The notes beneath the pieces are model-generated. The model had not been told where the DNA came from and searched no databases. It saw only the letters and a program-made list of their open reading frames with translations. From an uncultured Nitrososphaerota archaeon (GTDB taxonomy: Archaea > Thermoproteota > Nitrososphaeria > Nitrososphaerales > Gagatemarchaeaceae): 64,000 nucleotides of DNA. The stretch spans positions 224,001 to 288,000 of the forward strand of contig CAVRAG010000008.1 in the NCBI GenBank assembly GCA_963718895.1. The letters are read 5' to 3'. Below, piece by piece: positions 1 through 64,000 of the stretch (position 1 is the stretch's first letter; every line of letters starts with the position of its first letter). The translations under genes and the position numbers were made by a program.

Positions 1-182
1 GAACGGGAAGAAGGTCGAGGTCCCGGTCAAGAGGATTCTTCTGGGCTCGGACCCGGCGAAGGTCGTACAACCCCGGCTCACTGAGGAATCCCGAGTCCAT
101 GGCGTTCTTCATTGAGTTCGCCAGGCGCCTGGGTCGTGACGAAACGCATATGGCCGAGAGGGCCGGTGGAGGCGCGGCTTGA
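1..182 (+). CDS. acetoacetate-CoA ligase, C-terminal fragment (apparent indel near 68)
   Basis: Manual translation NGKKVEVPVKRILLG / NPGSLRNPESMAFF matches the C-terminus of acetoacetyl-CoA synthetases; TGA at 180-182 overlaps the next TTG start. Confidence 0.7.
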   Translation, partial: TGRRSRSRSRGFFWARTRRRSYNPGSLRNPESMAFFIEFARRLGRDETHMAERAGGGAA

Positions 183-700
183 GCTCAAGGGTGTCGCACT
201 ACCCAGGGGTCGAGATAACCCCCGAGGACGTCAGGAGCGGAAGGTACCTTCTGACAAAGTACGAGACCGAGCTGAAGTACTCCTGGAGCGCAGGCGTCGC
301 GACGTCGCGGTTCCTCAGAGGGCTCAGGAGGAAGGAGAGCTCTGGGGGCGGGAATGCGACGGCTGCCGAAGGGTGCTGGTCCCGCCCAGGATGTACTGCG
401 AGAGGTGCTACAGGCCCACGGACCGGTGGGTCAGGCTGAGGGACTCTGGGAAGGTCGTCACGTACTCGATCGCCTACGTGAACTCTGACGCGAGCAGGCG
501 GAGCGAGCCGATCGTCGTCGCCGTGATCGAGATCGACGGGGCCTCCCCGCTGATGGGGATTCTGCACCTCCTGGGCGAGGTCGCGCCCGAGAAGGTCAGG
601 ATAGGGATGCGGGTCGAAGCGGTCTGGAGGCCCGACGACGAGCGGTACGGCTCCATAACCGATATCAAGTACTTCAGGCCGGCGACTGAGGAGAGGCTAG
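179..700 (+). CDS. DUF35 Zn-ribbon/OB-fold protein (frameshift near 330; end approximate)
   Basis: ORF 179..439 N-terminus joined to ORF 112..897: CDGC..PPRMYCERC, GKVVTYS, IGMRVEAVW, DIKYFRP. Confidence 0.8.
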
Positions 701-739
701 ACCACGCCAATCGAGGAGAGGCTCGAGTCCGTCGCGGAC

Positions 740-1151
740 GTGATGCAGTGGACCGACGGCATCCCCCTCCACTACGAGTACACGGCGGGGGTAGCCGGCG
801 AGAGGTTCCTGCGCGGTCTCAAGGTCGGAAAGATCCTGAGCGGGATACTGCCCGAGCTGCAGGGAGTCGTCGCTCCCTGCAAGGATCTACTGCGTGAAGT
901 GCTACGGCAAGATAACAAGATACGTCAAAGTCGGTCCCGTAGGCAGGGTGGCGGCAATCTCCAGTGCGGGGGACGACGAGGCGGGAGAGCAGACGTTCGC
1001 CTACATCACGTTCACCGGCGTCCGCGGAGGGATGATCCACCGTATCCTCGGCAAAGCGCGGGCGGGGAGCGAGGTGGTGCCCCGGTTCAGGCCCAGAAGC
1101 GAGAGGAAGGGCTCGGTCCTCGACATTCAGGGCTTCGAGTCCAAGAGATGA
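740..1151 (+). CDS. second DUF35 Zn-ribbon/OB-fold protein (frameshift near 846; start uncertain)
   Basis: YEYTAGVAGERFLRGLK, then CPSC..PARIYCVKC in the shifted frame and RKGSVLDI..F. Confidence 0.75.
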
Positions 1152-1729
1152 GGACGGCCCGAGGCGACCCCCATCTGCCTCCTGAGGACCGAACGGATCG
1201 CGCCGTAGAGGAGTGGCGCAACGACGGCGAAGAAGACGAAGTCGCTGACCTCGTGGGCGACCATGAAGGGGGCACCGGGCACAAGGAGGAATAGAGCCTG
1301 CGGGGGCGACAAGCCTGCGAGCAGCCCCGGCACCACATTAGTGATCAGGTCATAGACGAACGCGCCTATCAGACCAAGCGAACCCCACAGCAGGCTCCTA
1401 GCCGGGAGCGCGGTCCTGTCATCGCAGAGGGTCCTCCTCACCAGGAAGCCCAGGACGGCGTAGACGGTCTCGGATCCGACGAGCACGATCAGGAGGAGCC
1501 CTCCGTCCGGACCGAGCGGGTTGATCTCGCCGTAGACGAGCCAAGTCAGCGCGCCGACCGAGACGCCGACCTCGAGCCCGAAGGCGAGTGCAGAGACGAA
1601 GACGATCGAATCCATCATCTTCACGTTCGCCAGGGGGAGCATCGCGTAGTCGGTCACGACGGCCAGGGCCGTGAACATCGAGATTGCGGCGACCTTCCTG
1701 CTGCCGGCCACGCGAAGAGCGTCCATCAC
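1127..1729 (-). CDS. ECF transporter S-component-like membrane protein
   Basis: Hydrophobic 200 aa; VAAISMFTALAV...NVKMMD, GVSVGAL pattern. Confidence 0.6.
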   Translation of the reverse strand: MMDALRVAGSRKVAAISMFTALAVVTDYAMLPLANVKMMDSIVFVSALAFGLEVGVSVGALTWLVYGEINPLGPDGGLLLIVLVGSETVYAVLGFLVRRTLCDDRTALPARSLLWGSLGLIGAFVYDLITNVVPGLLAGLSPPQALFLLVPGAPFMVAHEVSDFVFFAVVAPLLYGAIRSVLRRQMGVASGRPHLLDSKP

Positions 1730-1827
1730 CTGGATGGTTCATCCAGCCATCTAATAAGTAGTCGTCGAATGACGGTGAGAAACGGCGGCGTTATTAGTGG
1801 GTGGGGGGCGGGGCCCATTCGTAGACC

Positions 1828-3010
1828 ATGGCAAAACCGGTTATCCTCTCTGCCTGCAGGACACCCATAGGGAAGTTCGGTAAGAGCCTAGTGCGGGTCT
1901 CGGCCGCCAGGCTCGGCGAGACCGTCGTCAGGGAGGCCATCAAGCGCAGCAGCCTGAAGGGCGGAGACGTCGAGGAGGTCATCCTGGGGAACGTCATCTC
2001 GGCTGGACTGGGACAGAACCTCGCGAGACAGGCCGCGATATACGCAGGCGTGCCCGTGACCGTGGGCTCGTTCACACTCAACAAGGTCTGCGGCTCCGGT
2101 CTGAAGGCGGTCATGCTGGCTTCTCAGGCGATCAAGGCGGGGGACGCGGAGGATCCTCGTCGCCGCAGGCTCGGAGAGCATGAGCAACGCGCCATACCTG
2201 GTCAGGGACATGCGCTGGGGGACGAAGTACGGCGACACGCGCCTCGTCGATTCGATGATAAGCGACGGGCTCTGGGACGTCTACAACGACTACCACATGG
2301 GCATGACGGGGGAGAGGATAGCCGAGAAGTTCCACGTCTCCAGGGAGGAGGCGGACCAGTTCGCCTGCGCCAGTCAGATTAAGGCAGCGACCGCCCAGAA
2401 GGAGGGAAGTTTCAAGGACGAGATGGTGGGCGTCCAGGTCGTGGGAGAGTCCGGGCAGTCGGTGGTCTTCGACCAGGACGAGTGCATCCGCGGAGACACG
2501 ACGGTCGAGCGGCTGGCGAAGCTGAAACCGGCTTTCAAACCGGGCGGCGTCTGTACCGCTGGGAACTCATCGCAGCTCAGCGACGGCGCCTCGGCGCTCG
2601 TGGTCGCCTCCGACGAGAGGGCGGAGAGTCTGGGGGTGACGCCGCTCGCCCGTGTAATCGGATACCACACAGGGGGCACCGAGCCGGCCGACATCATGGA
2701 AGCGCCGATCCCCACCGTCAGGGCGCTGTTCCTGAAGACGGGGCTGGGCGTGGACGACATTGACCTATTCGAGCACAACGAAGCATACTCCACGGCATCC
2801 ATAGTCGTCAGGGACGAGCTGGGCATCCCCGAGGAGAGGTTCAACGTTAACGGGGGGTCCGTCGCCCTCGGCCATCCCATCGGGGCGAGCGGCGCGAGGG
2901 TCCTGACGACTCTTATCTACGCTCTCAAGAAGAGGGGGAAGAAGACGGGGCTGGCGACCCTCTGCCTCGGCGGCGGAAACGCCGTGGCGATGATCATCCG
3001 GGTGGACTAG
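1828..3010 (+). CDS. acetyl-CoA C-acetyltransferase (thiolase), frameshift near 2151
   Basis: RTPIGKF, NKVCGSGLKAV, NEAY, GHPIGASG, LCLGGG motifs across ORFs 1828..2382 and 2180..3010. Confidence 0.95.
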
Positions 3011-4697
3011 CCGTATCCTTCTGCCAGTCGCTCCTGTCGCGAAGCTTCCTGCGCAGCACCTTGCCGACGAGCGTCTTCGGCAGCTCGTCGACGAAGGCCA
3101 CCGAGCGCGGTGCCTTGTAGCTCGAGATTCGCTCCCGGCAGAAGCCGATGATCTCCTTCTCCGAGACCTTTCCCTTGGTCTCCGGCCTCAGCACGACGAA
3201 GGCCTTGACCGACTCTCCCCTGTAATCGTCGGGCACTCCCACGACGGCGGCCTCTCTCACGGCAGGGTGGGTGAAGAGCACCTCCTCCACCTCGCGGGGC
3301 CACACCTTGAGACCGGCCACGTCGATCATGTCCTTCTTCCTGTCAACTATGAAGAAGAACCCCTGCTCATCCATCCTCGCGATGTCCCCCGTGAGCAGCC
3401 AGCCGTCCTTCATCACGAAATCTGTCTCGTCCCTCCTGTTCCAGTAGCCGAGCATGACCTGGGGGCCCCTGACCGCGAGCTCCCCCTCCTCGCCCACGCC
3501 AAGGAACTTCGACGGGTCTTCCATCGACACGATCGCGGCGTCCGTGTCCGAGACCGGGATTCCGATCGAACCGTCTTTCACGATCGCTCCTGCCCCGACC
3601 GGATTGACATGGGTGACCGGGCTCGCCTCGGAGAGCCCGTACCCCTCGACCAGTGCACTCCCTGTGAGCTCAATGAAGCGCTTCCTGACGGCCACGGGGA
3701 GCGGAGCACCGCCGGAGATGCACGACCTCACCGAGCGGAGGTTGAACTGCGAGACCTTGGGATGGTTGATGACCGCGATGTACATCGTGGGGACCCCGCA
3801 GAAGCTCGTAACCTTCTCCTTCTCGATCGTTGCCATCACCTGTTCGACCTCGAACCTTGGCACGACCACCACGGAGCACCCCACGCTGAACGGTGCGTTC
3901 ATGGCAGTGGTCATCCCATAGATGTGGAAGAACGGAAGGGCAGCGAGCGCGATGTCGCTCTCCACCAGAGGCAGGACCGCTGCGGTCTGGAAGGCGTTGA
4001 GGTAGAGGTTGGCGTGAGAGAGCATGGCTCCCTTCGACACCCCGGTCGTGCCGCCGGTGTACTGGAGAACGGCGACGTCCCTGGCGGGATCGACGGCGAC
4101 CGACTGCCTAAGCGGCGGGCTTTGGCCGATGAGGTCTGTGAACGTCACTGTCCCACGCCTCTTGACGTTCTTCACGCCCCTTAGGCCGGCGAACGGCCTC
4201 TTGAGACCCGGAAGGAAGTCGGTCACGCTCGCGGCTATCACGGCCTTGAGCTGGAGGCGGTCCCTGCACTTCTCCAAGCTGGCGAAGAGGTCGTTGTCGC
4301 CCACGACGTCGTTCGCCGCGACGATGAGCGCGGAGCCCGAGTCGCGGAGCTGGTACTCTAGCTCCTTCTCCTTGTAGAGCGGACTGCACGGGACCACTAT
4401 GCCTCCGGCCTTCAGCGTCCCGAAGTAGCAGACGACGAACTGGGGAATATTCGGCAGGAGCAGGGCCACGCGGTCCCCCCTCTGGAAGCCAAGCGAGGAC
4501 AGACCCGACGCGAACCGCGATGCGAGCTCATCGACCTGGCCGTAGGTAAGGGAGCGCCCCTGGTACATGAGACAGATCTTCCGAGGAGTGCGGGCTGCGG
4601 TGTTCTCGAGCAGCTTGTAGAGTGGCTGCGCCTCGACACCTACTTGGCGGGGGAGGTCCTTCGGCCAGGATCCGAACCAGGGCCGCGAGACTTGCAT
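2994..4697 (-). CDS. long-chain fatty acid-CoA ligase
   Basis: YTGGTTGVSKG, EGYGLSE, TGDIA, LPKTLVGK AMP-binding motifs. Confidence 0.95.
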   Translation of the reverse strand: MQVSRPWFGSWPKDLPRQVGVEAQPLYKLLENTAARTPRKICLMYQGRSLTYGQVDELASRFASGLSSLGFQRGDRVALLLPNIPQFVVCYFGTLKAGGIVVPCSPLYKEKELEYQLRDSGSALIVAANDVVGDNDLFASLEKCRDRLQLKAVIAASVTDFLPGLKRPFAGLRGVKNVKRRGTVTFTDLIGQSPPLRQSVAVDPARDVAVLQYTGGTTGVSKGAMLSHANLYLNAFQTAAVLPLVESDIALAALPFFHIYGMTTAMNAPFSVGCSVVVVPRFEVEQVMATIEKEKVTSFCGVPTMYIAVINHPKVSQFNLRSVRSCISGGAPLPVAVRKRFIELTGSALVEGYGLSEASPVTHVNPVGAGAIVKDGSIGIPVSDTDAAIVSMEDPSKFLGVGEEGELAVRGPQVMLGYWNRRDETDFVMKDGWLLTGDIARMDEQGFFFIVDRKKDMIDVAGLKVWPREVEEVLFTHPAVREAAVVGVPDDYRGESVKAFVVLRPETKGKVSEKEIIGFCRERISSYKAPRSVAFVDELPKTLVGKVLRRKLRDRSDWQKDTASPPG

Positions 4698-4817
4698 TTG
4701 CCTTTTACGGTCGGGAGGCGAACCCTCTTATGTGTGTTGCTCGGAGTCCTTTTTGTCGAAGTCGTGCGGGCTGCGGAGTAGCGCTTAAGTATGGAGTCAG
4801 GGCAAACCGCGAATCAG

Positions 4818-5958
4818 ATGTCGGCTCAGGGGGACAGGCTTCTCATACTCGCGGTCGACAGAGATGGAGACCTAGAGAGCAAGACGAGGGTCCGGTCCCC
4901 GGTCTTCGGTAGGGAGGGCGTGCTCAGCGCGGCGACCCAGCTAGCGATCTCTGACCCCGAGGAAGCCGACGCCAACTCGTTCTTCGCTGCGATAAAGGAA
5001 TACGACAGGCTCCAATCGATGAGCGAAGGTTGCGAGATAGCGGTCGTCTGCGGGATAGCCGACAGCGGCGTCGACGCCGACAGGAAGATAAAGCGCGAGA
5101 TAGAGAACATCCTCAGCAAATCCCAGTTCTCGGCGATAGTACTGGTCACCGACGGGGCGGAGGACGAGCAGATACTCCCGATACTCCAGTCGATGAAGCC
5201 GGTCGCGTCCGTCGTCCGGATAGTCGTCAAGCACAGCCGGACGGTCGAGGAGACCTACATGGTCCTCGGGAGATATCTCAGGATGCTGGTCTTCGATCAG
5301 CGCTACTCGAAGTGGGTGATCGGAGTTCCGGGGGTCATCTTCCTCTTTGCGGGAGTGCTCGTGCTCTTCGGCCGCGCCTACGAGGCTGGGATCGCCATCC
5401 TGCTGATCCTGGGTTCCGCTTTCTTCGTCAGGGGTTTCGGCGTGGACAGGTCGGTCGCGTCCATGCTGAGCCAGCGTCCATACGGTTACCTCAGAATCTT
5501 CTCCGCCGTGGCGAGCCTGCTGATATTCCTCGTTGGGCTTTCGAGCGGCTTCACCAACCTCCAGACGGCCATACCCGACATCATGCTGAAGGTCAATGCG
5601 AACCCCGGCCTCTTCCTCACCTACGGGTCCGAGATCGATCGGGACCTATCTTGAGGGCGCCCTGCCCCTGGTCTGGGCCGCCCTCGCCATCTACCTCATC
5701 GGTGCGCTGCTCGCACACCTTGCCAGGGGGAGCAGGAGGGTCTGGAGGGACGCGGTCCTGATTGTCCTCCTCGGCCTCCTGTATCTGCCGACGGACCAGT
5801 TCGCGGTCTACCTCACAGCGCCGACCGCGGAGAACAGCTCGGTCCTTCTCGTGTCCTACGTGCTGGTGGGACTCGCGGTCACCTTCGCCGTCGTCACGGC
5901 GCTCTATGGACGGATACGCAGCCGGAACCCCTTGTCAAGTAGTGACGCAAGTGCTTGA
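4818..5958 (+). CDS. DUF373 family membrane protein (frameshift near 5637)
   Basis: VDRDGDL, DPEEADAN, TDGAEDE, VVKHSRTVEETY followed by TM helices; lies upstream of uppS. Confidence 0.85.
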
Positions 5959-6733
5959 CTCTTTACTCCGGGCCACGGGAGCCTACAGGTTCTACGAGAA
6001 CAGGCTGAGCTGGCAGGTCGAGGACGGACCCATTCCGAGTCACATCGGGATCATCCTCGACGGAAACAGGAGGTGGGCCCAGGACCGGAGGTATGCAGTG
6101 GACGTGGGCCATGCCCAGGGCGCCGACGTCGTCGAGAAGCTCCTCGACTGGTGCCACGACCTCGGGATCAAGTCGATAACGCTCTACGTCCTCTCGACGG
6201 AGAACCTGCACAGGACCGTCGAGGAGGTTCAGGAGCTCTTCAGGCTCATCGAGCAGAGGCTGACCAACCTCCTCGAGGACGACCGGATCTACAGCTACCG
6301 GGTCAGGGTGAAGGGGATAGGGAAGTTCGACCTGCTCCCGCAGTCCCTGCTCAGCATCCTACGCGAGGTTGAGGAGAAGACGGCGGCGTACGACGGCCAC
6401 TTCCTCAACATAGCGATAGCCTACGGAGGCAGGGCCGAGATCACGGACGTCGTGAAGTCGATCGCAGAGGACGTGAAGAACGGGACCCTTGCCCCCGAGG
6501 CCATCAGCGAAGAGACTATAGCGGGGAGGCTGTACACCTCACACCTCCCCAACCCCGAACCCGAGCTGATCATAAGGACCTCGGGCGAGGAGAGGATGAG
6601 CGGCTTCCTTCTGTGGCAGGGCGCCTACAGCGAGCTGATCTTCATGGACGTCTATTGGCCCGCGTTTAGAAAAATTGATTTGTTGCGCGCAATACGTACG
6701 TACCAAAAGCGGAAACGAAGGCTAGGTAGATAA
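5942..6733 (+). CDS. uppS: polyprenyl (undecaprenyl-type) diphosphate synthase
   Basis: HIGIILDGNRRWA, LSTENLHR, YGGRAE, IRTSGEERMSGFLLWQ. Confidence 0.95.
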   Translation: MTQVLDSLLRATGAYRFYENRLSWQVEDGPIPSHIGIILDGNRRWAQDRRYAVDVGHAQGADVVEKLLDWCHDLGIKSITLYVLSTENLHRTVEEVQELFRLIEQRLTNLLEDDRIYSYRVRVKGIGKFDLLPQSLLSILREVEEKTAAYDGHFLNIAIAYGGRAEITDVVKSIAEDVKNGTLAPEAISEETIAGRLYTSHLPNPEPELIIRTSGEERMSGFLLWQGAYSELIFMDVYWPAFRKIDLLRAIRTYQKRKRRLGR

Positions 6734-7220
6734 TCAACGCCTGAACAACCTCTGATGTACTCGTCAACTATCCCCCTGTTAACAGGGGGGCCATTCGAGA
6801 TGACAAAATCAGACTCGGCGCCTCTTATCCCGGGCATGAATCCTCTCATCAATCGAAGATAGCCGATGACAGGTTGCCCTCCCTAACTACGAGCCAGGAG
6901 CCCCGAGGTGTTCGCATTGGTTTTTCCAACAGGATAACTCCAGCCAGCTTGATCATGCCTTCATCATACATTTCTATTCTCAGTCGGGGGTACCAATGAT
7001 TGCCCGGTCCCAGTAACGGATGCTCGCGGCCACCAGAAAGATAGACACGCCCTCTGTTGTAACCTATGGTCCCCTCTCCAGCGACAAGTGCGCCAATCCA
7101 AGCGCGTTCCCATTGAGAAAGGTCCTTCACTGCTCGCTTGGCCAAAGCTTCTATCTCAAGAGATTTCCATTCCTAGGTCTTATGAACACCCACGTTCATT
7201 GGATCTCTACTCGAGCCTCT
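6641..7220. mobile_element. low-GC endonuclease cassette inserted in the uppS 3' end, carrying a recoded replacement tail (boundaries approximate)
   Basis: Composition shift, LAGLIDADG ORF, and two copies of the uppS C-terminal coding sequence on either side. Confidence 0.7.
6652..7145 (-). CDS. single-motif LAGLIDADG endonuclease-like protein (frameshift near 6850), C-terminus antisense to the uppS tail
   Basis: WIGALVAGEGTI motif and PRLRIEMYD strand in ORF 6849..7145; continues after a 1-nt shift into ORF 6652..6852; visibly lower GC than flanks. Confidence 0.7.
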
Positions 7221-7289
7221 TTCCGCAAGATAGATCTCCTCCGCGCCCTAAGGACCTACCAGAAGAGGAAGCGCAGGATGGGAAGGTGG
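7195..7289 (+). pseudogene. displaced original 3' end of uppS
   Basis: 7221-7286 encodes FRKIDLLRALRTYQKRKRRMGR in host-type codons; stop position reads TGG; 7195-7220 is an indel-degraded FMDxYWPx. Confidence 0.85.
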
Positions 7290-7295
7290 CGCGGC

Positions 7296-8046
7296 CTAGA
7301 TCAGGTTCACGAGGAAGCCCACCAGGAAGCCGAGGAAGATGCCGATGTAAGTTACTCTCTGCATGGCGTGGTCCGAGTCCCTGAACATGGACTTGAACAT
7401 GGGAAGTATGGCGTAGAGAATCGCTCCTATCGCCAGTCCGTCGAAGAGCACCGTGAACGCGCCCGAGCTATAGAAGTACCCGACGGCGCCGCCGAGGATC
7501 GTCGGCACGCCGCCGACCAAGAAGAAGGTTGCCATCTCCCAACCGTTCCTGTCCGACCGGCCGAGGAAGGGCGACGCGATCGGAAACCCCTCCGTGATGT
7601 TCTGCATCACGAAACCCACGAGCACCACCAGCGCCGCGCCCGAGAACCCGATGCTCACCGCCAGCGCGCCGAAGACTAGACCCTCTGTGAGGTTCTGGAA
7701 TCCTATTCCCGATGCGATGATAAGGGAGGTCTGAGAGGGACCAAGACCGGTCTTCTTCCTGTGCTCGCTGTAGTAGAGTCCCAGGAATCCAATCCCCAGG
7801 GCCGCGGTGAAGATGCCGTCGTAGTAGGGTGAGGACCCGAGCCCATAGAGGGAGCCGTTGTACATTATGGTCGCCGCATTCCCCCAGACGTCCCCTAGGA
7901 GGAAGATCGAGTATCCCAATCGCGACAGCGAGCAGCGCCTTGTTGGCCATGTCGCTAGTGCGCTTGCGGAGGACTATCGGGAGCGAGATGAGGATCGAGA
8001 GGCCCATCACCGCCGAGAGCAGGATGGTCTCGAGGAAGCTCACCAT
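7296..8046 (-). CDS. ZIP family metal transporter (frameshift near 7910)
   Basis: GIGFQNLTEGL and GFVMQNITEGF (ZIP HN-x-x-EG motifs with Q for H), AIGAILY. Confidence 0.8.
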
Positions 8047-8057
8047 AAGCCATGCCC

Positions 8058-8119
8058 ATAACATATGTTATATTTAATATGAACGATGTTAACGATAACA
8101 ACTAACAGTGTTATTAACA
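8058..8119. promoter_or_regulatory. putative operator array between ZIP and HTH-ferritin regulator
   Basis: Perfect palindrome ATAACATATGTTAT (8058-8071), TGTTA-N4-TAACA (8087-8100), TAACA-G-TGTTA (8103-8113), TAACA (8115-8119). Confidence 0.65.
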
Positions 8120-8153
8120 GGGGACACGGATTGATTGCGGGGAAGCTGGCGTA

Positions 8154-8927
8154 ATGGCGATGAATCAGGCCGGGATCAAGAGCGAAGAGAGGCTCATACC
8201 GATAATCAGGGCGGCGCTTGCGAAGAGATTGGCTTCGGAGGGGTTCAAGGTGAAGGAGATCGCTGGAGCCCTTAACGTGACCCCCGCCGCCGTGACCCAG
8301 TACGTCAAGAGCAGGCGAGGAACGAACATAATGTCCGTTGGGAAGGTCGATCAGATCGTAGACCCGCTCGCCGACAAGGTCGCCAAGCGCATCCGTTCAG
8401 GCTCGGGCGGGATAAAGACCGTGGAGCTGCTCGAGACGGCGCGCCAGGTCATGGTCATGAACGCCGGCAAGGAGATAGTCGCCAAAGGTCCGGAGGGCCC
8501 TGAAAAGCATCGCTCGCTCGAGCTACTTAGGGCGCGGCTCCAGCTCGAGCTGGGGGCGGCGGAGAACTACCTCGAACTGGCCAACAAAACCGGTGACGAC
8601 CACACCAAGCTCCTTCTCAGGATGATAGCCTCGGACAGCATCAGGCATGCGGACGTCGTCTCGCAGGTGATCTCCTGGCTGGAGGCGGAGAGCGGGCCCG
8701 GGTTCGAGCTCCCTGGGGAGGAGCTGCTGAAGAGCATGCTGGCCCTCGAGGACTCGGCGAACGAGGTCAACCTGCGCGAGAGCATCAAGGTCGGTCACCC
8801 TGTGGCTCGCCTCCTCCTTGAGTGGATAGACATGGACGAGGCGAAGCACGGCAAGATGGTGCTGGGGATGCTCGGTCTGAACAACGCGCGCCCAGCCGGG
8901 CGCGGCGCCCGACCTAGGCGTGGCTAG
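8154..8927 (+). CDS. transcriptional regulator, N-terminal HTH fused to ferritin/rubrerythrin-like domain
   Basis: VKEIAGALNVTPAAVTQYVKSRRG HTH; C-terminal E..A...Y, DSIRH, LED, DEAKH four-helix-bundle motifs. Confidence 0.75.
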   Translation: MAMNQAGIKSEERLIPIIRAALAKRLASEGFKVKEIAGALNVTPAAVTQYVKSRRGTNIMSVGKVDQIVDPLADKVAKRIRSGSGGIKTVELLETARQVMVMNAGKEIVAKGPEGPEKHRSLELLRARLQLELGAAENYLELANKTGDDHTKLLLRMIASDSIRHADVVSQVISWLEAESGPGFELPGEELLKSMLALEDSANEVNLRESIKVGHPVARLLLEWIDMDEAKHGKMVLGMLGLNNARPAGRGARPRRG

Positions 8928-8986
8928 CGCTGCCCGACTCGGCCAAGACAAACCATTATAATCTCTCAGCTGAAGAGGTCGATGAA

Positions 8987-9514
8987 ATGAAGATAATCCT
9001 GGGCACCTTCAAGGACAACGCCGACGAACTGGCCGAGTTCCTTGAGCCGAGAGTGGGCGCCAAACCGCAGGTGAGTGGAGCGGAACTTACCGTCGAGGAC
9101 GATTCGTTGAAGAAGACCGTGAAGGTACGGCACGTCAAGACGTACGTAAAGCGGTTCCTCTGGAAGAAGGGAGAGAGGAAGAACTACAGGGTCCTGGTCC
9201 AGGGCAAGGAGCTGAGACTGATAGAGCTCGAACCGTCCGAGGCCGAGGAGGAGGAGAGGAAGAAGCTGGAGGAGAAGGAGAAGGAACGGGCAAAGAAGGA
9301 GGAATCCGTCAAGGAGGAGGAGCCCGTCGTGAAGCAGCAGGAACCTGAGACGAAGAAGGAGGAAGTCCCGCAGCCGGAGGAGGCGAAGCCCGAGCCTGCC
9401 GCCTTGGAGGAAGAAGAGAAGCCCGCCGCCCCGAAGGAGACTAGGAAGAGGGCGAAGAAGTCGACGAAGAAGAGCGCCGAGAAAGCGCAGCCTGCCGCTT
9501 CTCCCTCGACCTGA
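8987..9514 (+). CDS. ribosomal protein eL22-like with long charged C-terminal tail
   Basis: LAEFLEPRV...VRHVKTYVKRFLWKKGERKNYRVL resembles the eL22 core as I recall it (FLxERI...KRYLKYLTKKYLKKxxLRDWLRVV). Confidence 0.65.
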   Translation: MKIILGTFKDNADELAEFLEPRVGAKPQVSGAELTVEDDSLKKTVKVRHVKTYVKRFLWKKGERKNYRVLVQGKELRLIELEPSEAEEEERKKLEEKEKERAKKEESVKEEEPVVKQQEPETKKEEVPQPEEAKPEPAALEEEEKPAAPKETRKRAKKSTKKSAEKAQPAASPST

Positions 9515-9866
9515 CGCGTCCCAGCTCCGCGAGGTAAGCCCGCAGGGAAGTCCTCGCCCCCCGCAACGACTCGAGCCCTTCAGCCGTCTTCCGTGACTGA
9601 ACCAAGACGCCTGCTCGCCTCATCTGCTCGAGGGCGGTTTCGAGGAACTCCTCAGGCCGCTTGGACCTAGGCAGCTCCGTGAAGGCGCCGGGCCTCTCTG
9701 TGCCGAGCCTCAGCTTCAGTTTGGCCACAGCCCTCTCGGTCCTGGCGTAGATGACCCAGATGTCATTCTCCGCCGGCGAACCTCCGACTGCGCTGCCGAG
9801 CGAATCGGTGAGAGCGGCAATCTCGACCTTCAGGTCGTCCGATTGCAACCGGGCTCTTCGCCGCAT
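9441..9866 (-). CDS. hypothetical helical protein
   Basis: 141-aa ORF with plausible composition, fills the gap between neighbours. Confidence 0.5.
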   Translation of the reverse strand: MRRRARLQSDDLKVEIAALTDSLGSAVGGSPAENDIWVIYARTERAVAKLKLRLGTERPGAFTELPRSKRPEEFLETALEQMRRAGVLVQSRKTAEGLESLRGARTSLRAYLAELGRVRSREKRQAALSRRSSSSTSSPSS

Positions 9867-10011
9867 GTTGTAGTCGTGCCGGAGACCCCGGCTATTTTGA
9901 TTTTCCAGTCAGAACCTTATTAAATCCCAGAACCGACGGGCGGCCAAGTTGCCCCCCAGGAAGGAAGCTCGCAGGATAATCGGAGGGTGTTTTGTTAAGC
10001 TTGGCGGGCTG

Positions 10012-10632
10012 ATGGAACTAGGGCGTCTGGCCTGTGCCCTTGAGCGGGCGCAACTTCCGATCTTCATGTCGAAGGTAGGCCAGAAGACGAGGCTATCGGT
10101 CCAGAACGACCTGTTCATGGGGGTGCCGATCTTCTACTATGCAGAAGCAGACAAGGGAGGGGAGTTCCTTGCATACAGGAACGCGGGCGAGATAGAGGAG
10201 GTGCAGCTCGTCGAGTCTGCGTCGACCCCGTCCTACATCTACTCGCCGATCATCCACGTACTGAAGATGCCCAGCATCCTCGAGCACAAGCGGGAGTTCC
10301 ACCAAAAGTTCCTGGCCGCAGAGGTCGCAGACCTCGCTTCCCTCGTGAAGCTGGCCACCTACAAGATGCTCTACGAGGAGCCGCCCCTTCCGCTGTACTC
10401 CTTCAAGAACGGGACGAGCTGGATAGTGGGTTCATTCGCCCGTCTGGACGACTTCGAGGAGGCGTCGCTGTTCTTCTACACGAGGATGAAGGAGGAGCCC
10501 TCCATGGGGTTCGTGAAGTACTCGCCGGCGAACATAGGCGACACGAGCTTCAGCAAGAGGACAGACGAGCACGGCTTCTACTACGTCAAGGTCATCAAGC
10601 TGGCGGAGAAACACCCGCTGGTGGAGTTCTAG
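10012..10632 (+). CDS. hypothetical protein
   Basis: Host-like codon usage, globular composition, abuts pyrF. Confidence 0.7.
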   Translation: MELGRLACALERAQLPIFMSKVGQKTRLSVQNDLFMGVPIFYYAEADKGGEFLAYRNAGEIEEVQLVESASTPSYIYSPIIHVLKMPSILEHKREFHQKFLAAEVADLASLVKLATYKMLYEEPPLPLYSFKNGTSWIVGSFARLDDFEEASLFFYTRMKEEPSMGFVKYSPANIGDTSFSKRTDEHGFYYVKVIKLAEKHPLVEF

Positions 10633-11366
10633 TGCGGTTCGGGGACAGGCTGAGAGACTCCTCGAAGAAACACGGAAGCAGGATCATCCTTGCCCTGGAC
10701 GTCACGGGACCCCAGGCCACGAGGGCGGCCAGGGCCGAGTCGCTGCTCCGCGAGCTCGGCGACTCCCTGGCTGGCGTCAAGGTCAACTTCCAGCTCCTCC
10801 TCCCTCAGGGACTGCAGGGTCTGGCGGGGGTGGTCAAGGTCTGCTCCGAGAAGGGGATTCCCCTGATCGCGGACATCAAGCTCAACGACATCGAGTCGAC
10901 GAACCTCGAGACGGTAGAGATGCTGTTCGGCGGCGGATTCGATGCGGTGATCGCCAACCCGTTCACCGGCCACAACGAGGGGCTCTCCAAGGTGATAGCG
11001 AGGGCCAAGGCGCTCGATAAGGGCGTGATACTCCTGGTGTACATGAGCCATGCCGGCGCCGAGGAGGGGTACGGGCTCAAGGTCGGCGAGGAGCCGATGT
11101 ACATGCTCTTCGCAAGGAAGGTGCGGGACTGGGAGGCAGACGGCGCCATCGTCTCGGCGAAGTCGCTCGACATAATCAGGGAGGTGAGGAGGACCCTCGA
11201 CCCCTGGCAGGTCATCCTGAGCCCAGGCATCGGCTTTCAGGGTGGCGAGGCGGATCGGGCGGTCAAGGCAGGGACCGACTTCGCCATCGTCGGCCGTTCG
11301 ATAATAGACGCCAAGACCCCCCGGGCGATGCTCCGGGAGCTCAACCTCTCGGTCACCGATTCCTGA
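10632..11366 (+). CDS. pyrF: orotidine 5'-phosphate decarboxylase
   Basis: ILALD, DIKLNDI, SPGIGFQGG, IVGRSI. Confidence 0.9.
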   Translation: MRFGDRLRDSSKKHGSRIILALDVTGPQATRAARAESLLRELGDSLAGVKVNFQLLLPQGLQGLAGVVKVCSEKGIPLIADIKLNDIESTNLETVEMLFGGGFDAVIANPFTGHNEGLSKVIARAKALDKGVILLVYMSHAGAEEGYGLKVGEEPMYMLFARKVRDWEADGAIVSAKSLDIIREVRRTLDPWQVILSPGIGFQGGEADRAVKAGTDFAIVGRSIIDAKTPRAMLRELNLSVTDS

Positions 11367-11775
11367 GCGAGTCTTCGGCTGCGCGGAGGAGCATCGTCGA
11401 GTTCGCGTAGGTGACCACCTTGAGCGCCTCCTCGTGGCCGAGCCAGGTGTAGTCCCTGTGCTCGAACGAGAGGACGACCTTGTCCTCCTTCGACTCTGCC
11501 AGGAAGAAGGTTACTTCCTTGTGGACCGTCCTCCCGTCCCGCTTGTAGTAGTACTCGATGACCTTCCTGAACCCTGCGACGGGGACGATGTTAACCAGTC
11601 CGGTCTCCTCGCGCACCTCGCGGAGCATGGTCTGCTCGGGAGTTTCGCCTTCCTCGATGTTCCCCTTCGGGAAGTCCCAGTGTCCGGCGGGATACTTCAA
11701 GAGGAGGTAGCGTCTGCCCGCCGGCGTCTCGTGGAAGACGAGGGCCCCGGCCGAGCGCTCCTCGGGGTGGCTCAA
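11353..11775 (-). CDS. NUDIX hydrolase (Ap4A hydrolase-like)
   Basis: HWDFPKGNIEEGETPEQTMLREVREETGL Nudix box. Confidence 0.9.
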   Translation of the reverse strand: MSHPEERSAGALVFHETPAGRRYLLLKYPAGHWDFPKGNIEEGETPEQTMLREVREETGLVNIVPVAGFRKVIEYYYKRDGRTVHKEVTFFLAESKEDKVVLSFEHRDYTWLGHEEALKVVTYANSTMLLRAAEDSLRNR

Positions 11776-11815
11776 GGGCTCCGCCCTGATCCGGCCGCGC
11801 GGGCGCCCACGGGGG

Positions 11816-14518
11816 TCAAGCCTGGACGGCAGGATTGATTCTCCGCCTCATGTAGACGAGTCCGGCGAAGGCGATGAGAACCGCGATCACTATGGGGATG
11901 GTGTACCTCGTGGTTACATCGACCCCTACAGTGACGGACTGCTTCGGGGCCACCCCGTTGAGGGAGAACCCCTGGTAGTGGAAGCTGAGCTGGGACGAGC
12001 TGGTCTCGAATGTTAGGCCCGTCGAGGTCACGAGGGTGACCTGGACGGTCTGGTTGGCGTCGGGCCCCAGTGAGGGCAGCGATACGGTCACGGTCCGCCC
12101 TGAGACCTGTGCCCCCGAGACCACGGTCAGCCCGGACGGGAGCGTGAACGTGTAGGTCAGGTCCGAGACGGGGACGCTCGCCGTGTTCGCCAGGGTTATC
12201 GAGAGCGTGAAGTCATGTTCCTCTTCGGGGGTCGGCGGGCTGGTCGAGACGGTGGCTGTGACCGGCTTGAAGACCTCCATGTACGCAGTGGAGGAAGTGA
12301 GCGTGGCCGTCAGTCCGCCGTACACGAGGGAGACGGTGGCCGGGGACGCTGATGAGTTACCGGAAGCAAGGCTGGTCAGCGCGACTGTGTAGTTGAAACT
12401 CTCGGATTGCTTCGGGGCCAGTGTCGCGTAGGTCTTGACGGTTGTTGAGCCGCCTGGGATGGAGTCGAAAATGTCCTGAGTCGAGCTGAGGGTTGCGTTG
12501 AAGACGGGGCCCGACCCCAGGTTGGTCATGCCCAGAGACACAGAGGAGGTCATCCCAGGGAAGCCCTCGCCCAGCCCGAACGACTTGGTGAGGACCATCC
12601 CGGCCGGAATCACGAATGCCCCCCCGAAGGTGTGGAGCGTCGCGCCCTCGAACGTGGTAGCGACCGATCCTGGCGGGATGACGAAGTTGTCCTGGCTGAA
12701 CCTCAATTGCAGCGTGTTGAGCTGCGCGTTCTGCGTGGTGAGGCTGGCGACGGTCATCGTGTACGTGCTCCCGGAGCAGCTGCCCGTGGAGTTTCCCTTG
12801 ATGACCGTACAGGAGACGCCTGACGGTAGCACGTCGGTCCCGGTGACCGACCCCGAGGTCGCCGAACCCTTGTTCGAGAAGGTGTAGGTCACGTCGAGGA
12901 GTCGCGATTGGATCGAGCCTGCGGTTAGGGTTTCATTCGTCGCCAGCTGGATGAAGGGGATGACCATCGCCGAATGGGAGAACAGGAGAGAGACCGAGTT
13001 CGAGGTTATGTTCACAGTCTGCTGGGCGGAATTCGTGAACACGACCGGAAAGGTCTGAGTGAAGTTCGTCCGTGCGAGATTGGTCAACGTGACTGGAATG
13101 TTCACGGTCTGAGAGCCTCCCGCCGGCAGGCTCTGGATCGAGGTGCCCCCGACCCGCACGTTGATCGCAGGCGAGTTTCCGCTGTTTGTCAGCGTCACTG
13201 TGTAGTTTCCGGCCGTCCCGAGCGGTGCGCCCGAGGAGATCGAGGGCCGGGCTGTCACGACTAAAGCCGGACCCACGTTGTTGATCTGCAGGACGGCCTG
13301 GTTGAGCGTCACCCCGCTGCGATAGCTGGACCCTGAGAGCGTATACAGAAAACTGGCCCTCGACGCAGGGACGGTGACCTGTGTGCTTGAACCGGACACG
13401 ACCTGGAGAAAGTACGACTTTGTGACGTTCTGCCCAGCGCTGACAAGGGGAATCGTGAAGCTGTAGTTTCCGCTCACGAACTTGAAGACGCTCGAGTACG
13501 ACTGCCACCAGTTGTCGTTGACGGTGACGTTCTGGATTGAGCCGGTCGCGGCCGTGTCCTTGATGACTATCGTCACGGCGAGGGACTGATTCGCCGTCAG
13601 GGTTCCACGGTCGAACTCGCGGTACGCGATCGCCGTCGGCGCCAGGGAGGTCACGGTGGCGTTGGGCCTAACGACAGCCCCCGGACTCACGCTCAGCGTG
13701 TAGGTGCCGCTGAAGGCGGAGGCCACGTTGGCGACGGTCGCCTTGGAGTCGCTCGACTGGATCACCCCGTCGAGGGAGTGGATGACTACCTCGCTGGATG
13801 ACGAGGACGTCGATGTGGTGAGGTTGCCACCGGAGTTTGAGAGGATCCCAGGCAGATTGATCGCACCGCTCGAAGTGATGATGCTCGATGACGCGGCGCC
13901 GATCGTTATCGAGTGACTGAAACCAGTCCCGTTGTTGGAACCCGAGAGCGAGATGGAGGGCATCGCCAGTCCTGTGAGCGTCGCCTCGGTTACGAAGGTC
14001 GAGAATCCTTTCATCGCGGTCGGGAGGAGCCTGAAGAGCACCGGCGCCGCGACCCCGACGAAGTTGACTGGTGCGAAGTAGACGTAAGACCCGGACCCGG
14101 ACGAGACGAGCGTAAAGCCGGTGGCGAACCGACTGGCGAAGTAGGAGACCAGCGGCGAAGCTGCGGAGGCGCTGGAGGCGTTCACCGTGAGGAAGAGGCC
14201 CTGGGCGGGCATCGACGGGACCTTGAGCACGTTGTATCCGTCGAGACCGAAGACCTGGAAGTCCGAGACCGCCGACTGGGTGCTCATCGCGAGGAGCCGG
14301 TAGGAGCTAAGCCCCGCCGAGGCCTCGGCTGCGGTCAGGTTCGCCGGCGCTGAGCTCAGCCGGTCCATGGTCATGAACCAGTAGGCGCTCGAGCCCGCTG
14401 TATAGACATCGACCTTCTCCGAGTACTGACTCTGGGCGCTGACAGGGGCCAAGACGAGGACCGGAGCCAGAGCGAGAGAGAGGACTAACGCCAGCACAAT
14501 TGTCTCTCCGGCTTTCAT
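11816..14518 (-). CDS. large secreted, membrane-anchored cell-surface (S-layer-like) protein
   Basis: Signal peptide, Ser/Thr-rich Ig-like repeats (TLTNSGNSPAINV, MTNLGSGPVFNA), many N-x-S/T sequons, C-terminal TM plus RRR. Confidence 0.8.
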   Translation of the reverse strand: MKAGETIVLALVLSLALAPVLVLAPVSAQSQYSEKVDVYTAGSSAYWFMTMDRLSSAPANLTAAEASAGLSSYRLLAMSTQSAVSDFQVFGLDGYNVLKVPSMPAQGLFLTVNASSASAASPLVSYFASRFATGFTLVSSGSGSYVYFAPVNFVGVAAPVLFRLLPTAMKGFSTFVTEATLTGLAMPSISLSGSNNGTGFSHSITIGAASSSIITSSGAINLPGILSNSGGNLTTSTSSSSSEVVIHSLDGVIQSSDSKATVANVASAFSGTYTLSVSPGAVVRPNATVTSLAPTAIAYREFDRGTLTANQSLAVTIVIKDTAATGSIQNVTVNDNWWQSYSSVFKFVSGNYSFTIPLVSAGQNVTKSYFLQVVSGSSTQVTVPASRASFLYTLSGSSYRSGVTLNQAVLQINNVGPALVVTARPSISSGAPLGTAGNYTVTLTNSGNSPAINVRVGGTSIQSLPAGGSQTVNIPVTLTNLARTNFTQTFPVVFTNSAQQTVNITSNSVSLLFSHSAMVIPFIQLATNETLTAGSIQSRLLDVTYTFSNKGSATSGSVTGTDVLPSGVSCTVIKGNSTGSCSGSTYTMTVASLTTQNAQLNTLQLRFSQDNFVIPPGSVATTFEGATLHTFGGAFVIPAGMVLTKSFGLGEGFPGMTSSVSLGMTNLGSGPVFNATLSSTQDIFDSIPGGSTTVKTYATLAPKQSESFNYTVALTSLASGNSSASPATVSLVYGGLTATLTSSTAYMEVFKPVTATVSTSPPTPEEEHDFTLSITLANTASVPVSDLTYTFTLPSGLTVVSGAQVSGRTVTVSLPSLGPDANQTVQVTLVTSTGLTFETSSSQLSFHYQGFSLNGVAPKQSVTVGVDVTTRYTIPIVIAVLIAFAGLVYMRRRINPAVQA

Positions 14519-14568
14519 GAAGGGTCTCGCCGCCCAAAGCACGATATTAAACCGTTACCCGAAGATGG

Positions 14569-15582
14569 TTACTTCCTCTTGGAAGTCTCTTCCGAGGGGT
14601 CGTCGATGCCCCTCTCGTTCAGCATGAAGACGGCGTCCCGCTCCGGGTGGTACGGGCTGTCGATCATCCTGGCGATCCGGTTCTTGCCTGCCTTCCTCAG
14701 GTAGATCCTGTAGGTGCTGGTGTGCGCGACCACGTGACCCCCGGTCGCCCTCGTCGGGTCCCCGAAGAAGCTGTCCGGCGCGGACTGCACCTGGTTGGTC
14801 ATGACGACGGCGATGTTGTAGACCTCGGCCGTGCGGAGGAGGTTGTGCATGAAGCGGTTCAGCCTCTGCTGCCTCTCTGCCAGTGTGCCCCGGCCGAGGA
14901 ACTCGGCGCGGTAGTGGGCGACCGCGCTGTCGACTATCACGAGTTTCACCTTGTGCTTCTCTATCATCCTCCCGAGGTCCTTCACGATGAGCTCCTGGTG
15001 CGCGCTGTTGTAGGCACGCGCGACCATGATCCTCGAGAGGATGTCCTCGGGATTGAACCCGCGGTTCTGGGCGATCTCCATGATCCTCTCCGGGCGGAAC
15101 GTCCCCTCGGTGTCGATGTAGACGACACCGCCGTCCAGGCCTCCTTCGGGTATGGGCTGCTGCACGGTGCAGCACAGGGTGTGGCAGATCTGCGTCTTCC
15201 CCGCGCCGAACTCCCCGTAGAACTCCGTGATCGCCCAGGTCTCGATGCCACCGCCCAGGAGGTCGTCGATGTTCTTGGACCCCGTGCTTATCCTGGTTAT
15301 GTTCCTTCTCCGGGTGAGAAGGTCCGTAGCGCTGACGAAGTCGGGCTCCAGCCGGCCCAGCTCGACGAGCCTCTTCCTCGCCTTGTTGTTGACCTCGACA
15401 GATTTCGTGATGTCCCAGTCTGTCGCGTCGGCAATCTCCGCGGGCCCGGAGGTCGCGAGATCGAGAATCGTGAATATCCCAGCTTCGTTCAGCTTCTGCT
15501 TGGTCACAGCGCCGACCCCGGCAATCGTGGTCACGTCCAGCTCTTCGTCGACCGCGTCTTCAGCCTTCTCTTCCTCTACCAT
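14569..15582 (-). CDS. radA: DNA repair and recombination protein RadA
   Basis: [37 protein letters not shown]. Confidence 0.97.
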
Positions 15583-15633
15583 TTCGTTTTTTCTGCCCGG
15601 GTGAGCGTAAATAAGCGTGGCGGTGATCAGGGC

Positions 15634-16936
15634 CTAGGGGGAGACACGGGTCGTCGTACGTGGAAACAGGCTCGCCCCCCGAATGTGCTTGAGCCCCGCG
15701 AGCCAGCGGGTCACCCTCTCGACGCCCATCCCGAACCCCGCGTGGTCTGGCATCCCGTACTTCCTGAGGTCAAGGTACCACCCGAACGCTTCGGTGGGCA
15801 GGTCCTGGCTCTTGATCCTCTCCATGAGCACCTCGTAGCTCGCGATGCGCTGCCCGCCGGTAGCGAGCTCCCCGAACCCTTCGGGGGCTATCAGGTCCGC
15901 GGACTTCGTCACCTTCGGCCTATCGGGATATGTCATGTGGTAGAAGCTTCTTGCCGAGAGCGGGTAGTCGGTTATGAAGAACGGGCGCTCCCGCGAGAGG
16001 GAGACCAGCCTCTCCACCTCTGTCGGCACGTCCTCCCCCCACTCGAAAGGCAGCCCCTTCTTCTCGGCGAAGTCTCGCACCTCGTCGTAGGGGACCCTCT
16101 CGAACGGGAGCGGAGGTTCCGAGATGACCCGTCCGAGCAGCTTCAGCTCGTCCGAACGGTTCTGGATGACCCTCCTCGTGATGGAGGAGAGGAGGCCCTC
16201 CTGGAGGGACATGTTGTCGGACTGGTCTGCGAAGGCCTGCTCCGCCTCGATCATCCAGAACTCCGTAAGGTGCTTGGGGGTCCTCGACTTCTCGGCCCGG
16301 AACGCGGGCTGGTAGATCCAGACCTTCTCGAGCGCCGCCAGGGCCGCCTCCTCGTAGAACTGGGCGCTCTGGCTGAGGAAGACCTTCTTCCCGAAGTAGT
16401 CGACGCCGAAGAGCGTCGAGCCGCCCTCGACCGCCGCCTGGACGAAGCTGGGCGCGCTGATGAGTGTGAACCCGTTTTCCCTGAAATAGTCGAAGGTAGC
16501 GCAGACGACCTCGTTCCGGATCTTCATGGTCGCGGCGACCTTCCTGCTCCTGATGCTCAGATGGCGGATGTCGTACAGGTAGGACGCGGACTTTGCGGCT
16601 GTCTTGGTAATCGGCCAGGTCTCCGCCTTCGAGAGGACAGAGAAGCCGCGGACTGAGATCTCCTTTCCACCGGGAGCGCGCGCCGTCAACCCGGACCACC
16701 CCATCCACGGAGACCGCCGACTCCTTCGTCGCGGACTTTATCGCGTCCATCGAATCGGGGGGAGTGACCCCTCCCTTTGCAGAGACCTGGATGTACCCTG
16801 TCCCGTCCCTCACGACCGCGAAGACCAGCCCTCCGATGGCGTTCTTCGTGGCTATCCAGCCGTTGATCTCGACCCTCTCGCCGGCCTCGGATCCGAAGAC
16901 CTGCCGGATCCGCAGACGCCTCGCCTGGCTCTCCAC
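15634..16936 (-). CDS. asnS: asparagine-tRNA ligase (frameshift near 16685)
   Basis: OB-fold VRDGTGYIQ, FRAEKSRTPKHLTEFW, EGFGELATGGQR, HAGFGMGVER. Confidence 0.88.
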
Positions 16937-17001
16937 TTGCGTCGCTCCGGTGGACGGGACGGTAATCCGCTTAAAAACGTCGTGCACGCGCAGGTGCCGT
17001 C

Positions 17002-17997
17002 TTGAAACCTGCGGCCATAGTCGGGTGGACCGGGAACGGCTCGCTGGACGATCTCGCGAGGACCGCCCTCGGCAAGCTCCCAGGTAGCGGTGCCGGCGTG
17101 ACGAAGGAAGCCGGATCGCTCATGATCAGCGGGGAAGACCCAATCGTCGTCGCGAGGAGGTTGGCGCACCTTCCCGGAGTCGCCTGGGTCGCTGTCGGCT
17201 TCGAGTTCGACAATTCCGCCGGGCTCCTCTCGAGGCTCGGGACGCTTGCAGTGAGATACCTCGAGCCGGGGGCGAGCTTCAAGGTGAGCGTAGAGGCCGA
17301 GGCGAGCGGGAGGGAGGAGGGGGACGTTCTGATGGAGGCGACCTCTGCCCTCCTCAAGGCAGCGAAGGGGGCCCGCGTCGACGAGAGGAACCCCAGCGTG
17401 TGGTTCCGTCTGATGATGGCAAAGGACGGCGGTGCGTGCGGGGTTCAGCTCAGAGAAGGCGTCGGAGGCGTCCCGACGGCGCGGGCGATGAAGGCGGCGT
17501 GCCTAGTCTCCGGCGGGTATCACAGCGCGGTCACGGCCTGGATGGCCGCTCTCTCAGGATACTCGCTTACGCTCGTCCACGCCAGGGACGACGACGAGTC
17601 GCTGAGACAGGTGGCGAGGCTCTACGCAGAACTCTCTACCAGGATGGACTCCTCTTCTCTCGCCCTCGAGGTTCTTGAGGGTCAAGGCCCAGCCGGTGAC
17701 AGGGTCGCCACCTGGCTCGGGGCTTTCAGAGGTGAGGCCTTCACCGGAGTCCACCCTGAGTGCAGAGGCATGGCCGGGTTGAGGCTCCTCCGTCCATACC
17801 AGTCCGCGCTCTTCCCCATGCTGCTCCTGCAGGAAGGGGAGGTCAGGACGAGGTTTGACGAGCTCGGGCTGCGGGGGAAGCCGACGGACCGGGTAGCGCG
17901 GCTCAAGTTCTCCCGCAGGAAGGCGAGCTATAGGGTCAAGAGGTTCTCCGGAAGGGAGGCAGACCAGAACGCGGTTCTCGACTCGATCTCGGCCTAG
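17002..17997 (+). CDS. THUMP-domain, divergent ThiI-like protein
   Basis: SFKVSVE...RVDERNP THUMP, GVGGVP, LVSGGYHS PP-loop-like motif. Confidence 0.65.
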   Translation: MKPAAIVGWTGNGSLDDLARTALGKLPGSGAGVTKEAGSLMISGEDPIVVARRLAHLPGVAWVAVGFEFDNSAGLLSRLGTLAVRYLEPGASFKVSVEAEASGREEGDVLMEATSALLKAAKGARVDERNPSVWFRLMMAKDGGACGVQLREGVGGVPTARAMKAACLVSGGYHSAVTAWMAALSGYSLTLVHARDDDESLRQVARLYAELSTRMDSSSLALEVLEGQGPAGDRVATWLGAFRGEAFTGVHPECRGMAGLRLLRPYQSALFPMLLLQEGEVRTRFDELGLRGKPTDRVARLKFSRRKASYRVKRFSGREADQNAVLDSISA

Positions 17998-18119
17998 TCA
18001 GCTCTTGAGCGCCTTGACGACGGCTCGGGCAGCCTCAGACTAGCTGGGCCAAGCTGTGAGGGCAGCGGACCTTGCGCCTCTTGTCACCCGAGGGGGAGAC
18101 CGGCGTCAACTCTCTCCGT

Positions 18120-18722
18120 CTATTCCTGTTCTCTCTTGACCTTCCCTCTGGGGGAGGTCTCGGAGAAGACCTCGGCCTGGAACCTCTGGACCGATACCTT
18201 GTCCTTCATCCAGGCGTCTGCGGGGAGGCCTGCCTTGAGACAGGTCTGGGTGAGGAAGTCCCTCGACGAGAGCCTGTACTCCGTCGCGACCTGCGGAAGG
18301 AGCAGCCCGCTCCTGCCCGAAGAGGAGATTATCAACCCGTCCACGCCTACCCGAATGTGCTTCTGGAGCTCCTCGGCCGAAGCGTACTCGACCTTCTCGG
18401 GCTTCGTCAACGCGCTCACCTCCACTAGGAGCCCGTCGAGCTCGCGTGGCTCGACCTTGGGGAAGCGCGGGTCGTACGCCGCCGCGCTCATGGCGGCTTC
18501 CATCACGGCCTCGCCGAGCTGCTTGACCGGATAGGGGAATCCGATGCATCCCCTGAGCTCGCCGTCTAGTCTCTTCAGCGTCACGAAGGTGCCTCGCGTC
18601 TCGCGCAGGAAGGGCTCGTTCCAGTACTCCGGATTCGCGATATCGTCTCCCCTTACGAAGGCATCGACGGTCGTCCGTGCGAGTCTGACAAGTTCTTGGC
18701 CTTGCTCCTTCGTCAGAGCCAT
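18120..18722 (-). CDS. AMMECR1-domain protein
   Basis: GTFVTL, LRGCIG, DPRF, GLLLPQVA. Confidence 0.92.
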   Translation of the reverse strand: MALTKEQGQELVRLARTTVDAFVRGDDIANPEYWNEPFLRETRGTFVTLKRLDGELRGCIGFPYPVKQLGEAVMEAAMSAAAYDPRFPKVEPRELDGLLVEVSALTKPEKVEYASAEELQKHIRVGVDGLIISSSGRSGLLLPQVATEYRLSSRDFLTQTCLKAGLPADAWMKDKVSVQRFQAEVFSETSPRGKVKREQE

Positions 18723-18752
18723 GGTGAGAGAAGCCGTTCAGAGGTTAAATTG

Positions 18753-19232
18753 CTATCGATGCCTGACGAGAGGAGACAGTTTCCCCAGCCTCGACCAGTG
18801 GCCCCCTCGCCAGTAGAGCTTCAAGCAAACAGGGCACCTGTAGTAGAGGCGGTGGCGATTTGCGATCGACTCGGGGAGCGAAATGGTCGCGAGGTCCCTC
18901 CCTACCCGGACGAGCTCGGAGTTGCAGATCGCGCACCTGGGAGAGCCGGGACTGACGGCCAGAGAGGCCGAGCGCGCCTGGGCGACCAGCGACTCGAGCC
19001 TCGCGCGGTCGCTCTCGCCGCCAACCTCGAGCGCGGTAACCCCGTGCCGGTTCGAATGCCGGGCAAGCCCTCTGTCCGAGGTGACTATCACCCGGTCGTC
19101 GTCCCTGGCGACCCGCTCGAGGTCCGAGTCAGACCCTTCCCGGAAGTAAAGTGTGTCGAAGCCGAAGATCCGCAGCTTCCTCGCGAGGCTTCCGAGCATG
19201 GCGTCGACGACGAACCTCGGCCGTCCGGGCAT
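18753..19232 (-). CDS. Mut7-C RNase (PIN-like) domain protein
   Basis: FVVDAMLGSLARKLRIFGFD, RCAICN, CPVCLKLYWRGGH. Confidence 0.9.
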   Translation of the reverse strand: MPGRPRFVVDAMLGSLARKLRIFGFDTLYFREGSDSDLERVARDDDRVIVTSDRGLARHSNRHGVTALEVGGESDRARLESLVAQARSASLAVSPGSPRCAICNSELVRVGRDLATISLPESIANRHRLYYRCPVCLKLYWRGGHWSRLGKLSPLVRHR

Positions 19233-19269
19233 GGGCTGGTCGGAGGATTCCCGGCCTTTTTGCTCTTTC

Positions 19270-19749
19270 CTAGGACGACTTCTTCTCTCGGATGTGCATG
19301 TACGTCCCGGCGACGACCATGACGGCGAAGAGGGCCGTCGCGTTGGCGAGGTGGAGCGCCGTGACGGCGGCGTTCAGGTCCGAGTTGACCACCACATCCC
19401 CGAGCCCCACCTGGACGATGAGCATAGCCAGCGCCAGGAGCAGGGCCCTGGAGGGCTCGGTCGGGCGCGGCTTCATCCTCCAGACTACGATCGTCGTCAC
19501 GAGGAGGAAGACGGATGTTATGACGCTGAGCGTCCTGTGGATGTACTCGACCAGCGCCCCGTAGTTCACCGCCGGGTTCGGTATCGCAAGGCTTCCGTTG
19601 CAGTACGGCCAGTCGCTGGACACCAGGGACCCGCCCGTGGTCGTCCCACACGCGCCGCCCCAGTTGCCTGCGGTGAGGTAGGCGCCCCAGACGATCAGCA
19701 CGAACGTCGAGAGGATGGTCGCATATACGAGATACTTCCCCAGGGACAT
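19270..19749 (-). CDS. ctaA: short (half-size) heme A synthase, COX15/CtaA family
   Basis: C...DWPYCNG, EYIHR, QVGLG, TALHL. Confidence 0.85.
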   Translation of the reverse strand: MSLGKYLVYATILSTFVLIVWGAYLTAGNWGGACGTTTGGSLVSSDWPYCNGSLAIPNPAVNYGALVEYIHRTLSVITSVFLLVTTIVVWRMKPRPTEPSRALLLALAMLIVQVGLGDVVVNSDLNAAVTALHLANATALFAVMVVAGTYMHIREKKSS

Positions 19750-19795
19750 GCTTTCGTTCGGCCGCGGACTCGGAAGATTAGTTAAGACTTTTGCG

Positions 19796-20657
19796 CTAGA
19801 GGAGCACGGCTACGCACCCGAGCACGAATACGACAGCGAGGTACGGGCTGGAGAACTTGAAGGCGAGGAAGGCGTTGGCCTTGGTGGGCGCTCGGAGCAG
19901 CTTGATGTTCGTCGCGAGCAGCCCCGCGTCGAACGCGACCGCTCCCACGAGGTAGACCAGCCCTCCTGCGCCGCTCAGGTAGAAGTAGAAGAGGAGGCTG
20001 ATCGGAATCAGGAGCAACGTGTTCGTGACTATGAACTGCGCCGCCCTCTCCTTGCCGACGACCGAGGGGAGCATGGGTATGCCCGCCGCCGCATAGTCCG
20101 ACTCCGTTATGACGGCGAGGCTCCAGAAGTGGCTCGGAGTCCAGACGAAGACGAGGGCCGCGAGCACCCACGCCGTCGCGGGGTCCGAGAGCGTGACCGC
20201 GTACCAGCCTGCGAGGACGGCACAGCTGCCGGCGAACCCGCCCAGCACGATGTTCCACGTAGTGCGCGGCTTCAGCCAGATGGTGTAGATCTCGATGTAG
20301 ATCGAGCGCGCCAAGGCCGATGAAGAACGTGGCGTAGATGTTCAGGGTGAGGAACGCGACGAGCATCCCCATAGCCAGGAGCCCAACGGCGAACGCGAGC
20401 GCGTGCGACTTTGGTATCTGGTTAGTGGGCAGCGGCCTCCCTTTGGTGCGCTTCATCATGGAATCGACGCCGATTTCGAGGTAGCTGTTCGTGGCGAGGG
20501 CGCCGGCCGAGGCGAGGGTGCCCCCAGCCAGAAGGCCGGCGAGGGTGAGCGCCGAGGGTATCGCTCTGGCCGCTATTATCGCGGATGCGAGGGCCACGAG
20601 GACCAAGAGCGGGATGATTCTGGGCTTGACCAGCCGCACATAATCCCTTAGAGTCAA
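19796..20657 (-). CDS. ctaB: protoheme IX farnesyltransferase (frameshift near 20303)
   Basis: LVKPRI, DSMMKRTKGRPLP, WLKPRT, WTPSHFWSL, DYAAAGIPML. Confidence 0.92.
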
Positions 20658-20712
20658 TAGCCTATCGTGTCCCTAGACCTCGCCGACGGCCGCTGGGTGA
20701 TGATTTAAACAA

Positions 20713-21573
20713 TTATCCGGTGCGGACCTTGGCTGACCCCACCCCCTGCGGCACCCTGCACGAGGCCTCGTAGGACCGCTTTACGGACAGCGCGGTGAAC
20801 AGGGGGCCCAGGAGGAGCACCGGTATGGTGATGGCGACGAAGAGAAGCTGGTAGGGCGCGAGCGCGATCGCGAGGGTGGTGCCCACCCCGCCCAGCGAGC
20901 TGGCCAGGAACAGCCCCGCGCAGGTCGGGCAGGCCGTGAAGAGGCCGACCACGGCCCCGGAGCTCAGGAGCCAGCGACCGCCCATTGGGAACGACGACTG
21001 CCTGAAGGCGTAGTAGCTGAGTGCGACGTTGAACCCCACGAGAATCGGGACGACGAACAGGAACAACAGGCTGAGAGGGACGAGGACCATTCCCAGGTGG
21101 AGCGCCGGAGACAGGTAGACTATGAGCTTCGGTACCGTCCCGGTGTCCCCGCAGCAGGTGAGGTAGGTCCAGCTGGGCTGCGACACCCCGTAGACCTGCG
21201 CGAAGTTCACGGTCGGCTGGTAGGTGATGATGCTCGAGACGAAGGCGTAGACGAGCCCGTAGGCGATGGCTATCGCTGCGCCCAGCTTGAACGCCGTCCT
21301 CGAGCCGAGGGCCTCGCCGAGCACGGAAGGGATCGTCCGGCTCCCCTCTCCCCGCCACGTGAGGAGGACCTTGTAGACGAGATACAGGCCGAGGACGACC
21401 AGGACCGTCGAGAGGCCCTGGGCCAGATAGAACCCGAGCACGAGCGAGCCCGGGTCCTTCGAGGAGTACCCTATCAGCTCCTGGGTGTCGGACCAGCGGA
21501 ACATGTTGAAGAACGCAATCGCGGCGCCGACGACCAGAGAGACCAGACCTGTCAGCAGGGCCTTCGAAGCCAT
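20713..21573 (-). CDS. multi-pass membrane protein with CC and CPTC motifs
   Basis: Hydrophobic 286 aa; TCCGD and FTACPTCAG. Confidence 0.7.
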   Translation of the reverse strand: MASKALLTGLVSLVVGAAIAFFNMFRWSDTQELIGYSSKDPGSLVLGFYLAQGLSTVLVVLGLYLVYKVLLTWRGEGSRTIPSVLGEALGSRTAFKLGAAIAIAYGLVYAFVSSIITYQPTVNFAQVYGVSQPSWTYLTCCGDTGTVPKLIVYLSPALHLGMVLVPLSLLFLFVVPILVGFNVALSYYAFRQSSFPMGGRWLLSSGAVVGLFTACPTCAGLFLASSLGGVGTTLAIALAPYQLLFVAITIPVLLLGPLFTALSVKRSYEASCRVPQGVGSAKVRTG

Positions 21574-21635
21574 CGATGACCTCGTTGCGAAGCGTCCGAG
21601 CAGGGCTTAAATCCGTTCCGACGGGTTCGCCTCAA

Positions 21636-22931
21636 TCACGGGGGACCTTCGGCAAGGGGCACGGGCTGCTGCTTCAGCTTGATGACAGGTCCGAGTACGA
21701 TCCAGACACCGGCCAGAGCCGCTATGATTCCACCCAAGACCATGGTGCTGACCACTCCAAAGGAGGGCAGGGATGCGAGGGTGCCGCCGATTATGGCCCC
21801 TACGGGGATTGTCCCCCAGACGATCACCCGCATGGTCGCGTTCATCCGGCCCTGAAGTCGGTCCGGAGTGATCGCCTGCCTGAGGCTGACCTGGCTGATA
21901 TTGTAGATCGGCGAGCTCGTGCCAATGACGAAGGCCACGACGGCCGGCAGCAAGAACGGAGAACCGTAGCTCGCGAGGGGGTAGAGGACGGCGAGACCCG
22001 CCATGCTGACCGAGACCGCGAGACCCCGGCCGAACCCCAGCGCGGTCGTGAACCTCTTTGCGACAAGCGCTCCGACAAGGAACCCTGCTGCCCCGATGGT
22101 CCCGAGAAGACCCCACTCGAAGTAGGAGTAATGAAGACGTCCGAAGACGAACGCGAGGATTGCCGGCCCCACTATGTATGAGCCAAGATTGCTGGTGGCA
22201 GTGCATCCCGCTATTCTTGTCAGAAGGGGGTTTCCGAGCACGATGTGTATCCCTTCCCTCATCTCTCCGAAGAAGTCGGGTTGCGGATCTCCGGGCCTTG
22301 GCACCTTCCTGGGCTCTGGAGTCCGGATGTCGAGCAGAGCAACGGCGGCAGCGAGATAGCCGACGGCATCGGCGGCGCAGGTCAGTGCGGCACCGACTAT
22401 CTTCGGGGATATGACATCGGTCAGCGCCTGAAACGCCCCTCCAGCGATGCTGGGACCGACCACAGTAGCGCCCGAGGCGCTGAGCTGCAGTTTCTGGTTC
22501 CCCTCGATGAGGTCCTTCCTTTCGATCAGAATCGGAAGGTACGCCTGGTAGGAGATGTCGAAGAAGACCGAGAACACCCCGTTCACCAGTGCGATCACGT
22601 AGAGCTGGTCGAGGGCGAGCACCCCGAAGACGGCAGCGAGGGGGATCGTCATGAGGGAAGCCATCCTCCCCAAATTGCAGATGACCATGATCTTCTTCTT
22701 CCGGAACCTGTCGACCCAGACGCCCACGAAGAGCCCTAGTAGCGGATAAGGTAGAATCGCCAAAGCGGTAAGGAGGCCGACGCCGAAAGCCCCGGCGTTC
22801 AGCAGAGAATAGGCCAACACAGGAAGGGCGTACGTGCTGAAGTTGCTCCCGAATGAGCTGACGGTCTCGGAGAACCAGAGCCTCGTGAAGTCCCTGTGGC
22901 GCCAGAGGTTCCCGCCGAGGCTGAGCTTCAA
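21636..22931 (-). CDS. MFS transporter
   Basis: DFTRLWFSETVS, GVWVDRFRKK, RQAITPDRLQGR. Confidence 0.9.
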   Translation of the reverse strand: MKLSLGGNLWRHRDFTRLWFSETVSSFGSNFSTYALPVLAYSLLNAGAFGVGLLTALAILPYPLLGLFVGVWVDRFRKKKIMVICNLGRMASLMTIPLAAVFGVLALDQLYVIALVNGVFSVFFDISYQAYLPILIERKDLIEGNQKLQLSASGATVVGPSIAGGAFQALTDVISPKIVGAALTCAADAVGYLAAAVALLDIRTPEPRKVPRPGDPQPDFFGEMREGIHIVLGNPLLTRIAGCTATSNLGSYIVGPAILAFVFGRLHYSYFEWGLLGTIGAAGFLVGALVAKRFTTALGFGRGLAVSVSMAGLAVLYPLASYGSPFLLPAVVAFVIGTSSPIYNISQVSLRQAITPDRLQGRMNATMRVIVWGTIPVGAIIGGTLASLPSFGVVSTMVLGGIIAALAGVWIVLGPVIKLKQQPVPLAEGPP

Positions 22932-23062
22932 CGAGGCCGGGCTCTTTGGCTATGGCTATTATTCTTGCGAGCCGGGCTGGATTCTGGCGGAGTCAGGGCG
23001 AGTCCGGCCGAGGGCTCTGTCGAGAGGAGGGGTGCCTATATGCGGACTTGGAGATATTAGTC

Positions 23063-24007
23063 ATGGGACCTCCGAGACACTACAGGCACAGGACGCTCGA
23101 GGAGCGATTGAAGATTCACGCTGAGGTGGCGACGCTTCGCGGTTCGGGCATGACCGTGAAGGAGGTCGCCGACGCGCTTGGAATCAGCAGGCGTGACGTC
23201 AGTTACTGGACGAGGATGAACAAGCCGTCTCGCACCGTCTACAATCCGGACCTCACACCGAGACCTGAGCTCGCGTACCTCGTGGGAGCCTATCTCGGGG
23301 ATGGAAGGACTGCCGGACCGAAGGACAAGAAAGTGAGGTTCAACCTCGCCGACCAGGAGTTCGCGGATCAGCTTAACGAGCTAGTTGCCAAGGTCATCGG
23401 CGCCAGACTGAAGACGGTCCCCGTGGAGGAGGGGTTCCACTCTGTGAGCTACGACTGCGCGGTCCTCTACGATTTTCTCCAACAACCCCTTTCCGCCCAG
23501 ATACCTCTCGCCGAGTCATTCCCGGCAGAGTTTCTTCGCGGATTCTTCGATGCTGAGGGATACGCGTCTCAGACTATCTGGCCAGGGTCGAATGCCCTGA
23601 CAGCCATATGTGTAGGAGCAGCTAACTGCAACCTTGACTACCTCGACCTTGCCCGTCGATTGCTAGCGACCCTCGGGATACCTTCTGAAATCAGGATGAC
23701 GAACAAGGCAGGACAACCCATGGAGATACGCGGCCGAACCTACATCCGCAAGAGGAATGTGTTTCATGTGCGGATCAATGAGGCGGACTACGTCGAGAAG
23801 TTTCGCGATCGAGTGGGTTTCTCCGTTCCCGAGAAGAAGCAGAAACTCGCGGACCTCGTTGCAATAGTGTCCATTCCCGACGAATGGGATCGATACGACC
23901 GCTTCACTGACTTGTATGAGAAGAAGAAGCGCAAATGGATGCGACGAGGCGACGCGAGCAGCAGCAACCATTCTAGCGCTAGCGCTGAAAATAATTCTGC
24001 GCGGTAA
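23063..24007 (+). CDS. free-standing LAGLIDADG endonuclease with N-terminal HTH
   Basis: MTVKEVADALGISRRDVSYW HTH; YLVGAYLGDG and FLRGFFDAEG; no intein splicing motifs seen. Confidence 0.85.
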   Translation: MGPPRHYRHRTLEERLKIHAEVATLRGSGMTVKEVADALGISRRDVSYWTRMNKPSRTVYNPDLTPRPELAYLVGAYLGDGRTAGPKDKKVRFNLADQEFADQLNELVAKVIGARLKTVPVEEGFHSVSYDCAVLYDFLQQPLSAQIPLAESFPAEFLRGFFDAEGYASQTIWPGSNALTAICVGAANCNLDYLDLARRLLATLGIPSEIRMTNKAGQPMEIRGRTYIRKRNVFHVRINEADYVEKFRDRVGFSVPEKKQKLADLVAIVSIPDEWDRYDRFTDLYEKKKRKWMRRGDASSSNHSSASAENNSAR

Positions 24008-24027
24008 ATTATTCCGATAGGAATAAG

Positions 24028-24170
24028 TCCCGCGGGTCGGATTCGAGCCGACGACACTCCGGTTTCTGTGGCCTGAGTAGGCTGGACGGGTCAGCCGATG
24101 GCCGACCACTACAGCCGGAAGCTCTTGGTTCCGCCTTTTTAGGGGACCTACCAGGCTGAGCTACCGCGGG
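24028..24170 (-). tRNA. tRNA-Tyr(GUA) with two introns (24124-24147 at 22/23; 24064-24108 at 37/38)
   Basis: CCCGCGG/CCGCGGG acceptor stem, A discriminator, TCCGG/CCGGA anticodon stem with CT-GTA-G, GTCGG/CCGAC T stem; bulge-helix-bulge-type junctions at both introns. Confidence 0.92.
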
Positions 24171-24196
24171 ACGTGACCACGCCCGGCACGCATATC

Positions 24197-25243
24197 TTAA
24201 GCGTTTCCGGCGAGATGCGACTCGGATGAGTTTCGGCCCATGGAGATTGGCAGTCCAAGCGCCAGAGCGACGCGCCTGGCGTCGTCCGGCGACGATGCGC
24301 CCTTCACGAGCATCCCTCCGGACCTGAAAAGCGACACCTCGAGGTCCCCGACCCTCGTCATCAGTATCGAGTCGCCCATGCGCTTGGTCCCGTCAACAAG
24401 GCGCCTCGAGAGGCGGTCGAAGGACCGGGGAGGGAACGCGCCGCTCACGTAGAGCTCGTTGCCGCCGCAGAGCTCGACGACCCTGCTGCCGCGGCGGGGA
24501 TGCCGGCCAGACCCGCAGGCCCCGCAGTCGGGACGCCGCTCGAACCGGACCGTGTGCGACTCCATCCTCCGTCCGTCGAAGACGAGCATCGCACCCAGCA
24601 GCCCCGACTCCATCCCCGAGAGGATCTTCACCGCCTCGATCGCCCCGACCGACCCTATGTAGGAGGTGAGCGCGCCCAGCACGCCCACGACCTCGCAGGC
24701 GGGATAGTCCTCGTCCCTCGCCCCCGGGAAGACGCATTCGAAGCAGGCGGTCCTCGGGGACCAGAAGACCCCGGCCGAGGCCTCCCAGCCCAGTCCGCCG
24801 GTGTGGAGCAGCGGTATCCCCCGCGCGACGCAGGCCGCGTTGAGCGCGTACCTCCCCGCGAAGTTGTCGAGGCAGTCGACCGCTATGTCGGCATCGCGAA
24901 TCAGGCGCGGGGCGTTCCCGGTCCCGAGGCTCGCGGCGTGATAGTCCACCACAAGCCCCGGCACCCGCTCCCTCAGGTACCTGGAGACGACCTCTGCCTT
25001 GGACATCCCGACGTCGGCAAGCGTGTAGGTCGGCTGTCTGTGGAGGTTCTCGGCGGAGACGACGTCACGGTCGACGAGGGTCAGCCTCCCGACCCCGGCG
25101 ATGGCGAGGTTGACCGCCACGGAGGACCCGGTGCCTCCGAGGCCAACCACCACCGCGTGGGACCCGGCGAGGCGCCCCTGCCCCTCCCCTCCGAACCCTT
25201 CCAGGGCGATCTGCCTCGAGAAATACAGGCGGTCGTAGGACAA
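24197..25243 (-). CDS. HesA/MoeB/ThiF family E1-like adenylyltransferase
   Basis: FSRQI, VGLGGTG, DRDVVSAENLHRQ, CFEC and CGAC. Confidence 0.9.
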   Translation of the reverse strand: MSYDRLYFSRQIALEGFGGEGQGRLAGSHAVVVGLGGTGSSVAVNLAIAGVGRLTLVDRDVVSAENLHRQPTYTLADVGMSKAEVVSRYLRERVPGLVVDYHAASLGTGNAPRLIRDADIAVDCLDNFAGRYALNAACVARGIPLLHTGGLGWEASAGVFWSPRTACFECVFPGARDEDYPACEVVGVLGALTSYIGSVGAIEAVKILSGMESGLLGAMLVFDGRRMESHTVRFERRPDCGACGSGRHPRRGSRVVELCGGNELYVSGAFPPRSFDRLSRRLVDGTKRMGDSILMTRVGDLEVSLFRSGGMLVKGASSPDDARRVALALGLPISMGRNSSESHLAGNA

Positions 25244-25301
25244 CTGGGAAAAAAGCGAATGGAACTGCTTTTAAAGTCCGCGGGCCGGGCGTGACAAGAA
25301 C

Positions 25302-25739
25302 ATGAGCGAGAAGGCGGTCAAGAAGGTCCCTGCCAAGAAGAAGGCTGTCAGGAAGGCTCCGGCCAAGAAGAGAGCGGCCGCGGCCAAGAAGGAGGAGGCG
25401 AAGGAAGGGGCCGCGAAGGAGATCATTGAGCTAACCCCCGCGCCATCGCCGGTCGTCATGGTGAGGCACGAGTACGGCATGCAGGAGAGGGCCGCGCGGG
25501 GATACTCGCTCGGCGAGCTCGCGTCGGCTGGAATAACGTTCGTCGTTGCCAAGGGCATAGGGGTCCCGCTGGACCTCAGGAGGAGGAGCGCGCTGGACGG
25601 CAACGTCGCGCTGCTGAAGGGGTGGTACGTGCCCGCCCCGAAGAAGGCGAAGGTCGCGGCCGCGGAGAAGGAGGAGAAGCCGGCGAAGAAGGCGGCCAAG
25701 AAGCCCAAAAGAGCCGCCAAGGCGAAGAAGGAAGAGTAG
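25302..25739 (+). CDS. rpl13e: ribosomal protein eL13 with Lys/Ala-rich terminal extensions
   Basis: RGYSLGELASAGI...GVPLDLRRRS...NV core. Confidence 0.85.
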   Translation: MSEKAVKKVPAKKKAVRKAPAKKRAAAAKKEEAKEGAAKEIIELTPAPSPVVMVRHEYGMQERAARGYSLGELASAGITFVVAKGIGVPLDLRRRSALDGNVALLKGWYVPAPKKAKVAAAEKEEKPAKKAAKKPKRAAKAKKEE

Positions 25740-25746
25740 CCGTCGG

Positions 25747-26670
25747 TCAGTCCTTCGTCCTTTCGTTGTGAAACAGATACTGCTGGGCGTAGCCAGCGAA
25801 CTCACCGAAGTAAGCGCGGGCGCTCGCCGAGAGGCGGTCGTAGGTCGCCAGCGAGAGGCTCGTCCGGCCCGAGACGTTTGAAGCAAGCCTCTCTCTGAGG
25901 TCCTCGGCGAAGAGGTGCGGGTAGTAGTCCCCCAGGACCCTCGCTACCCAGACGTCTATGGGGAACGCCGAGTCCTTGTCGCAGGAGAAGAGCAGGACGC
26001 AGTCGGCGACCTTGGGCCCGATGCCCATCAGCGTCTTCCTCTCAGGGAGCTCCTCGATCAGCAGGTCCCTGGCCCTGGGGTAGTCGAAGAGGCGCAGCTC
26101 GTCCAGGTTCACCCTGCCCAGATAGACGGACTCGGCTATGGACTTCACGAACTTCGCCCTGTACCCGAGGCCGCATGCGACCAGGTCTGGGAGCTCGGCC
26201 TCGGCGAGCCTCTCGGGGCTGGGGAAGAGCGAGTAGGTCTCTCCCTCGAAGGCGACGGGCTCGCCAAGCCGCTTGCAGACGTTCGAGACCATCCCCCTAA
26301 TCCGGGGGATGTTGGAGTTCGTGGCTATGGCGAAGGAGATGAGGCACTCCCAGACCTCCTGCTTCAGCAGGCGGAGCCCGTAGAACTTCTGGACCGCTTC
26401 GGTGATCCTCTCGTCCTTCATTATCGAGGCGAGGATCCGCTCGAGGTCCACTCCTAGCCCCAGGTAGTTGTAGACGGTGCGGCTGTTGAGGGCGTCCGAG
26501 GACGAGACGCAGACGAGGGCCGCGCCCTCCTGCTTGAGCTTGACGACGCCTGGGCCAAGGACCCCGTACCACCACTCGCCCCTCTCGTTCCAGCGGAAGG
26601 ACTGGCCGGACTCCAGCGTGTAGCGGAGGTTGAAGGGGAGGCCCTCGGTGTTGATGGTGAACTCGCCCAT
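25747..26670 (-). CDS. 8-oxoguanine DNA glycosylase (OGG1-like, HhH-GPD)
   Basis: TLESGQSFRW, GLRLLKQEVWECLISF, GLGYRAK, GIGPKVADC, FPIDVW, AGYAQQYLF. Confidence 0.9.
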   Translation of the reverse strand: MGEFTINTEGLPFNLRYTLESGQSFRWNERGEWWYGVLGPGVVKLKQEGAALVCVSSSDALNSRTVYNYLGLGVDLERILASIMKDERITEAVQKFYGLRLLKQEVWECLISFAIATNSNIPRIRGMVSNVCKRLGEPVAFEGETYSLFPSPERLAEAELPDLVACGLGYRAKFVKSIAESVYLGRVNLDELRLFDYPRARDLLIEELPERKTLMGIGPKVADCVLLFSCDKDSAFPIDVWVARVLGDYYPHLFAEDLRERLASNVSGRTSLSLATYDRLSASARAYFGEFAGYAQQYLFHNERTKD

Positions 26671-26747
26671 CCGCCCTTCTCGAGGGTGGACTCTCTATAA
26701 AAGAATCCAAGCATGGCTCGAGAAGGCTCAGCCCAGACAGTCGTGAT

Positions 26748-27926
26748 GTGGATTGGCGCTTAAATGCGGTGCGAAGTTCGAGTCCGACGACTCTTGGAGG
26801 GACTGGCCTGACGGAGGCATCCGACGCTACACCAAGCGGCAAGGAAGGAGCACAGCAGACCTCGACGGACTTCACCGAGGATGAAAGGGAAGTCCTGGAT
26901 TTTCTGGCGAACTCGAAGAGGGTCGACCTCAGGTGGCTGAACGAGGACAGGAAAACGAAGATCAAGACGGTAATCGACGGGCTGCACAACGGCAAGAAGC
27001 TCTCGCTCCTGCAGATCTCGAAAGAGGTCGGGAGGTCCTACATGGCGATCTGGGGCCTGTGCCGAGCGCTGGAGATTCGGACGAGGAGCGTGGCCGAGGC
27101 CCAGAGCAACTCCGCCGAGTCCAGGTCGAAGCACAAGCGGAGGCCGTTCGGCGGGACCGAGGAGGATCGAGCGTACATGCTCGGGTTCAAGAACGGCGAC
27201 CTGACGGCGTGGCAGGTGAGCGGGACAGCGGTGATGGTAACGTCGACAACAACGCACCCCGCGTTCGCGGAGCTCTTCCGCGAGCTCTTCCGAGAATATG
27301 GGCACGTCTACGAGTACCCGATGTACGAGGAGGGGAAGGGATACAAATGGAAGCTCGCGGTGAGGCTCGACAACAGCTTCAGGTTCCTTCTAAAACCGGC
27401 CGTCGAAGCGGTCCAGGAGCTCTCGGCAGAGAGGTCGACGTACCTCAGTTGGCTCGCGGGTCTAGTCGATAGCGACGGGAACATATACGTTTCAGGAGGT
27501 CGCGGCTCTCCAAGGATACGCGTTGGCATTTACAACAGTGATGTGCCTCTCCTGAAGTCAATCATCACGGAGAGCAGAAAGATCCAATATGATTTCGACG
27601 GACCGTACCTCTTGAAGGAGAAAGGTACCGTTACTCCGTTCGGCATTAGGTACACTAGGGATCTCTGGCATATCGATGTCCAGCAGACCTGGTCGGCGCA
27701 GCGATTACTCCTTGAGCTCCCGATCAGACACGCTGAGAAACTTCGCCGCAAGTCGCTAGGGTTGCAGGTAGGCCGCCGACCTTGGAGCGAGATTGAAGCG
27801 GAGTTCCTGGAACTCAGAAAGGCGATACGGAGAGAAGTTGACGAGTTCCTTGCCGAGGCCGAGGAGCGCTACAGGAACAATCACGGATTTCCGGGCGACA
27901 GCACAAGTACTGAAGATCGCACCTAG
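26748..27926 (+). CDS. free-standing LAGLIDADG endonuclease with N-terminal HTH (true start may be CTG near 26808)
   Basis: LSLLQISKEVGRSYMAIW HTH; YMLGFKNGD and WLAGLVDSDG motifs; IGIYNSD-like strand, LPIRHAEK. Confidence 0.85.
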   Translation: MDWRLNAVRSSSPTTLGGTGLTEASDATPSGKEGAQQTSTDFTEDEREVLDFLANSKRVDLRWLNEDRKTKIKTVIDGLHNGKKLSLLQISKEVGRSYMAIWGLCRALEIRTRSVAEAQSNSAESRSKHKRRPFGGTEEDRAYMLGFKNGDLTAWQVSGTAVMVTSTTTHPAFAELFRELFREYGHVYEYPMYEEGKGYKWKLAVRLDNSFRFLLKPAVEAVQELSAERSTYLSWLAGLVDSDGNIYVSGGRGSPRIRVGIYNSDVPLLKSIITESRKIQYDFDGPYLLKEKGTVTPFGIRYTRDLWHIDVQQTWSAQRLLLELPIRHAEKLRRKSLGLQVGRRPWSEIEAEFLELRKAIRREVDEFLAEAEERYRNNHGFPGDSTSTEDRT

Positions 27927-27959
27927 ACCTCAGCGGAAGATAGGAAGTGAGGAGTGGAG

Positions 27960-28571
27960 CTACTTCGATGCCTTCTGGAAGCGCTTCCCCACGTCTTCCC
28001 AGTTGACGACGTTCCACCAGGCCTCTACGTACTTGCCCCTGTCGTTCAGGTACTGGAGATAATATGCATGTTCCCAGACGTCACACCCGAGCAGTATCGG
28101 CAGCTCCGGCAGGTGCATGAAGTTCTGCTTCTCGACCTGGGTCAGGACGAGGGAGTCGATCTCGTGGTCGTAGAGCAGGAGCGCCCACCCAGAACCCTCG
28201 ACCGCCTTCGCGGCGTCGCTGAACTGGGCCTTGAACTTGTCGAAGGACCCGAAGTCCTGGGTGATCTTGTCGGCGAGCTTCCCGGTCGGCGCGCCGCCTC
28301 CTCCCTTCCCCGCGGCGGCCATGTTCATCCAGAAGATAGAGTGCAGCTTGTGTCCGCCGACGTTGAAGGAGAGGTCCCTGAGGGTCCCCTTGATGTCGAT
28401 CTGGAGGGTCCCTGCACGGGCCTTCTCGAGCTTGTCGAGGGCCGCGTTCGCACCCGTCACGTAGGCGTTGTGGTGCTTGTCGTGGTGCAGCGTCATGATC
28501 TGCTTCGAGATATACGGCTCGAGCGCTTCATAGGGATATGGTAACGGTGGCAGCGTGTAGGTCTTTGCCAT
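27960..28571 (-). CDS. sod: Fe/Mn superoxide dismutase
   Basis: LPYPYEALEP, HHDKHH, GGHKLHSIFW, DVWEHAYY. Confidence 0.97.
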   Translation of the reverse strand: MAKTYTLPPLPYPYEALEPYISKQIMTLHHDKHHNAYVTGANAALDKLEKARAGTLQIDIKGTLRDLSFNVGGHKLHSIFWMNMAAAGKGGGGAPTGKLADKITQDFGSFDKFKAQFSDAAKAVEGSGWALLLYDHEIDSLVLTQVEKQNFMHLPELPILLGCDVWEHAYYLQYLNDRGKYVEAWWNVVNWEDVGKRFQKASK

Positions 28572-28664
28572 GGAACGATAGGGATGACCAGGCGTTAAAA
28601 ACTTTGCATAGAATCATCCATCAGCTCATCGCACAATCGTCTTCACGTGCGAGAGAGGGGTTGA

Positions 28665-29330
28665 TCAGACCGTGAGCGACGGCTTCTCCTTCTTGGACCT
28701 GTTCCAGTCGTCGAGGAACTTCTTCAAGCCCGCGTCTGTGAGCGGGTGCATCATCATCTTCTCCATGACTTCCGGGGGCATCGTCGCTATCCCCGCGCCG
28801 AGCTTCGCGGCCTCGAGGACGTGCTGCGGGCCCCTGATGCTCGCCACGAGCACCTCGGCCTTCAGGGAGTAGTTCTGCTTGATCGCGACCAGGTCCTCGA
28901 TGACGGCCATCCCCCTCTGGCCTATGTCGTCGAGCCTACCGATGAACGGGCTGATGTAGGAGGCGCCCGCCTTGGCGGCCAGGAGGCCCTGGTTGGCGGA
29001 GAAGATCAGCGTGACGTTGACGGGTATCCCCATCGAGCTCACGGTCTTTGTGGCCCGGAGCCCCTCCGGTATCATGGGGATCTTGACGACGACGTTGGGC
29101 GCGACCTTCGAGAGGTGCTTCGCTTCGCTCACGATCCCGTCGTGGTCGGTCGAGACGACCTCGGCGCTGACGGGTCCGTTGACCTCCTTGCAGATCGCTG
29201 CGACTATCTCCTCGAAGACGCCCGGCTCCTTCGCGACAAGGGAAGGGTTGGTGGTCACGCCGTCCACTAGGCCCATCTGGTTGTACTTCCTTATCGCTGC
29301 CAGGTTGGCGGTGTCGAGGTAGAACTTCAT
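28665..29330 (-). CDS. tal: transaldolase (fsa/TalC type)
   Basis: YLDTAN, GVTTNPSL, VVKIP, SPFIGRLDD, ASIR. Confidence 0.92.
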   Translation of the reverse strand: MKFYLDTANLAAIRKYNQMGLVDGVTTNPSLVAKEPGVFEEIVAAICKEVNGPVSAEVVSTDHDGIVSEAKHLSKVAPNVVVKIPMIPEGLRATKTVSSMGIPVNVTLIFSANQGLLAAKAGASYISPFIGRLDDIGQRGMAVIEDLVAIKQNYSLKAEVLVASIRGPQHVLEAAKLGAGIATMPPEVMEKMMMHPLTDAGLKKFLDDWNRSKKEKPSLTV

Positions 29331-29420
29331 CGTTCTCCGCGAGGGCCGATTTTTCTATTTAAGTGCTAGCCAAGGCCGCCGATGGACCTTATCTACCGCG
29401 AGGGCCGCATCCCGCGCTGC

Positions 29421-29990
29421 ATGAACAAGGTCATCGAGGCCATCGCTTCGCGGAGGACGGTCAAGAGGATGGACGCCGACAGGGCGCCGTCGCGCGCCGA
29501 CGTCGAGGCCGTCATCGAGGCGGCGACCTGGGCCCCGAACCACCACATGACCGAGCCCTGGAGGTTCGTCGTGCTCGAGGACGGCGCCCGGATGAGGCTG
29601 GGGCAGGCGCTCGCCGCGGCCCTGGCCGCCTCGTCCGCCGAGCCGATCCTGGAGGAGCGGCTCCGGAAGGAGAGGGAGAAGCCTCTCTCGTCGCCCGTGA
29701 TCATCGCGCTGATAGGGGTGCCCGGGAGGGGGGAGAACATCGTCGCCCAGGAGGAGGTAGTCGCCGCGGGCGCCGCTCTGCAGAACATGCTGCTCGCAGC
29801 CCACTCGCTCGGGCTGGCGACCTCGGTGAGGACCGGCGCGCACTCCTATTCGGAAGGGATCAGGACCTTCTTCGAGATGAGCGAAGGCGAGAGTCTCATC
29901 GCGATGGTCCACGTCGGGTACGGGTACGGGGCGGTCCCCCCCGGGAGGCGCACGCCCTTTCGTGAGAAGGTCACCTGGGTCACTGGCTGA
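29421..29990 (+). CDS. nitroreductase family protein
   Basis: SRRTVK, WAPNHHMTEPWRF, QNMLLAAHSLGL. Confidence 0.9.
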   Translation: MNKVIEAIASRRTVKRMDADRAPSRADVEAVIEAATWAPNHHMTEPWRFVVLEDGARMRLGQALAAALAASSAEPILEERLRKEREKPLSSPVIIALIGVPGRGENIVAQEEVVAAGAALQNMLLAAHSLGLATSVRTGAHSYSEGIRTFFEMSEGESLIAMVHVGYGYGAVPPGRRTPFREKVTWVTG

Positions 29991-30000
29991 AGGTCGCGCC

Positions 30001-32610
30001 TCAGTTCTCTGCTTCGGGGTCTTCGGGGACAGTCTTCCGCTGGCTCAGTTTCGACGGCCACCAGTTGAACCTCTCCGCTATGCCCATGAGCGCGGGGACG
30101 AAGAACAGTATGACGACCCCCACGTCTATCACCACGGCGGCCGCGACCACGAAGCCGATCTCGCCAGCAGGGCGATGTCGGTGGCTACGAACGAGGAGAA
30201 GACCGTGGCGAGCACGAGTCCCAAGCCCGAAGATGGTGACCCAGGTCTTCTGGAGCGCCGTCTTTATGGCGTCGTCGTCGGTCTTCCCCTTCAGAGCCTC
30301 CTCCCTTATCCTGGTGACGAAGAAGATGTCGTAGTCGATGCCCACCCCGAGCATGGTCACGACGACGAAGAGCGGCGCGAAGTCGAGTATCGGGAGGCCC
30401 TGGACGTAGAAGAAGACCAGGGCTAGCAGGGCGGACGAGAAGACCACGCTGCAGAGGATCGTGAGGACCAGCCGCACCGGAGTGAAGGCAGACCTCAGCT
30501 GGATGAAGAGTATCACGTAGATCGCCGCAGCGAGGACGACCACGACCTCGGGCAGTATCCCGTTCAGGAAGGACTGGTTGTCGTAGGTGGACTGCGTGGT
30601 CCCGCCGTAGTAGACGGTGACGCCCCCGACCATCGACAGCCTCCCGATCGACGACTCTACCTTGAGGAGGGTGTCTGATCGCCGCCTGGCTCTGCGCGTC
30701 GCTCTGCAGGCCTACCTGGTATCTGTGCAGTCTCGTTGTTCAGCGCCGATGTCGGAGAGCATCCCGGCAAGGTACTGCGACTGCTCAGGCTGGGGGAGCT
30801 GCAGGACCCCCGTGTAGTTGAACGGCGAGCCGTAGGGCCGCGTCGGCCCGGTGACCGAGACGACCCCGCCCGACCGAGGCCGCTGCCGAGCTGATCGCGT
30901 CCAGCTGCTTCATCAGCGTCTGGTTGAACTGGCCGCATCCGGAGAGGATCGGAGTCGTGGTCGTGACCACGATTATCGCTGGGTCGGTCGTCGAGCTGCC
31001 CAGGTTGTCGGTGAGGACGGTCAGTCCGTGGTTGCTCGGGAAGTCGGGGAAGAGCTTGAGGATGTCGGCCCCGCTCGGCGTGCTCAGAGTGACGTAGAAG
31101 GCGCCGACCGCGAGCGCGGATCACGACCACGACGACCGCGAACTTCCGCCTCAAGGTCCGCTCGCCCATCCTCCTCAGCCTGCTGTACCTCCGGCTGCTC
31201 GCCCTCTTCTTCTGGATCTTCAGTCCGGGCCAGAACAGCCGGTCCTTGAGCGCGAGCTCAAGCGAGGGGAGAAGCGTGAGCGCCGCTGCGATGAGTATCG
31301 AGACGGCTATGGCTATCGCCGTCCCGACGCCGCTGAAGAGCGGGACGTTCGCGACGGCCATCACGACGTAGGCGACGACGACCGTGACACCCGCGGTGAG
31401 GACCGCCTGGCCCGCCCAGCGCATGGATATGGCGACGCTCTCCTCGGTCGAGGCGCCCTTGATCCTCTCCTCCCTGGTCCTTCGGAGCTGGAGCACAGAG
31501 TAGTCGACCGCCAGGCCCAGCACGAGGAGAACCGTCAGCGATGGGGTGAGGAAGGTCAGCGTCCCGTGACCGACGTCGACGACACCGTAGTAGATCACCG
31601 GAAGCCCGATAGCTATCGCTATCCCCCCGACCAGGACCGGGATGATCGCGGCGAGGGGGGCGAGGAGCAGCAGCCCGACGATGGCGAGTGAGGCCAGAAC
31701 GCCCGGGACTATGGTCACCCCGATCACCGGCCCGAAGACCTTCGTGATGTCCGAGGTGAGCACGGCGCCTCCGGTGACGTAGTACGTCCCGAGCGAGGGG
31801 ACGCTCGAGCCCGAGATGTCGGCCCTGAAGGCGGCGATCATCTTGTCGGTGGGCGGGACCGCGAAGTTGTACACCACGATCATCGTCCCGTTGTCTGGGC
31901 TGACGAGACTCCTCGTGATCGAGCGGGACAGGATCAGGGGATACTGGGGATAGCTCTCTCCGGTGACGACCTTGTCGATCCCCGCCCTGACCTGCGACGG
32001 GCTGTAGCCCGAGCTGAACGAAGAGAGGAAGGAGGCCAGCGAGGACTCCCTTGCCGTGAAGAGAGGCGAGGACGCGAACGAGGCCGCGGTCGCGTTGGCG
32101 ACCATCGAGGACGCGACGTCCCAGGTCGGAGGCGAAGCAGGCGAAGACCCTGCCGACGGAGGCGGCCAGGGTCGCGTTGAGCTGGGCGACCTGCGGGAGG
32201 AGGGAGGGGACGACGGAGTCAAGGAAGGAGTACTCCGTCGAGTACAGGCTGTCCATCCCGGTGAAGCTCGACGAGAGTGCGGGGTCGGAGGCGAGCGACC
32301 GGTTCAGCCCCAGCAGAGCGGACTGCGTCGCCGATGAGTACATCTGTTTGTTCTGGAGCACCACTATTATGCCGTTGCCGCCCGTGTTGTTCGCAGAGGG
32401 GAACTGCGCGGCGATGATGTTCTGGGCCAGCTGCGACTCTGCGTTCGTCGGCCCCCCGAAGTTGGAGCCCGCGACGTTGTAGGAGACCGCCCCGAAGAAC
32501 GTCGGAATCTGGGTGCCGAAGACCACCAGCGCGACTATCCATGCGACGAGGACGAGCTTGTACCTCCTCTTGAGGAAGGAGCTCAGGAAGTCGAACCGCG
32601 ATTCCGGCAA
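30001..32610 (-). CDS. MMPL/RND family transporter (several frameshifts)
   Basis: YVTGGAV, GLAVDYS, GVGIDYDIF..TRIREE across ORFs 31258..32610, 30657..32222, 30001..30633. Confidence 0.85.
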
Positions 32611-32683
32611 GAAGCTGAGGCGGTCCGACGACCCGATTTAAGTTTTGACGGGGATGGCGGTGTGAGGATGGTGGTCGCGTCGA

Positions 32684-33644
32684 TCAGAGCGAGGGCTTCC
32701 TCGCGACCATCACGGCCTCCTCTATCTTCTCGGCCGTAAGGCCGTACTTCTCGAAGAGCTCTTGCGCCTCGCCGCTCTCCCCGAACCTGTCCTTGACGCC
32801 GACCCTGATGACCTTGACGGGGTGGTCTTCGGTGACGACCTCGCAGATCGCCGACCCTAGCCCTCCCAGGACGTTGTGCTCCTCCGCGGTCACTATCGAG
32901 CCGCACTGCCTGGCGTACTTCCTGACGAGCTCCTCGTCGATCGGTTTGACGGTGTGAGAGTCGATTACGGCCGCCTCGATGCCCTTCGCCTTTAGGGACT
33001 CCGCCGCACGAAGCGCCACGGCGACCAGCATCCCGCAGGCGAATATCGCGCAGTCGCTCCCGTCCCTCAGGACGTTCGCCTTGCCGAGCTTGTAATCGAA
33101 GCCCTCTTCGTAGATCACCGGGACGGACGAGCCCTTCACCATCCCTCTCGTGATCCGGACGTAGAACGGTCCCGGGATGTCGGCGATCGCCTTCACTATC
33201 CCCTTGGCGGAGACCGAGTCCGAGGGCACGACGACCCTCATCCTGGGGATTGCCCTGATGATGGCGCAGGTCCTCCAGCTGCTGGTGGGAGGCGCCGTCG
33301 GGCCCGACCGAGATGCCTCCGTGGGAGCAGATCAGCTTGACGTCGAGATTGGCGTAGGCGATGATGTTCCGTATCTGATCGACGCACTTTCCGGGGACGA
33401 AGATCGCGTAGGTCCCTGCGTAGGCGGTCTTCCCTGCGAGCGCCAGCCCTGCGGCGACCCCGAGGAGGTTCTGCTCGGCGATCCCCACGTTGAAGAACCG
33501 CTCGGGGAACTTCGCGCCGAACATACCGGACTTTATCGACTCGGTCGTGTCCGCCCCCAGGACCACGACGTTGGGGTGCGTCTCCCCCAGCTCCACCAGG
33601 GCCTCGCCATAGGCGCTCCGCATCGAAGCCAGCTTCTCTAGCAT
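32684..33644 (-). CDS. transketolase C-terminal subunit (frameshift near 33267)
   Basis: NVGIAEQN, GPDGASHQ, TVKPID, EEHNVLGGLG. Confidence 0.92.
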
Positions 33645-34336
33645 CAGCGGTCACCCCTCGCGTCGAGGGCCTTCGCCCTAAGCTCTCCGATCGCCTTCAC
33701 CGGGTCGGGTCTGCCGTAGACCCCGGCTCCGGCGACGAAGACGTTCCCGCCGAGCCTGGCGACTTCGCCTATGTTGCTCTCGTCAATCCCCCCGTCGACC
33801 TCGATGTCCAACTTGAGTCCCCTCTCGGCCGCCAGCGCGCTCAACTTCTCGATCTTCGGGAAGACCCGTCTGTCCATCGTCTGGCCGCTGAATCCGGGAT
33901 TGACCGTGAGCAGGAGCAGCGCGCTGAGCCGGTCGAGCCTCTCCTCGGCCCAGGCCGGGAGCTGCGTCTCGGGTTTCAGGGCGAGCCCCATCTCCTTCCC
34001 TTTCGAGCGGACCGCCGCGTGGACCAGGTCGAAGGCGGCGGCGTCGAGGGCCTCGGCCTGGAAGGTCAGGAGGTCCGACCCTGCCTCGATGAACCTCTCC
34101 GCGTACATACGGGGGTCGGTGATCATTAGATGCGTGTCGAACTTCATCCTTGACCGCGGGCGGAGCGCCTTGACCGTCCCCGGACCGAAGGTGATGTTCG
34201 GGGCGAACCTTCCGTCGATGACGTCGAGGTGTATCTGGTCGGCTCCGCCCCTGGAGGCGATGTCCAGGCCCTCTCCCAGGTCGCTGAGGTCGTAGGCGAG
34301 GATCGAAGGGGCGATCCTGATTGGTCTCGTGGTCAT
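33644..34336 (-). CDS. rpe: ribulose-phosphate 3-epimerase
   Basis: IAPSIL, HLDVIDGRFAPNITFG, DTHLM, VNPGFSGQ, VDGGI; own ATG at 34336. Confidence 0.92.
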   Translation of the reverse strand: MTTRPIRIAPSILAYDLSDLGEGLDIASRGGADQIHLDVIDGRFAPNITFGPGTVKALRPRSRMKFDTHLMITDPRMYAERFIEAGSDLLTFQAEALDAAAFDLVHAAVRSKGKEMGLALKPETQLPAWAEERLDRLSALLLLTVNPGFSGQTMDRRVFPKIEKLSALAAERGLKLDIEVDGGIDESNIGEVARLGGNVFVAGAGVYGRPDPVKAIGELRAKALDARGDR

Positions 34337-35152
34337 TTCAGCTCGTTGTAGATGTCGGTCATCTCGGTCCTTGGAGGGAGGTGTCCCGTGGTAAGTCGGC
34401 GACCACTCCATGAAAGAGATCCCCTTCCCCTTGACCGTGTGGGCGATGATTATGGTCGGCCTGTGCTTCGTCATCTCGGCGTTGTCGAACGCGTCGATGA
34501 GCTGCAGGTAGTCGTAGCCGTCCACCTCGATGACGTTCCAGTTGAACGCCCGCCACTTGGAGGCGAGCGGCTCCAGAGGCATTATCTGCTCCGTCAGGCC
34601 GTCCTGCTGGATCCCGTTCCTGTCGATTATGGCGGTAAGGTTGTCGAGCTTGAACTTCGTCGCGGACATCGCCGCCTCCCAGACCTCGCCCTCCTGCTGC
34701 TCCCCGTCCCCCATGAGCACGTAGGTGCGGTAGCCCTTGCCGTCGATCTTGGCGGCGAGCGCCTCCCCGACGCCGACCGAGAGGCCTATGCCCTCCGACC
34801 CCGCGGGCATCTCCACCCCGGGGATCCTGAGGTCAGGGTGCCCCTGGAGAAGGGCTCCGAGCTTGCGGAGCGACTGCAGCTCCTGGGCGGGGAAGTATCC
34901 GGCCTCGGCGAGGATCGAGTAGAGCAGGGGCGCGGCGTGGCCCTTGCTGAGGATGAAACGGTCCCGGTCCGGCCAGTGCGGGTTCTTCGGGTCGTGCTTC
35001 ATCTTGTAGAAGTAGAGGGTGACCAGCAGCTCGACGGCCGAGAGCGATCCGCCTGGGTGACCCGAGCCGGCCTCCGCGAGCGTCCCGAGAATGAGCTTCC
35101 TGGTGTTCCTCGATATCTCCTGGAGTCTGGCGGCCTCCCGGGCTATCTCCAT
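34333..35152 (-). CDS. transketolase N-terminal subunit (extra base near 34366 makes an artefactual fusion to rpe)
   Basis: SGHPGGSLS, DRFILSKGHA, GDGEQQEG, TVKGKG; corrected end KDEMTDIYNELK* overlaps the rpe start (ATGA). Confidence 0.92.
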
Positions 35153-35156
35153 CTCG

Positions 35157-36191
35157 CTATCTCCTCACTGGCGCCTGCGAGATCCGCTGTAAAAAGTCCC
35201 CCACCGCGTCGAACCCCGACTGGAAGTCCGCCACCGTCAGCGCGACGTTTCTGGCCTTGTCGGACCTGAGGGGACCTGCGATGTTGCTGAGGCAGGCGGC
35301 CTCGGTGATCGAGCCTCCGGCGGCGACCCCGAGAGCGAAGACTCCCGTCATCGCGTCCCTCACCCCGACCTTGCTGAAGAAGTTCCGCCTCCCGTAGATC
35401 GGCGGGAAGTTCGTGATCTGGTCCTTCTCGAAGACGGTCATCCCCTGCTCGCCCCGCGTGATTAGCATCCCCTTGCAATCGAGCCTCTGCATGATGTTGA
35501 CGCACATGTTGCGGAGGCTGGTCTCGTTCACGATGTTCATCCCGGTGGCGTGGGTGGCCTCCTCGATGTTCGACTTGACGTAGGTCACACCCGAGAAGTC
35601 CAGGTAGTGGCGCATCTTGGGCTGAGCTACGACGATCTTCTTGGACTCCTTGGCAGCGGAGACGACCCCGTCTATCAGGATCGGGCTGATCACGCCCCTG
35701 TCGTAGTCAGAGAGCACCACGGCGTTCACCTGCGGGATCTCGACCTTCGAGGCCTCGACGAAGGCCCTCATCGTGACCGGCGGGACGTCCTTGCGCGTCT
35801 CCTGGTCGATCCTGAGGTAGTGAAGCCTGTTGACCATTATCCACGTGCGAAGCGAGGTGGGCCTGTTCTTGTCGATCGCGATCCCGGTGGTTCCGATCCC
35901 GTTCCTCTGGAGGTCCTCCGTGAGCCACTGGCCCTGGGCGTCGTCGCCGACCACCCCGAGCACGCTCACGTTCGCGCCGAGCGAGGTGAGCTCCCTTGCG
36001 AGGTTCGCGGCGCCTCCGGGAAGCCGGAGCTCGCTGACGTAGTCGCCAGCGGGCACCGGGGCCTCTCTGGCCAGCTTGCGAGCCGAGACCTCCACGAACC
36101 TGCTCACTATGAGGTCGCCGATCACGAGCATGTGTTTGCCCTGGAACTTTGCCACGAGAGAAGTGAGACCCTCGACCGACATGTTATCCAT
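35157..36191 (-). CDS. PfkB-family sugar kinase, RfaE/HldE kinase-domain-like
   Basis: LVIGDL, LAREAPVP, PGGAANLA, LRIDQE, LSDYDRG, TRGEQGM. Confidence 0.8.
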   Translation of the reverse strand: MDNMSVEGLTSLVAKFQGKHMLVIGDLIVSRFVEVSARKLAREAPVPAGDYVSELRLPGGAANLARELTSLGANVSVLGVVGDDAQGQWLTEDLQRNGIGTTGIAIDKNRPTSLRTWIMVNRLHYLRIDQETRKDVPPVTMRAFVEASKVEIPQVNAVVLSDYDRGVISPILIDGVVSAAKESKKIVVAQPKMRHYLDFSGVTYVKSNIEEATHATGMNIVNETSLRNMCVNIMQRLDCKGMLITRGEQGMTVFEKDQITNFPPIYGRRNFFSKVGVRDAMTGVFALGVAAGGSITEAACLSNIAGPLRSDKARNVALTVADFQSGFDAVGDFLQRISQAPVRR

Positions 36192-36303
36192 GATGACCGC
36201 AGACCCTCTCGTTTCTTGCTCCCGCGCGACCTCATTTTAAGACTTTGGTGAGGGACCGAATCCGGGCTAGACCCCGCGAGCCTCCCGCCTCGCTGCTCCC
36301 TCG

Positions 36304-36842
36304 CTAGTGGTCGGTGGCGCGCCCTGTCTTCTCCTTTCCTTCCTTCTCTTCCTTCCACTTTTCTTCGAGGAGGGCGCCCAGCACGACCACGGCCTTGCTG
36401 ATCTCCCTCTGCATCGCGAGGGGGTCGTAGTTCTTCGGAGTCTTGTACTCGAGGAAGCGCGAACTCGGGTCGAGTTCAAGGAACCCCTTGTTGGCCTCGA
36501 AGAGCGAGAGGAGGGTCGGGCCGTCGAGCTTCCTCAGGTCCGACCGCCAGGAGTGGTGGAACCCTTTCTCGCTCACGAAGGTCACCTTGACGTTACCTTC
36601 CGCCTCCTCGCGGATGCTGTTCCAGAAGTCCGTCGAGACCGCCTCCTCCTGGACCTCCCCGCCTTTGAGGCGCCTCTCGAAGCGCTTCGCCCTCCTGGTC
36701 ACCTGGCTCTCGCTGATCTCGAAGCGGGTCGCGACCTCCGCGGGCGGTCATGCCCAGCTTCGTCAGGTAGAAGCAGCCCTCGTCGAGGATTGACTGGTCT
36801 ATAGCCTCCCGGCGACCGGTCGGGGTCTTGCGCGTAGCCAAC
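36304..36842 (-). CDS. hypothetical protein with probable HTH (frameshift near 36743)
   Basis: Joined reading ...LTKLGMTAAEVATRFEISESQVTRRAKRF continues into ORF 36304..36702. Confidence 0.55.
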
Positions 36843-36979
36843 TTCTCACCGCCGCTCTTGCCCGGAGGGATATACGTTGTTCTCGGACGAGCGGTAGCAC
36901 CCGTGCGGGCGGACGCGGGCACCCGCCACCGGACGGTCCCGTCCTTCCGTGAACCTCTCCCGGATGCCCCGGTGGTGGA

Positions 36980-37975
36980 TCACTTGATGAACGAGGCCGC
37001 GAACGCATAGCGGTTCGCACGAAGTATGTCGTCGTCGTTCAGGATTCCGTTCCGCAACAGGAAGTCGATCTCTCCCCTGAGGTTGGTCATGAGCATCTCG
37101 GGTCCGTCGGTGTTGATCGTGTACTTGATGTGGTGGGACTCGAGCGACCTGAAGATCTGCTTCATGTGCCCAACCCCCTTTACGACGCGGGTGTTGAGGT
37201 TCGAGGACGGGCAGACCTCCAACGTGATCCCCCTCTCCCGCACCATCTGGAGCGTCCTGTCGTTCTCTATGGACCGGATCCCGTGCCCGATCCTGTCGGG
37301 CTCGAGGTAGCGTATCACTTCCCTCACGGAGTTGTGCCCCTCGTCCTCGCCGGCGTGGACCGTCAGGCCCAGCCCCTCGCTCCGGGCGCGCTTGAACAGG
37401 TCCTTGCACTCGGAGTAGTGGAACTTGTCGCTGTGGGGGCCCGCGATGTCTATCCCAACCACCCCCCTGCTCTGGTAGCGGAGGGCCTTCTCGAGGAGAA
37501 TCTCGTTCTGCGAGCGGCTGAACGTCCTGTCGAGGCAGACTATGAGTCCGGTGCGGACCGGGTACTCCAGGGACGACCTGTCGATCCCGCGGATCGCGGC
37601 CATCATGATCTGATCCAGGTCCTGTTCCCCTCCCCTGTTCCTCTTCATGGGGTTGAAGCGGAGCTCGAGTAGCGTGATGTTGTTCTTCCTGTACGCCCCG
37701 GCTATGGTGTGGTAGACCGACTGTTCTATGGCGAGCGGGCTCGACTGGATCAGCTCCGTCCACTTGAACATCTGGAGGTAGTCCTCGAAGGACTTGACCT
37801 TGCGGGGGTTGACCGTGATCATGTCGACGAACCGCCAGTAGTCCTTGGTCGGGAGCTTGATTCCCTGGGCGTGGGCGATCTCCCACATCACCGCCGGGTC
37901 CACCGAGCTGCCGAGGTGGACGTGGAGCTCCGCGAGCTTCGTCTGGGGACCGAGGAAAGCTGGCATCTTGGTCAC
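36980..37975 (-). CDS. add: adenosine deaminase family protein
   Basis: ELHVHLGSS, GIDIAG, HAGE, RIGHG, CPSSN, NTDG. Confidence 0.9.
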   Translation of the reverse strand: MTKMPAFLGPQTKLAELHVHLGSSVDPAVMWEIAHAQGIKLPTKDYWRFVDMITVNPRKVKSFEDYLQMFKWTELIQSSPLAIEQSVYHTIAGAYRKNNITLLELRFNPMKRNRGGEQDLDQIMMAAIRGIDRSSLEYPVRTGLIVCLDRTFSRSQNEILLEKALRYQSRGVVGIDIAGPHSDKFHYSECKDLFKRARSEGLGLTVHAGEDEGHNSVREVIRYLEPDRIGHGIRSIENDRTLQMVRERGITLEVCPSSNLNTRVVKGVGHMKQIFRSLESHHIKYTINTDGPEMLMTNLRGEIDFLLRNGILNDDDILRANRYAFAASFIK

Positions 37976-39523
37976 TGGGGCTCTATCGTAGCCGGCGGCT
38001 TGGAGGAGATGGCGTAGACGACGCTGACCACACCTTCGACCTCGTTGGTGATCTTCGCCGAGATCGTCTCAAGGAGCTCCGGGGGCGCCCTGTACCAGTC
38101 GGCCGTCATCGCGTCGATCGACTCGACTATCTTGACCGTGACCTGAAACCCCACCTTCCTCTCGTCACCGAGGACTCCCGTCACCCTGTCGTCTCCGACG
38201 TAGGCGAAACCCTGCCAGACCTTGTTGTACACCCCTCCCTCGACGAGGGCGTCCTCTACAACCTTGTTCGAGTGCCGGCAGACCCTCAGCTTCTCGGGGG
38301 TGACCTCACCTATTATCCTGACCGCCAGTCCGGGCCCGGGGAAGGGGTGCCTCTGTAGGACCTTCGCAGGCAGCCCCAGGAGCGCTCCCAGCGATCGGAC
38401 CTCGTCCTTGTACAGAGCCCTGAGCGGCTCGACGACCTCCATCGAGAGGTCCTTCGGGAGGCCCCCCACGTTGTGGTGGGTCTTGATGATCGAGGCCGGA
38501 GCAGAAGAGTGGCCGCTCTCAATCACGTCTGGGTAGAGGGTCCCCTGGGCGAGGTAGCGGAAGGGCCCGTGCTCCCGGGCGTACTCTCTCGAAGACCTCG
38601 GCGAACACCCTCCCGATGATCCTCCGCTTCTGCTCCGGCTCGGCGACGCCGCCCAGGGCGGAGATGAATGCCTGCGAAGAATCGACGATCTCGACGGGCA
38701 CCCCGAGGTCCTCCTTCAGGAATTTCGAGACCTCTGACCCCTCGCCCTCTCTCAGGAGCCCGGTGTCGATGAAGACGCACTGAAGCCTGTCGCCGACCGC
38801 CCTGTTCAGCAAGACGGACGCGACCGAGGAGTCGACCCCCCCTGAGACGGCGCAGAGAACCCTTCCGTCGATCCTGGCCGAGAGCTCGGCGACTGTCTCC
38901 TCGAGGAAGTTGCTCATGCTCCAACCCCTCTTGGCGCCGCAGACGTTGAAGACGAAATTGGAGAGCATCGCGCTCCCCTTCTCCGTGTGGGCGACCTCCG
39001 GATGGAACTGGACCCCGAACTGCCTCCCGTCGGCGGACTGCACCGCGGCGTAGGGGGAGTTCTCGCTGACCCCGAGCACCGACATGCCCTCCGGTAGCCT
39101 GGTTGCGGAGTCGCTGTGGGACATCCAGCAGGAGATCTTGTCCTGGGAGAAACCGCTGAAGAGACCGGACCTGTCGAGGATGGTCAGACTGGACTTGCCG
39201 TACTCGCGCCTCGAAGCCCGTTCCACCTCCCCTCCGTGCGCCTGTACAATCAGCTGGTAGCCGTAGCAGATACCGAGAACAGGGAATTCGCCGTTGAGGA
39301 CCTCCTGGTCGGGATGGGGCGAGGAGGGAGAGTAGACGCTGGCCGGGCCCCCCGAGAGCACCACGCCGGCGACCTTCATCCTCCGCAGATCCTCCACGGG
39401 AGTGTCGTGCCTCAAAAGCGCCGCATATACGCCCAGCGCCCTTATCCTCCTGCAGATCAGGTGCGAGTACTGCCCGCCGAAGTCGAGAACCGCTATGCCT
39501 CCGTCCAGGAGGTCTTGCTTCAG
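37972..39523 (-). CDS. guaA: GMP synthase, glutamine-hydrolysing (frameshift near 38586; probable CTG start)
   Basis: LDFGGQY, GICYG, QFHPEV, SGGVDS, IKTHHNVGGLP, KPPATIE. Confidence 0.95.
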
Positions 39524-39524
39524 C

Positions 39525-40635
39525 CTAGGCTCCCCCCTTCAGGGTGAGGGAGTGGACCCCTAACTCGGTGTAACCGACGGCGGAGACCACTCCGAAGGTC
39601 GCGACCCCCCAAAGGTCACGGATGCTCTTTGCGCCGGCATACCCGAACGAGGCCCGAAGACCGTTCGCCATCCCTTCGAGGACGTCCTCGGCAGACCCAG
39701 CGTAGTCGACATAGGCCTCGACGCCCTCGTCGAGTCCCTTGGCCGGGACGCTGTAGCGGTCGAGCGCGAATCTCGCCTTGCCGCGCCGCGGCGCTGGCCA
39801 TGCCTCTGTGGACCTTCATCTTCTTGCCGTTCTTCGTGATGACCCTGCTGGGCGACTCATCCGTTCCCGCCAGGACAGATCCGAGCATGACCGTCGAGGC
39901 TCCCGCGGCGAACGCCAGCGAAGCGTCTCCGGAACCCCGGATGCCACCGTCAGCGATGATCGGGACGTCTATGTTGAGCTCGCTCGCCGCGGTCGCGACC
40001 TCCGCGACAGCGAACAGCGTCGGCGCCCCAACCCTCGTAACCTCGGAGGTTATGCACACCGACCCCGAGCCGATCCCTACCCGGAAGCCGTCGACCCTCG
40101 GGAGCTCGGCGGCGATGTCGTGGACCGCCCTCCTCGTCCCAATGTTCCCCGCGATGAAGTCCTTGCTCAGGTTGGGGATTACCTTCGCCGCTGCCCTCAG
40201 GACGTTCGAATTGTGGAAGTGAGCCACGTCCGCCACCAGGAAGTCGGCTACCTTGTCCAGGGCCTCACAGCGCACTGCGTCCATCGGCGAGATCGATGCC
40301 CCGACCAGCGGCCTTCCCTGGGGGTCCACGCTCTTGACCTGGACCTTGGAGGCCTTCACCTTCCGGACCTGCTCGACCTGGTCCTCGACGCTAAGGTTCC
40401 TGTGGATGACCCCTACGCCCCCAAGGCGCGCCATCTCGAGGGCCAAACGCCACTCGGTCACCGTGTCCATCGGCGAGGATATGAACGGGAGCTCGAGAGA
40501 AATCTTCTTGGTGAGGTTGGTTGAGAGTGCGATGTCACGGGGCTCGACCTCGCTCCTCCCCGGCAGCAGGATGAAGTCCCTGAAGGTGAAGACGTTGGGT
40601 GCGTTCTTCAGTTTTGAGACAAAACTAAGTGGCAA
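39525..40635 (-). CDS. guaB: IMP dehydrogenase-family protein without CBS domains (frameshift near 39780)
   Basis: SSPMDTVTE, GIGSGSVCIT, IADGGI, RGMAS, EGVE. Confidence 0.88.
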
Positions 40636-40685
40636 GGTCTTGTTGTCCTTGCCGAAACAAGCACTCAAGGGTGCTATAATAAGGA

Positions 40686-41282
40686 TTATGGGTCTTTTTG
40701 GGAAGAAATCCCCATAAGGTTCGCCCCCGCGCCTATGACCCATATCAGGGCCGGATAGGCGACCATCCGCTCCATCCCTCCCGGACCGAGACCCAGGTAG
40801 ATGCCGCTTCCGTAAAGGACGAGAGCCGCGAGGGTGACGAGGCCAAGGAGCGCCGAGAAGTAGGAGATGGGAGGCCGCACGAGCCGGTACGAGGATATGG
40901 CCGCGAGCCCTGTGAAGAAGAACGCGACGAACGAGACCAGGACGTGCAGGTCCCCCGTCGTCTCCGGGAAGACCCCCACCCCCATGGCCCCGAGGCTCCC
41001 CGCGAGGGTGAGGATTCCGACCGCACGGTATCGGCTGGCGAAGATCATGTAGCCGGCCAGGAGACCGGCCAGGCCCAGGAGGAAGACGCTGGCATCGAAT
41101 ATCGTGGCGGATGGCTGGACTGTCACACAGGATGGGCTGCAGTCGGCGCCCAGGTCGCTGATGTGGTTCGCAGAGACGCTGTAGCCCCTGAAGAGCGACT
41201 CCGCGATCGTCATCGCGACGATGAACTGCGACCCCCCGACGAAGAGGAGCGCGCCCGCAGTCTTCAGGAGACTCCGGGCCAA
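40686..41282 (-). CDS. DUF998 family membrane protein
   Basis: YSVSANHISDLG, GVGVFPE, H, GGMER. Confidence 0.75.
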   Translation of the reverse strand: MARSLLKTAGALLFVGGSQFIVAMTIAESLFRGYSVSANHISDLGADCSPSCVTVQPSATIFDASVFLLGLAGLLAGYMIFASRYRAVGILTLAGSLGAMGVGVFPETTGDLHVLVSFVAFFFTGLAAISSYRLVRPPISYFSALLGLVTLAALVLYGSGIYLGLGPGGMERMVAYPALIWVIGAGANLMGISSQKDP

Positions 41283-41289
41283 GGTGGTG

Positions 41290-42006
41290 CTACCCCTGGC
41301 TTTGGGTCTGGAGCGCCTTCATCTCGACCTCGACCTCGTGGAGGTCCTTGATCGAATCGATAAGGCTCCAGAACCCGTAGAACGGATACGAGACTATCTC
41401 GGCGTACTGGACCAGCTTCGGGAAGGTCTCCCTCTCGATGTCACCATGGTCGGGCAGGTGCTTCATGACCTTCTGGGGGTTAATCACGTAGACGCCGCCG
41501 TTGATCCAGACGTCCGGGAACTCCGGCTTCTCCTCGAACTTCCTGACGACCTTCAGCTTGTCGATGTAGACTATGCCGAACCGTGACTTGTACGGGACGA
41601 GCGCCATCGTCACCGTCGGCTGCGTGCCCGGCGCTTCGTGAGAGGCGACCATGTTCTTGAGCGGCAGGGAGGTGATGATGTCTCCGTTCATGACGACGAC
41701 GTTCTCTCCGGGGTTCTCGACGGTCGAGAGCACCTTCCTGATTGCCCCTCCCGTGCCCAGCGGAGCCTCCTCGACGCTGTAGGATATGGCGACGCCTCCG
41801 TAGTTCGTTCCGAAGTGCTCCTTGAGCCGGTCCCACTTGTATCCGCACAGGAAGACCACCTCGTCGAGGGGTATCTCCCTCCTGAGCCAGTCGATCTGCC
41901 ACTCCGCTATGGGACGTTCGTTGACGAGGACCAGCGGCTTGGGTTTGTCCTCCGTAAGGGGCCTGAGACGCAACCCCTGCCCGCCTGCGAGGATTAGCGC
42001 TTTCAT
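41290..42006 (-). CDS. sugar-phosphate nucleotidyltransferase
   Basis: ILAGGQGLRLRPLTEDKPKPL, PLGTGGA, NGD, FEEKP. Confidence 0.9.
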   Translation of the reverse strand: MKALILAGGQGLRLRPLTEDKPKPLVLVNERPIAEWQIDWLRREIPLDEVVFLCGYKWDRLKEHFGTNYGGVAISYSVEEAPLGTGGAIRKVLSTVENPGENVVVMNGDIITSLPLKNMVASHEAPGTQPTVTMALVPYKSRFGIVYIDKLKVVRKFEEKPEFPDVWINGGVYVINPQKVMKHLPDHGDIERETFPKLVQYAEIVSYPFYGFWSLIDSIKDLHEVEVEMKALQTQSQG

Positions 42007-42216
42007 GTCGGTCCCACCGAGTCTGGCGCCGATTTGTTGAAGGATAACCGAAGAGGAAGTGTGATGCGCATGGAGTCTCTTCGTTTGCCGCGCCGCGATT
42101 GATGATATTTAGGTTTTCGGCGAATTGCCTGGCTCTCCACGGAACGGGGTCTGGAGTCGGCCGAGACGACTCACCGCTCCTCTCTGGGGCAGGGAATCGC
42201 AGGGACGGGGGGGTGC

Positions 42217-43090
42217 CTAGTCCAGGATGTAGCGGGCCAGTTCCGGCTTGCCCCTGGTTGAGACGTAGACCCCCGGCAGACCCCGCGCCCGGAGGGCGTC
42301 GGTGACGCCTCGCGCCTCCTTCAGGAGGCTCCGTTCCCCCTCGGCCGCTATCTTGTCGAGCTCTGGCGGGAGGTCCCACCCGAACCTCTCCCTGCAGGCC
42401 TGGACGTCCTCCCTCGACCGGAAGGGGAAGATGTTGTGGAGAACCTTCCTCTCAAGGCCGTTCTTCTTCAGCACCTCGACGTGCCTGTCCAGGGTGCGAG
42501 AGACGTCCGAGGTCGGGGGCTGCGCGAGAAGGACGTCGCTCCCGGCCTCGAGCCTCGCTTCCGCGATCCTCAGGCCCCTCTGGCCGTGGAGGGCCGAGAT
42601 GTCGACGGGAGAGAAGAGCGTGGCGTTCACGTCTGCCCTCTCGGCGAGGGCCCGCGCCTCGGCTACAGCCTCGGCGAGGGTCCTGAAGTCGTAGACGTTC
42701 TTTGATCCGTCGCCCTCTCCGTACGGGTCGCCCCAGACAAGGGAGACGGACTCGAGACCGAGCGAGAGGCAGGAGAGGAACATGGACCGGATCGCCTTGC
42801 GGTTCATGTCTCGGGTCGGGATGACCGGTATCACTTCGACTCCGAGCTCGTCCTTCAGGATGGCCGAGGTGTAGATGCTGGCCAGCTGAAGCCGGGCCGG
42901 AGTCCTTCATGTCGGCGACGAGGATCGCATCGGCGAGGTCGGCGATCTTCCTGACCCGGGTGACGGTGTCTCGCAGCTTCTGCCTAATCCCGATGAGCGG
43001 CTCCCGCGCAGCCTCCGCGCTGAAGTTCGGAGGGAAGATCTCGATCAGGGTCGTGAAGACGCCCCGGTCCATCCGCTCGTTGAGCCTCAA
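42217..43090 (-). CDS. methylenetetrahydrofolate reductase-like protein (frameshift near 42895)
   Basis: EIFPP, RDMNRKAI, LVWGDP, EAGSDVLLAQP; last gene of the met cluster. Confidence 0.75.
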
Positions 43091-44339
43091 TCACTCGATC
43101 ACTTTCTGGCGGTAGACCTGGGCGCCAGACTGGAGGGAGGCCTCCGCCCTGCCCAGCTCGAGGGTCAGATAGGCCAGGTGCCTTCTGCTGATTCCGAGCT
43201 CGTCAGCCTCGTCGTTCAGCGACTGGAATATCCGCTCTGCCGACCTCGACTTGAAGCGCTTCTTAGGTACGTGCTGGTAGGAGTAGTAGGTAACCAGAAT
43301 CTCCTTCGACTCCCGGAGCATGGAGACAAGGAAGTAGCCCTGCGGGTCGTACTCCTTCGCGGTTAGCCGAGAGGGGACCGCCTCCTCGGGCCGGCCGAAG
43401 TAGACGTCGTCCCTTGCGAGCGTGAGCACGACGTTCTTCGCGTAGGCGACCTCTCTGTTGAGGTTCCTCTGGCCGCAGTGGGGATGGACGAACTGGATCC
43501 TGTCCTCGCCCAGTCGTGCGCGGGCGAAGTCGATCATCTTTCCCGTCTCCTGGGCGCTCTCAACCCTCAGGCTCTGGCTGTCTGTGCAGCCGAGCCCTAT
43601 GAGCTGGTCGTAGTTGCGTCTGCTCGCCTCGTCGAAGAGGCGCGGGTAGTGGTAGAAGTCGAGGGAGAGGGTGTGGACCTTGGTCCGGATGAGCTCCGGG
43701 AAGACCCTGGACGCGTCGCCGCACGCATGTAGGACGACGGGTAGCTTTGCCGCGGCGGCGACCTCCTCGTAGAGCCCGACGAAGTAGTCGGGAGTGAACG
43801 AGTCGGACGCGACCGCCGGCGAGTCGAGCTGGATCCATGACACGGCCCCGGAGTCCTGGAGTTGCTGTATCTCGGGGATCACTATCTTCCTGTTTATCTC
43901 GACCGCGAGCTCCCGCGTGTCCGCGTAAGACCCCGTCCTTATCTTGGCGAACCTCGCGAGTGTGTAGGCGTCGGTGATCGGTTCCTTGATCTCATAGTGC
44001 GAAGGAAGGGCGCTCCGCGGCGTGGAGGACGTCGGCCAGCCTGTTCGAGCCGACCCTCGAGATCTTCTCGTCGACGAACGCCTCCGTCCCGTTCCACCGT
44101 ATCCCCTTCACGAACCTGGGGTCGAGGAAGAGGGAGTAGAGGTCTCCTCTCGACTGCCCCGTCGACGGGACCTCGATCCCTGCCGATGTGAAGTCCTCCA
44201 GAGCCTCGTCTATCGACCAGAGGTACGGGTCGATCACGTCGTCCCCGAGTCCGTGGCTGGAGATGGCGAGGTAGTACTCGACGTCCTCGGGTCTCGGGAA
44301 GGTGGGGTAGCTGCCTATGGTGGTGGTCTTTGGCATCAA
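43091..44339 (-). CDS. MetE-like (core methionine synthase) domain fused to a DUF4346-like C-terminus (frameshifts near 43930-44010)
   Basis: TTTIGSYP, STGQSRGD, IQLDSP, LHACG, HPHCG; C-terminal DPQGYFLV...HLAYLTLELGRAE. Confidence 0.7.
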
Positions 44340-45535
44340 GGAGCGGAGAGCTCACCTCTCGCCTTCTCCGCGCCCGCCACCACCAGGTCGAGCATGCTCT
44401 GCGCGACCTCCGGCCTCCTCGTCCTGAGCCCGCAGTCGGGGTTCACGAACAGGACCCGGGGATCGAGCTCGGTGACCTTGGCCGAGTACAGGATCCTGTC
44501 CCTCACCACGTCGACGCTCGGGAGCCTGTCGGTGTGGACGTGGAGAATCCCGACCCCCAGTCCCTTGGTGTAGCCGTACTCCTTGAAGAGCCTGAGGTCT
44601 GCGAATCCTGGTCTCGCCTCTGCTGACACGCCGCGGCGGTACCCGTCCCTGTTGCCGTACTCGAATGAGAAACGTTCGCACTTCTTCATCTCGAGCAGCT
44701 CGGGGAACAGAATCCCGTAGCCGAGGCTGGGCGGGAAGCATGAGTGGACGCTGAACGTGGCGCTCAGGCCCTTCGTCGTCTCGTTGAACGCCTCGGAGAC
44801 TAGCTTGATGTCCTCCCGGGATTGGTACTGGGTCGCCGCGGGGATGTCGATCTGCACTTCCTCGACACCCTTGGCTATGAGCTCCCTGACGACCTTCCTG
44901 ATTATCTTGGCGAGGTCGAGCGTGAACTCACGGCGTGCGTTGAAGGACCTCCGGAGGGGAGAGGCCTTCTCCTTCGCCCACTTTGAGGTGTAGTGGTGGT
45001 TGTCCGACCAGGCCATGATGGTGATGGCGTCTGTAACGGGCACCTTGACCTTGCGCTTCGCGTGCTTCTGGGTGAAGACGAGCTCCTCGACGTGGTAATT
45101 GTTCTTGTACGAAGGAGGGGACCTTATCGAGGCCATCCTCCAGTACTTGTTGTCGAAGCTCCTCACCCTACCGATGAACTCGAACCCCTCGATGTTTGAG
45201 ACCGGCGTCTCGTACATCTCTGTCCTTGCCTGCTCACCGGACCAGACCAGGTCCAGCCCCTGGCGTTCGACCGAGGCGCCGCCGGCCGTCTCGTTCATCC
45301 TGATCGCGTAGAGGAGCGAGAAGTCGACTATGGCCATCTTCTCTTCCTCGGAGAAGCCTGCCTTCTTCGAGAGTATGCCGAGGAGCTTCTTCGTCCCCGG
45401 GACGCGAAGCCTCTCTCCCCACACCTCGGCCGAGACGACGTCGGAGTCGGCCAGCTCCATCTGCCTGAAGGGTTTCGTCCGCCATGAGAACTTGGGCAGG
45501 CTGCCTATCTCCTGGGTCGGGAAGGCCTTGGTCAA
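44336..45535 (-). CDS. cobalamin-independent methionine synthase, catalytic half
   Basis: TQEIGSLPK, GEQARTEM, VRSFDNKY, VHSCF, FEY, NPDCGLRTR. Confidence 0.9.
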   Translation of the reverse strand: MTKAFPTQEIGSLPKFSWRTKPFRQMELADSDVVSAEVWGERLRVPGTKKLLGILSKKAGFSEEEKMAIVDFSLLYAIRMNETAGGASVERQGLDLVWSGEQARTEMYETPVSNIEGFEFIGRVRSFDNKYWRMASIRSPPSYKNNYHVEELVFTQKHAKRKVKVPVTDAITIMAWSDNHHYTSKWAKEKASPLRRSFNARREFTLDLAKIIRKVVRELIAKGVEEVQIDIPAATQYQSREDIKLVSEAFNETTKGLSATFSVHSCFPPSLGYGILFPELLEMKKCERFSFEYGNRDGYRRGVSAEARPGFADLRLFKEYGYTKGLGVGILHVHTDRLPSVDVVRDRILYSAKVTELDPRVLFVNPDCGLRTRRPEVAQSMLDLVVAGAEKARGELSAP

Positions 45536-45538
45536 GAT

Positions 45539-46514
45539 TCATCTGCCCCCGAGCTTCCTCTTCAGCAGGCCGAGCCGTTCCAGCTTCGCGTCGGCGGAGA
45601 CGCGCGGTATGTACCTGAGGTCGCAGGAGGGCGCGAGCGTGATGGACCTCGACCCTGTCTTGTCACCTACGCGTTCGACCTTGTCGACCAGCTCCTCGAC
45701 GCTCTCGAGGTAGCTCGTTCTCGAGTCCGCGACTCCGGCGATGATCCCCTTCCTCGTCGACGTCAGGTCCTCGGGGTCCGTCTGTGTGAAATCGAATCCG
45801 AGGTCGCCCGTCGGTATCGAGTCGAAGATCTCGGGGATGTAGGGCGAAGCGTCGCCGAAGAACGTGTGGAAGCCCGTCCCCAGAGACGTCCCCCTCGTGC
45901 TCGTCCTTATCGCCTCGCCTGCCTGCTTCAGCCGGTCCTTGTCGAGAGGCTTCCCCCTGAAACGGGCGACGAGGGCCGGGGAGGAGAACTGGACGTACTC
46001 AACGCCGTTGTTCTCGAGGGTCCTGAGTTCCGCGTTCAGGGCCTGGGCGTAGGCGAACATGACCTTCTCGGGGTCATGGTAGTAGTTGTCTTCCGCGAGC
46101 TCGGAGAAGGTGAGCGGGTCGGGCAGAGCGATCCTGAACCCTCCGTCCGGGACGAACCTGTGCTCGACATTCCTCCAGATGGCGCGCCCGCTGCTCGAGA
46201 TTGGCCCGTCCACGACCGGGGCCTGGTAGAAGGTGTTGGTGTTGTACCACCTTATCATGGCGCCTCTCTTCACGCCGGAGAATCCGCTGGTAATCGGCCT
46301 GAGCGGAGTCCTGCCAGGCGGTGGTCATCTGACCGTCGGAGATGAAGTCAGCGCCCACCTCCTTCTGGAGGCGGACGAGCGAGGCCACGTCGTCCCTGAA
46401 CGCGGCGGCGAGCAGCACGGAGTCGATCCTGCCTCTCTCCCAGTCCTGCGTCGCCTGGATGGTCGATTCATTGCGGGCGTGAAGCCCTGTCAGTGAAAGC
46501 TTGAACTCGGTCAT
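45539..46514 (-). CDS. MetE N-terminal-half-like protein of a split MetE (frameshift near 46305)
   Basis: ISDGQ, RWYNTNTFYQAP, LPDPLTF, HTFFG; lacks the H-x-C zinc motif. Confidence 0.8.
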
Positions 46515-46631
46515 CTACGCAATTCTTGCCTGCTGGCGCGGCGAGTATTCATGTCAATAAAAAGCGTTCTGAAATCAACATTCCTGCCATTCATATCACG
46601 GTCGCGTTCAGGTCAAGAAGAACCTCAAGAG

Positions 46632-46889
46632 CTAGGCGCTTCCCTCACGTGCCAGCCGCCTCATGTAGGCCGTGACAGTTGCCGTGAGGCCATAGACGAA
46701 GAGAATCACAATGTATAACGCATAAGGAAGAGCTGCATTCATCACTTCGGTACACTGAGCGCATGGACTACCACGACCATTGACCATTAGCAGAGCTAAG
46801 AAGAGGACGTTAACTAACAGGCATACGATACCTGACAAGCGCAGGAATCGCCACGCCTTCCCTTCTCCTTTCCATCCGGACCCTAGCAC
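46632..46889 (-). CDS. small low-GC two-TM protein with CxxC (possibly a fragment)
   Basis: Two hydrophobic segments around CAQC; AT-richer codons than neighbours. Confidence 0.4.
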   Translation of the reverse strand: MLGSGWKGEGKAWRFLRLSGIVCLLVNVLFLALLMVNGRGSPCAQCTEVMNAALPYALYIVILFVYGLTATVTAYMRRLAREGSA

Positions 46890-46945
46890 ATCTTCGTGTC
46901 CAAAAAGTCGCCTAAGAAAATCCTTCGCAGGGAGGGCACCCTAGG

Positions 46946-47824
46946 TCAGTTCAGCCCTGCGAGCTGCTCGAAGATCTTTATCAGTGCCTGGGTCCCTTCT
47001 TCTCCGCTCCCCGCCGTCTCAAGCGCGTTGTAGAGCTGGTGCGCGACGCTGGTGTTAGGGAGCGCCACGCCCAGTTCGTCCCCGCTGCTTAGCACGAGCT
47101 TGAGGTCCTTCTGAAGTAGCTTGACCTTGAACCCAGGAGCGAAGTCCCCGTCCACAGCCTTAGGGCCGAGATTGACGAGGCTCCACGAGGATGCTGCTCC
47201 GGCGGAGAGAGAGTCGATCACCATCTTCTGGTCGAGCCCGGCCTTCTTCGCGAAGACCATGCACTCGCAGACCCCCATCATGTTACCGACGACGAGTATC
47301 TGGTTCGCGAGCTTCGTCAGCTGGCCGGAGCCGCTCTCTCCCATTCGGACGATCTTCTTGCCCATCGCCTGGAGGACGGGCAGGCAGTCGTCGAACACAG
47401 CCTCGGGCCCTCCCACCATGATCGTCAGGGTCCCCTCGCGAGCTCCCTTGTCCCCGCCGCTCACGGGCGCGTCGAGCATCTGGGCGCCAGCATCGGAGAG
47501 CCTGGCGGAGATGGTCCTCGTGACCTTCGGCGAGATCGTGCTCATGTCAATCACGACGAGTCCCTTTCTGGCTGCCTCAAGGACGCCCTGTCTCCCCAGT
47601 ATCACCTGCTCGACGTCGGGAGTATCGGTGACCATGGTTATGACGACGTCAGATTCGGCCGCGACCTGCTTGGGCGAGTCGGCCACCCGCGCACCCATGG
47701 ACGAGAGCGCCTCCGAGGGGCCGCTGCTCCTGTTGTAGACGGTTAGCGGGTATCCGGCTTTCAGGAGGTTCTGTGACATCGGCCTCCCCATAATCCCTAG
47801 TCCGATGAAACCGATTCTCTTCAT
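46946..47824 (-). CDS. beta-hydroxyacid dehydrogenase (2-hydroxy-3-oxopropionate reductase-like)
   Basis: IGFIGLGIMG, DAPVSGG, TKLANQ, KDL. Confidence 0.9.
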   Translation of the reverse strand: MKRIGFIGLGIMGRPMSQNLLKAGYPLTVYNRSSGPSEALSSMGARVADSPKQVAAESDVVITMVTDTPDVEQVILGRQGVLEAARKGLVVIDMSTISPKVTRTISARLSDAGAQMLDAPVSGGDKGAREGTLTIMVGGPEAVFDDCLPVLQAMGKKIVRMGESGSGQLTKLANQILVVGNMMGVCECMVFAKKAGLDQKMVIDSLSAGAASSWSLVNLGPKAVDGDFAPGFKVKLLQKDLKLVLSSGDELGVALPNTSVAHQLYNALETAGSGEEGTQALIKIFEQLAGLN

Positions 47825-47850
47825 CTCGCCGGACAGCCACGGGATACGAT

Positions 47851-49059
47851 TTATCTGTTGGGACCCGGGGTCGCGTTCCTCATCGCTACCGCGTACGGTA
47901 CAAGGACGAGAAGGAAGGTCGCTCCGAGGGAGAGGTAGGCCGCGGTCAGGCCGAACTGGACCCAGACGGCGCTCCCCAGGAGCGGCCCTATGATCACTCC
48001 GACATCCTCTGCGGCGCCGTATATGCCCATCGCCCTGCCGGCGTACCTCTTCGGGATTCCGACCATCAGCAGGGAGAGCGACAGCGGGCTTATCGCCGAG
48101 AAGCACGCGCCCTCCATCAGACCGGCCGCCGCTATCTCCCAGACGTCGCTGAGCTGGGTCAGGAGGACGAAGACGCCGAAACTGGCGGCGAGAGCCGTCG
48201 CGATCACGAGCCTAGCCCGGCTGCCTCCGCGCCGAGACAGGAGAGGCTGGAAGATCACGTTGGCCACCCAAAAGGATGAGAGGACGACGCTGGCCTGGAG
48301 GTAGGTGGCAGAGATGGACGGGGTCTGGGTCACGACGAGCTGCATTATGTTAACGAAGAAGGAGTAGCCGATGAAGGTGGGGACGGCGACCAGCGAGATG
48401 AGGGGCAACCCGCGCCAGTCCAGAGGTGGTCGGGTCTCGTTCTTGGCCGGGTCCGTCCCGATTTCTCCGAATCCGTCCCTCGGACCTCCCCTCCTCGCCG
48501 ACCGAAGATAGACCAGGTAGACGACTACGGTCGCGACCGCTGCTAGGTAGAACAGGTTCCCAAAGTGGATCGAGGACTCGGTCAGTCCCGCAACGAGGAT
48601 CCCGACGAGCTGGGCCAGGGCGTATATCGACCCGAGCAGCCCGAAGCCCCCGGCCCACCTGCCCGACTCGTTCTGCCTTATGACCAGGGAGCGCGAGACG
48701 ACGGCGAGGATCGGGCCCGACATTCCGAGAAGGAGCTCGGCGAGGATGGCGCCCTCTGTGTTCCTTACGAAGGGCAGGAACAGGTAGGTGGCCGCGGTGG
48801 CGGCCGTGCTCGCGAGTATGAGGCGCTCCGGGCCGACCCTGTCGAAGAAGACGCCCCAGAGGATCTCGGAGATTAGGAGGCTGGCGCCGAAGAAGCCGAT
48901 GGAGATTCCGACCTGGAGATCGGGAATCCCGATTGAGAAGAAGTAGAGCGGGAGGAGGAACCCCGTGACGCCCCTCAGTATCGTGAAGATCGAGTAGAGG
49001 GAGATGAATGGAAGCCGGCTCCGACCGCTCAAATCGGGAGAGCGGCTGGCGTTTTTCAT
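47851..49059 (-). CDS. MFS transporter
   Basis: Multi-TM pattern, WGVFFDRVG, GRAMGIY, IGPLLG. Confidence 0.85.
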   Translation of the reverse strand: MKNASRSPDLSGRSRLPFISLYSIFTILRGVTGFLLPLYFFSIGIPDLQVGISIGFFGASLLISEILWGVFFDRVGPERLILASTAATAATYLFLPFVRNTEGAILAELLLGMSGPILAVVSRSLVIRQNESGRWAGGFGLLGSIYALAQLVGILVAGLTESSIHFGNLFYLAAVATVVVYLVYLRSARRGGPRDGFGEIGTDPAKNETRPPLDWRGLPLISLVAVPTFIGYSFFVNIMQLVVTQTPSISATYLQASVVLSSFWVANVIFQPLLSRRGGSRARLVIATALAASFGVFVLLTQLSDVWEIAAAGLMEGACFSAISPLSLSLLMVGIPKRYAGRAMGIYGAAEDVGVIIGPLLGSAVWVQFGLTAAYLSLGATFLLVLVPYAVAMRNATPGPNR

Positions 49060-49113
49060 TTAAGCGTTGAGTGCTGAAATTGTTTTTATGCGCCCACACG
49101 TCCAAAGAACCCC

Positions 49114-50636
49114 TTGCCTGGAAAGGTCTTTCTGGGGAGGAGCGGCGTCGCCGCGACCGAACATCCCCTTGCGTCCATGGCGGCCTGCCGGGCATTGCAG
49201 GCGGGAGGCAACGCCTTCGACGCGGCCGCGGCCGCGAGCTTCGTCCTGGGAGTGACCCAGCCCCAGCTCAGCGGACTCGGTGGGGACTTCTTCGGGCTCT
49301 TCTATCTTGCAAGGGAGAAGAAGGTGTACTGCCTGAACTCGAGCGGGTGGGCCTTCTCGTCGATGACGGTCGAGTCGCTCACGCGGGGGGGTCACAGGAG
49401 CGTCCCGCGCTTCGGCGAGATGAGCGTCACCGTCCCGGGCCACGTCGCGGGGGTCCACGCCATGCAGGAGCGGTTCGGTATCCTTGACTTCGCGCGGTCT
49501 CTGGACGATGCGACGCACCTCGCGGAGGAGGGGTTCCCCGTCGGGGGCGGCCTCGTCAGGTCGCTGGCGACCGCGATGCAGGACCTGTCGGAGGAGGCGA
49601 GGGAGACCTTCGGGGGCGGTGGGATTGCCCCAAGGGTAGGGAGCGTCCTGCGGCAACCACGGCTCGCCAGCACTCTCCGGGAGATAGCGCGGGAGGGGCC
49701 CCCCGGGCTCTATGGCGGCAGGGCCGCCAGATCGATAAGGGAAGCGGTCTCCCGCGCTGGTCCAGAGGCCACCGAGGAGGACCTGGCTTCGTTCGAGCCG
49801 GAGTGGTGCGAGCCGCTCGTCTTGTCCTACAGGGGCGCAGAGGTCTTCGAGGTTCCACCCAACAGCATGGGTGCCACCACGCTACTGATCCTCGAGCTGC
49901 TCAAGACGGTCGACCTCCGCTCCCTAGGCCCCAGCTCGGCCGAGAGGGTGCGCACCATGGTGGACGCCTCCGAGGCGGCGTACGCGGCGAGGGACTCGAG
50001 GCTGGGCGACCCGAGGTTCGTAGGGTTCGAGTCTACGGCGAGTTCCTGAAATCGGAGCGGGGCCGGGGCGTGCAGAGAAGAATCGACCAGGCAGACACCA
50101 CCTACTTCGCCGTGTCCGACCGCGAGGGCAACCTGCTCTCCTGCATACAGAGCCTCTTTCACCACTTCGGCTCCAAGATCTTCGTCGGCGACTGCGGGTT
50201 CTTCCTGAACAACAGGGGCTCAGCCTTCTCGATGGAGGGTCCCAACAGGCTCGCGCCGAGGAAGAGACCGCTGCACACCCTCTCCTCGCTCATCGTGCTC
50301 AGGGACGGAAGGCCGGCGTTCGCCGCCGGGTGCAGCGGGGGCGAGTACAGGCCCCAGCAGCACACGCTCCTCGTCACGAACGTGGTGGACTACTCGATGA
50401 ACCTCGAGCAGGCCATCGACTTCCCGCGGTTCCTCTGGGACGGCCGTGATGAGGTGAGGATAGAGGAAGGGTACGCCGGCCTGGACGGTCGGGCCCCGCG
50501 GCCCAAGGTCATCGGATACCCCGGACCCACGGGGGTCGCCCAGGGAATCGAGGTCATGGAGGAGTGCGTCAAGGGTGTCTGTGACGTAAGGGGTGAAGGG
50601 CTCCCCCTCGGTTCTGAACAAGATTTAAGCTCCTGA
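49114..50636 (+). CDS. ggt: gamma-glutamyltransferase family protein (frameshift near 50032)
   Basis: GGNAFDAA, SGLGGD, PPNSMG, DTTYF, NNRG, KRPLHTL. Confidence 0.9.
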
Positions 50637-50652
50637 CTCGCACCGAGGCGGC

Positions 50653-51792
50653 ATGTCGCTCGACAAACTGAAGGACTCGCCATCTCTCGAGATGATCAAC
50701 CTGGTCTTCGAGATGAAGGCCAAGGGTAAGGAGGTAATCTCGCTCGCGCCCGGGGACCCGTCGTTCGACACGCCGAAAGAGATAGTCGAAGTGGCGCACA
50801 GGTCCATGCTGGAAGGGGGCACACACTACGTCCACTCGTATGGGACGCTCGACGTCAGAGAGGCGATCGTTGAGAAGGTGAAGAGGAAGAACGGGATAAG
50901 GGCAGCCTTGGAGAACTCAATCTTCATCACCGCCAAGATGGCGGTCTTCGCCTCGCTAGCCTCGGTCTCGGGGAGGTCCTACGAGGCCCTGGTCCCTGAC
51001 CCCGGGTACTTCTACTCAGAACCTGTCATCCTGACCGGAGGCCGCCCCGTCCGCTACAAGCTCTCTCCGACATTCGACCTGGACCTCGACGAGATCAAGA
51101 AGAAGACGGGACCCAGGACGAAGGCCATAGTCCTCAACACCCCGTCAAACCCCACCGGCAAGGTCTTCGGGAGGAACCGGCTTCGCGAGCTCTATGACTT
51201 CTGCTATGACAGGGGGATCTACGTACTCAGCGACGAGGCCTACGAGGACCTCGTCTACTCGAAGGAGCACGTCTCCATCGGCTCCCTCGAGAAGAAACCC
51301 GAGAGGGTGCTCTCTCTGTACACGCTCTCCAAGAGCTACTCGATGCCCGGGTGGAGAGCCGGCTACATAGTCGGACCCGAGGACCGCGTGGCACTCGTGA
51401 ACAAGCTCCTGGAGCACACGGTCACGTGCTTCCCACCGTTCATCATGCACGCCTCGGCCTACGCCCTCAACAACGGGGAGAAGTTCGTCCAGAACTTCAA
51501 GAAGGAGTACGTCAAGCGGAGGAACCTCCTCAACGATCGGATGGCAGAGATACCCGCGATGAAGGCCGGCGAGATCGAGGGCTCGTTCTACGCGTTCCCT
51601 GGCTACACACTCGACATGAAGTCCCGCGACCTCTCGAGGAAGCTGCTCCTGTCCCAGAACGTGGCGGTCCTCCCCGGCACGGCCTTCGGCCCCTCTGGAG
51701 AGAAGCACCTGAGGCTCTGCTTCGCTGCCCAGGAGGAGACGATATCCAGGGCCATGGACGGGATGAAGGCATTCTTCGCCGAGAACGGCTGA
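50653..51792 (+). CDS. class I/II PLP aminotransferase (aspartate aminotransferase-like)
   Basis: NTPSNPTG, SDEAY, SKSYSMPGWRAG, GSFYAF. Confidence 0.92.
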   Translation: MSLDKLKDSPSLEMINLVFEMKAKGKEVISLAPGDPSFDTPKEIVEVAHRSMLEGGTHYVHSYGTLDVREAIVEKVKRKNGIRAALENSIFITAKMAVFASLASVSGRSYEALVPDPGYFYSEPVILTGGRPVRYKLSPTFDLDLDEIKKKTGPRTKAIVLNTPSNPTGKVFGRNRLRELYDFCYDRGIYVLSDEAYEDLVYSKEHVSIGSLEKKPERVLSLYTLSKSYSMPGWRAGYIVGPEDRVALVNKLLEHTVTCFPPFIMHASAYALNNGEKFVQNFKKEYVKRRNLLNDRMAEIPAMKAGEIEGSFYAFPGYTLDMKSRDLSRKLLLSQNVAVLPGTAFGPSGEKHLRLCFAAQEETISRAMDGMKAFFAENG

Positions 51793-51810
51793 CACCCGAA
51801 CCCGTGAAGA

Positions 51811-52752
51811 TCAGGCCGAAAATGCCCTGATGGAACGCGAGGCGACGACCAGGGCGACGCCGTCCCGGGACCATGCTATGCATGAGACGCCGAAACCCTC
51901 CAGCCTTAAGAGCAGGGACACCGACCTTCCGTCGAACTTGTAGAGGGCCGTCTCACCCTCGTCCGCCGTCATCGCGCTCGTGCCTATCAGGGCGTAGTCC
52001 CCCGAAGGGTGCCAGGCGCAGGCGGTGGGGAAGATGTTCTCGTTCCCCCAGGCGATCTCTCTCAGGGCCTCGCCATCGTAGATGGCGAGGGATGGAGTGT
52101 GCCAGGTCTGGTCGTACCCGGCGAGGATGCACGACGAACCGTCATTCTTCCAACTCGCGGCGACTAGGTCCGCCCTGCTCTCAGCCAGGGTTGAGACGTC
52201 CTTGAGCGAGCTCTCCTCGAACCGGAACAGGTTCGGAGAGGGTGACAGGCCGCCGACCGAATCGCGGAAGCAGTTCCCGGCGACGAGTGCATAGCCGTCA
52301 CTCGGATGCCATGCGATCGAACGGAGGTGGGTGTCCGCCCCGTGCACCGTCTCGAAAGAGGAGCCTGCCAGGACGTGGGCCTCCCCGTTGTTGCCCACGA
52401 AGAGGACCCTCCCACCCGCGGGGTCCCAGGCGACCCGCCTCAGGTTCTCCCGAACATCCTGCTTGACAACCGAAGCCGTCCCGCCGGTTATGCGGAGCGT
52501 CAGCCCGCTATTCCCGCAGGCCCAGGCGGTCCCCCCGAGCGGGGAGAACTGCGCGCACCTGATGTTCTCTCTCGTCGTTGACTCCAACCGCTCGAACCTA
52601 TCGTCGCGGTAGGCGAGGAGAGTCCCTCGATCCCCGACGACGAAGGCAGAGCCGTCAACGGGGTCCCAGCACGCCCACCGCAGACGACCGGGAGCTTCGA
52701 CCGTCCTCGCTCCGAGCGAGCGCCCGTCGAACGTGAGCACCCTCTGCTTCAT
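51811..52752 (-). CDS. WD40-like beta-propeller protein
   Basis: Repeats LRWACWDP, LRRVAWDP, LRSIAWHP, ACAWHP, CIAWS. Confidence 0.75.
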   Translation of the reverse strand: MKQRVLTFDGRSLGARTVEAPGRLRWACWDPVDGSAFVVGDRGTLLAYRDDRFERLESTTRENIRCAQFSPLGGTAWACGNSGLTLRITGGTASVVKQDVRENLRRVAWDPAGGRVLFVGNNGEAHVLAGSSFETVHGADTHLRSIAWHPSDGYALVAGNCFRDSVGGLSPSPNLFRFEESSLKDVSTLAESRADLVAASWKNDGSSCILAGYDQTWHTPSLAIYDGEALREIAWGNENIFPTACAWHPSGDYALIGTSAMTADEGETALYKFDGRSVSLLLRLEGFGVSCIAWSRDGVALVVASRSIRAFSA

Positions 52753-52812
52753 CTTGGTTCAACGAGCCGGGCTCGCGACTCGGAGCGACGCCCCGTCATG
52801 GGCGAGCTGAGC

Positions 52813-53211
52813 CTACCCCCAGGTCCTGACACGGGTGGGCTCGACGACGAGTAGCACCCGCTTCTCCGTAGGCTTCCGGCCTTGGTATTCCTTGTTTCCT
52901 GTGTACTTGAACGACAGGAAGTCGATGTGGTCGTCTGCCTTCTTGCCCGTGAACTTCTCCACGACCTTGCCGTCGAAGGAGAGGAAGGAGTACGGATTGT
53001 TGGCGTCGCTGACTGCGACGGCGACCCGCGAGTCCCTTGATACGTTCTTCTCCTTCACCCTCCCGATCGCGGTGTTGATCAGTATCTTGGCCCCGTCGGT
53101 ATCCACCCACACCGGGGTCACCTGAGGGGAGCCGTCACGGTTGATCGTTGCGATGAAGGCGAAGTTCTTTCCCTTGAGGAGATCCAACGCCTTCTTGTCC
53201 AGTTTCACCAT
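52813..53211 (-). CDS. PPOX-class F420-dependent oxidoreductase
   Basis: ATINRDGSPQVTPVW, K.KNV.RD.RV, KYTG. Confidence 0.85.
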   Translation of the reverse strand: MVKLDKKALDLLKGKNFAFIATINRDGSPQVTPVWVDTDGAKILINTAIGRVKEKNVSRDSRVAVAVSDANNPYSFLSFDGKVVEKFTGKKADDHIDFLSFKYTGNKEYQGRKPTEKRVLLVVEPTRVRTWG

Positions 53212-53304
53212 ATCAAGGAGCGGGGGCGCGGACCCCGTGATTAACCTTTTTCTTCGTCCCGGAGGGTCAAAGTCTTATCAGAGAGCGGTCTGGACGGGGC
53301 CCTC

Positions 53305-53655
53305 TTGGTCAGGCCTAGGACGGTCGCGCTGAGCGACACCCACGTCACTGTCGAATGGAGCGACGGTCACAGAAGCGTCTTCGCCAACAGGGGCCTGAGA
53401 GAGGCCTGTCCCTGCGCACTCTGCCAGGGAGAGCTCAGCCCTCTCAGCGGATCGAGGTCGTTTCCCATGGTGCCTGACGTGGCGGCGGGTGTGAGGGCGA
53501 CGGAGTATCGGATGGTCGGCCTCTACGCCATCGCCTTCGCCTGGAGCGACGGCCACTCCACGGGCATCTATCCCTACGATTACCTCCTTGAGAGGTGCGA
53601 GTGCGACGCCTGCGCTGTGAAGAGGCGTGAGAGCTTAATACAACCTCGGGAATGA
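53305..53655 (+). CDS. DUF971 family protein
   Basis: WSDGH, LREACPCALC, VGLYA, WSDGHSTGIY. Confidence 0.85.
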   Translation: MVRPRTVALSDTHVTVEWSDGHRSVFANRGLREACPCALCQGELSPLSGSRSFPMVPDVAAGVRATEYRMVGLYAIAFAWSDGHSTGIYPYDYLLERCECDACAVKRRESLIQPRE

Positions 53656-53665
53656 AAAGACGAGT

Positions 53666-56509
53666 TTGTCCGGCACAACAGGTTTTGAGTTTCTCGCCGA
53701 GCCCGTGAGGTCCATCCTGGACGAGATGGGGATTCGCGAGCCGACGCCCCCGCAGGCGGAGGCCTCTCCGCTTGTCGCGAGAGGCGAGAACGTGCTCGTG
53801 ATAGCGCCGACTGGGTCGGGGAAGACCGAGGCTGCGATGCTCCCGCTTCTGAGCCGCCTGGTCAAGGAAGGACATGGAGACGGAATCTCGATAATCTACA
53901 TCACACCGCTCAGGGCCCTGAACAGGGACATGCTGAGGCGGCTCGAGACGTGGTGTTCTCGACTCTCGCTCACGGTCGAGGTGAGGCACGGCGACACGCC
54001 ACTCTCGCAGAGACAGAGGCAGTCCAGGTCGCCTCCGGACCTGCTGGTCACCACACCGGAGACGCTCCAGGCGATACTCCCGGGCGCCAGGATGCGGCGG
54101 AACCTCGCGACCGTCAAGGCGGTCGTGGTCGACGAGCTGCACAACCTGGTCGAGAGCAAGAGGGGCGTCCAGCTCACGGTCGGGCTGGAGAGGTTGAGGA
54201 AGGTCGCCGGAGACTTCCAGCTCGTCGCACTCTCCGCGACGGTCGGCAGCCCCGAGGAGACAGCAGGGTTCATCTTCGGCGAGGCCAGACACAGCATAGT
54301 CAGGGCGTTGGTCCCGAAGGAGTTCAGGTACAGGGTGGAGTACCCGACGCCTGACTCAAACGACAGCGAAATCTCGAGGGAGACCTTCAGCACCATAGAC
54401 CTCGCGGCGCGCCTCTCGCTCATAGACGAGCAGATCGAGTCGCACAAGTCTACCCTCATCTTCGTGAACAGCAGGACGCTGGCGGAGATGCTCGGCGAGA
54501 AGCTCAACAGGCTCAGGGGCGACGTCGGGGTCCACCACGGCTCCCTCCCTCGCGAAGAAAGAGAGAGGGTCGAGAACGCGTTCAAGCAGGGGCAGCTCAG
54601 GGCCCTGGTCTGCACGAGCACGCTCGAGCTCGGGATAGACATCGGCTCGGTCGACCTCGTCCTCCAGTACATGTCGCCGAGGCAGGTGACCTCGCTAATC
54701 CAGCGAGTGGGGAGGTCCGGACACGACCTGCGGCGGACCTCCGAAGGAGTCGTGATCACCGTCTCGGCCGACGACATACTCGAGTCGGCGGCCGCCATAG
54801 AGGAGGCCCGAAGCGGGAGGCTCGAGGAGATGCGGCCGTACCGCAACTCGCTCGACGTCCTGGCACACCAGATCGCCGGGTACCTCATGGACTACGACTC
54901 GATGGAGAGGTCGGACATCCTTGCCGAGGTGAGGAAGGCGCGGCCGTTCAGGGAACTCACCGAGGAGGCGTTCCTGCGGGTCGTCGAGTATCTGGGCCAG
55001 CTCCGAAAGCTCAGGGCTGACGGGACGAAGCTCTCCAGGACGAGGGGGACGCGGGAGTACTACTTCCAGAACCTCTCGACCATCCCGGATGAGACGCGGT
55101 ACTTCGTCGTCGACGTGGCGAACAACCAGACCGTCGGCATTCTCGGGATGGAGTTCGTGCTCCTGCAGGCGAAGGTGGGGCTCCACTTCATCCTGAAGGG
55201 CAGGATCTGGCAGATCGAGAAGATAGCGAACGACAGGAAGATCTACGTCACTTCCGTGGAGGACCCCCTCGCGGCCGTCCCGGGCTGGGACGGGGAGATG
55301 CTCCCCATACCCTGCGGGTTGGCCCAGAAGACAGGCCGCCTGAGGAAGAAGGTCGCGTCAGTGCTCGCGGACAATACTCCCGAGGTCGCTGCGGGACTCC
55401 TGGCATCACAAATCCCCGTGTCGCTGGACGGGACCCGGATGGTGGTCGATGAGATCCACGAGCACCTCCGTCTCGGCTCCCCGCTGCCCAGCGACGACCT
55501 GATCCTCCTGGAGGGGTGGCAGAAGTACCTGATAATCCACTCTTGCTTCGGGGAGAACGTCAACAGGACCCTCGCCTACACCTTCGAGGAGGTGCTTTCC
55601 CGCAAGGGACTGATCCGCCTCTGGTACCTCGACGGATACCGGATAATGATAGAGCTCACGGTCGACTCGTCGGAGGTGGACCTCAGAGGCCTCGGGGAGC
55701 AGCTCTTCGGGATGACCCCTGAGGAGTTCGAGAGGACCTACGCCGTCGCGGCCCAGCGGAACTTCCCATTCCCTGGAAGGGTGAAGGCGATCGCGGAGAG
55801 GTTCGGGGCCCTCAGGAGAGGGCAGTTCATCGCGCATCCGAACCTTTGCTCGCTCCCCACGAGGTTCGAGAACACGCCGGTCTTCGAGGAGGCGCTGCAG
55901 GAGACGGGGAGGGACCTCCTAGACATGAGGAGAGCCAAGGAACTCCTGGTCCAGGTCGCGGGCGGCGGGGTCAGGGTGGAGACCTTCCTCTCGGACGAGA
56001 AGCCCACGCCGATCGCATACCACATCCTTTACCGGTATCTGGACGTGCCCGAGCTGGTCGCGCCCGACTCGCTCGCCAAGACGACGATAGAGAAGATGAA
56101 GCTCAGCATCTACGGCACCTCGATCGATCTGGTCTGCATGAAGTGCGGCCTCGGCCAGGGATTCACAACGATAGGAGAGATGTCCGAGGAGCCACGATGC
56201 GCCTCATGCGGCTCGGGGTTGCTCTCGCCCGCCTTCTGGACGGCCAGTCAGGTGACCAAGTTGATGGTGAGGAAGCTCGCCCGCGACGCTCTGAGCGAAG
56301 ATGAGCGGTCGGAGCTGGCCAAGGCGAGGCGCGCTGCCGACCTGGTCCTCTCCTACGGCAGGAGGGCGATAGTCGCCCAGGCGGTCTACGGCATCGGTCC
56401 GCAGACGGCAGCCAGGATCCTCGCGAAGATGGACGAGGACGAGGAGACCTTCTACCGCGAGTTGCTCGAGGCCAAGCTGAAGTTCATAGAGACCAGGCCG
56501 TTCTGGTGA
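53666..56509 (+). CDS. lhr: Lhr-like SF2 helicase with C-terminal Zn finger
   Basis: APTGSGKT, TPLRALNRD, DELH, HHGSL, TLELGIDIG, QRVGRSGH; CMKC...CASC. Confidence 0.92.
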   Translation: MSGTTGFEFLAEPVRSILDEMGIREPTPPQAEASPLVARGENVLVIAPTGSGKTEAAMLPLLSRLVKEGHGDGISIIYITPLRALNRDMLRRLETWCSRLSLTVEVRHGDTPLSQRQRQSRSPPDLLVTTPETLQAILPGARMRRNLATVKAVVVDELHNLVESKRGVQLTVGLERLRKVAGDFQLVALSATVGSPEETAGFIFGEARHSIVRALVPKEFRYRVEYPTPDSNDSEISRETFSTIDLAARLSLIDEQIESHKSTLIFVNSRTLAEMLGEKLNRLRGDVGVHHGSLPREERERVENAFKQGQLRALVCTSTLELGIDIGSVDLVLQYMSPRQVTSLIQRVGRSGHDLRRTSEGVVITVSADDILESAAAIEEARSGRLEEMRPYRNSLDVLAHQIAGYLMDYDSMERSDILAEVRKARPFRELTEEAFLRVVEYLGQLRKLRADGTKLSRTRGTREYYFQNLSTIPDETRYFVVDVANNQTVGILGMEFVLLQAKVGLHFILKGRIWQIEKIANDRKIYVTSVEDPLAAVPGWDGEMLPIPCGLAQKTGRLRKKVASVLADNTPEVAAGLLASQIPVSLDGTRMVVDEIHEHLRLGSPLPSDDLILLEGWQKYLIIHSCFGENVNRTLAYTFEEVLSRKGLIRLWYLDGYRIMIELTVDSSEVDLRGLGEQLFGMTPEEFERTYAVAAQRNFPFPGRVKAIAERFGALRRGQFIAHPNLCSLPTRFENTPVFEEALQETGRDLLDMRRAKELLVQVAGGGVRVETFLSDEKPTPIAYHILYRYLDVPELVAPDSLAKTTIEKMKLSIYGTSIDLVCMKCGLGQGFTTIGEMSEEPRCASCGSGLLSPAFWTASQVTKLMVRKLARDALSEDERSELAKARRAADLVLSYGRRAIVAQAVYGIGPQTAARILAKMDEDEETFYRELLEAKLKFIETRPFW

Positions 56510-56514
56510 GCCGG

Positions 56515-57108
56515 TCACCCGGCCGTTCTGGAGCCCAGTGCCCGCAGGAAGAACTGTGTTATGAAGCGCTTGGACTTCTCGAGGTCCCTCGACTTTGCGA
56601 AGTGAAACTTCTGGAAGACGACGTTGTTGAGCATGCCGAGGAGGCAGTCCGCCGCGCTCTTCGCGTCGGTCTTGGCGAATTCGCCAGAGGCGACTCCCCG
56701 CCGCACGATCGACTCGGCTACGTCGTGGACCTCGTCGAGCTGCTCGCTTATCCGGGCGGCGACTGCGTGGTCGAGCTTCGCAGTCTCGATCAGGTAGAGA
56801 CCTGGCTCGAAAGCCTCCGTCGGGAAGGAAGAGAGGTAGACGTCGATGAAGGCCGCGGTGCTCCTCGTCGCACCCTTGGCGCTTGACTTGGTGCGCAGCC
56901 GAGCGATGAACTCGCGCATGCTCACCTTCTGGTTCACTGCCGCCTCGAAGAGGCGCTTCTTGTCCTTGAAGTAGTAGTAGATCATCGGGGGCGTCGTGCC
57001 GGCCTCCCTGCAGACGTCCCTTATCGAGACGTTCGCGTACCCCCTCTCGGCGAAGAGTCTCGTCGCGGCCTTCAGTATCACCGCGGAACCGTCCTTGGGC
57101 CTTTGCAC
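56515..57108 (-). CDS. TetR/AcrR family regulator
   Basis: LFAERGYANVSIRDVCREAGTTPPMIYYYFKDK. Confidence 0.92.
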   Translation of the reverse strand: MQRPKDGSAVILKAATRLFAERGYANVSIRDVCREAGTTPPMIYYYFKDKKRLFEAAVNQKVSMREFIARLRTKSSAKGATRSTAAFIDVYLSSFPTEAFEPGLYLIETAKLDHAVAARISEQLDEVHDVAESIVRRGVASGEFAKTDAKSAADCLLGMLNNVVFQKFHFAKSRDLEKSKRFITQFFLRALGSRTAG

Positions 57109-57130
57109 ACCACCCCTTCGATATGTCTAG

Positions 57131-57172
57131 ACTAATTAGTTGCCGTTTTCCAGGATTATCTAACACTCGTTA
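57131..57172. promoter_or_regulatory. possible TetR operator(s) in divergent promoter
   Basis: Palindrome ACTAATTAGT (57131-57140) and TAAC-N4-GTTA (57161-57172). Confidence 0.4.
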
Positions 57173-57211
57173 AACTTTATCTACTGTCGAGGAGGCTCCG
57201 CGGGAACACAG

Positions 57212-57721
57212 ATGGTCTCGGACGCCAGAAGGATCGCCCTCGGGAGTATCTTCGGGGCGGCCATCGTCGCCTTCATCGGCTTCGTCCCCGCTCCGACATC
57301 CGATTTCCTCATAGGCTTCCAGGCGTTCCTCCTTGCAATCAGCTTCCTGGTCGTGGGCAGGGGCGGTGCGACCTACGTCGGCATCGTGAGCGGCCTTCTC
57401 ATCACCCTCGCCAAGGTCTCATTCTTCCCCCTCGACCTCATCTTCGCCGTGTCCTTCGGCGTGATGATCGACGCCCTCTCCCTGGTCTTCAAGGTCAAGT
57501 CGGGATCCGAGGCGAGGACCTGGAGGCTCGTCGCCGTCATGACGATAAGCACGACCCTCGTCGGGTATTTCGCCTACTACGTGACCGCGATCGTGACCGA
57601 CCTTGTCCCAAACGAGCTCATCTTCGATGTCACCGTGCTCGTCTTTGGCGTGGTCAGCGGCGCCGTGGCCGGCTACGCGGCCGCTCTGGTCTGGAACAAA
57701 TATCTGAAGTCCAGGTTCTAG
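57212..57721 (+). CDS. ECF S-component-like membrane protein
   Basis: Small, highly hydrophobic; GGATYVGIVSGLL. Confidence 0.55.
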   Translation: MVSDARRIALGSIFGAAIVAFIGFVPAPTSDFLIGFQAFLLAISFLVVGRGGATYVGIVSGLLITLAKVSFFPLDLIFAVSFGVMIDALSLVFKVKSGSEARTWRLVAVMTISTTLVGYFAYYVTAIVTDLVPNELIFDVTVLVFGVVSGAVAGYAAALVWNKYLKSRF

Positions 57722-57780
57722 CCGTCGGTTCAGCCCGTCCATGCTCTTAAAAGGCCGCGTTCCCGCTCAGGCGCGAACTG

Positions 57781-58881
57781 ATGAAGATCAGGGAGCTGTT
57801 CCGACACTTCGAAGAATACGGATGGGAGACGCCCAGCCGGGAAATCGCGGCGAGGGTCGGCCTAGGGGTGGAGCAGATTGTGAGGCTCGACACGAACACC
57901 TCCCCCTTCAGACCCGAATCCGCGCTCGGCGACCTCGGCCGCGCCCTGGCCAGGATGGACGTCAACGAGTACCCTGACACGTCATACCTCGACCTACGTG
58001 AGGGTCTCTCTAGGTACACGGGGAAGGGTGTGGAGAGGTTTGTGGTAACGAACGGAGCGGATGAGGGGCTCGACATAATCACGAAGGTCTTCCTGGACCC
58101 CGGAGACGAGGTGATCGTTCCGACGCCGACATACGCCATGTACCGGATCGCGTCGAGCATCATGGGGGCGACGGTCGCGAGCGTCCCTCGAAGGAAGGAC
58201 TTTGGCCTGGACGTCGGGGCGATCCTCGAAGCCGTCAGCCCTAAGACCAAGGTCATCTTCCTCTGCAATCCGAACAACCCAACCGGCGACTCGGCTCCGA
58301 TCGAGGAGGTGGAGAGGCTCGTCAGGGAGTCGGGGGTCGCGGTCGCGATAGACGAAGCGTACTTCGAGTATTGCGGCGAGAGCGCCATCGATCTAACCGA
58401 CCGGTTCGAGAACGTGATAGTCTGCAGGACGCTCTCAAAGGCCTTCTCGATGGCTGGCGTCAGGATAGGCTATCTCGCGGCAAAGGCCGAGACCATCTCG
58501 AAGCTCAACGCCGTGAGACCTCCGAACAGCCTTTCAGTGATCTCGCTGTTCCTGGGGCAGTCGGCCCTGGCGCATCAGGACGAGATGCGGAGGAACGTCG
58601 AGTCGACGATACAGGAGAGGGGCAGGCTCATGGAGATGCTACGGAAGGTCCGCGGGATCGAGGCCTACCCCAGTCAGACAAACTTCGTCCTCTTCCGAAT
58701 CCAGGACGGCGATGCGAACGCCGTACACGGGAGACTCATGGGAAAGGGCCTCGTACTCAGGAACCTCAGCAGGACCAAGGGCGTCGAGAACTGCCTCAGG
58801 ACGACCGTCGGCACGCCTGACGTCAACGATAGACTCGTCGCGGAGCTCGAAGCCGCACTCGGGCAGAGACGGGAGCGCTAG
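57781..58881 (+). CDS. hisC: histidinol-phosphate aminotransferase
   Basis: LDTNTSP, NGADE, CNPNNPTG, DEAY, RTLSKAFSMAGVRIGY, RTTVG. Confidence 0.9.
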   Translation: MKIRELFRHFEEYGWETPSREIAARVGLGVEQIVRLDTNTSPFRPESALGDLGRALARMDVNEYPDTSYLDLREGLSRYTGKGVERFVVTNGADEGLDIITKVFLDPGDEVIVPTPTYAMYRIASSIMGATVASVPRRKDFGLDVGAILEAVSPKTKVIFLCNPNNPTGDSAPIEEVERLVRESGVAVAIDEAYFEYCGESAIDLTDRFENVIVCRTLSKAFSMAGVRIGYLAAKAETISKLNAVRPPNSLSVISLFLGQSALAHQDEMRRNVESTIQERGRLMEMLRKVRGIEAYPSQTNFVLFRIQDGDANAVHGRLMGKGLVLRNLSRTKGVENCLRTTVGTPDVNDRLVAELEAALGQRRER

Positions 58882-58926
58882 ACTTATCAGCAGTCGGCGG
58901 CAGCGGGCGAAACCAGGGTTCGGGTA

Positions 58927-59385
58927 TTGGAGAGAGGAGAGGTAGCGATTGTCGCGGGCCAGTTCGCAGCACTCGCGCTCGTGGTCATCCTCCTGGGGAA
59001 TTACGCGGGGGTGGGCGGACTCAGCGCCTCGTCGACCGGTATTGCCAGCGTCTACTGGGGTCCGGCCTCGGCCAACGCACCCCTCCAGAAGAACCTGCTC
59101 AACATCGAGCCGGCGAACGTCAGCATCATCTCGGTCTACTACACCCTCGCTCAGGGGACCAAGGTCGAGAGCGTGGGCGCCTCGAGACTCTGCGTGCTCG
59201 CAAACGGCACCGGACTGGAGCACGTCTACGCGAACCTCACGCTGAGCACGGATGCCGCGAAGAAGGCGTACTTCACCTTCGGATCCACCGCTCAGCCCTC
59301 GGGGTGGACCTGCGGTTACACCATCACTCTGACGGACAACCTTCAGCAGGTGACCATGTGGGTCACGTCCGTGAAGACCAAGTGA
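58927..59385 (+). CDS. hypothetical protein with N-terminal hydrophobic anchor
   Basis: Hydrophobic N-terminus then beta-rich Ser/Thr domain with two Cys and N-x-S/T sequons. Confidence 0.6.
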   Translation: MERGEVAIVAGQFAALALVVILLGNYAGVGGLSASSTGIASVYWGPASANAPLQKNLLNIEPANVSIISVYYTLAQGTKVESVGASRLCVLANGTGLEHVYANLTLSTDAAKKAYFTFGSTAQPSGWTCGYTITLTDNLQQVTMWVTSVKTK

Positions 59386-59436
59386 GCGGTCGCACCGAGC
59401 CGAAGTCATAAATAACTGCGGGAGGCTTTGTGGAAC

Positions 59437-59904
59437 ATGGCAGACGCGAGCCTCCAGGACAGGTATGCGCCCAGGAGCGTCTGCTTTGGGTGCGGACCGG
59501 CCAACGAGGAAGGCCTCAGGATCAAGAGCAGGGTGGAGGGAGAGGAGGTCGTCTGCGACTGGAGGCCGGAACCTTGGCACCACGCCTTCGAGGGCATCCT
59601 CAACGGCGGGATAACGGGCACGGTTCTCGACTGCCACAGCAACTGGGCGGCGGTCCACGCGATGATGAAAAGGGACGGGACAGAGACACCGCCTCCGACC
59701 GTCACGGCTGAGTTCACGGTCAAGATGCTCCGGCCGACCCCGATGAATACGACTCTGCACCTGAGGGCGAAGGTCAAGGAGCTCAGGGGCAGGAGGGCGG
59801 TCGTCGAGGCCAGCCTCGAGGCCGAGGGCACCCTGAGGGCGACGTTCACGGGGACCTTCGTTGCCGTGAATGAGGGACACCCAGCATACTCCCGGTGGCG
59901 CTAG
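59437..59904 (+). CDS. PaaI family (hotdog) thioesterase
   Basis: CFGCGPANEEGL, LNGGITGTVLDCH, VTA....LRPTP. Confidence 0.88.
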   Translation: MADASLQDRYAPRSVCFGCGPANEEGLRIKSRVEGEEVVCDWRPEPWHHAFEGILNGGITGTVLDCHSNWAAVHAMMKRDGTETPPPTVTAEFTVKMLRPTPMNTTLHLRAKVKELRGRRAVVEASLEAEGTLRATFTGTFVAVNEGHPAYSRWR

Positions 59905-59990
59905 GCCGTCGCAATTGTCCGTCCTCGGACAAGGGAGGTTGCCGCCAGGAAGGAAACGTTTAGAACTCGGTCCCGCCGACTCGGCCGAGG

Positions 59991-60449
59991 ATGAAGGTAG
60001 GGCAGAAGCGGATATTCAACTCCGCGAGCGTAGATGAGGACAATTGTGCGTTCTGCAAGATCGCCAGAGGAGAGCTGCCATCCCACAAGGTCTACGAGGA
60101 CAACAAGTACATCGCGTTCCTAGACATCAATCCCTTCTCCCTAGGGCACACCCTGGTATGCCCCAAGGAGCACGGCGAGACCATCTGGGACATGAAGGAG
60201 TCCGAGATCGGAGGCCTCTTCCTGGTCGCGTCGAAGGTCTCGAGGGCGGTCGTCGAGGCGACCGGAGCCGAGGGATTCAGGATACTCCAGAACAACGGGG
60301 AGGCGGCCAACCAGGCAGTCGCCCACGTCCATGTGCACGTGATTCCCGTGATGATGGTGAACAAGGGGAAGCCGATGGACAGGATAAGGCTGGATGACCG
60401 CGAGATGCTAAAGACCGCCAACGCCATCAGGGCGGCGCTCTCGCTCTAG
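59991..60449 (+). CDS. HIT family hydrolase
   Basis: CAFCKI, FLDINP, GHTLV, QAVAHVHVHVIP. Confidence 0.92.
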   Translation: MKVGQKRIFNSASVDEDNCAFCKIARGELPSHKVYEDNKYIAFLDINPFSLGHTLVCPKEHGETIWDMKESEIGGLFLVASKVSRAVVEATGAEGFRILQNNGEAANQAVAHVHVHVIPVMMVNKGKPMDRIRLDDREMLKTANAIRAALSL

Positions 60450-60486
60450 CGCATCCGCCAATCCTGGCGCCCGGGGCCGACCGCGC

Positions 60487-60741
60487 CTATACTTTCGAGG
60501 CCTTTTCCTGGATCTTGTCGATCTGCGCCTGCCTGACTTCCGTGAAGAGGTTGCACCAATCGCGACCGGAGACGACGAGCTCGAATTCCTCCAGCTTGGA
60601 GTGGACGCACATGCCTCTCTCGAAGAGATCTGCGTTGAGCGGGTCGTTCGGCTTGAACCAGACGCAGGCGAGGCAGTTCTCGTATTGCCAGGTGATCCGC
60701 TTGAGACTCCTTTGCGGTTCGGGTTCTTCGTTCGAGACCAT
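60487..60741 (-). CDS. small four-Cys protein, HiPIP-like spacing
   Basis: CLACVWF...GMC...V...DWC..F. Confidence 0.55.
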   Translation of the reverse strand: MVSNEEPEPQRSLKRITWQYENCLACVWFKPNDPLNADLFERGMCVHSKLEEFELVVSGRDWCNLFTEVRQAQIDKIQEKASKV

Positions 60742-60785
60742 GGATGAAGGGTGGGAGCCCTTCTTACTTAAGGGCCACTCTCCGG

Positions 60786-62228
60786 TCATGCCTCCTCGAC
60801 CACGATCACTTCAGGAGGGCTCCGCCTGCCCCGCATGAGGGATGGTATGATCGCCACGAGAAGGAAGCCCGTCGAGAGCAGAAAGACCAGGTGGATCGAA
60901 TTCATGAAGCTGGCTATCGAAGAGGGGGTCCCCGATCCGCTCACCCCCAGGAATATCTTCACGAGGCTGTTCACCGGGGTGACCGTGGCCATGGCGAGAA
61001 AGGCGACCGCCAGACTGAGCGTAGAGCCAAGGTTCACGAAGGTGGTGCTGATCCCCGAGGCTATGCCCCTGGCCTCGGGGGGAACCGAGTTCATTATCGA
61101 CGCCCTGTTGGGCGAGGCGAATATGCCCATCCCGCTCCCGACGAATATCAGCGGGAACGCCAGCCCGAGGAAGGACGTCCGGGGGCCAATCTGGGTCAGC
61201 ATCACGAACCCCACCGACGAGACGAGCAGGCCTACCGACGAGAGGAGCCGGGCCCCGTACCGGTCTGAGAACCAGCCGCTGATGGGGCCGAAGAAGGCCA
61301 GCGAGGCCGAGGTTGGGATCAAGAACAGGCCTGCCGTGAAAGGGCTGAGCTGCATCGAGGGGCCCTGCAGGTAGAAGACGAGGACCAGCGTGACAGCTCC
61401 CCTTGCAAGCGAGTTCAGGACGATCGCCAGGTTTCCCGCGGCGAACGCCCTGATTCTAAACAGGGAAAAGGCGAGCATCGGCATCTGGACCTTCGTCTCC
61501 GTGATGAAGAACGCCACGAGTAGCACCACGCCGAGACCGAGCAGCAGGTATGTGGTGAGCGCGTCCAGCCCGGCTATGATGTTGAGCGTCATTCCAACGA
61601 GGATCGAAGAGAGTCCGCCGGCGAGGGTCAGGTTCCCGATGATGTCGATCTTTTGCCCACGGCGCGGCTGGCTGAGTTCGTGCAGCTTGTAGTGCGACCA
61701 TGCGGTCGCGAAGATCCCGATCGGGACGTTCACCCAGAAGATTGACCGCCAGCCGATTGTCTGGGTGAGGACCCCACCCAGGACGAGTCCGGTCACCGCC
61801 CCAGCGACGATGGACGTCTGGTTGATCCCCAGGGCCTTCCCGCGCTCGTTGGCCGGGAAGGCGTCCGTGAGGATGGCGGCGCTGTTGGAGAAGAGGAACG
61901 CAGAGCCTGTGGCCTGGACCATCCTGAAGAGGACGAGCTCGAGGCCGGACTGGGAGAGGCTGCATAGCGCGGATCCGATAGTGAAGATCGCAAACCCCAG
62001 GTTGTACAGCCTCACTCTCCCGAACATGTCCGAGAGCCTTCCGAAGTTGACGAGGACCGAAGCCGTGATGAGCTGGTATCCTAGGAGTGTCCAGACCAGA
62101 TCGAAGAGCGTTGTCTGCGGGAGGTCCTTGCCGATGGTGGGCAGCGCTATCAGGACTATGTTGGTGTCCAGAGACGCCATCAGGGTGCCGATGGTGGTGT
62201 TGGACAGCGCAACCCACTTGTATTGCAT
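60786..62228 (-). CDS. MFS transporter (DHA2-like)
   Basis: LDTNIV, GRLSDMFGR, ERGKALG, WRSIFWVNVPIG. Confidence 0.92.
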   Translation of the reverse strand: MQYKWVALSNTTIGTLMASLDTNIVLIALPTIGKDLPQTTLFDLVWTLLGYQLITASVLVNFGRLSDMFGRVRLYNLGFAIFTIGSALCSLSQSGLELVLFRMVQATGSAFLFSNSAAILTDAFPANERGKALGINQTSIVAGAVTGLVLGGVLTQTIGWRSIFWVNVPIGIFATAWSHYKLHELSQPRRGQKIDIIGNLTLAGGLSSILVGMTLNIIAGLDALTTYLLLGLGVVLLVAFFITETKVQMPMLAFSLFRIRAFAAGNLAIVLNSLARGAVTLVLVFYLQGPSMQLSPFTAGLFLIPTSASLAFFGPISGWFSDRYGARLLSSVGLLVSSVGFVMLTQIGPRTSFLGLAFPLIFVGSGMGIFASPNRASIMNSVPPEARGIASGISTTFVNLGSTLSLAVAFLAMATVTPVNSLVKIFLGVSGSGTPSSIASFMNSIHLVFLLSTGFLLVAIIPSLMRGRRSPPEVIVVEEA

Positions 62229-62306
62229 CCAAGAGTGCGCATCAGGTCAGGATTTCTCCCTTTCGCACCATCGAGGGCCGGGAGGACTGGGCGGCTTCGT
62301 CCCGCG

Positions 62307-63981
62307 TCACATGGGCGTGACGGTTGGCGTCTCCTCGACCTTCTTCTGCGAGGCTTCGGCCGCCATCTTGCGAGCGAGCAGCTGCTGCTTCATCGAACCC
62401 TGGAACATCAGGCCGGCGAGCACGGCCGCGACTCCGATTATCACCCCGGCCGAGAAGAGCGGCGTTATCGAGGCCACGAAGGCCACCCTGAGCTGCGGGA
62501 CCAGGGGTGAGAGCGCAGGGTATGTGGTCAGGAGGCTCTGCAGCGCCTGTGGGGACGCGAGGAGCTGTCCGGCCAGGTTGGCGTTGCCGAGGTACTGGGT
62601 CGCCAGCTGCTGGTACTGGGCAGGGACCTGGGCGAGCACGCCAGATACCTTCGAGGCGAACGTGTTGACCTGGATGGTCCCCAGTATCGCCAGCCCTATG
62701 GTACCTCCGAGGTTCCCCATGAACTGGGGAAGCGAGGAGGCTATGCCTATCTGCTTCCTCGGCGCCGAGTTCTGGATGGCGAGGAAGGTGGGGGAGAAGG
62801 TCGTCCCCACCCCGAACCCTGTGAGAGCGACCGATTCCATGATCTGGACCGTCCCAACCGTCGCATCGAAGAACGTCAGCGTGTAAGCGCCGATGGTGGC
62901 GAGGACGAGTCCGACGACGGTTATGGTCCGGTAGGGCAGCCGAGTGACGAGCGTCCCGCCTACGACAGACCCGACTATCATCGGAAGGAGGAAGGCGTCC
63001 AGAATCTCGCTGGAGGTGTTGATCGAGAGCCCGAGTCCGGCCTGGACGAAGAGAGGGATGTAGGAGACGACGGCCAAGTAGCATGAGGCCTCTCATGAAC
63101 GAGACCCCCGAAGATGAGGCGATGTTCCTGACCTTGAAGAGGCTGAGCGGAAGGACCGGTTCAGGCGACCGCCTCTCTATCTCTATGAAGGCCACGAAGA
63201 GAGCGGCAGAGCCCCCGAAGAAGAGGGCCTCCTCCCAGGAGTACCATGGATAGGTCGAGCCGCCGTTGAGGAACCCGAGGTCGAGCAGCGCGATCCACCC
63301 GGCGAGCGCCGGGATGCCGAGCCAGTCAAGTTTGGGCTTGACCAGGCTCTTCGACTCCGAAAGGCCCGCCAGCAGGAGCACGATCGAAGCAATCCCCAGG
63401 GGGAGGTTGATGTAGAAGACCCAGCGCCAGCTTGTGATGTCGACGATGTAGGTGCCGACCGAGGGTCCGAGCACGGACGCGATGCCGAAGACGCTCGAGA
63501 AGATCCCGGTAATCCGCCCCCTCTGCTCAGGGGCGAAGGTGACTCCCGCGATGCTCAGGGCAATGGGGAAGAACGCCCCGCCGCCCAGCCCCTGTACCGC
63601 CCTCGAGAGTATCAGCTCGTCTATGTTCTGCGCGGCTCCGGAGGCGATGGAGCCGGCCATGAACACTATGAGGCCGAGTATGAAGAACCGTCTCCTCCCG
63701 TAGAGGTCGGAGAGCTTGCCGAAGATTGGCATGGCGACCGTCTGCGCCAGGATGTAGGCGCTGAAGACCCAAGCGTACAGGTTGAGGCCCCCGAGGTCCG
63801 AGATTATCGTCGGGCCCGCGGTCGCCACGATGGTCTGGTCGAGGGCGCCCAGAAGCAGCCCCGTCATGAGGCCCGCGATGATCAGGATGAAGTTTCTTCG
63901 TGGAATGGTCTGGGTCGGCGAGAGCGCCGAACCCGATGCCGACTGGCCCGGTGGCGCGCTACTGCCGCTTCCCTCGCTCAT
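62307..63981 (-). CDS. MFS multidrug transporter (DHA2), frameshift near 63075
   Basis: LDQTIVATA, GKLSDLYGRR, WRWVFYINLPLG; continues in ORF 62307..63077. Confidence 0.9.
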
Positions 63982-64000
63982 GGGTGACTGTGACTCGGTC

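Follow-up and report, generated by a model that had tools for sequence, protein, structure and literature searches.

Some of the closest described counterparts of the genes analysed here are the Seg and Mob endonucleases of T4-like phages. In the parts of the literature we draw on, these are encoded, as here, by lone intergenic genes that sit beside their targets and are patchily distributed, and they also share with the present genes the addition of a DNA-binding module to the nuclease core and, as appears to be the case here, the co-conversion of flanking markers; SegB of T4 even resides within a tRNA gene cluster (PMC2790892, PMC2330249, PMC2988022, PMC13619312). In cellular chromosomes, LAGLIDADG genes outside introns and inteins are likewise described, namely a free-standing gene (pfam03161) in a glycosylation island of Haloferax, for which the consulted part of the report suggests homing-driven gene conversion (PMC5867893), and yeast HO, a free-standing enzyme derived from an intein (PMC3384342). 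The same overview, as far as it bears on this question, describes the active-site lysines of I-DmoI (K42/K43 and K120/K130) as conserved, and WhiA/DUF199 proteins as being without the catalytic acids, carrying a C-terminal HTH and being universally conserved in their lineage (PMC3384342).

The window, a stretch of 64,000 nucleotides, stems from a high-GC MAG of a Nitrososphaerales-type archaeon (G000, with 80.5% completeness and 5.4% contamination). It was set against kin genomes, mostly incomplete MAGs, with the comparison of sites spanning 24 genomes of the family and the orthologue searches of uppS and tRNA-Tyr spanning 41 genomes. The archaeon's habitat is soil or peat. The window holds two free-standing endonuclease genes, HEG_A and HEG_B, and what may be the remnant of a third, each beside a different conserved host gene (Table 1).

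Table 1. Positions of the cassettes, their endonuclease genes and the adjoining host genes within the window
Feature	Position	Strand	Description
uppS	5762..6733	+	undecaprenyl diphosphate synthase family; host gene of cassette C; Pfam Prenyltransf 6.4e-74
uppS 3' tail	6650..6733	+	AT-recoded; co-inherited with cassette C
Cassette C remnant	6652..7172	-	convergent on uppS; LAGLIDADG-like motif
Cassette A	22934..24018	.	limits set against the G010 empty site by blastn homology blocks
HEG_A	23063..24007	+	N-terminal three-helix (HTH-like) domain and double-motif LAGLIDADG endonuclease
tRNA-Tyr(GTA)	24028..24170	-	host gene of cassette A; read by eye, fold z = -4.05
Cassette B	26702..27990	.	limits set against the G010 empty site; last 30 nt of sod included
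HEG_B	26748..27926	+	helical N-terminal (HTH-like) region and double-motif LAGLIDADG endonuclease
sod	27960..28571	-	Fe/Mn superoxide dismutase; host gene of cassette B; Pfam Sod_Fe_N 6.4e-33, Sod_Fe_C 2.7e-37
sod WEHAYY patch	28041..28076	-	AT-rich, 36 nt; encodes WEHAYYLQYLND

By Pfam match, fold and catalytic acids, HEG_A and HEG_B are monomeric two-motif LAGLIDADG endonucleases. The reading frame of HEG_A spans 22946-24007, with the likely ATG at 23063, a start shared with its orthologues. The protein matches Pfam LAGLIDADG_3 (3.6e-15), its HTH matches lie below cut-off, and its NCBIfam matches, all far below cut-off, are only to intein-containing proteins. Its AF2 model (pLDDT 88.4) finds I-Tsp061I, the TliVMA intein, PI-PfuI and I-DmoI as top Foldseek matches, and the catalytic acids D80 (in GDG) and E165 (in DAEG) are invariant in 37/37 homologues. 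HEG_B is recognised by a weak LAGLIDADG_3 match (E 0.0031, below cut-off) together with an AF2 model (pLDDT 82.5) that resembles monomeric LAGLIDADG enzymes, with I-Tsp061I as top match; residues 1-39 of the model score below 50, and the first ~39 residues of the annotated protein probably lie outside the real one. Over both models, the top matches include I-Tsp061I, I-DmoI, PI-PfuI and I-AniI. All 15 of the HEG_B/D relatives keep D151 and have either D or E as the acid of motif 2. HEG_A and HEG_B are not near-copies, as had been stated, in that a phmmer query with one fails to retrieve the other. An intein nature was considered for both and rejected, since they form ORFs of their own in intergenic DNA and the Pfam search returned no Hint, intein or Intein_splicing domain for either of them; Hint/Intein_splicing contexts are seen at genuine inteins in other parts of the genome.

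The original prediction described both as free-standing genes converging on their neighbours, and this arrangement is indeed what the loci display: HEG_A ends 20 bp from the 3' end of tRNA-Tyr (24028) and HEG_B 33 bp from the sod stop (27960). With GC3 values of 0.68 and 0.74, HEG_A and HEG_B fall within the range of the endonuclease genes (0.60-0.78, versus 0.8-0.92 for host genes). The tRNA-Tyr gene, conserved in 38/41 genomes, is not called by ARAGORN or Rfam in its intact sequence because it contains two introns (~24125-24148 in the D arm, 24 nt, and ~24064-24108 in the anticodon loop, 45 nt), and ARAGORN calls tRNA-Tyr(GTA) once both have been cut out by script. The C at position 54 of this tRNA, previously taken for a local anomaly, is present in all 21 aligned family genomes whether or not they carry the endonuclease gene, and it is therefore a lineage-wide trait that is unrelated to the element.

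Comparison with related genomes reveals where these cassettes begin and end and how irregularly they occur. At locus A, 1085 bp in the window stand against 225 unrelated bp in G010, and at locus B 1289 bp stand against 66 unrelated bp; both cassettes carry the endonuclease gene alone. The sister genomes G003 and G021 differ at locus A by a clean indel of 977 bp versus 32 bp. Patchy presence at orthologous sites is evident, with the cassette A site empty in 14 of the 21 genomes in which the tRNA is aligned and the cassette B site empty in 11/18. Five endonuclease lineages can be followed in the 24 family genomes, each with a single host gene on which it converges: A on tRNA-Tyr (7/7 genomes with a visible neighbourhood), B on sod (7/7), C on uppS (4/4, G002, G007 and G010 besides the window genome, none intact), D on nuoD (11/11) and E on pcna (8/8). 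Endonuclease clades thus do track the identity of the target gene, as anticipated; within each lineage site and orientation are constant, presence is patchy, empty sites are clean, and many copies are broken by stops or frameshifts. A genome of a second genus (G023) carries both HEG_A and HEG_B, again at these sites, a pattern that is also compatible with ancient presence followed by many losses.

In the 3.13-Mb window genome as a whole there are ~9 full-length free-standing LAGLIDADG genes plus 5 fragments, so that the expectation of many more, drawn from three in 22 kb, was overstated. The predicted enrichment of convergent orientation is nevertheless seen: 11 of the 14 loci converge on the gene downstream, compared with a background proportion of 0.42 (binomial p 0.0065) that is crude as it comes from GC3-based gene calls; the other 3/14 loci are tandem.

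A departure from vertical descent is seen in the pair G001 and G011. These are sister species whose flanking proteins are 92-96% identical and which the flank tree joins with support of 98/98, yet their HEG_A and HEG_B proteins are only 55% and 61% identical, respectively. In the AU test, a G001+G011 clade is rejected with p 1e-4 for HEG_A and p 0.0165 for HEG_B, the tested clade having been defined from the flanks but named with the identity table already seen. Between the two genomes, dS is far higher for HEG_A (2.7) than for the flanking MFS (0.15), OGG (0.39) and SOD (0.39) genes. Identity across locus A drops from 0.97-1.0 in the surroundings of the cassette to 0.3-0.7 within it; at locus B the replacement tract takes in the final 40-80 nt of sod, the intervening spacer and the part of HEG_B that encodes its C-terminal half. 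Judged from these sequence comparisons, vertical descent is rejected and the endonuclease genes have been replaced horizontally; the mosaic pattern further suggests that the tail of the host gene was co-converted with the cassette. Where dS is unsaturated, the endonuclease genes have dN/dS values of 0.10-0.33, which indicates purifying selection.

A host tail that varies together with its cassette is also found at uppS, which has orthologues in 37 of the 41 genomes searched; covariation of the adjacent tail is thus seen at both sod and uppS. The AT-recoded end of uppS noted in the original prediction is real: its final 20 codons have a GC3 of 0.40, versus ~0.85 upstream. This tail is conserved as protein, but nucleotide identity between G000 and G001 falls there from ~0.9 to 0.72-0.48, whereas it is 0.93-0.95 between G000 and the cassette-bearing G007 and G010; the recoded tail is common to genomes bearing cassette C only. 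The element itself, originally given as one LAGLIDADG ORF at 6652-7145 overlapping uppS, is instead a 98-aa ORF (6849-7145, GC3 of the cassette 0.53) followed by a stop-riddled continuation, and the intact part stays clear of uppS. The remnant has no Pfam or NCBIfam match, hhalign against the HEG_A profile yields 0.4% probability, and the element could not be tied to LAGLIDADG profiles. Given that an intact 137-aa paralogue of this ORF neighbours small LAGLIDADG_1 clusters in the ESM Atlas, the motif and this lead hint that the decayed element of cassette C is of LAGLIDADG type.

The AT-rich patch in the WEHAYY region of sod likewise exists as described, and it may be considered a candidate recognition or immunity region. 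Of 192 windows compared among 9 genomes free of HEG_B, this one shows the highest conservation (1.11 versus a median of 3.78 mismatches), and it carries 6-16 mismatches in 6 HEG_B-bearing genomes. However, its divergence in the HEG_B-bearing genomes ranks 7-71 of 192, it is also variant in G007 (11 mismatches) and G010 (5), both of which are without HEG_B, and the signal is confounded by phylogeny. A weak genome-wide test of AT-recoded tails places the seven convergent protein-coding neighbours at the 7.6, 19, 22, 26, 32, 40 and 72 percentiles within the genome.

We consider it likely that these are free-standing LAGLIDADG genes that spread by intronless homing, with each lineage tied to one site. 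The core of the original prediction, an intron- and intein-free LAGLIDADG homing family lying antisense downstream of conserved genes, is thus upheld by host tracking, empty sites and replacement. HEG_A and HEG_B have the hallmarks of free-standing HEGs in that they lie outside introns and inteins, are polymorphic for presence and absence, and have probably been co-converted with host tails. The site in question is the intergenic DNA immediately behind a conserved gene's 3' end, with the element pointing back at that gene. When DNA from cassette-bearing and cassette-free cells meets, the enzyme would cut the empty allele in or near the host 3' end, and repair off the cassette-bearing allele would copy the ~1-1.3-kb cassette together with the adjoining tail, whose synonymous or conservative changes may then protect it against being cut again. 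The N-terminal HTH-like domain probably extends the DNA site that is read. Once fixed, the gene would decay, as the uppS remnant and the broken copies in G002, G013 and G021 suggest, and then be lost, as perhaps in G007 and G010, whereupon the emptied site could be re-invaded by a divergent allele, for example in G001 versus G011.

It is conceivable that the cassettes are passive cargo, swapped by ordinary homologous recombination between the flanks without cutting or self-drive and serving some other use or none. Recombination and replacement are what the comparisons directly show, and the sod tail of G010 is a mosaic although no cassette adjoins it. Still, it is difficult to see why passive exchange should confine five separate lineages each to one site and one orientation, why the cassettes should contain an endonuclease gene only, or why the catalytic residues should be invariant and dN/dS remain at 0.10-0.33 despite frequent loss. 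Moreover, the replacement tract ends in the adjoining host-gene tail, where a break-initiated conversion is expected to start, and we regard simple exchange as unlikely.

Much less probable still is that the genes are domesticated WhiA-like regulators, fixed and vertically inherited, in which an HTH and an inactive LAGLIDADG core control the neighbouring gene. WhiA/DUF199 does share the LAGLIDADG scaffold and the HTH fusion, it is among the structural matches (rank 43 for HEG_A, ranks 40 and 45 for HEG_B), and the same sites are occupied by A and B in the second genus. However, the catalytic acids lost from WhiA are invariant here, and the HEGs are therefore not WhiA-like; their HTH-like domain is N-terminal rather than C-terminal, and instead of being universal they are patchy, often pseudogenised and missing from complete close relatives. 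In addition, their trees are incongruent with those of the flanks and their dS is 7-18 times higher, so that the domesticated, vertically inherited regulator named in the original prediction as a refuting outcome is not what was found. Alternatively, the nucleases could serve not their own spread but defence or exclusion, by cutting viruses or plasmids that bear homologues of the host genes, an idea raised for the Haloferax gene in the part of that report we draw on (PMC5867893). Distant relatives of HEG_A (23-27% identity) are indeed encoded on 3 IMG/VR contigs, but no HEG_B relative was found in viral contigs, and defence leaves unexplained the fidelity to a site beside the presumed target, the co-inherited recoded tails and the frequent decay; we attach next to no probability to it.

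Intronless homing by small selfish nuclease genes, which are gained, lost and exchanged between species along with the last few codons of a neighbouring gene, therefore remains our preferred reading. To call it an undescribed system, as was first proposed, is too strong, as free-standing HEGs and intronless homing are known in phages, in organelles and from one Haloferax report. The archaeal cassettes nonetheless differ from each known system. The phage Seg and Mob enzymes are of the GIY-YIG or HNH type and act during phage co-infection, whereas the archaeal cassettes encode LAGLIDADG enzymes and are proposed to move between cellular chromosomes. To our knowledge, the free-standing endonuclease genes of phages show no systematic tail-to-tail arrangement with their targets. 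With I-Tsp061I, I-DmoI, PI-PfuI and the TliVMA intein, the best structural matches, HEG_A and HEG_B have the double-motif monomer and the acidic pair in common; however, the archaeal intron and intein endonucleases form part of a splicing element that interrupts the target gene, while HEG_A and HEG_B lie outside it on the opposite strand and carry an extra N-terminal HTH-like domain. Yeast HO has been domesticated for mating-type switching, whereas the archaeal lineages offer direct comparative evidence of turnover. Finally, the Haloferax case concerns, in the portion of the report consulted, a single LAGLIDADG_2 gene that lies in a variable island and for which no target is given, compared with at least five lineages here that reside at the 3' ends of housekeeping genes.

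HEG_A and HEG_B, the free-standing genes of cassettes A and B, had been predicted to be LAGLIDADG genes that converge on tRNA-Tyr, 20 bp away, and on sod, 33 bp away; both distances and both orientations are correct. Pfam assigns HEG_A to LAGLIDADG_3 (3.6e-15), matches several helix-turn-helix (HTH) families below their cut-offs and finds no Hint/intein domain in it; the LAGLIDADG_3 match of HEG_B is weak (E 0.0031). AlphaFold models built from alignments reached pLDDT values of 88.4 (HEG_A) and 82.5 (HEG_B), and in both the N-terminal segment is helical and HTH-like. In Foldseek, the structures nearest to both models are archaeal monomeric LAGLIDADG enzymes, led by I-Tsp061I and followed by I-DmoI, PI-PfuI and others, with WhiA ranking far below. 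The 37 HEG_A homologues compared all come from metagenomes or Thaumarchaeota MAGs, with no name fuller than 'intein-encoded DNA endonuclease-like', and G79-D80-G81 and D163-A164-E165-G166 are invariant among them; 15 relatives of HEG_B and of HEG_D, the lineage behind nuoD, all have D151, with either D or E as the second acid. According to PMC3384342, the catalytic acid positions retained here are those lost in WhiA.

Coordinates of the cassettes, their genes and neighbouring features in the window
Feature	Position	Strand	Remarks
uppS	5762-6733		Pfam match
MFS transporter	21636-22931	-	beside cassette A
Cassette A	22934-24018		limits by comparison with G010 (a relative without A and B); 1085 bp vs 225 bp
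HEG_A	22946-24007	+	ORF; likely ATG at 23063, the start of the orthologues
tRNA-Tyr(GTA)	24028-24170	-	inserts of 24 nt (D arm) and 45 nt (anticodon loop)
Cassette B	26702-27990		limits by comparison with G010; 1289 bp vs 66 bp; includes last 30 nt of sod
HEG_B	26748-27926	+	weak LAGLIDADG_3 match
sod	27960-28571		Pfam match

The window occupies positions 224001-288000 of contig C8 in the host MAG (G000; 3.13 Mb in 11 contigs, completeness 80.5%, contamination 5.4%). GC content is about 63%, and native genes have a GC3 of 0.8-0.92, as against 0.60-0.78 for the endonuclease genes. The order orf20713, MFS, [HEG_A], tRNA-Tyr, ThiF, L13e, OGG, [HEG_B], sod, transaldolase is conserved among relatives. 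The MFS gene is itself variable at the cassette A site: it is missing in the sister genomes G003 and G021 and in a more distant clade, its GC3 of 0.77 lies under the host norm, and its dS between G000 and the relative G001 is 1.0, compared with about 0.5 for OGG and sod. Some 8 kb from cassette A, at 14569-15582 and 15634-16704 (both minus strand), are genes for a RadA/Rad51 recombinase and a class II aminoacyl-tRNA synthetase (D/K/N type), which look ordinary. In G010 (locus L109, G010:C3:205000-220000), sod, OGG and orf20713 each aligned as two pieces with a one-residue gap, which suggests frameshifts or indel errors of assembly. In G021 (locus L126, G021:C2, 8564-13009), OGG and a broken HEG_B are separated by an insertion of about 4.4 kb that contains three ORFs (418, 570 and 130 aa).

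We searched 40 relatives, of which 22 share the genus, 2 represent sister genera and 16 come from other families of the order; most of the genomes compared are incomplete MAGs of related species. HEG_A-like genes (E up to 0.001) occur in 21 of the 24 family genomes and in one of the 16 outside the family, HEG_B-like genes at the same threshold in 19 and in none, and genomes that have them usually contain several copies, often with stops. HEG_A orthologues converge on tRNA-Tyr in G000, G001, G011, G007, G003, G013 (with one stop) and G023, from a different genus; in G002 the gene is broken and terminates at a contig end, and 14 genomes have a contiguous tRNA-Tyr site without HEG_A. HEG_B orthologues likewise converge on sod in G000, G001, G011, G005, G023 and, broken, in G021 and G002; that of G003 is situated at a contig end, and the sod site is contiguous without HEG_B in 11 genomes. 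In the sisters G003 and G021 the interval from tRNA-Tyr to orf20713 measures 977 bp and 32 bp, respectively, between flanks that are 83-90% identical. Presence at orthologous sites is therefore patchy, and the empty sites are clean, since tblastn (E up to 0.1) found no endonuclease remnants in those of G004, G015, G007, G010 and G005. The public runs listed for this DNA include none of RNA; their Logan contigs over 22500-28800, of low share and from peat and soil DNA metagenomes of three studies, are short and of low depth, and none bridges or joins across either cassette; one X5 contig leaves the window at 27990, the limit of cassette B, but being single and of low depth it is not evidence. 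IMG/VR yielded no relatives of HEG_B and three distant ones of HEG_A (23-27% identity), and thus points to no viral vector.

Further comparisons indicate horizontal turnover of the endonuclease genes. In a tree built from OGG, transaldolase and sod minus its tail, G001 and G011 group together (98/98) and G000 is their sister (99/99), and the flank proteins of G001 and G011 are 92-96% identical. HEG_A, in contrast, is 55% identical between G001 and G011 and 81% between G000 and G001, and HEG_B 61% between G001 and G011 and 75% between G000 and G011. The AU test rejected the G001+G011 clade, which was defined from the flanks but named with the identity table already seen, for both HEG_A (p 1e-4) and HEG_B (p 0.0165). 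Faster protein evolution cannot account for the divergence, because dS between G001 and G011 is 2.7 for HEG_A and 0.15 (MFS), 0.39 (OGG) and 0.39 (sod) for the flanks, and dN/dS values of 0.10-0.33 indicate that the endonucleases are under purifying selection. Sliding-window identity between these two genomes delimits the replaced tracts: at locus A it is 0.97-1.0 over MFS and tRNA-Tyr and 0.3-0.7 over the cassette (about 1.1 kb), and at locus B it is about 0.9 across OGG and the initial ~450 bp of HEG_B, drops to 0.4-0.55 from the C-terminal LAGLIDADG domain through the spacer to the sod tail (its last 40-80 nt), and then recovers to 0.9. Thus, one DNA-reading half of HEG_B appears to have been swapped along with the sod tail.

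Cassettes A and B are not the only elements of this kind in G000, where a census found about nine full-length free-standing HTH/LAGLIDADG genes, about five fragments and at least nine intein-borne copies; the iterative HMM census strayed into inteins, and free-standing genes were told from these by Pfam. Eleven of 14 loci converge on their downstream neighbour (tRNA-Tyr, sod, uppS, nuoD, pcna, a 71-aa ORF followed by L7Ae, tRNA-Cys, a methylmalonyl-CoA mutase fragment, an ABC-2 permease, a glycoside hydrolase and a 74-aa ORF) and three are in tandem, an enrichment over a convergence background of 0.42 in G000 (binomial p = 0.0065) that relies on crude GC3-based gene calls. The gene adjacent to nuoD converges on nuoD in 11 of 11 genomes and that adjacent to pcna on pcna in eight of eight, with endonuclease identities of 44-77% and host-protein identities of 71-97%. 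Each lineage lies beside the same host gene in relatives, so the lineage of an endonuclease follows the identity of its host gene. Within G000, the paralogue most similar to HEG_A (L132, G000:C7:269356-270347; 274 aa, LAGLIDADG_3 1.5e-10) converges on tRNA-Cys at a distance of about 97 bp and is a second tRNA-associated member. The pcna-adjacent endonuclease (loci L205-L212) has 572 aa in G000 and G007; in G001, G021 and G020 the match is confined to the C-terminal ~330 residues, so the N-terminal ~230 residues seem variable or optional. G000 is also rich in inteins with LAGLIDADG_3 domains, in frames of 545-1660 aa on contigs C3, C4, C7 and C8 (loci L001, L002, L004, L007, L008, L013-L016, L128, L133 and L135); Pfam confirmed, for example, those of an NAD-dependent epimerase, an NAD synthase and a NuoB-like (Oxidored_q6) protein, of which the last lies about 2 kb away from the free-standing nuoD-adjacent gene.

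Of the three LAGLIDADG genes originally predicted, HEG_A and HEG_B stand, whereas the third, at 6652-7145 (minus strand) behind uppS, is not a single ORF: a 98-aa ORF (6849-7145) is followed by stops. This ORF has no Pfam or NCBIfam match, hhalign against the HEG_A profile returned a probability of 0.4%, and a PDB sequence profile search gave nothing relevant. Its link to LAGLIDADG proteins comes from a LAGLIDADG-like motif and from an ESM Atlas lead, in which an intact 137-aa paralogue in G010 adjoins small LAGLIDADG_1 clusters (score 0.93, 199/256 features). We hold with moderate confidence that the uppS element is the decayed remnant of a small single-motif LAGLIDADG relative. Its counterparts in G010, G002 and G007 also converge on uppS, and none of them is intact. 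Another small single-motif paralogue, a 179-aa ORF in G020 (L145, G020:C32; 1243-1779, minus strand), ends in a C-terminal peptide that resembles the opposite-strand translation of a tRNA gene, and this ORF may also abut a tRNA.

Each host gene had also been predicted to bear a local anomaly. The recoded tail of uppS is real: its last ~80 nt consist of AT-rich synonymous codons (GC3 0.40 over the last 20 codons) that are near-identical in the cassette-bearing genomes G000, G010 and G007 and less so in G002, with a conserved protein tail, and identity between G000 and G001 falls there from about 0.9 to 0.48, though G000 is otherwise closer to G001. Within G000, the search for AT-recoded neighbour tails had a suggestive outcome only. 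The predicted AT-codon patch in sod, 36 nt (28041-28076) that encode WEHAYYLQYW/LND, is the most conserved of 192 windows among nine HEG_B-free genomes of the common form (1.11 mismatches to the consensus vs a median of 3.78). The six HEG_B-bearing genomes have 6-16 mismatches in it, including Y-to-F and W-to-L changes, yet G007 and G010 also carry variant patches (11 and 5 mismatches) without HEG_B. It is possible that the patch is a conserved target mutated in occupied or formerly occupied alleles, a suggestive reading that phylogeny confounds. The sod tail of G010 is a mosaic, G000-like in its 5' part and of a distant clade in its 3' part, and phylogenetic studies should be wary of the mosaic 3' ends of these marker genes. 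The third anomaly, C at tRNA position 54, proved spurious, as it is found in 21 of 21 aligned genomes and is unrelated to the cassette.

The tRNA-Tyr gene was first recognised by eye; neither ARAGORN nor Rfam (gathering threshold; E up to 10) finds a tRNA in the window, and ARAGORN calls tRNA-Tyr(GTA) once both inserts are excised in script. Such multi-intron genes are invisible to standard tRNA finders, a warning for annotation. Allowing introns across the whole of G000 made ARAGORN report several tRNAs with 'introns' of 335-2128 nt, which are probably artefacts. The D-arm intron is missing in G014 and G020, and a third intron, of about 22-26 nt in the T loop, occurs in 14 of 21 related genomes. 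G003 has HEG_A and no T-loop intron, and its sister G021 has the intron and no HEG_A; since the association is confounded by phylogeny and this pair is its only independent contrast, we do not take it as evidence.

The simplest account of these comparisons is probably intronless homing by free-standing LAGLIDADG genes, in which cleavage of the empty allele would drive the spread of the cassette. The main rival, passive exchange of cassettes through ordinary recombination between conserved flanks, accounts for the mosaics, but we regard it as unlikely since it leaves unexplained why five lineages are locked to their sites, why cassettes contain nothing but a nuclease gene and why active sites stay invariant under purifying selection despite frequent loss. 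That the genes have been domesticated as regulators is considerably less probable still, as the catalytic acids are kept, the genes are patchy and decaying and the endonuclease trees are incongruent. A role in defence, which would leave site fidelity unexplained, seems the least probable of all.

If intronless homing operates here, a cassette would invade, become fixed, decay and be lost, and the site would then be re-invaded. A more ambitious scenario, which we put forward tentatively and at somewhat less than even odds, is that soil and peat Nitrososphaerales of the family host, across the whole chromosome, a guild of at least five free-standing LAGLIDADG gene-drive cassettes, each antisense at the 3' end of a housekeeping gene, that cycle across species and exchange DNA-reading domains, as HEG_B may have done with its C-terminal half. 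Were this scenario to hold, it would be the first case of intronless homing at multiple loci between chromosomes of cellular archaea and would imply frequent interspecies DNA exchange; we know of no mating or transfer mechanism described for the lineage. Apart from the spurious C54 and the decayed third gene, the comparative tests largely bear out the original prediction. A cellular archaeal chromosome holds several free-standing LAGLIDADG lineages, with turnover, horizontal replacement and hitch-hiking host-gene tails evident in comparative data. For each of five conserved targets (tRNA-Tyr, sod, uppS, nuoD and pcna), nature supplies alleles with and without a cassette that can be paired, the cassettes could serve as a genetic marker for DNA exchange among uncultured soil archaea, and compact HTH-LAGLIDADG enzymes, whose recognition sites are probably long and distinct, are of interest for meganuclease engineering.

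Full-text searches of the non-subscription literature turned up no account of LAGLIDADG cassettes that stand free in Thaumarchaeota or Nitrososphaerales, and for archaea the only mention of a free-standing LAGLIDADG gene was a LAGLIDADG_2 gene in Haloferax glycosylation islands, in a text that describes phages as the main known source of such genes (PMC5867893). In archaeal rRNA, that of Thaumarchaeota among others, LAGLIDADG genes occur within group I introns (PMC6125680), and the introduction of a recent review-style account states that targets of free-standing genes are generally limited to intergenic sequences (PMC13619312). Free-standing homing endonuclease genes with co-conversion of their flanks are established in T4-type phages, where the enzymes are of the GIY-YIG and HNH types (PMC2790892, PMC2330249, PMC2988022), whereas those described here are LAGLIDADG proteins. 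What appears to be new, and what comparative data support in large part, is thus a putative LAGLIDADG-type intronless homing at several conserved sites of an archaeal chromosome, by antisense genes that carry an N-terminal HTH.
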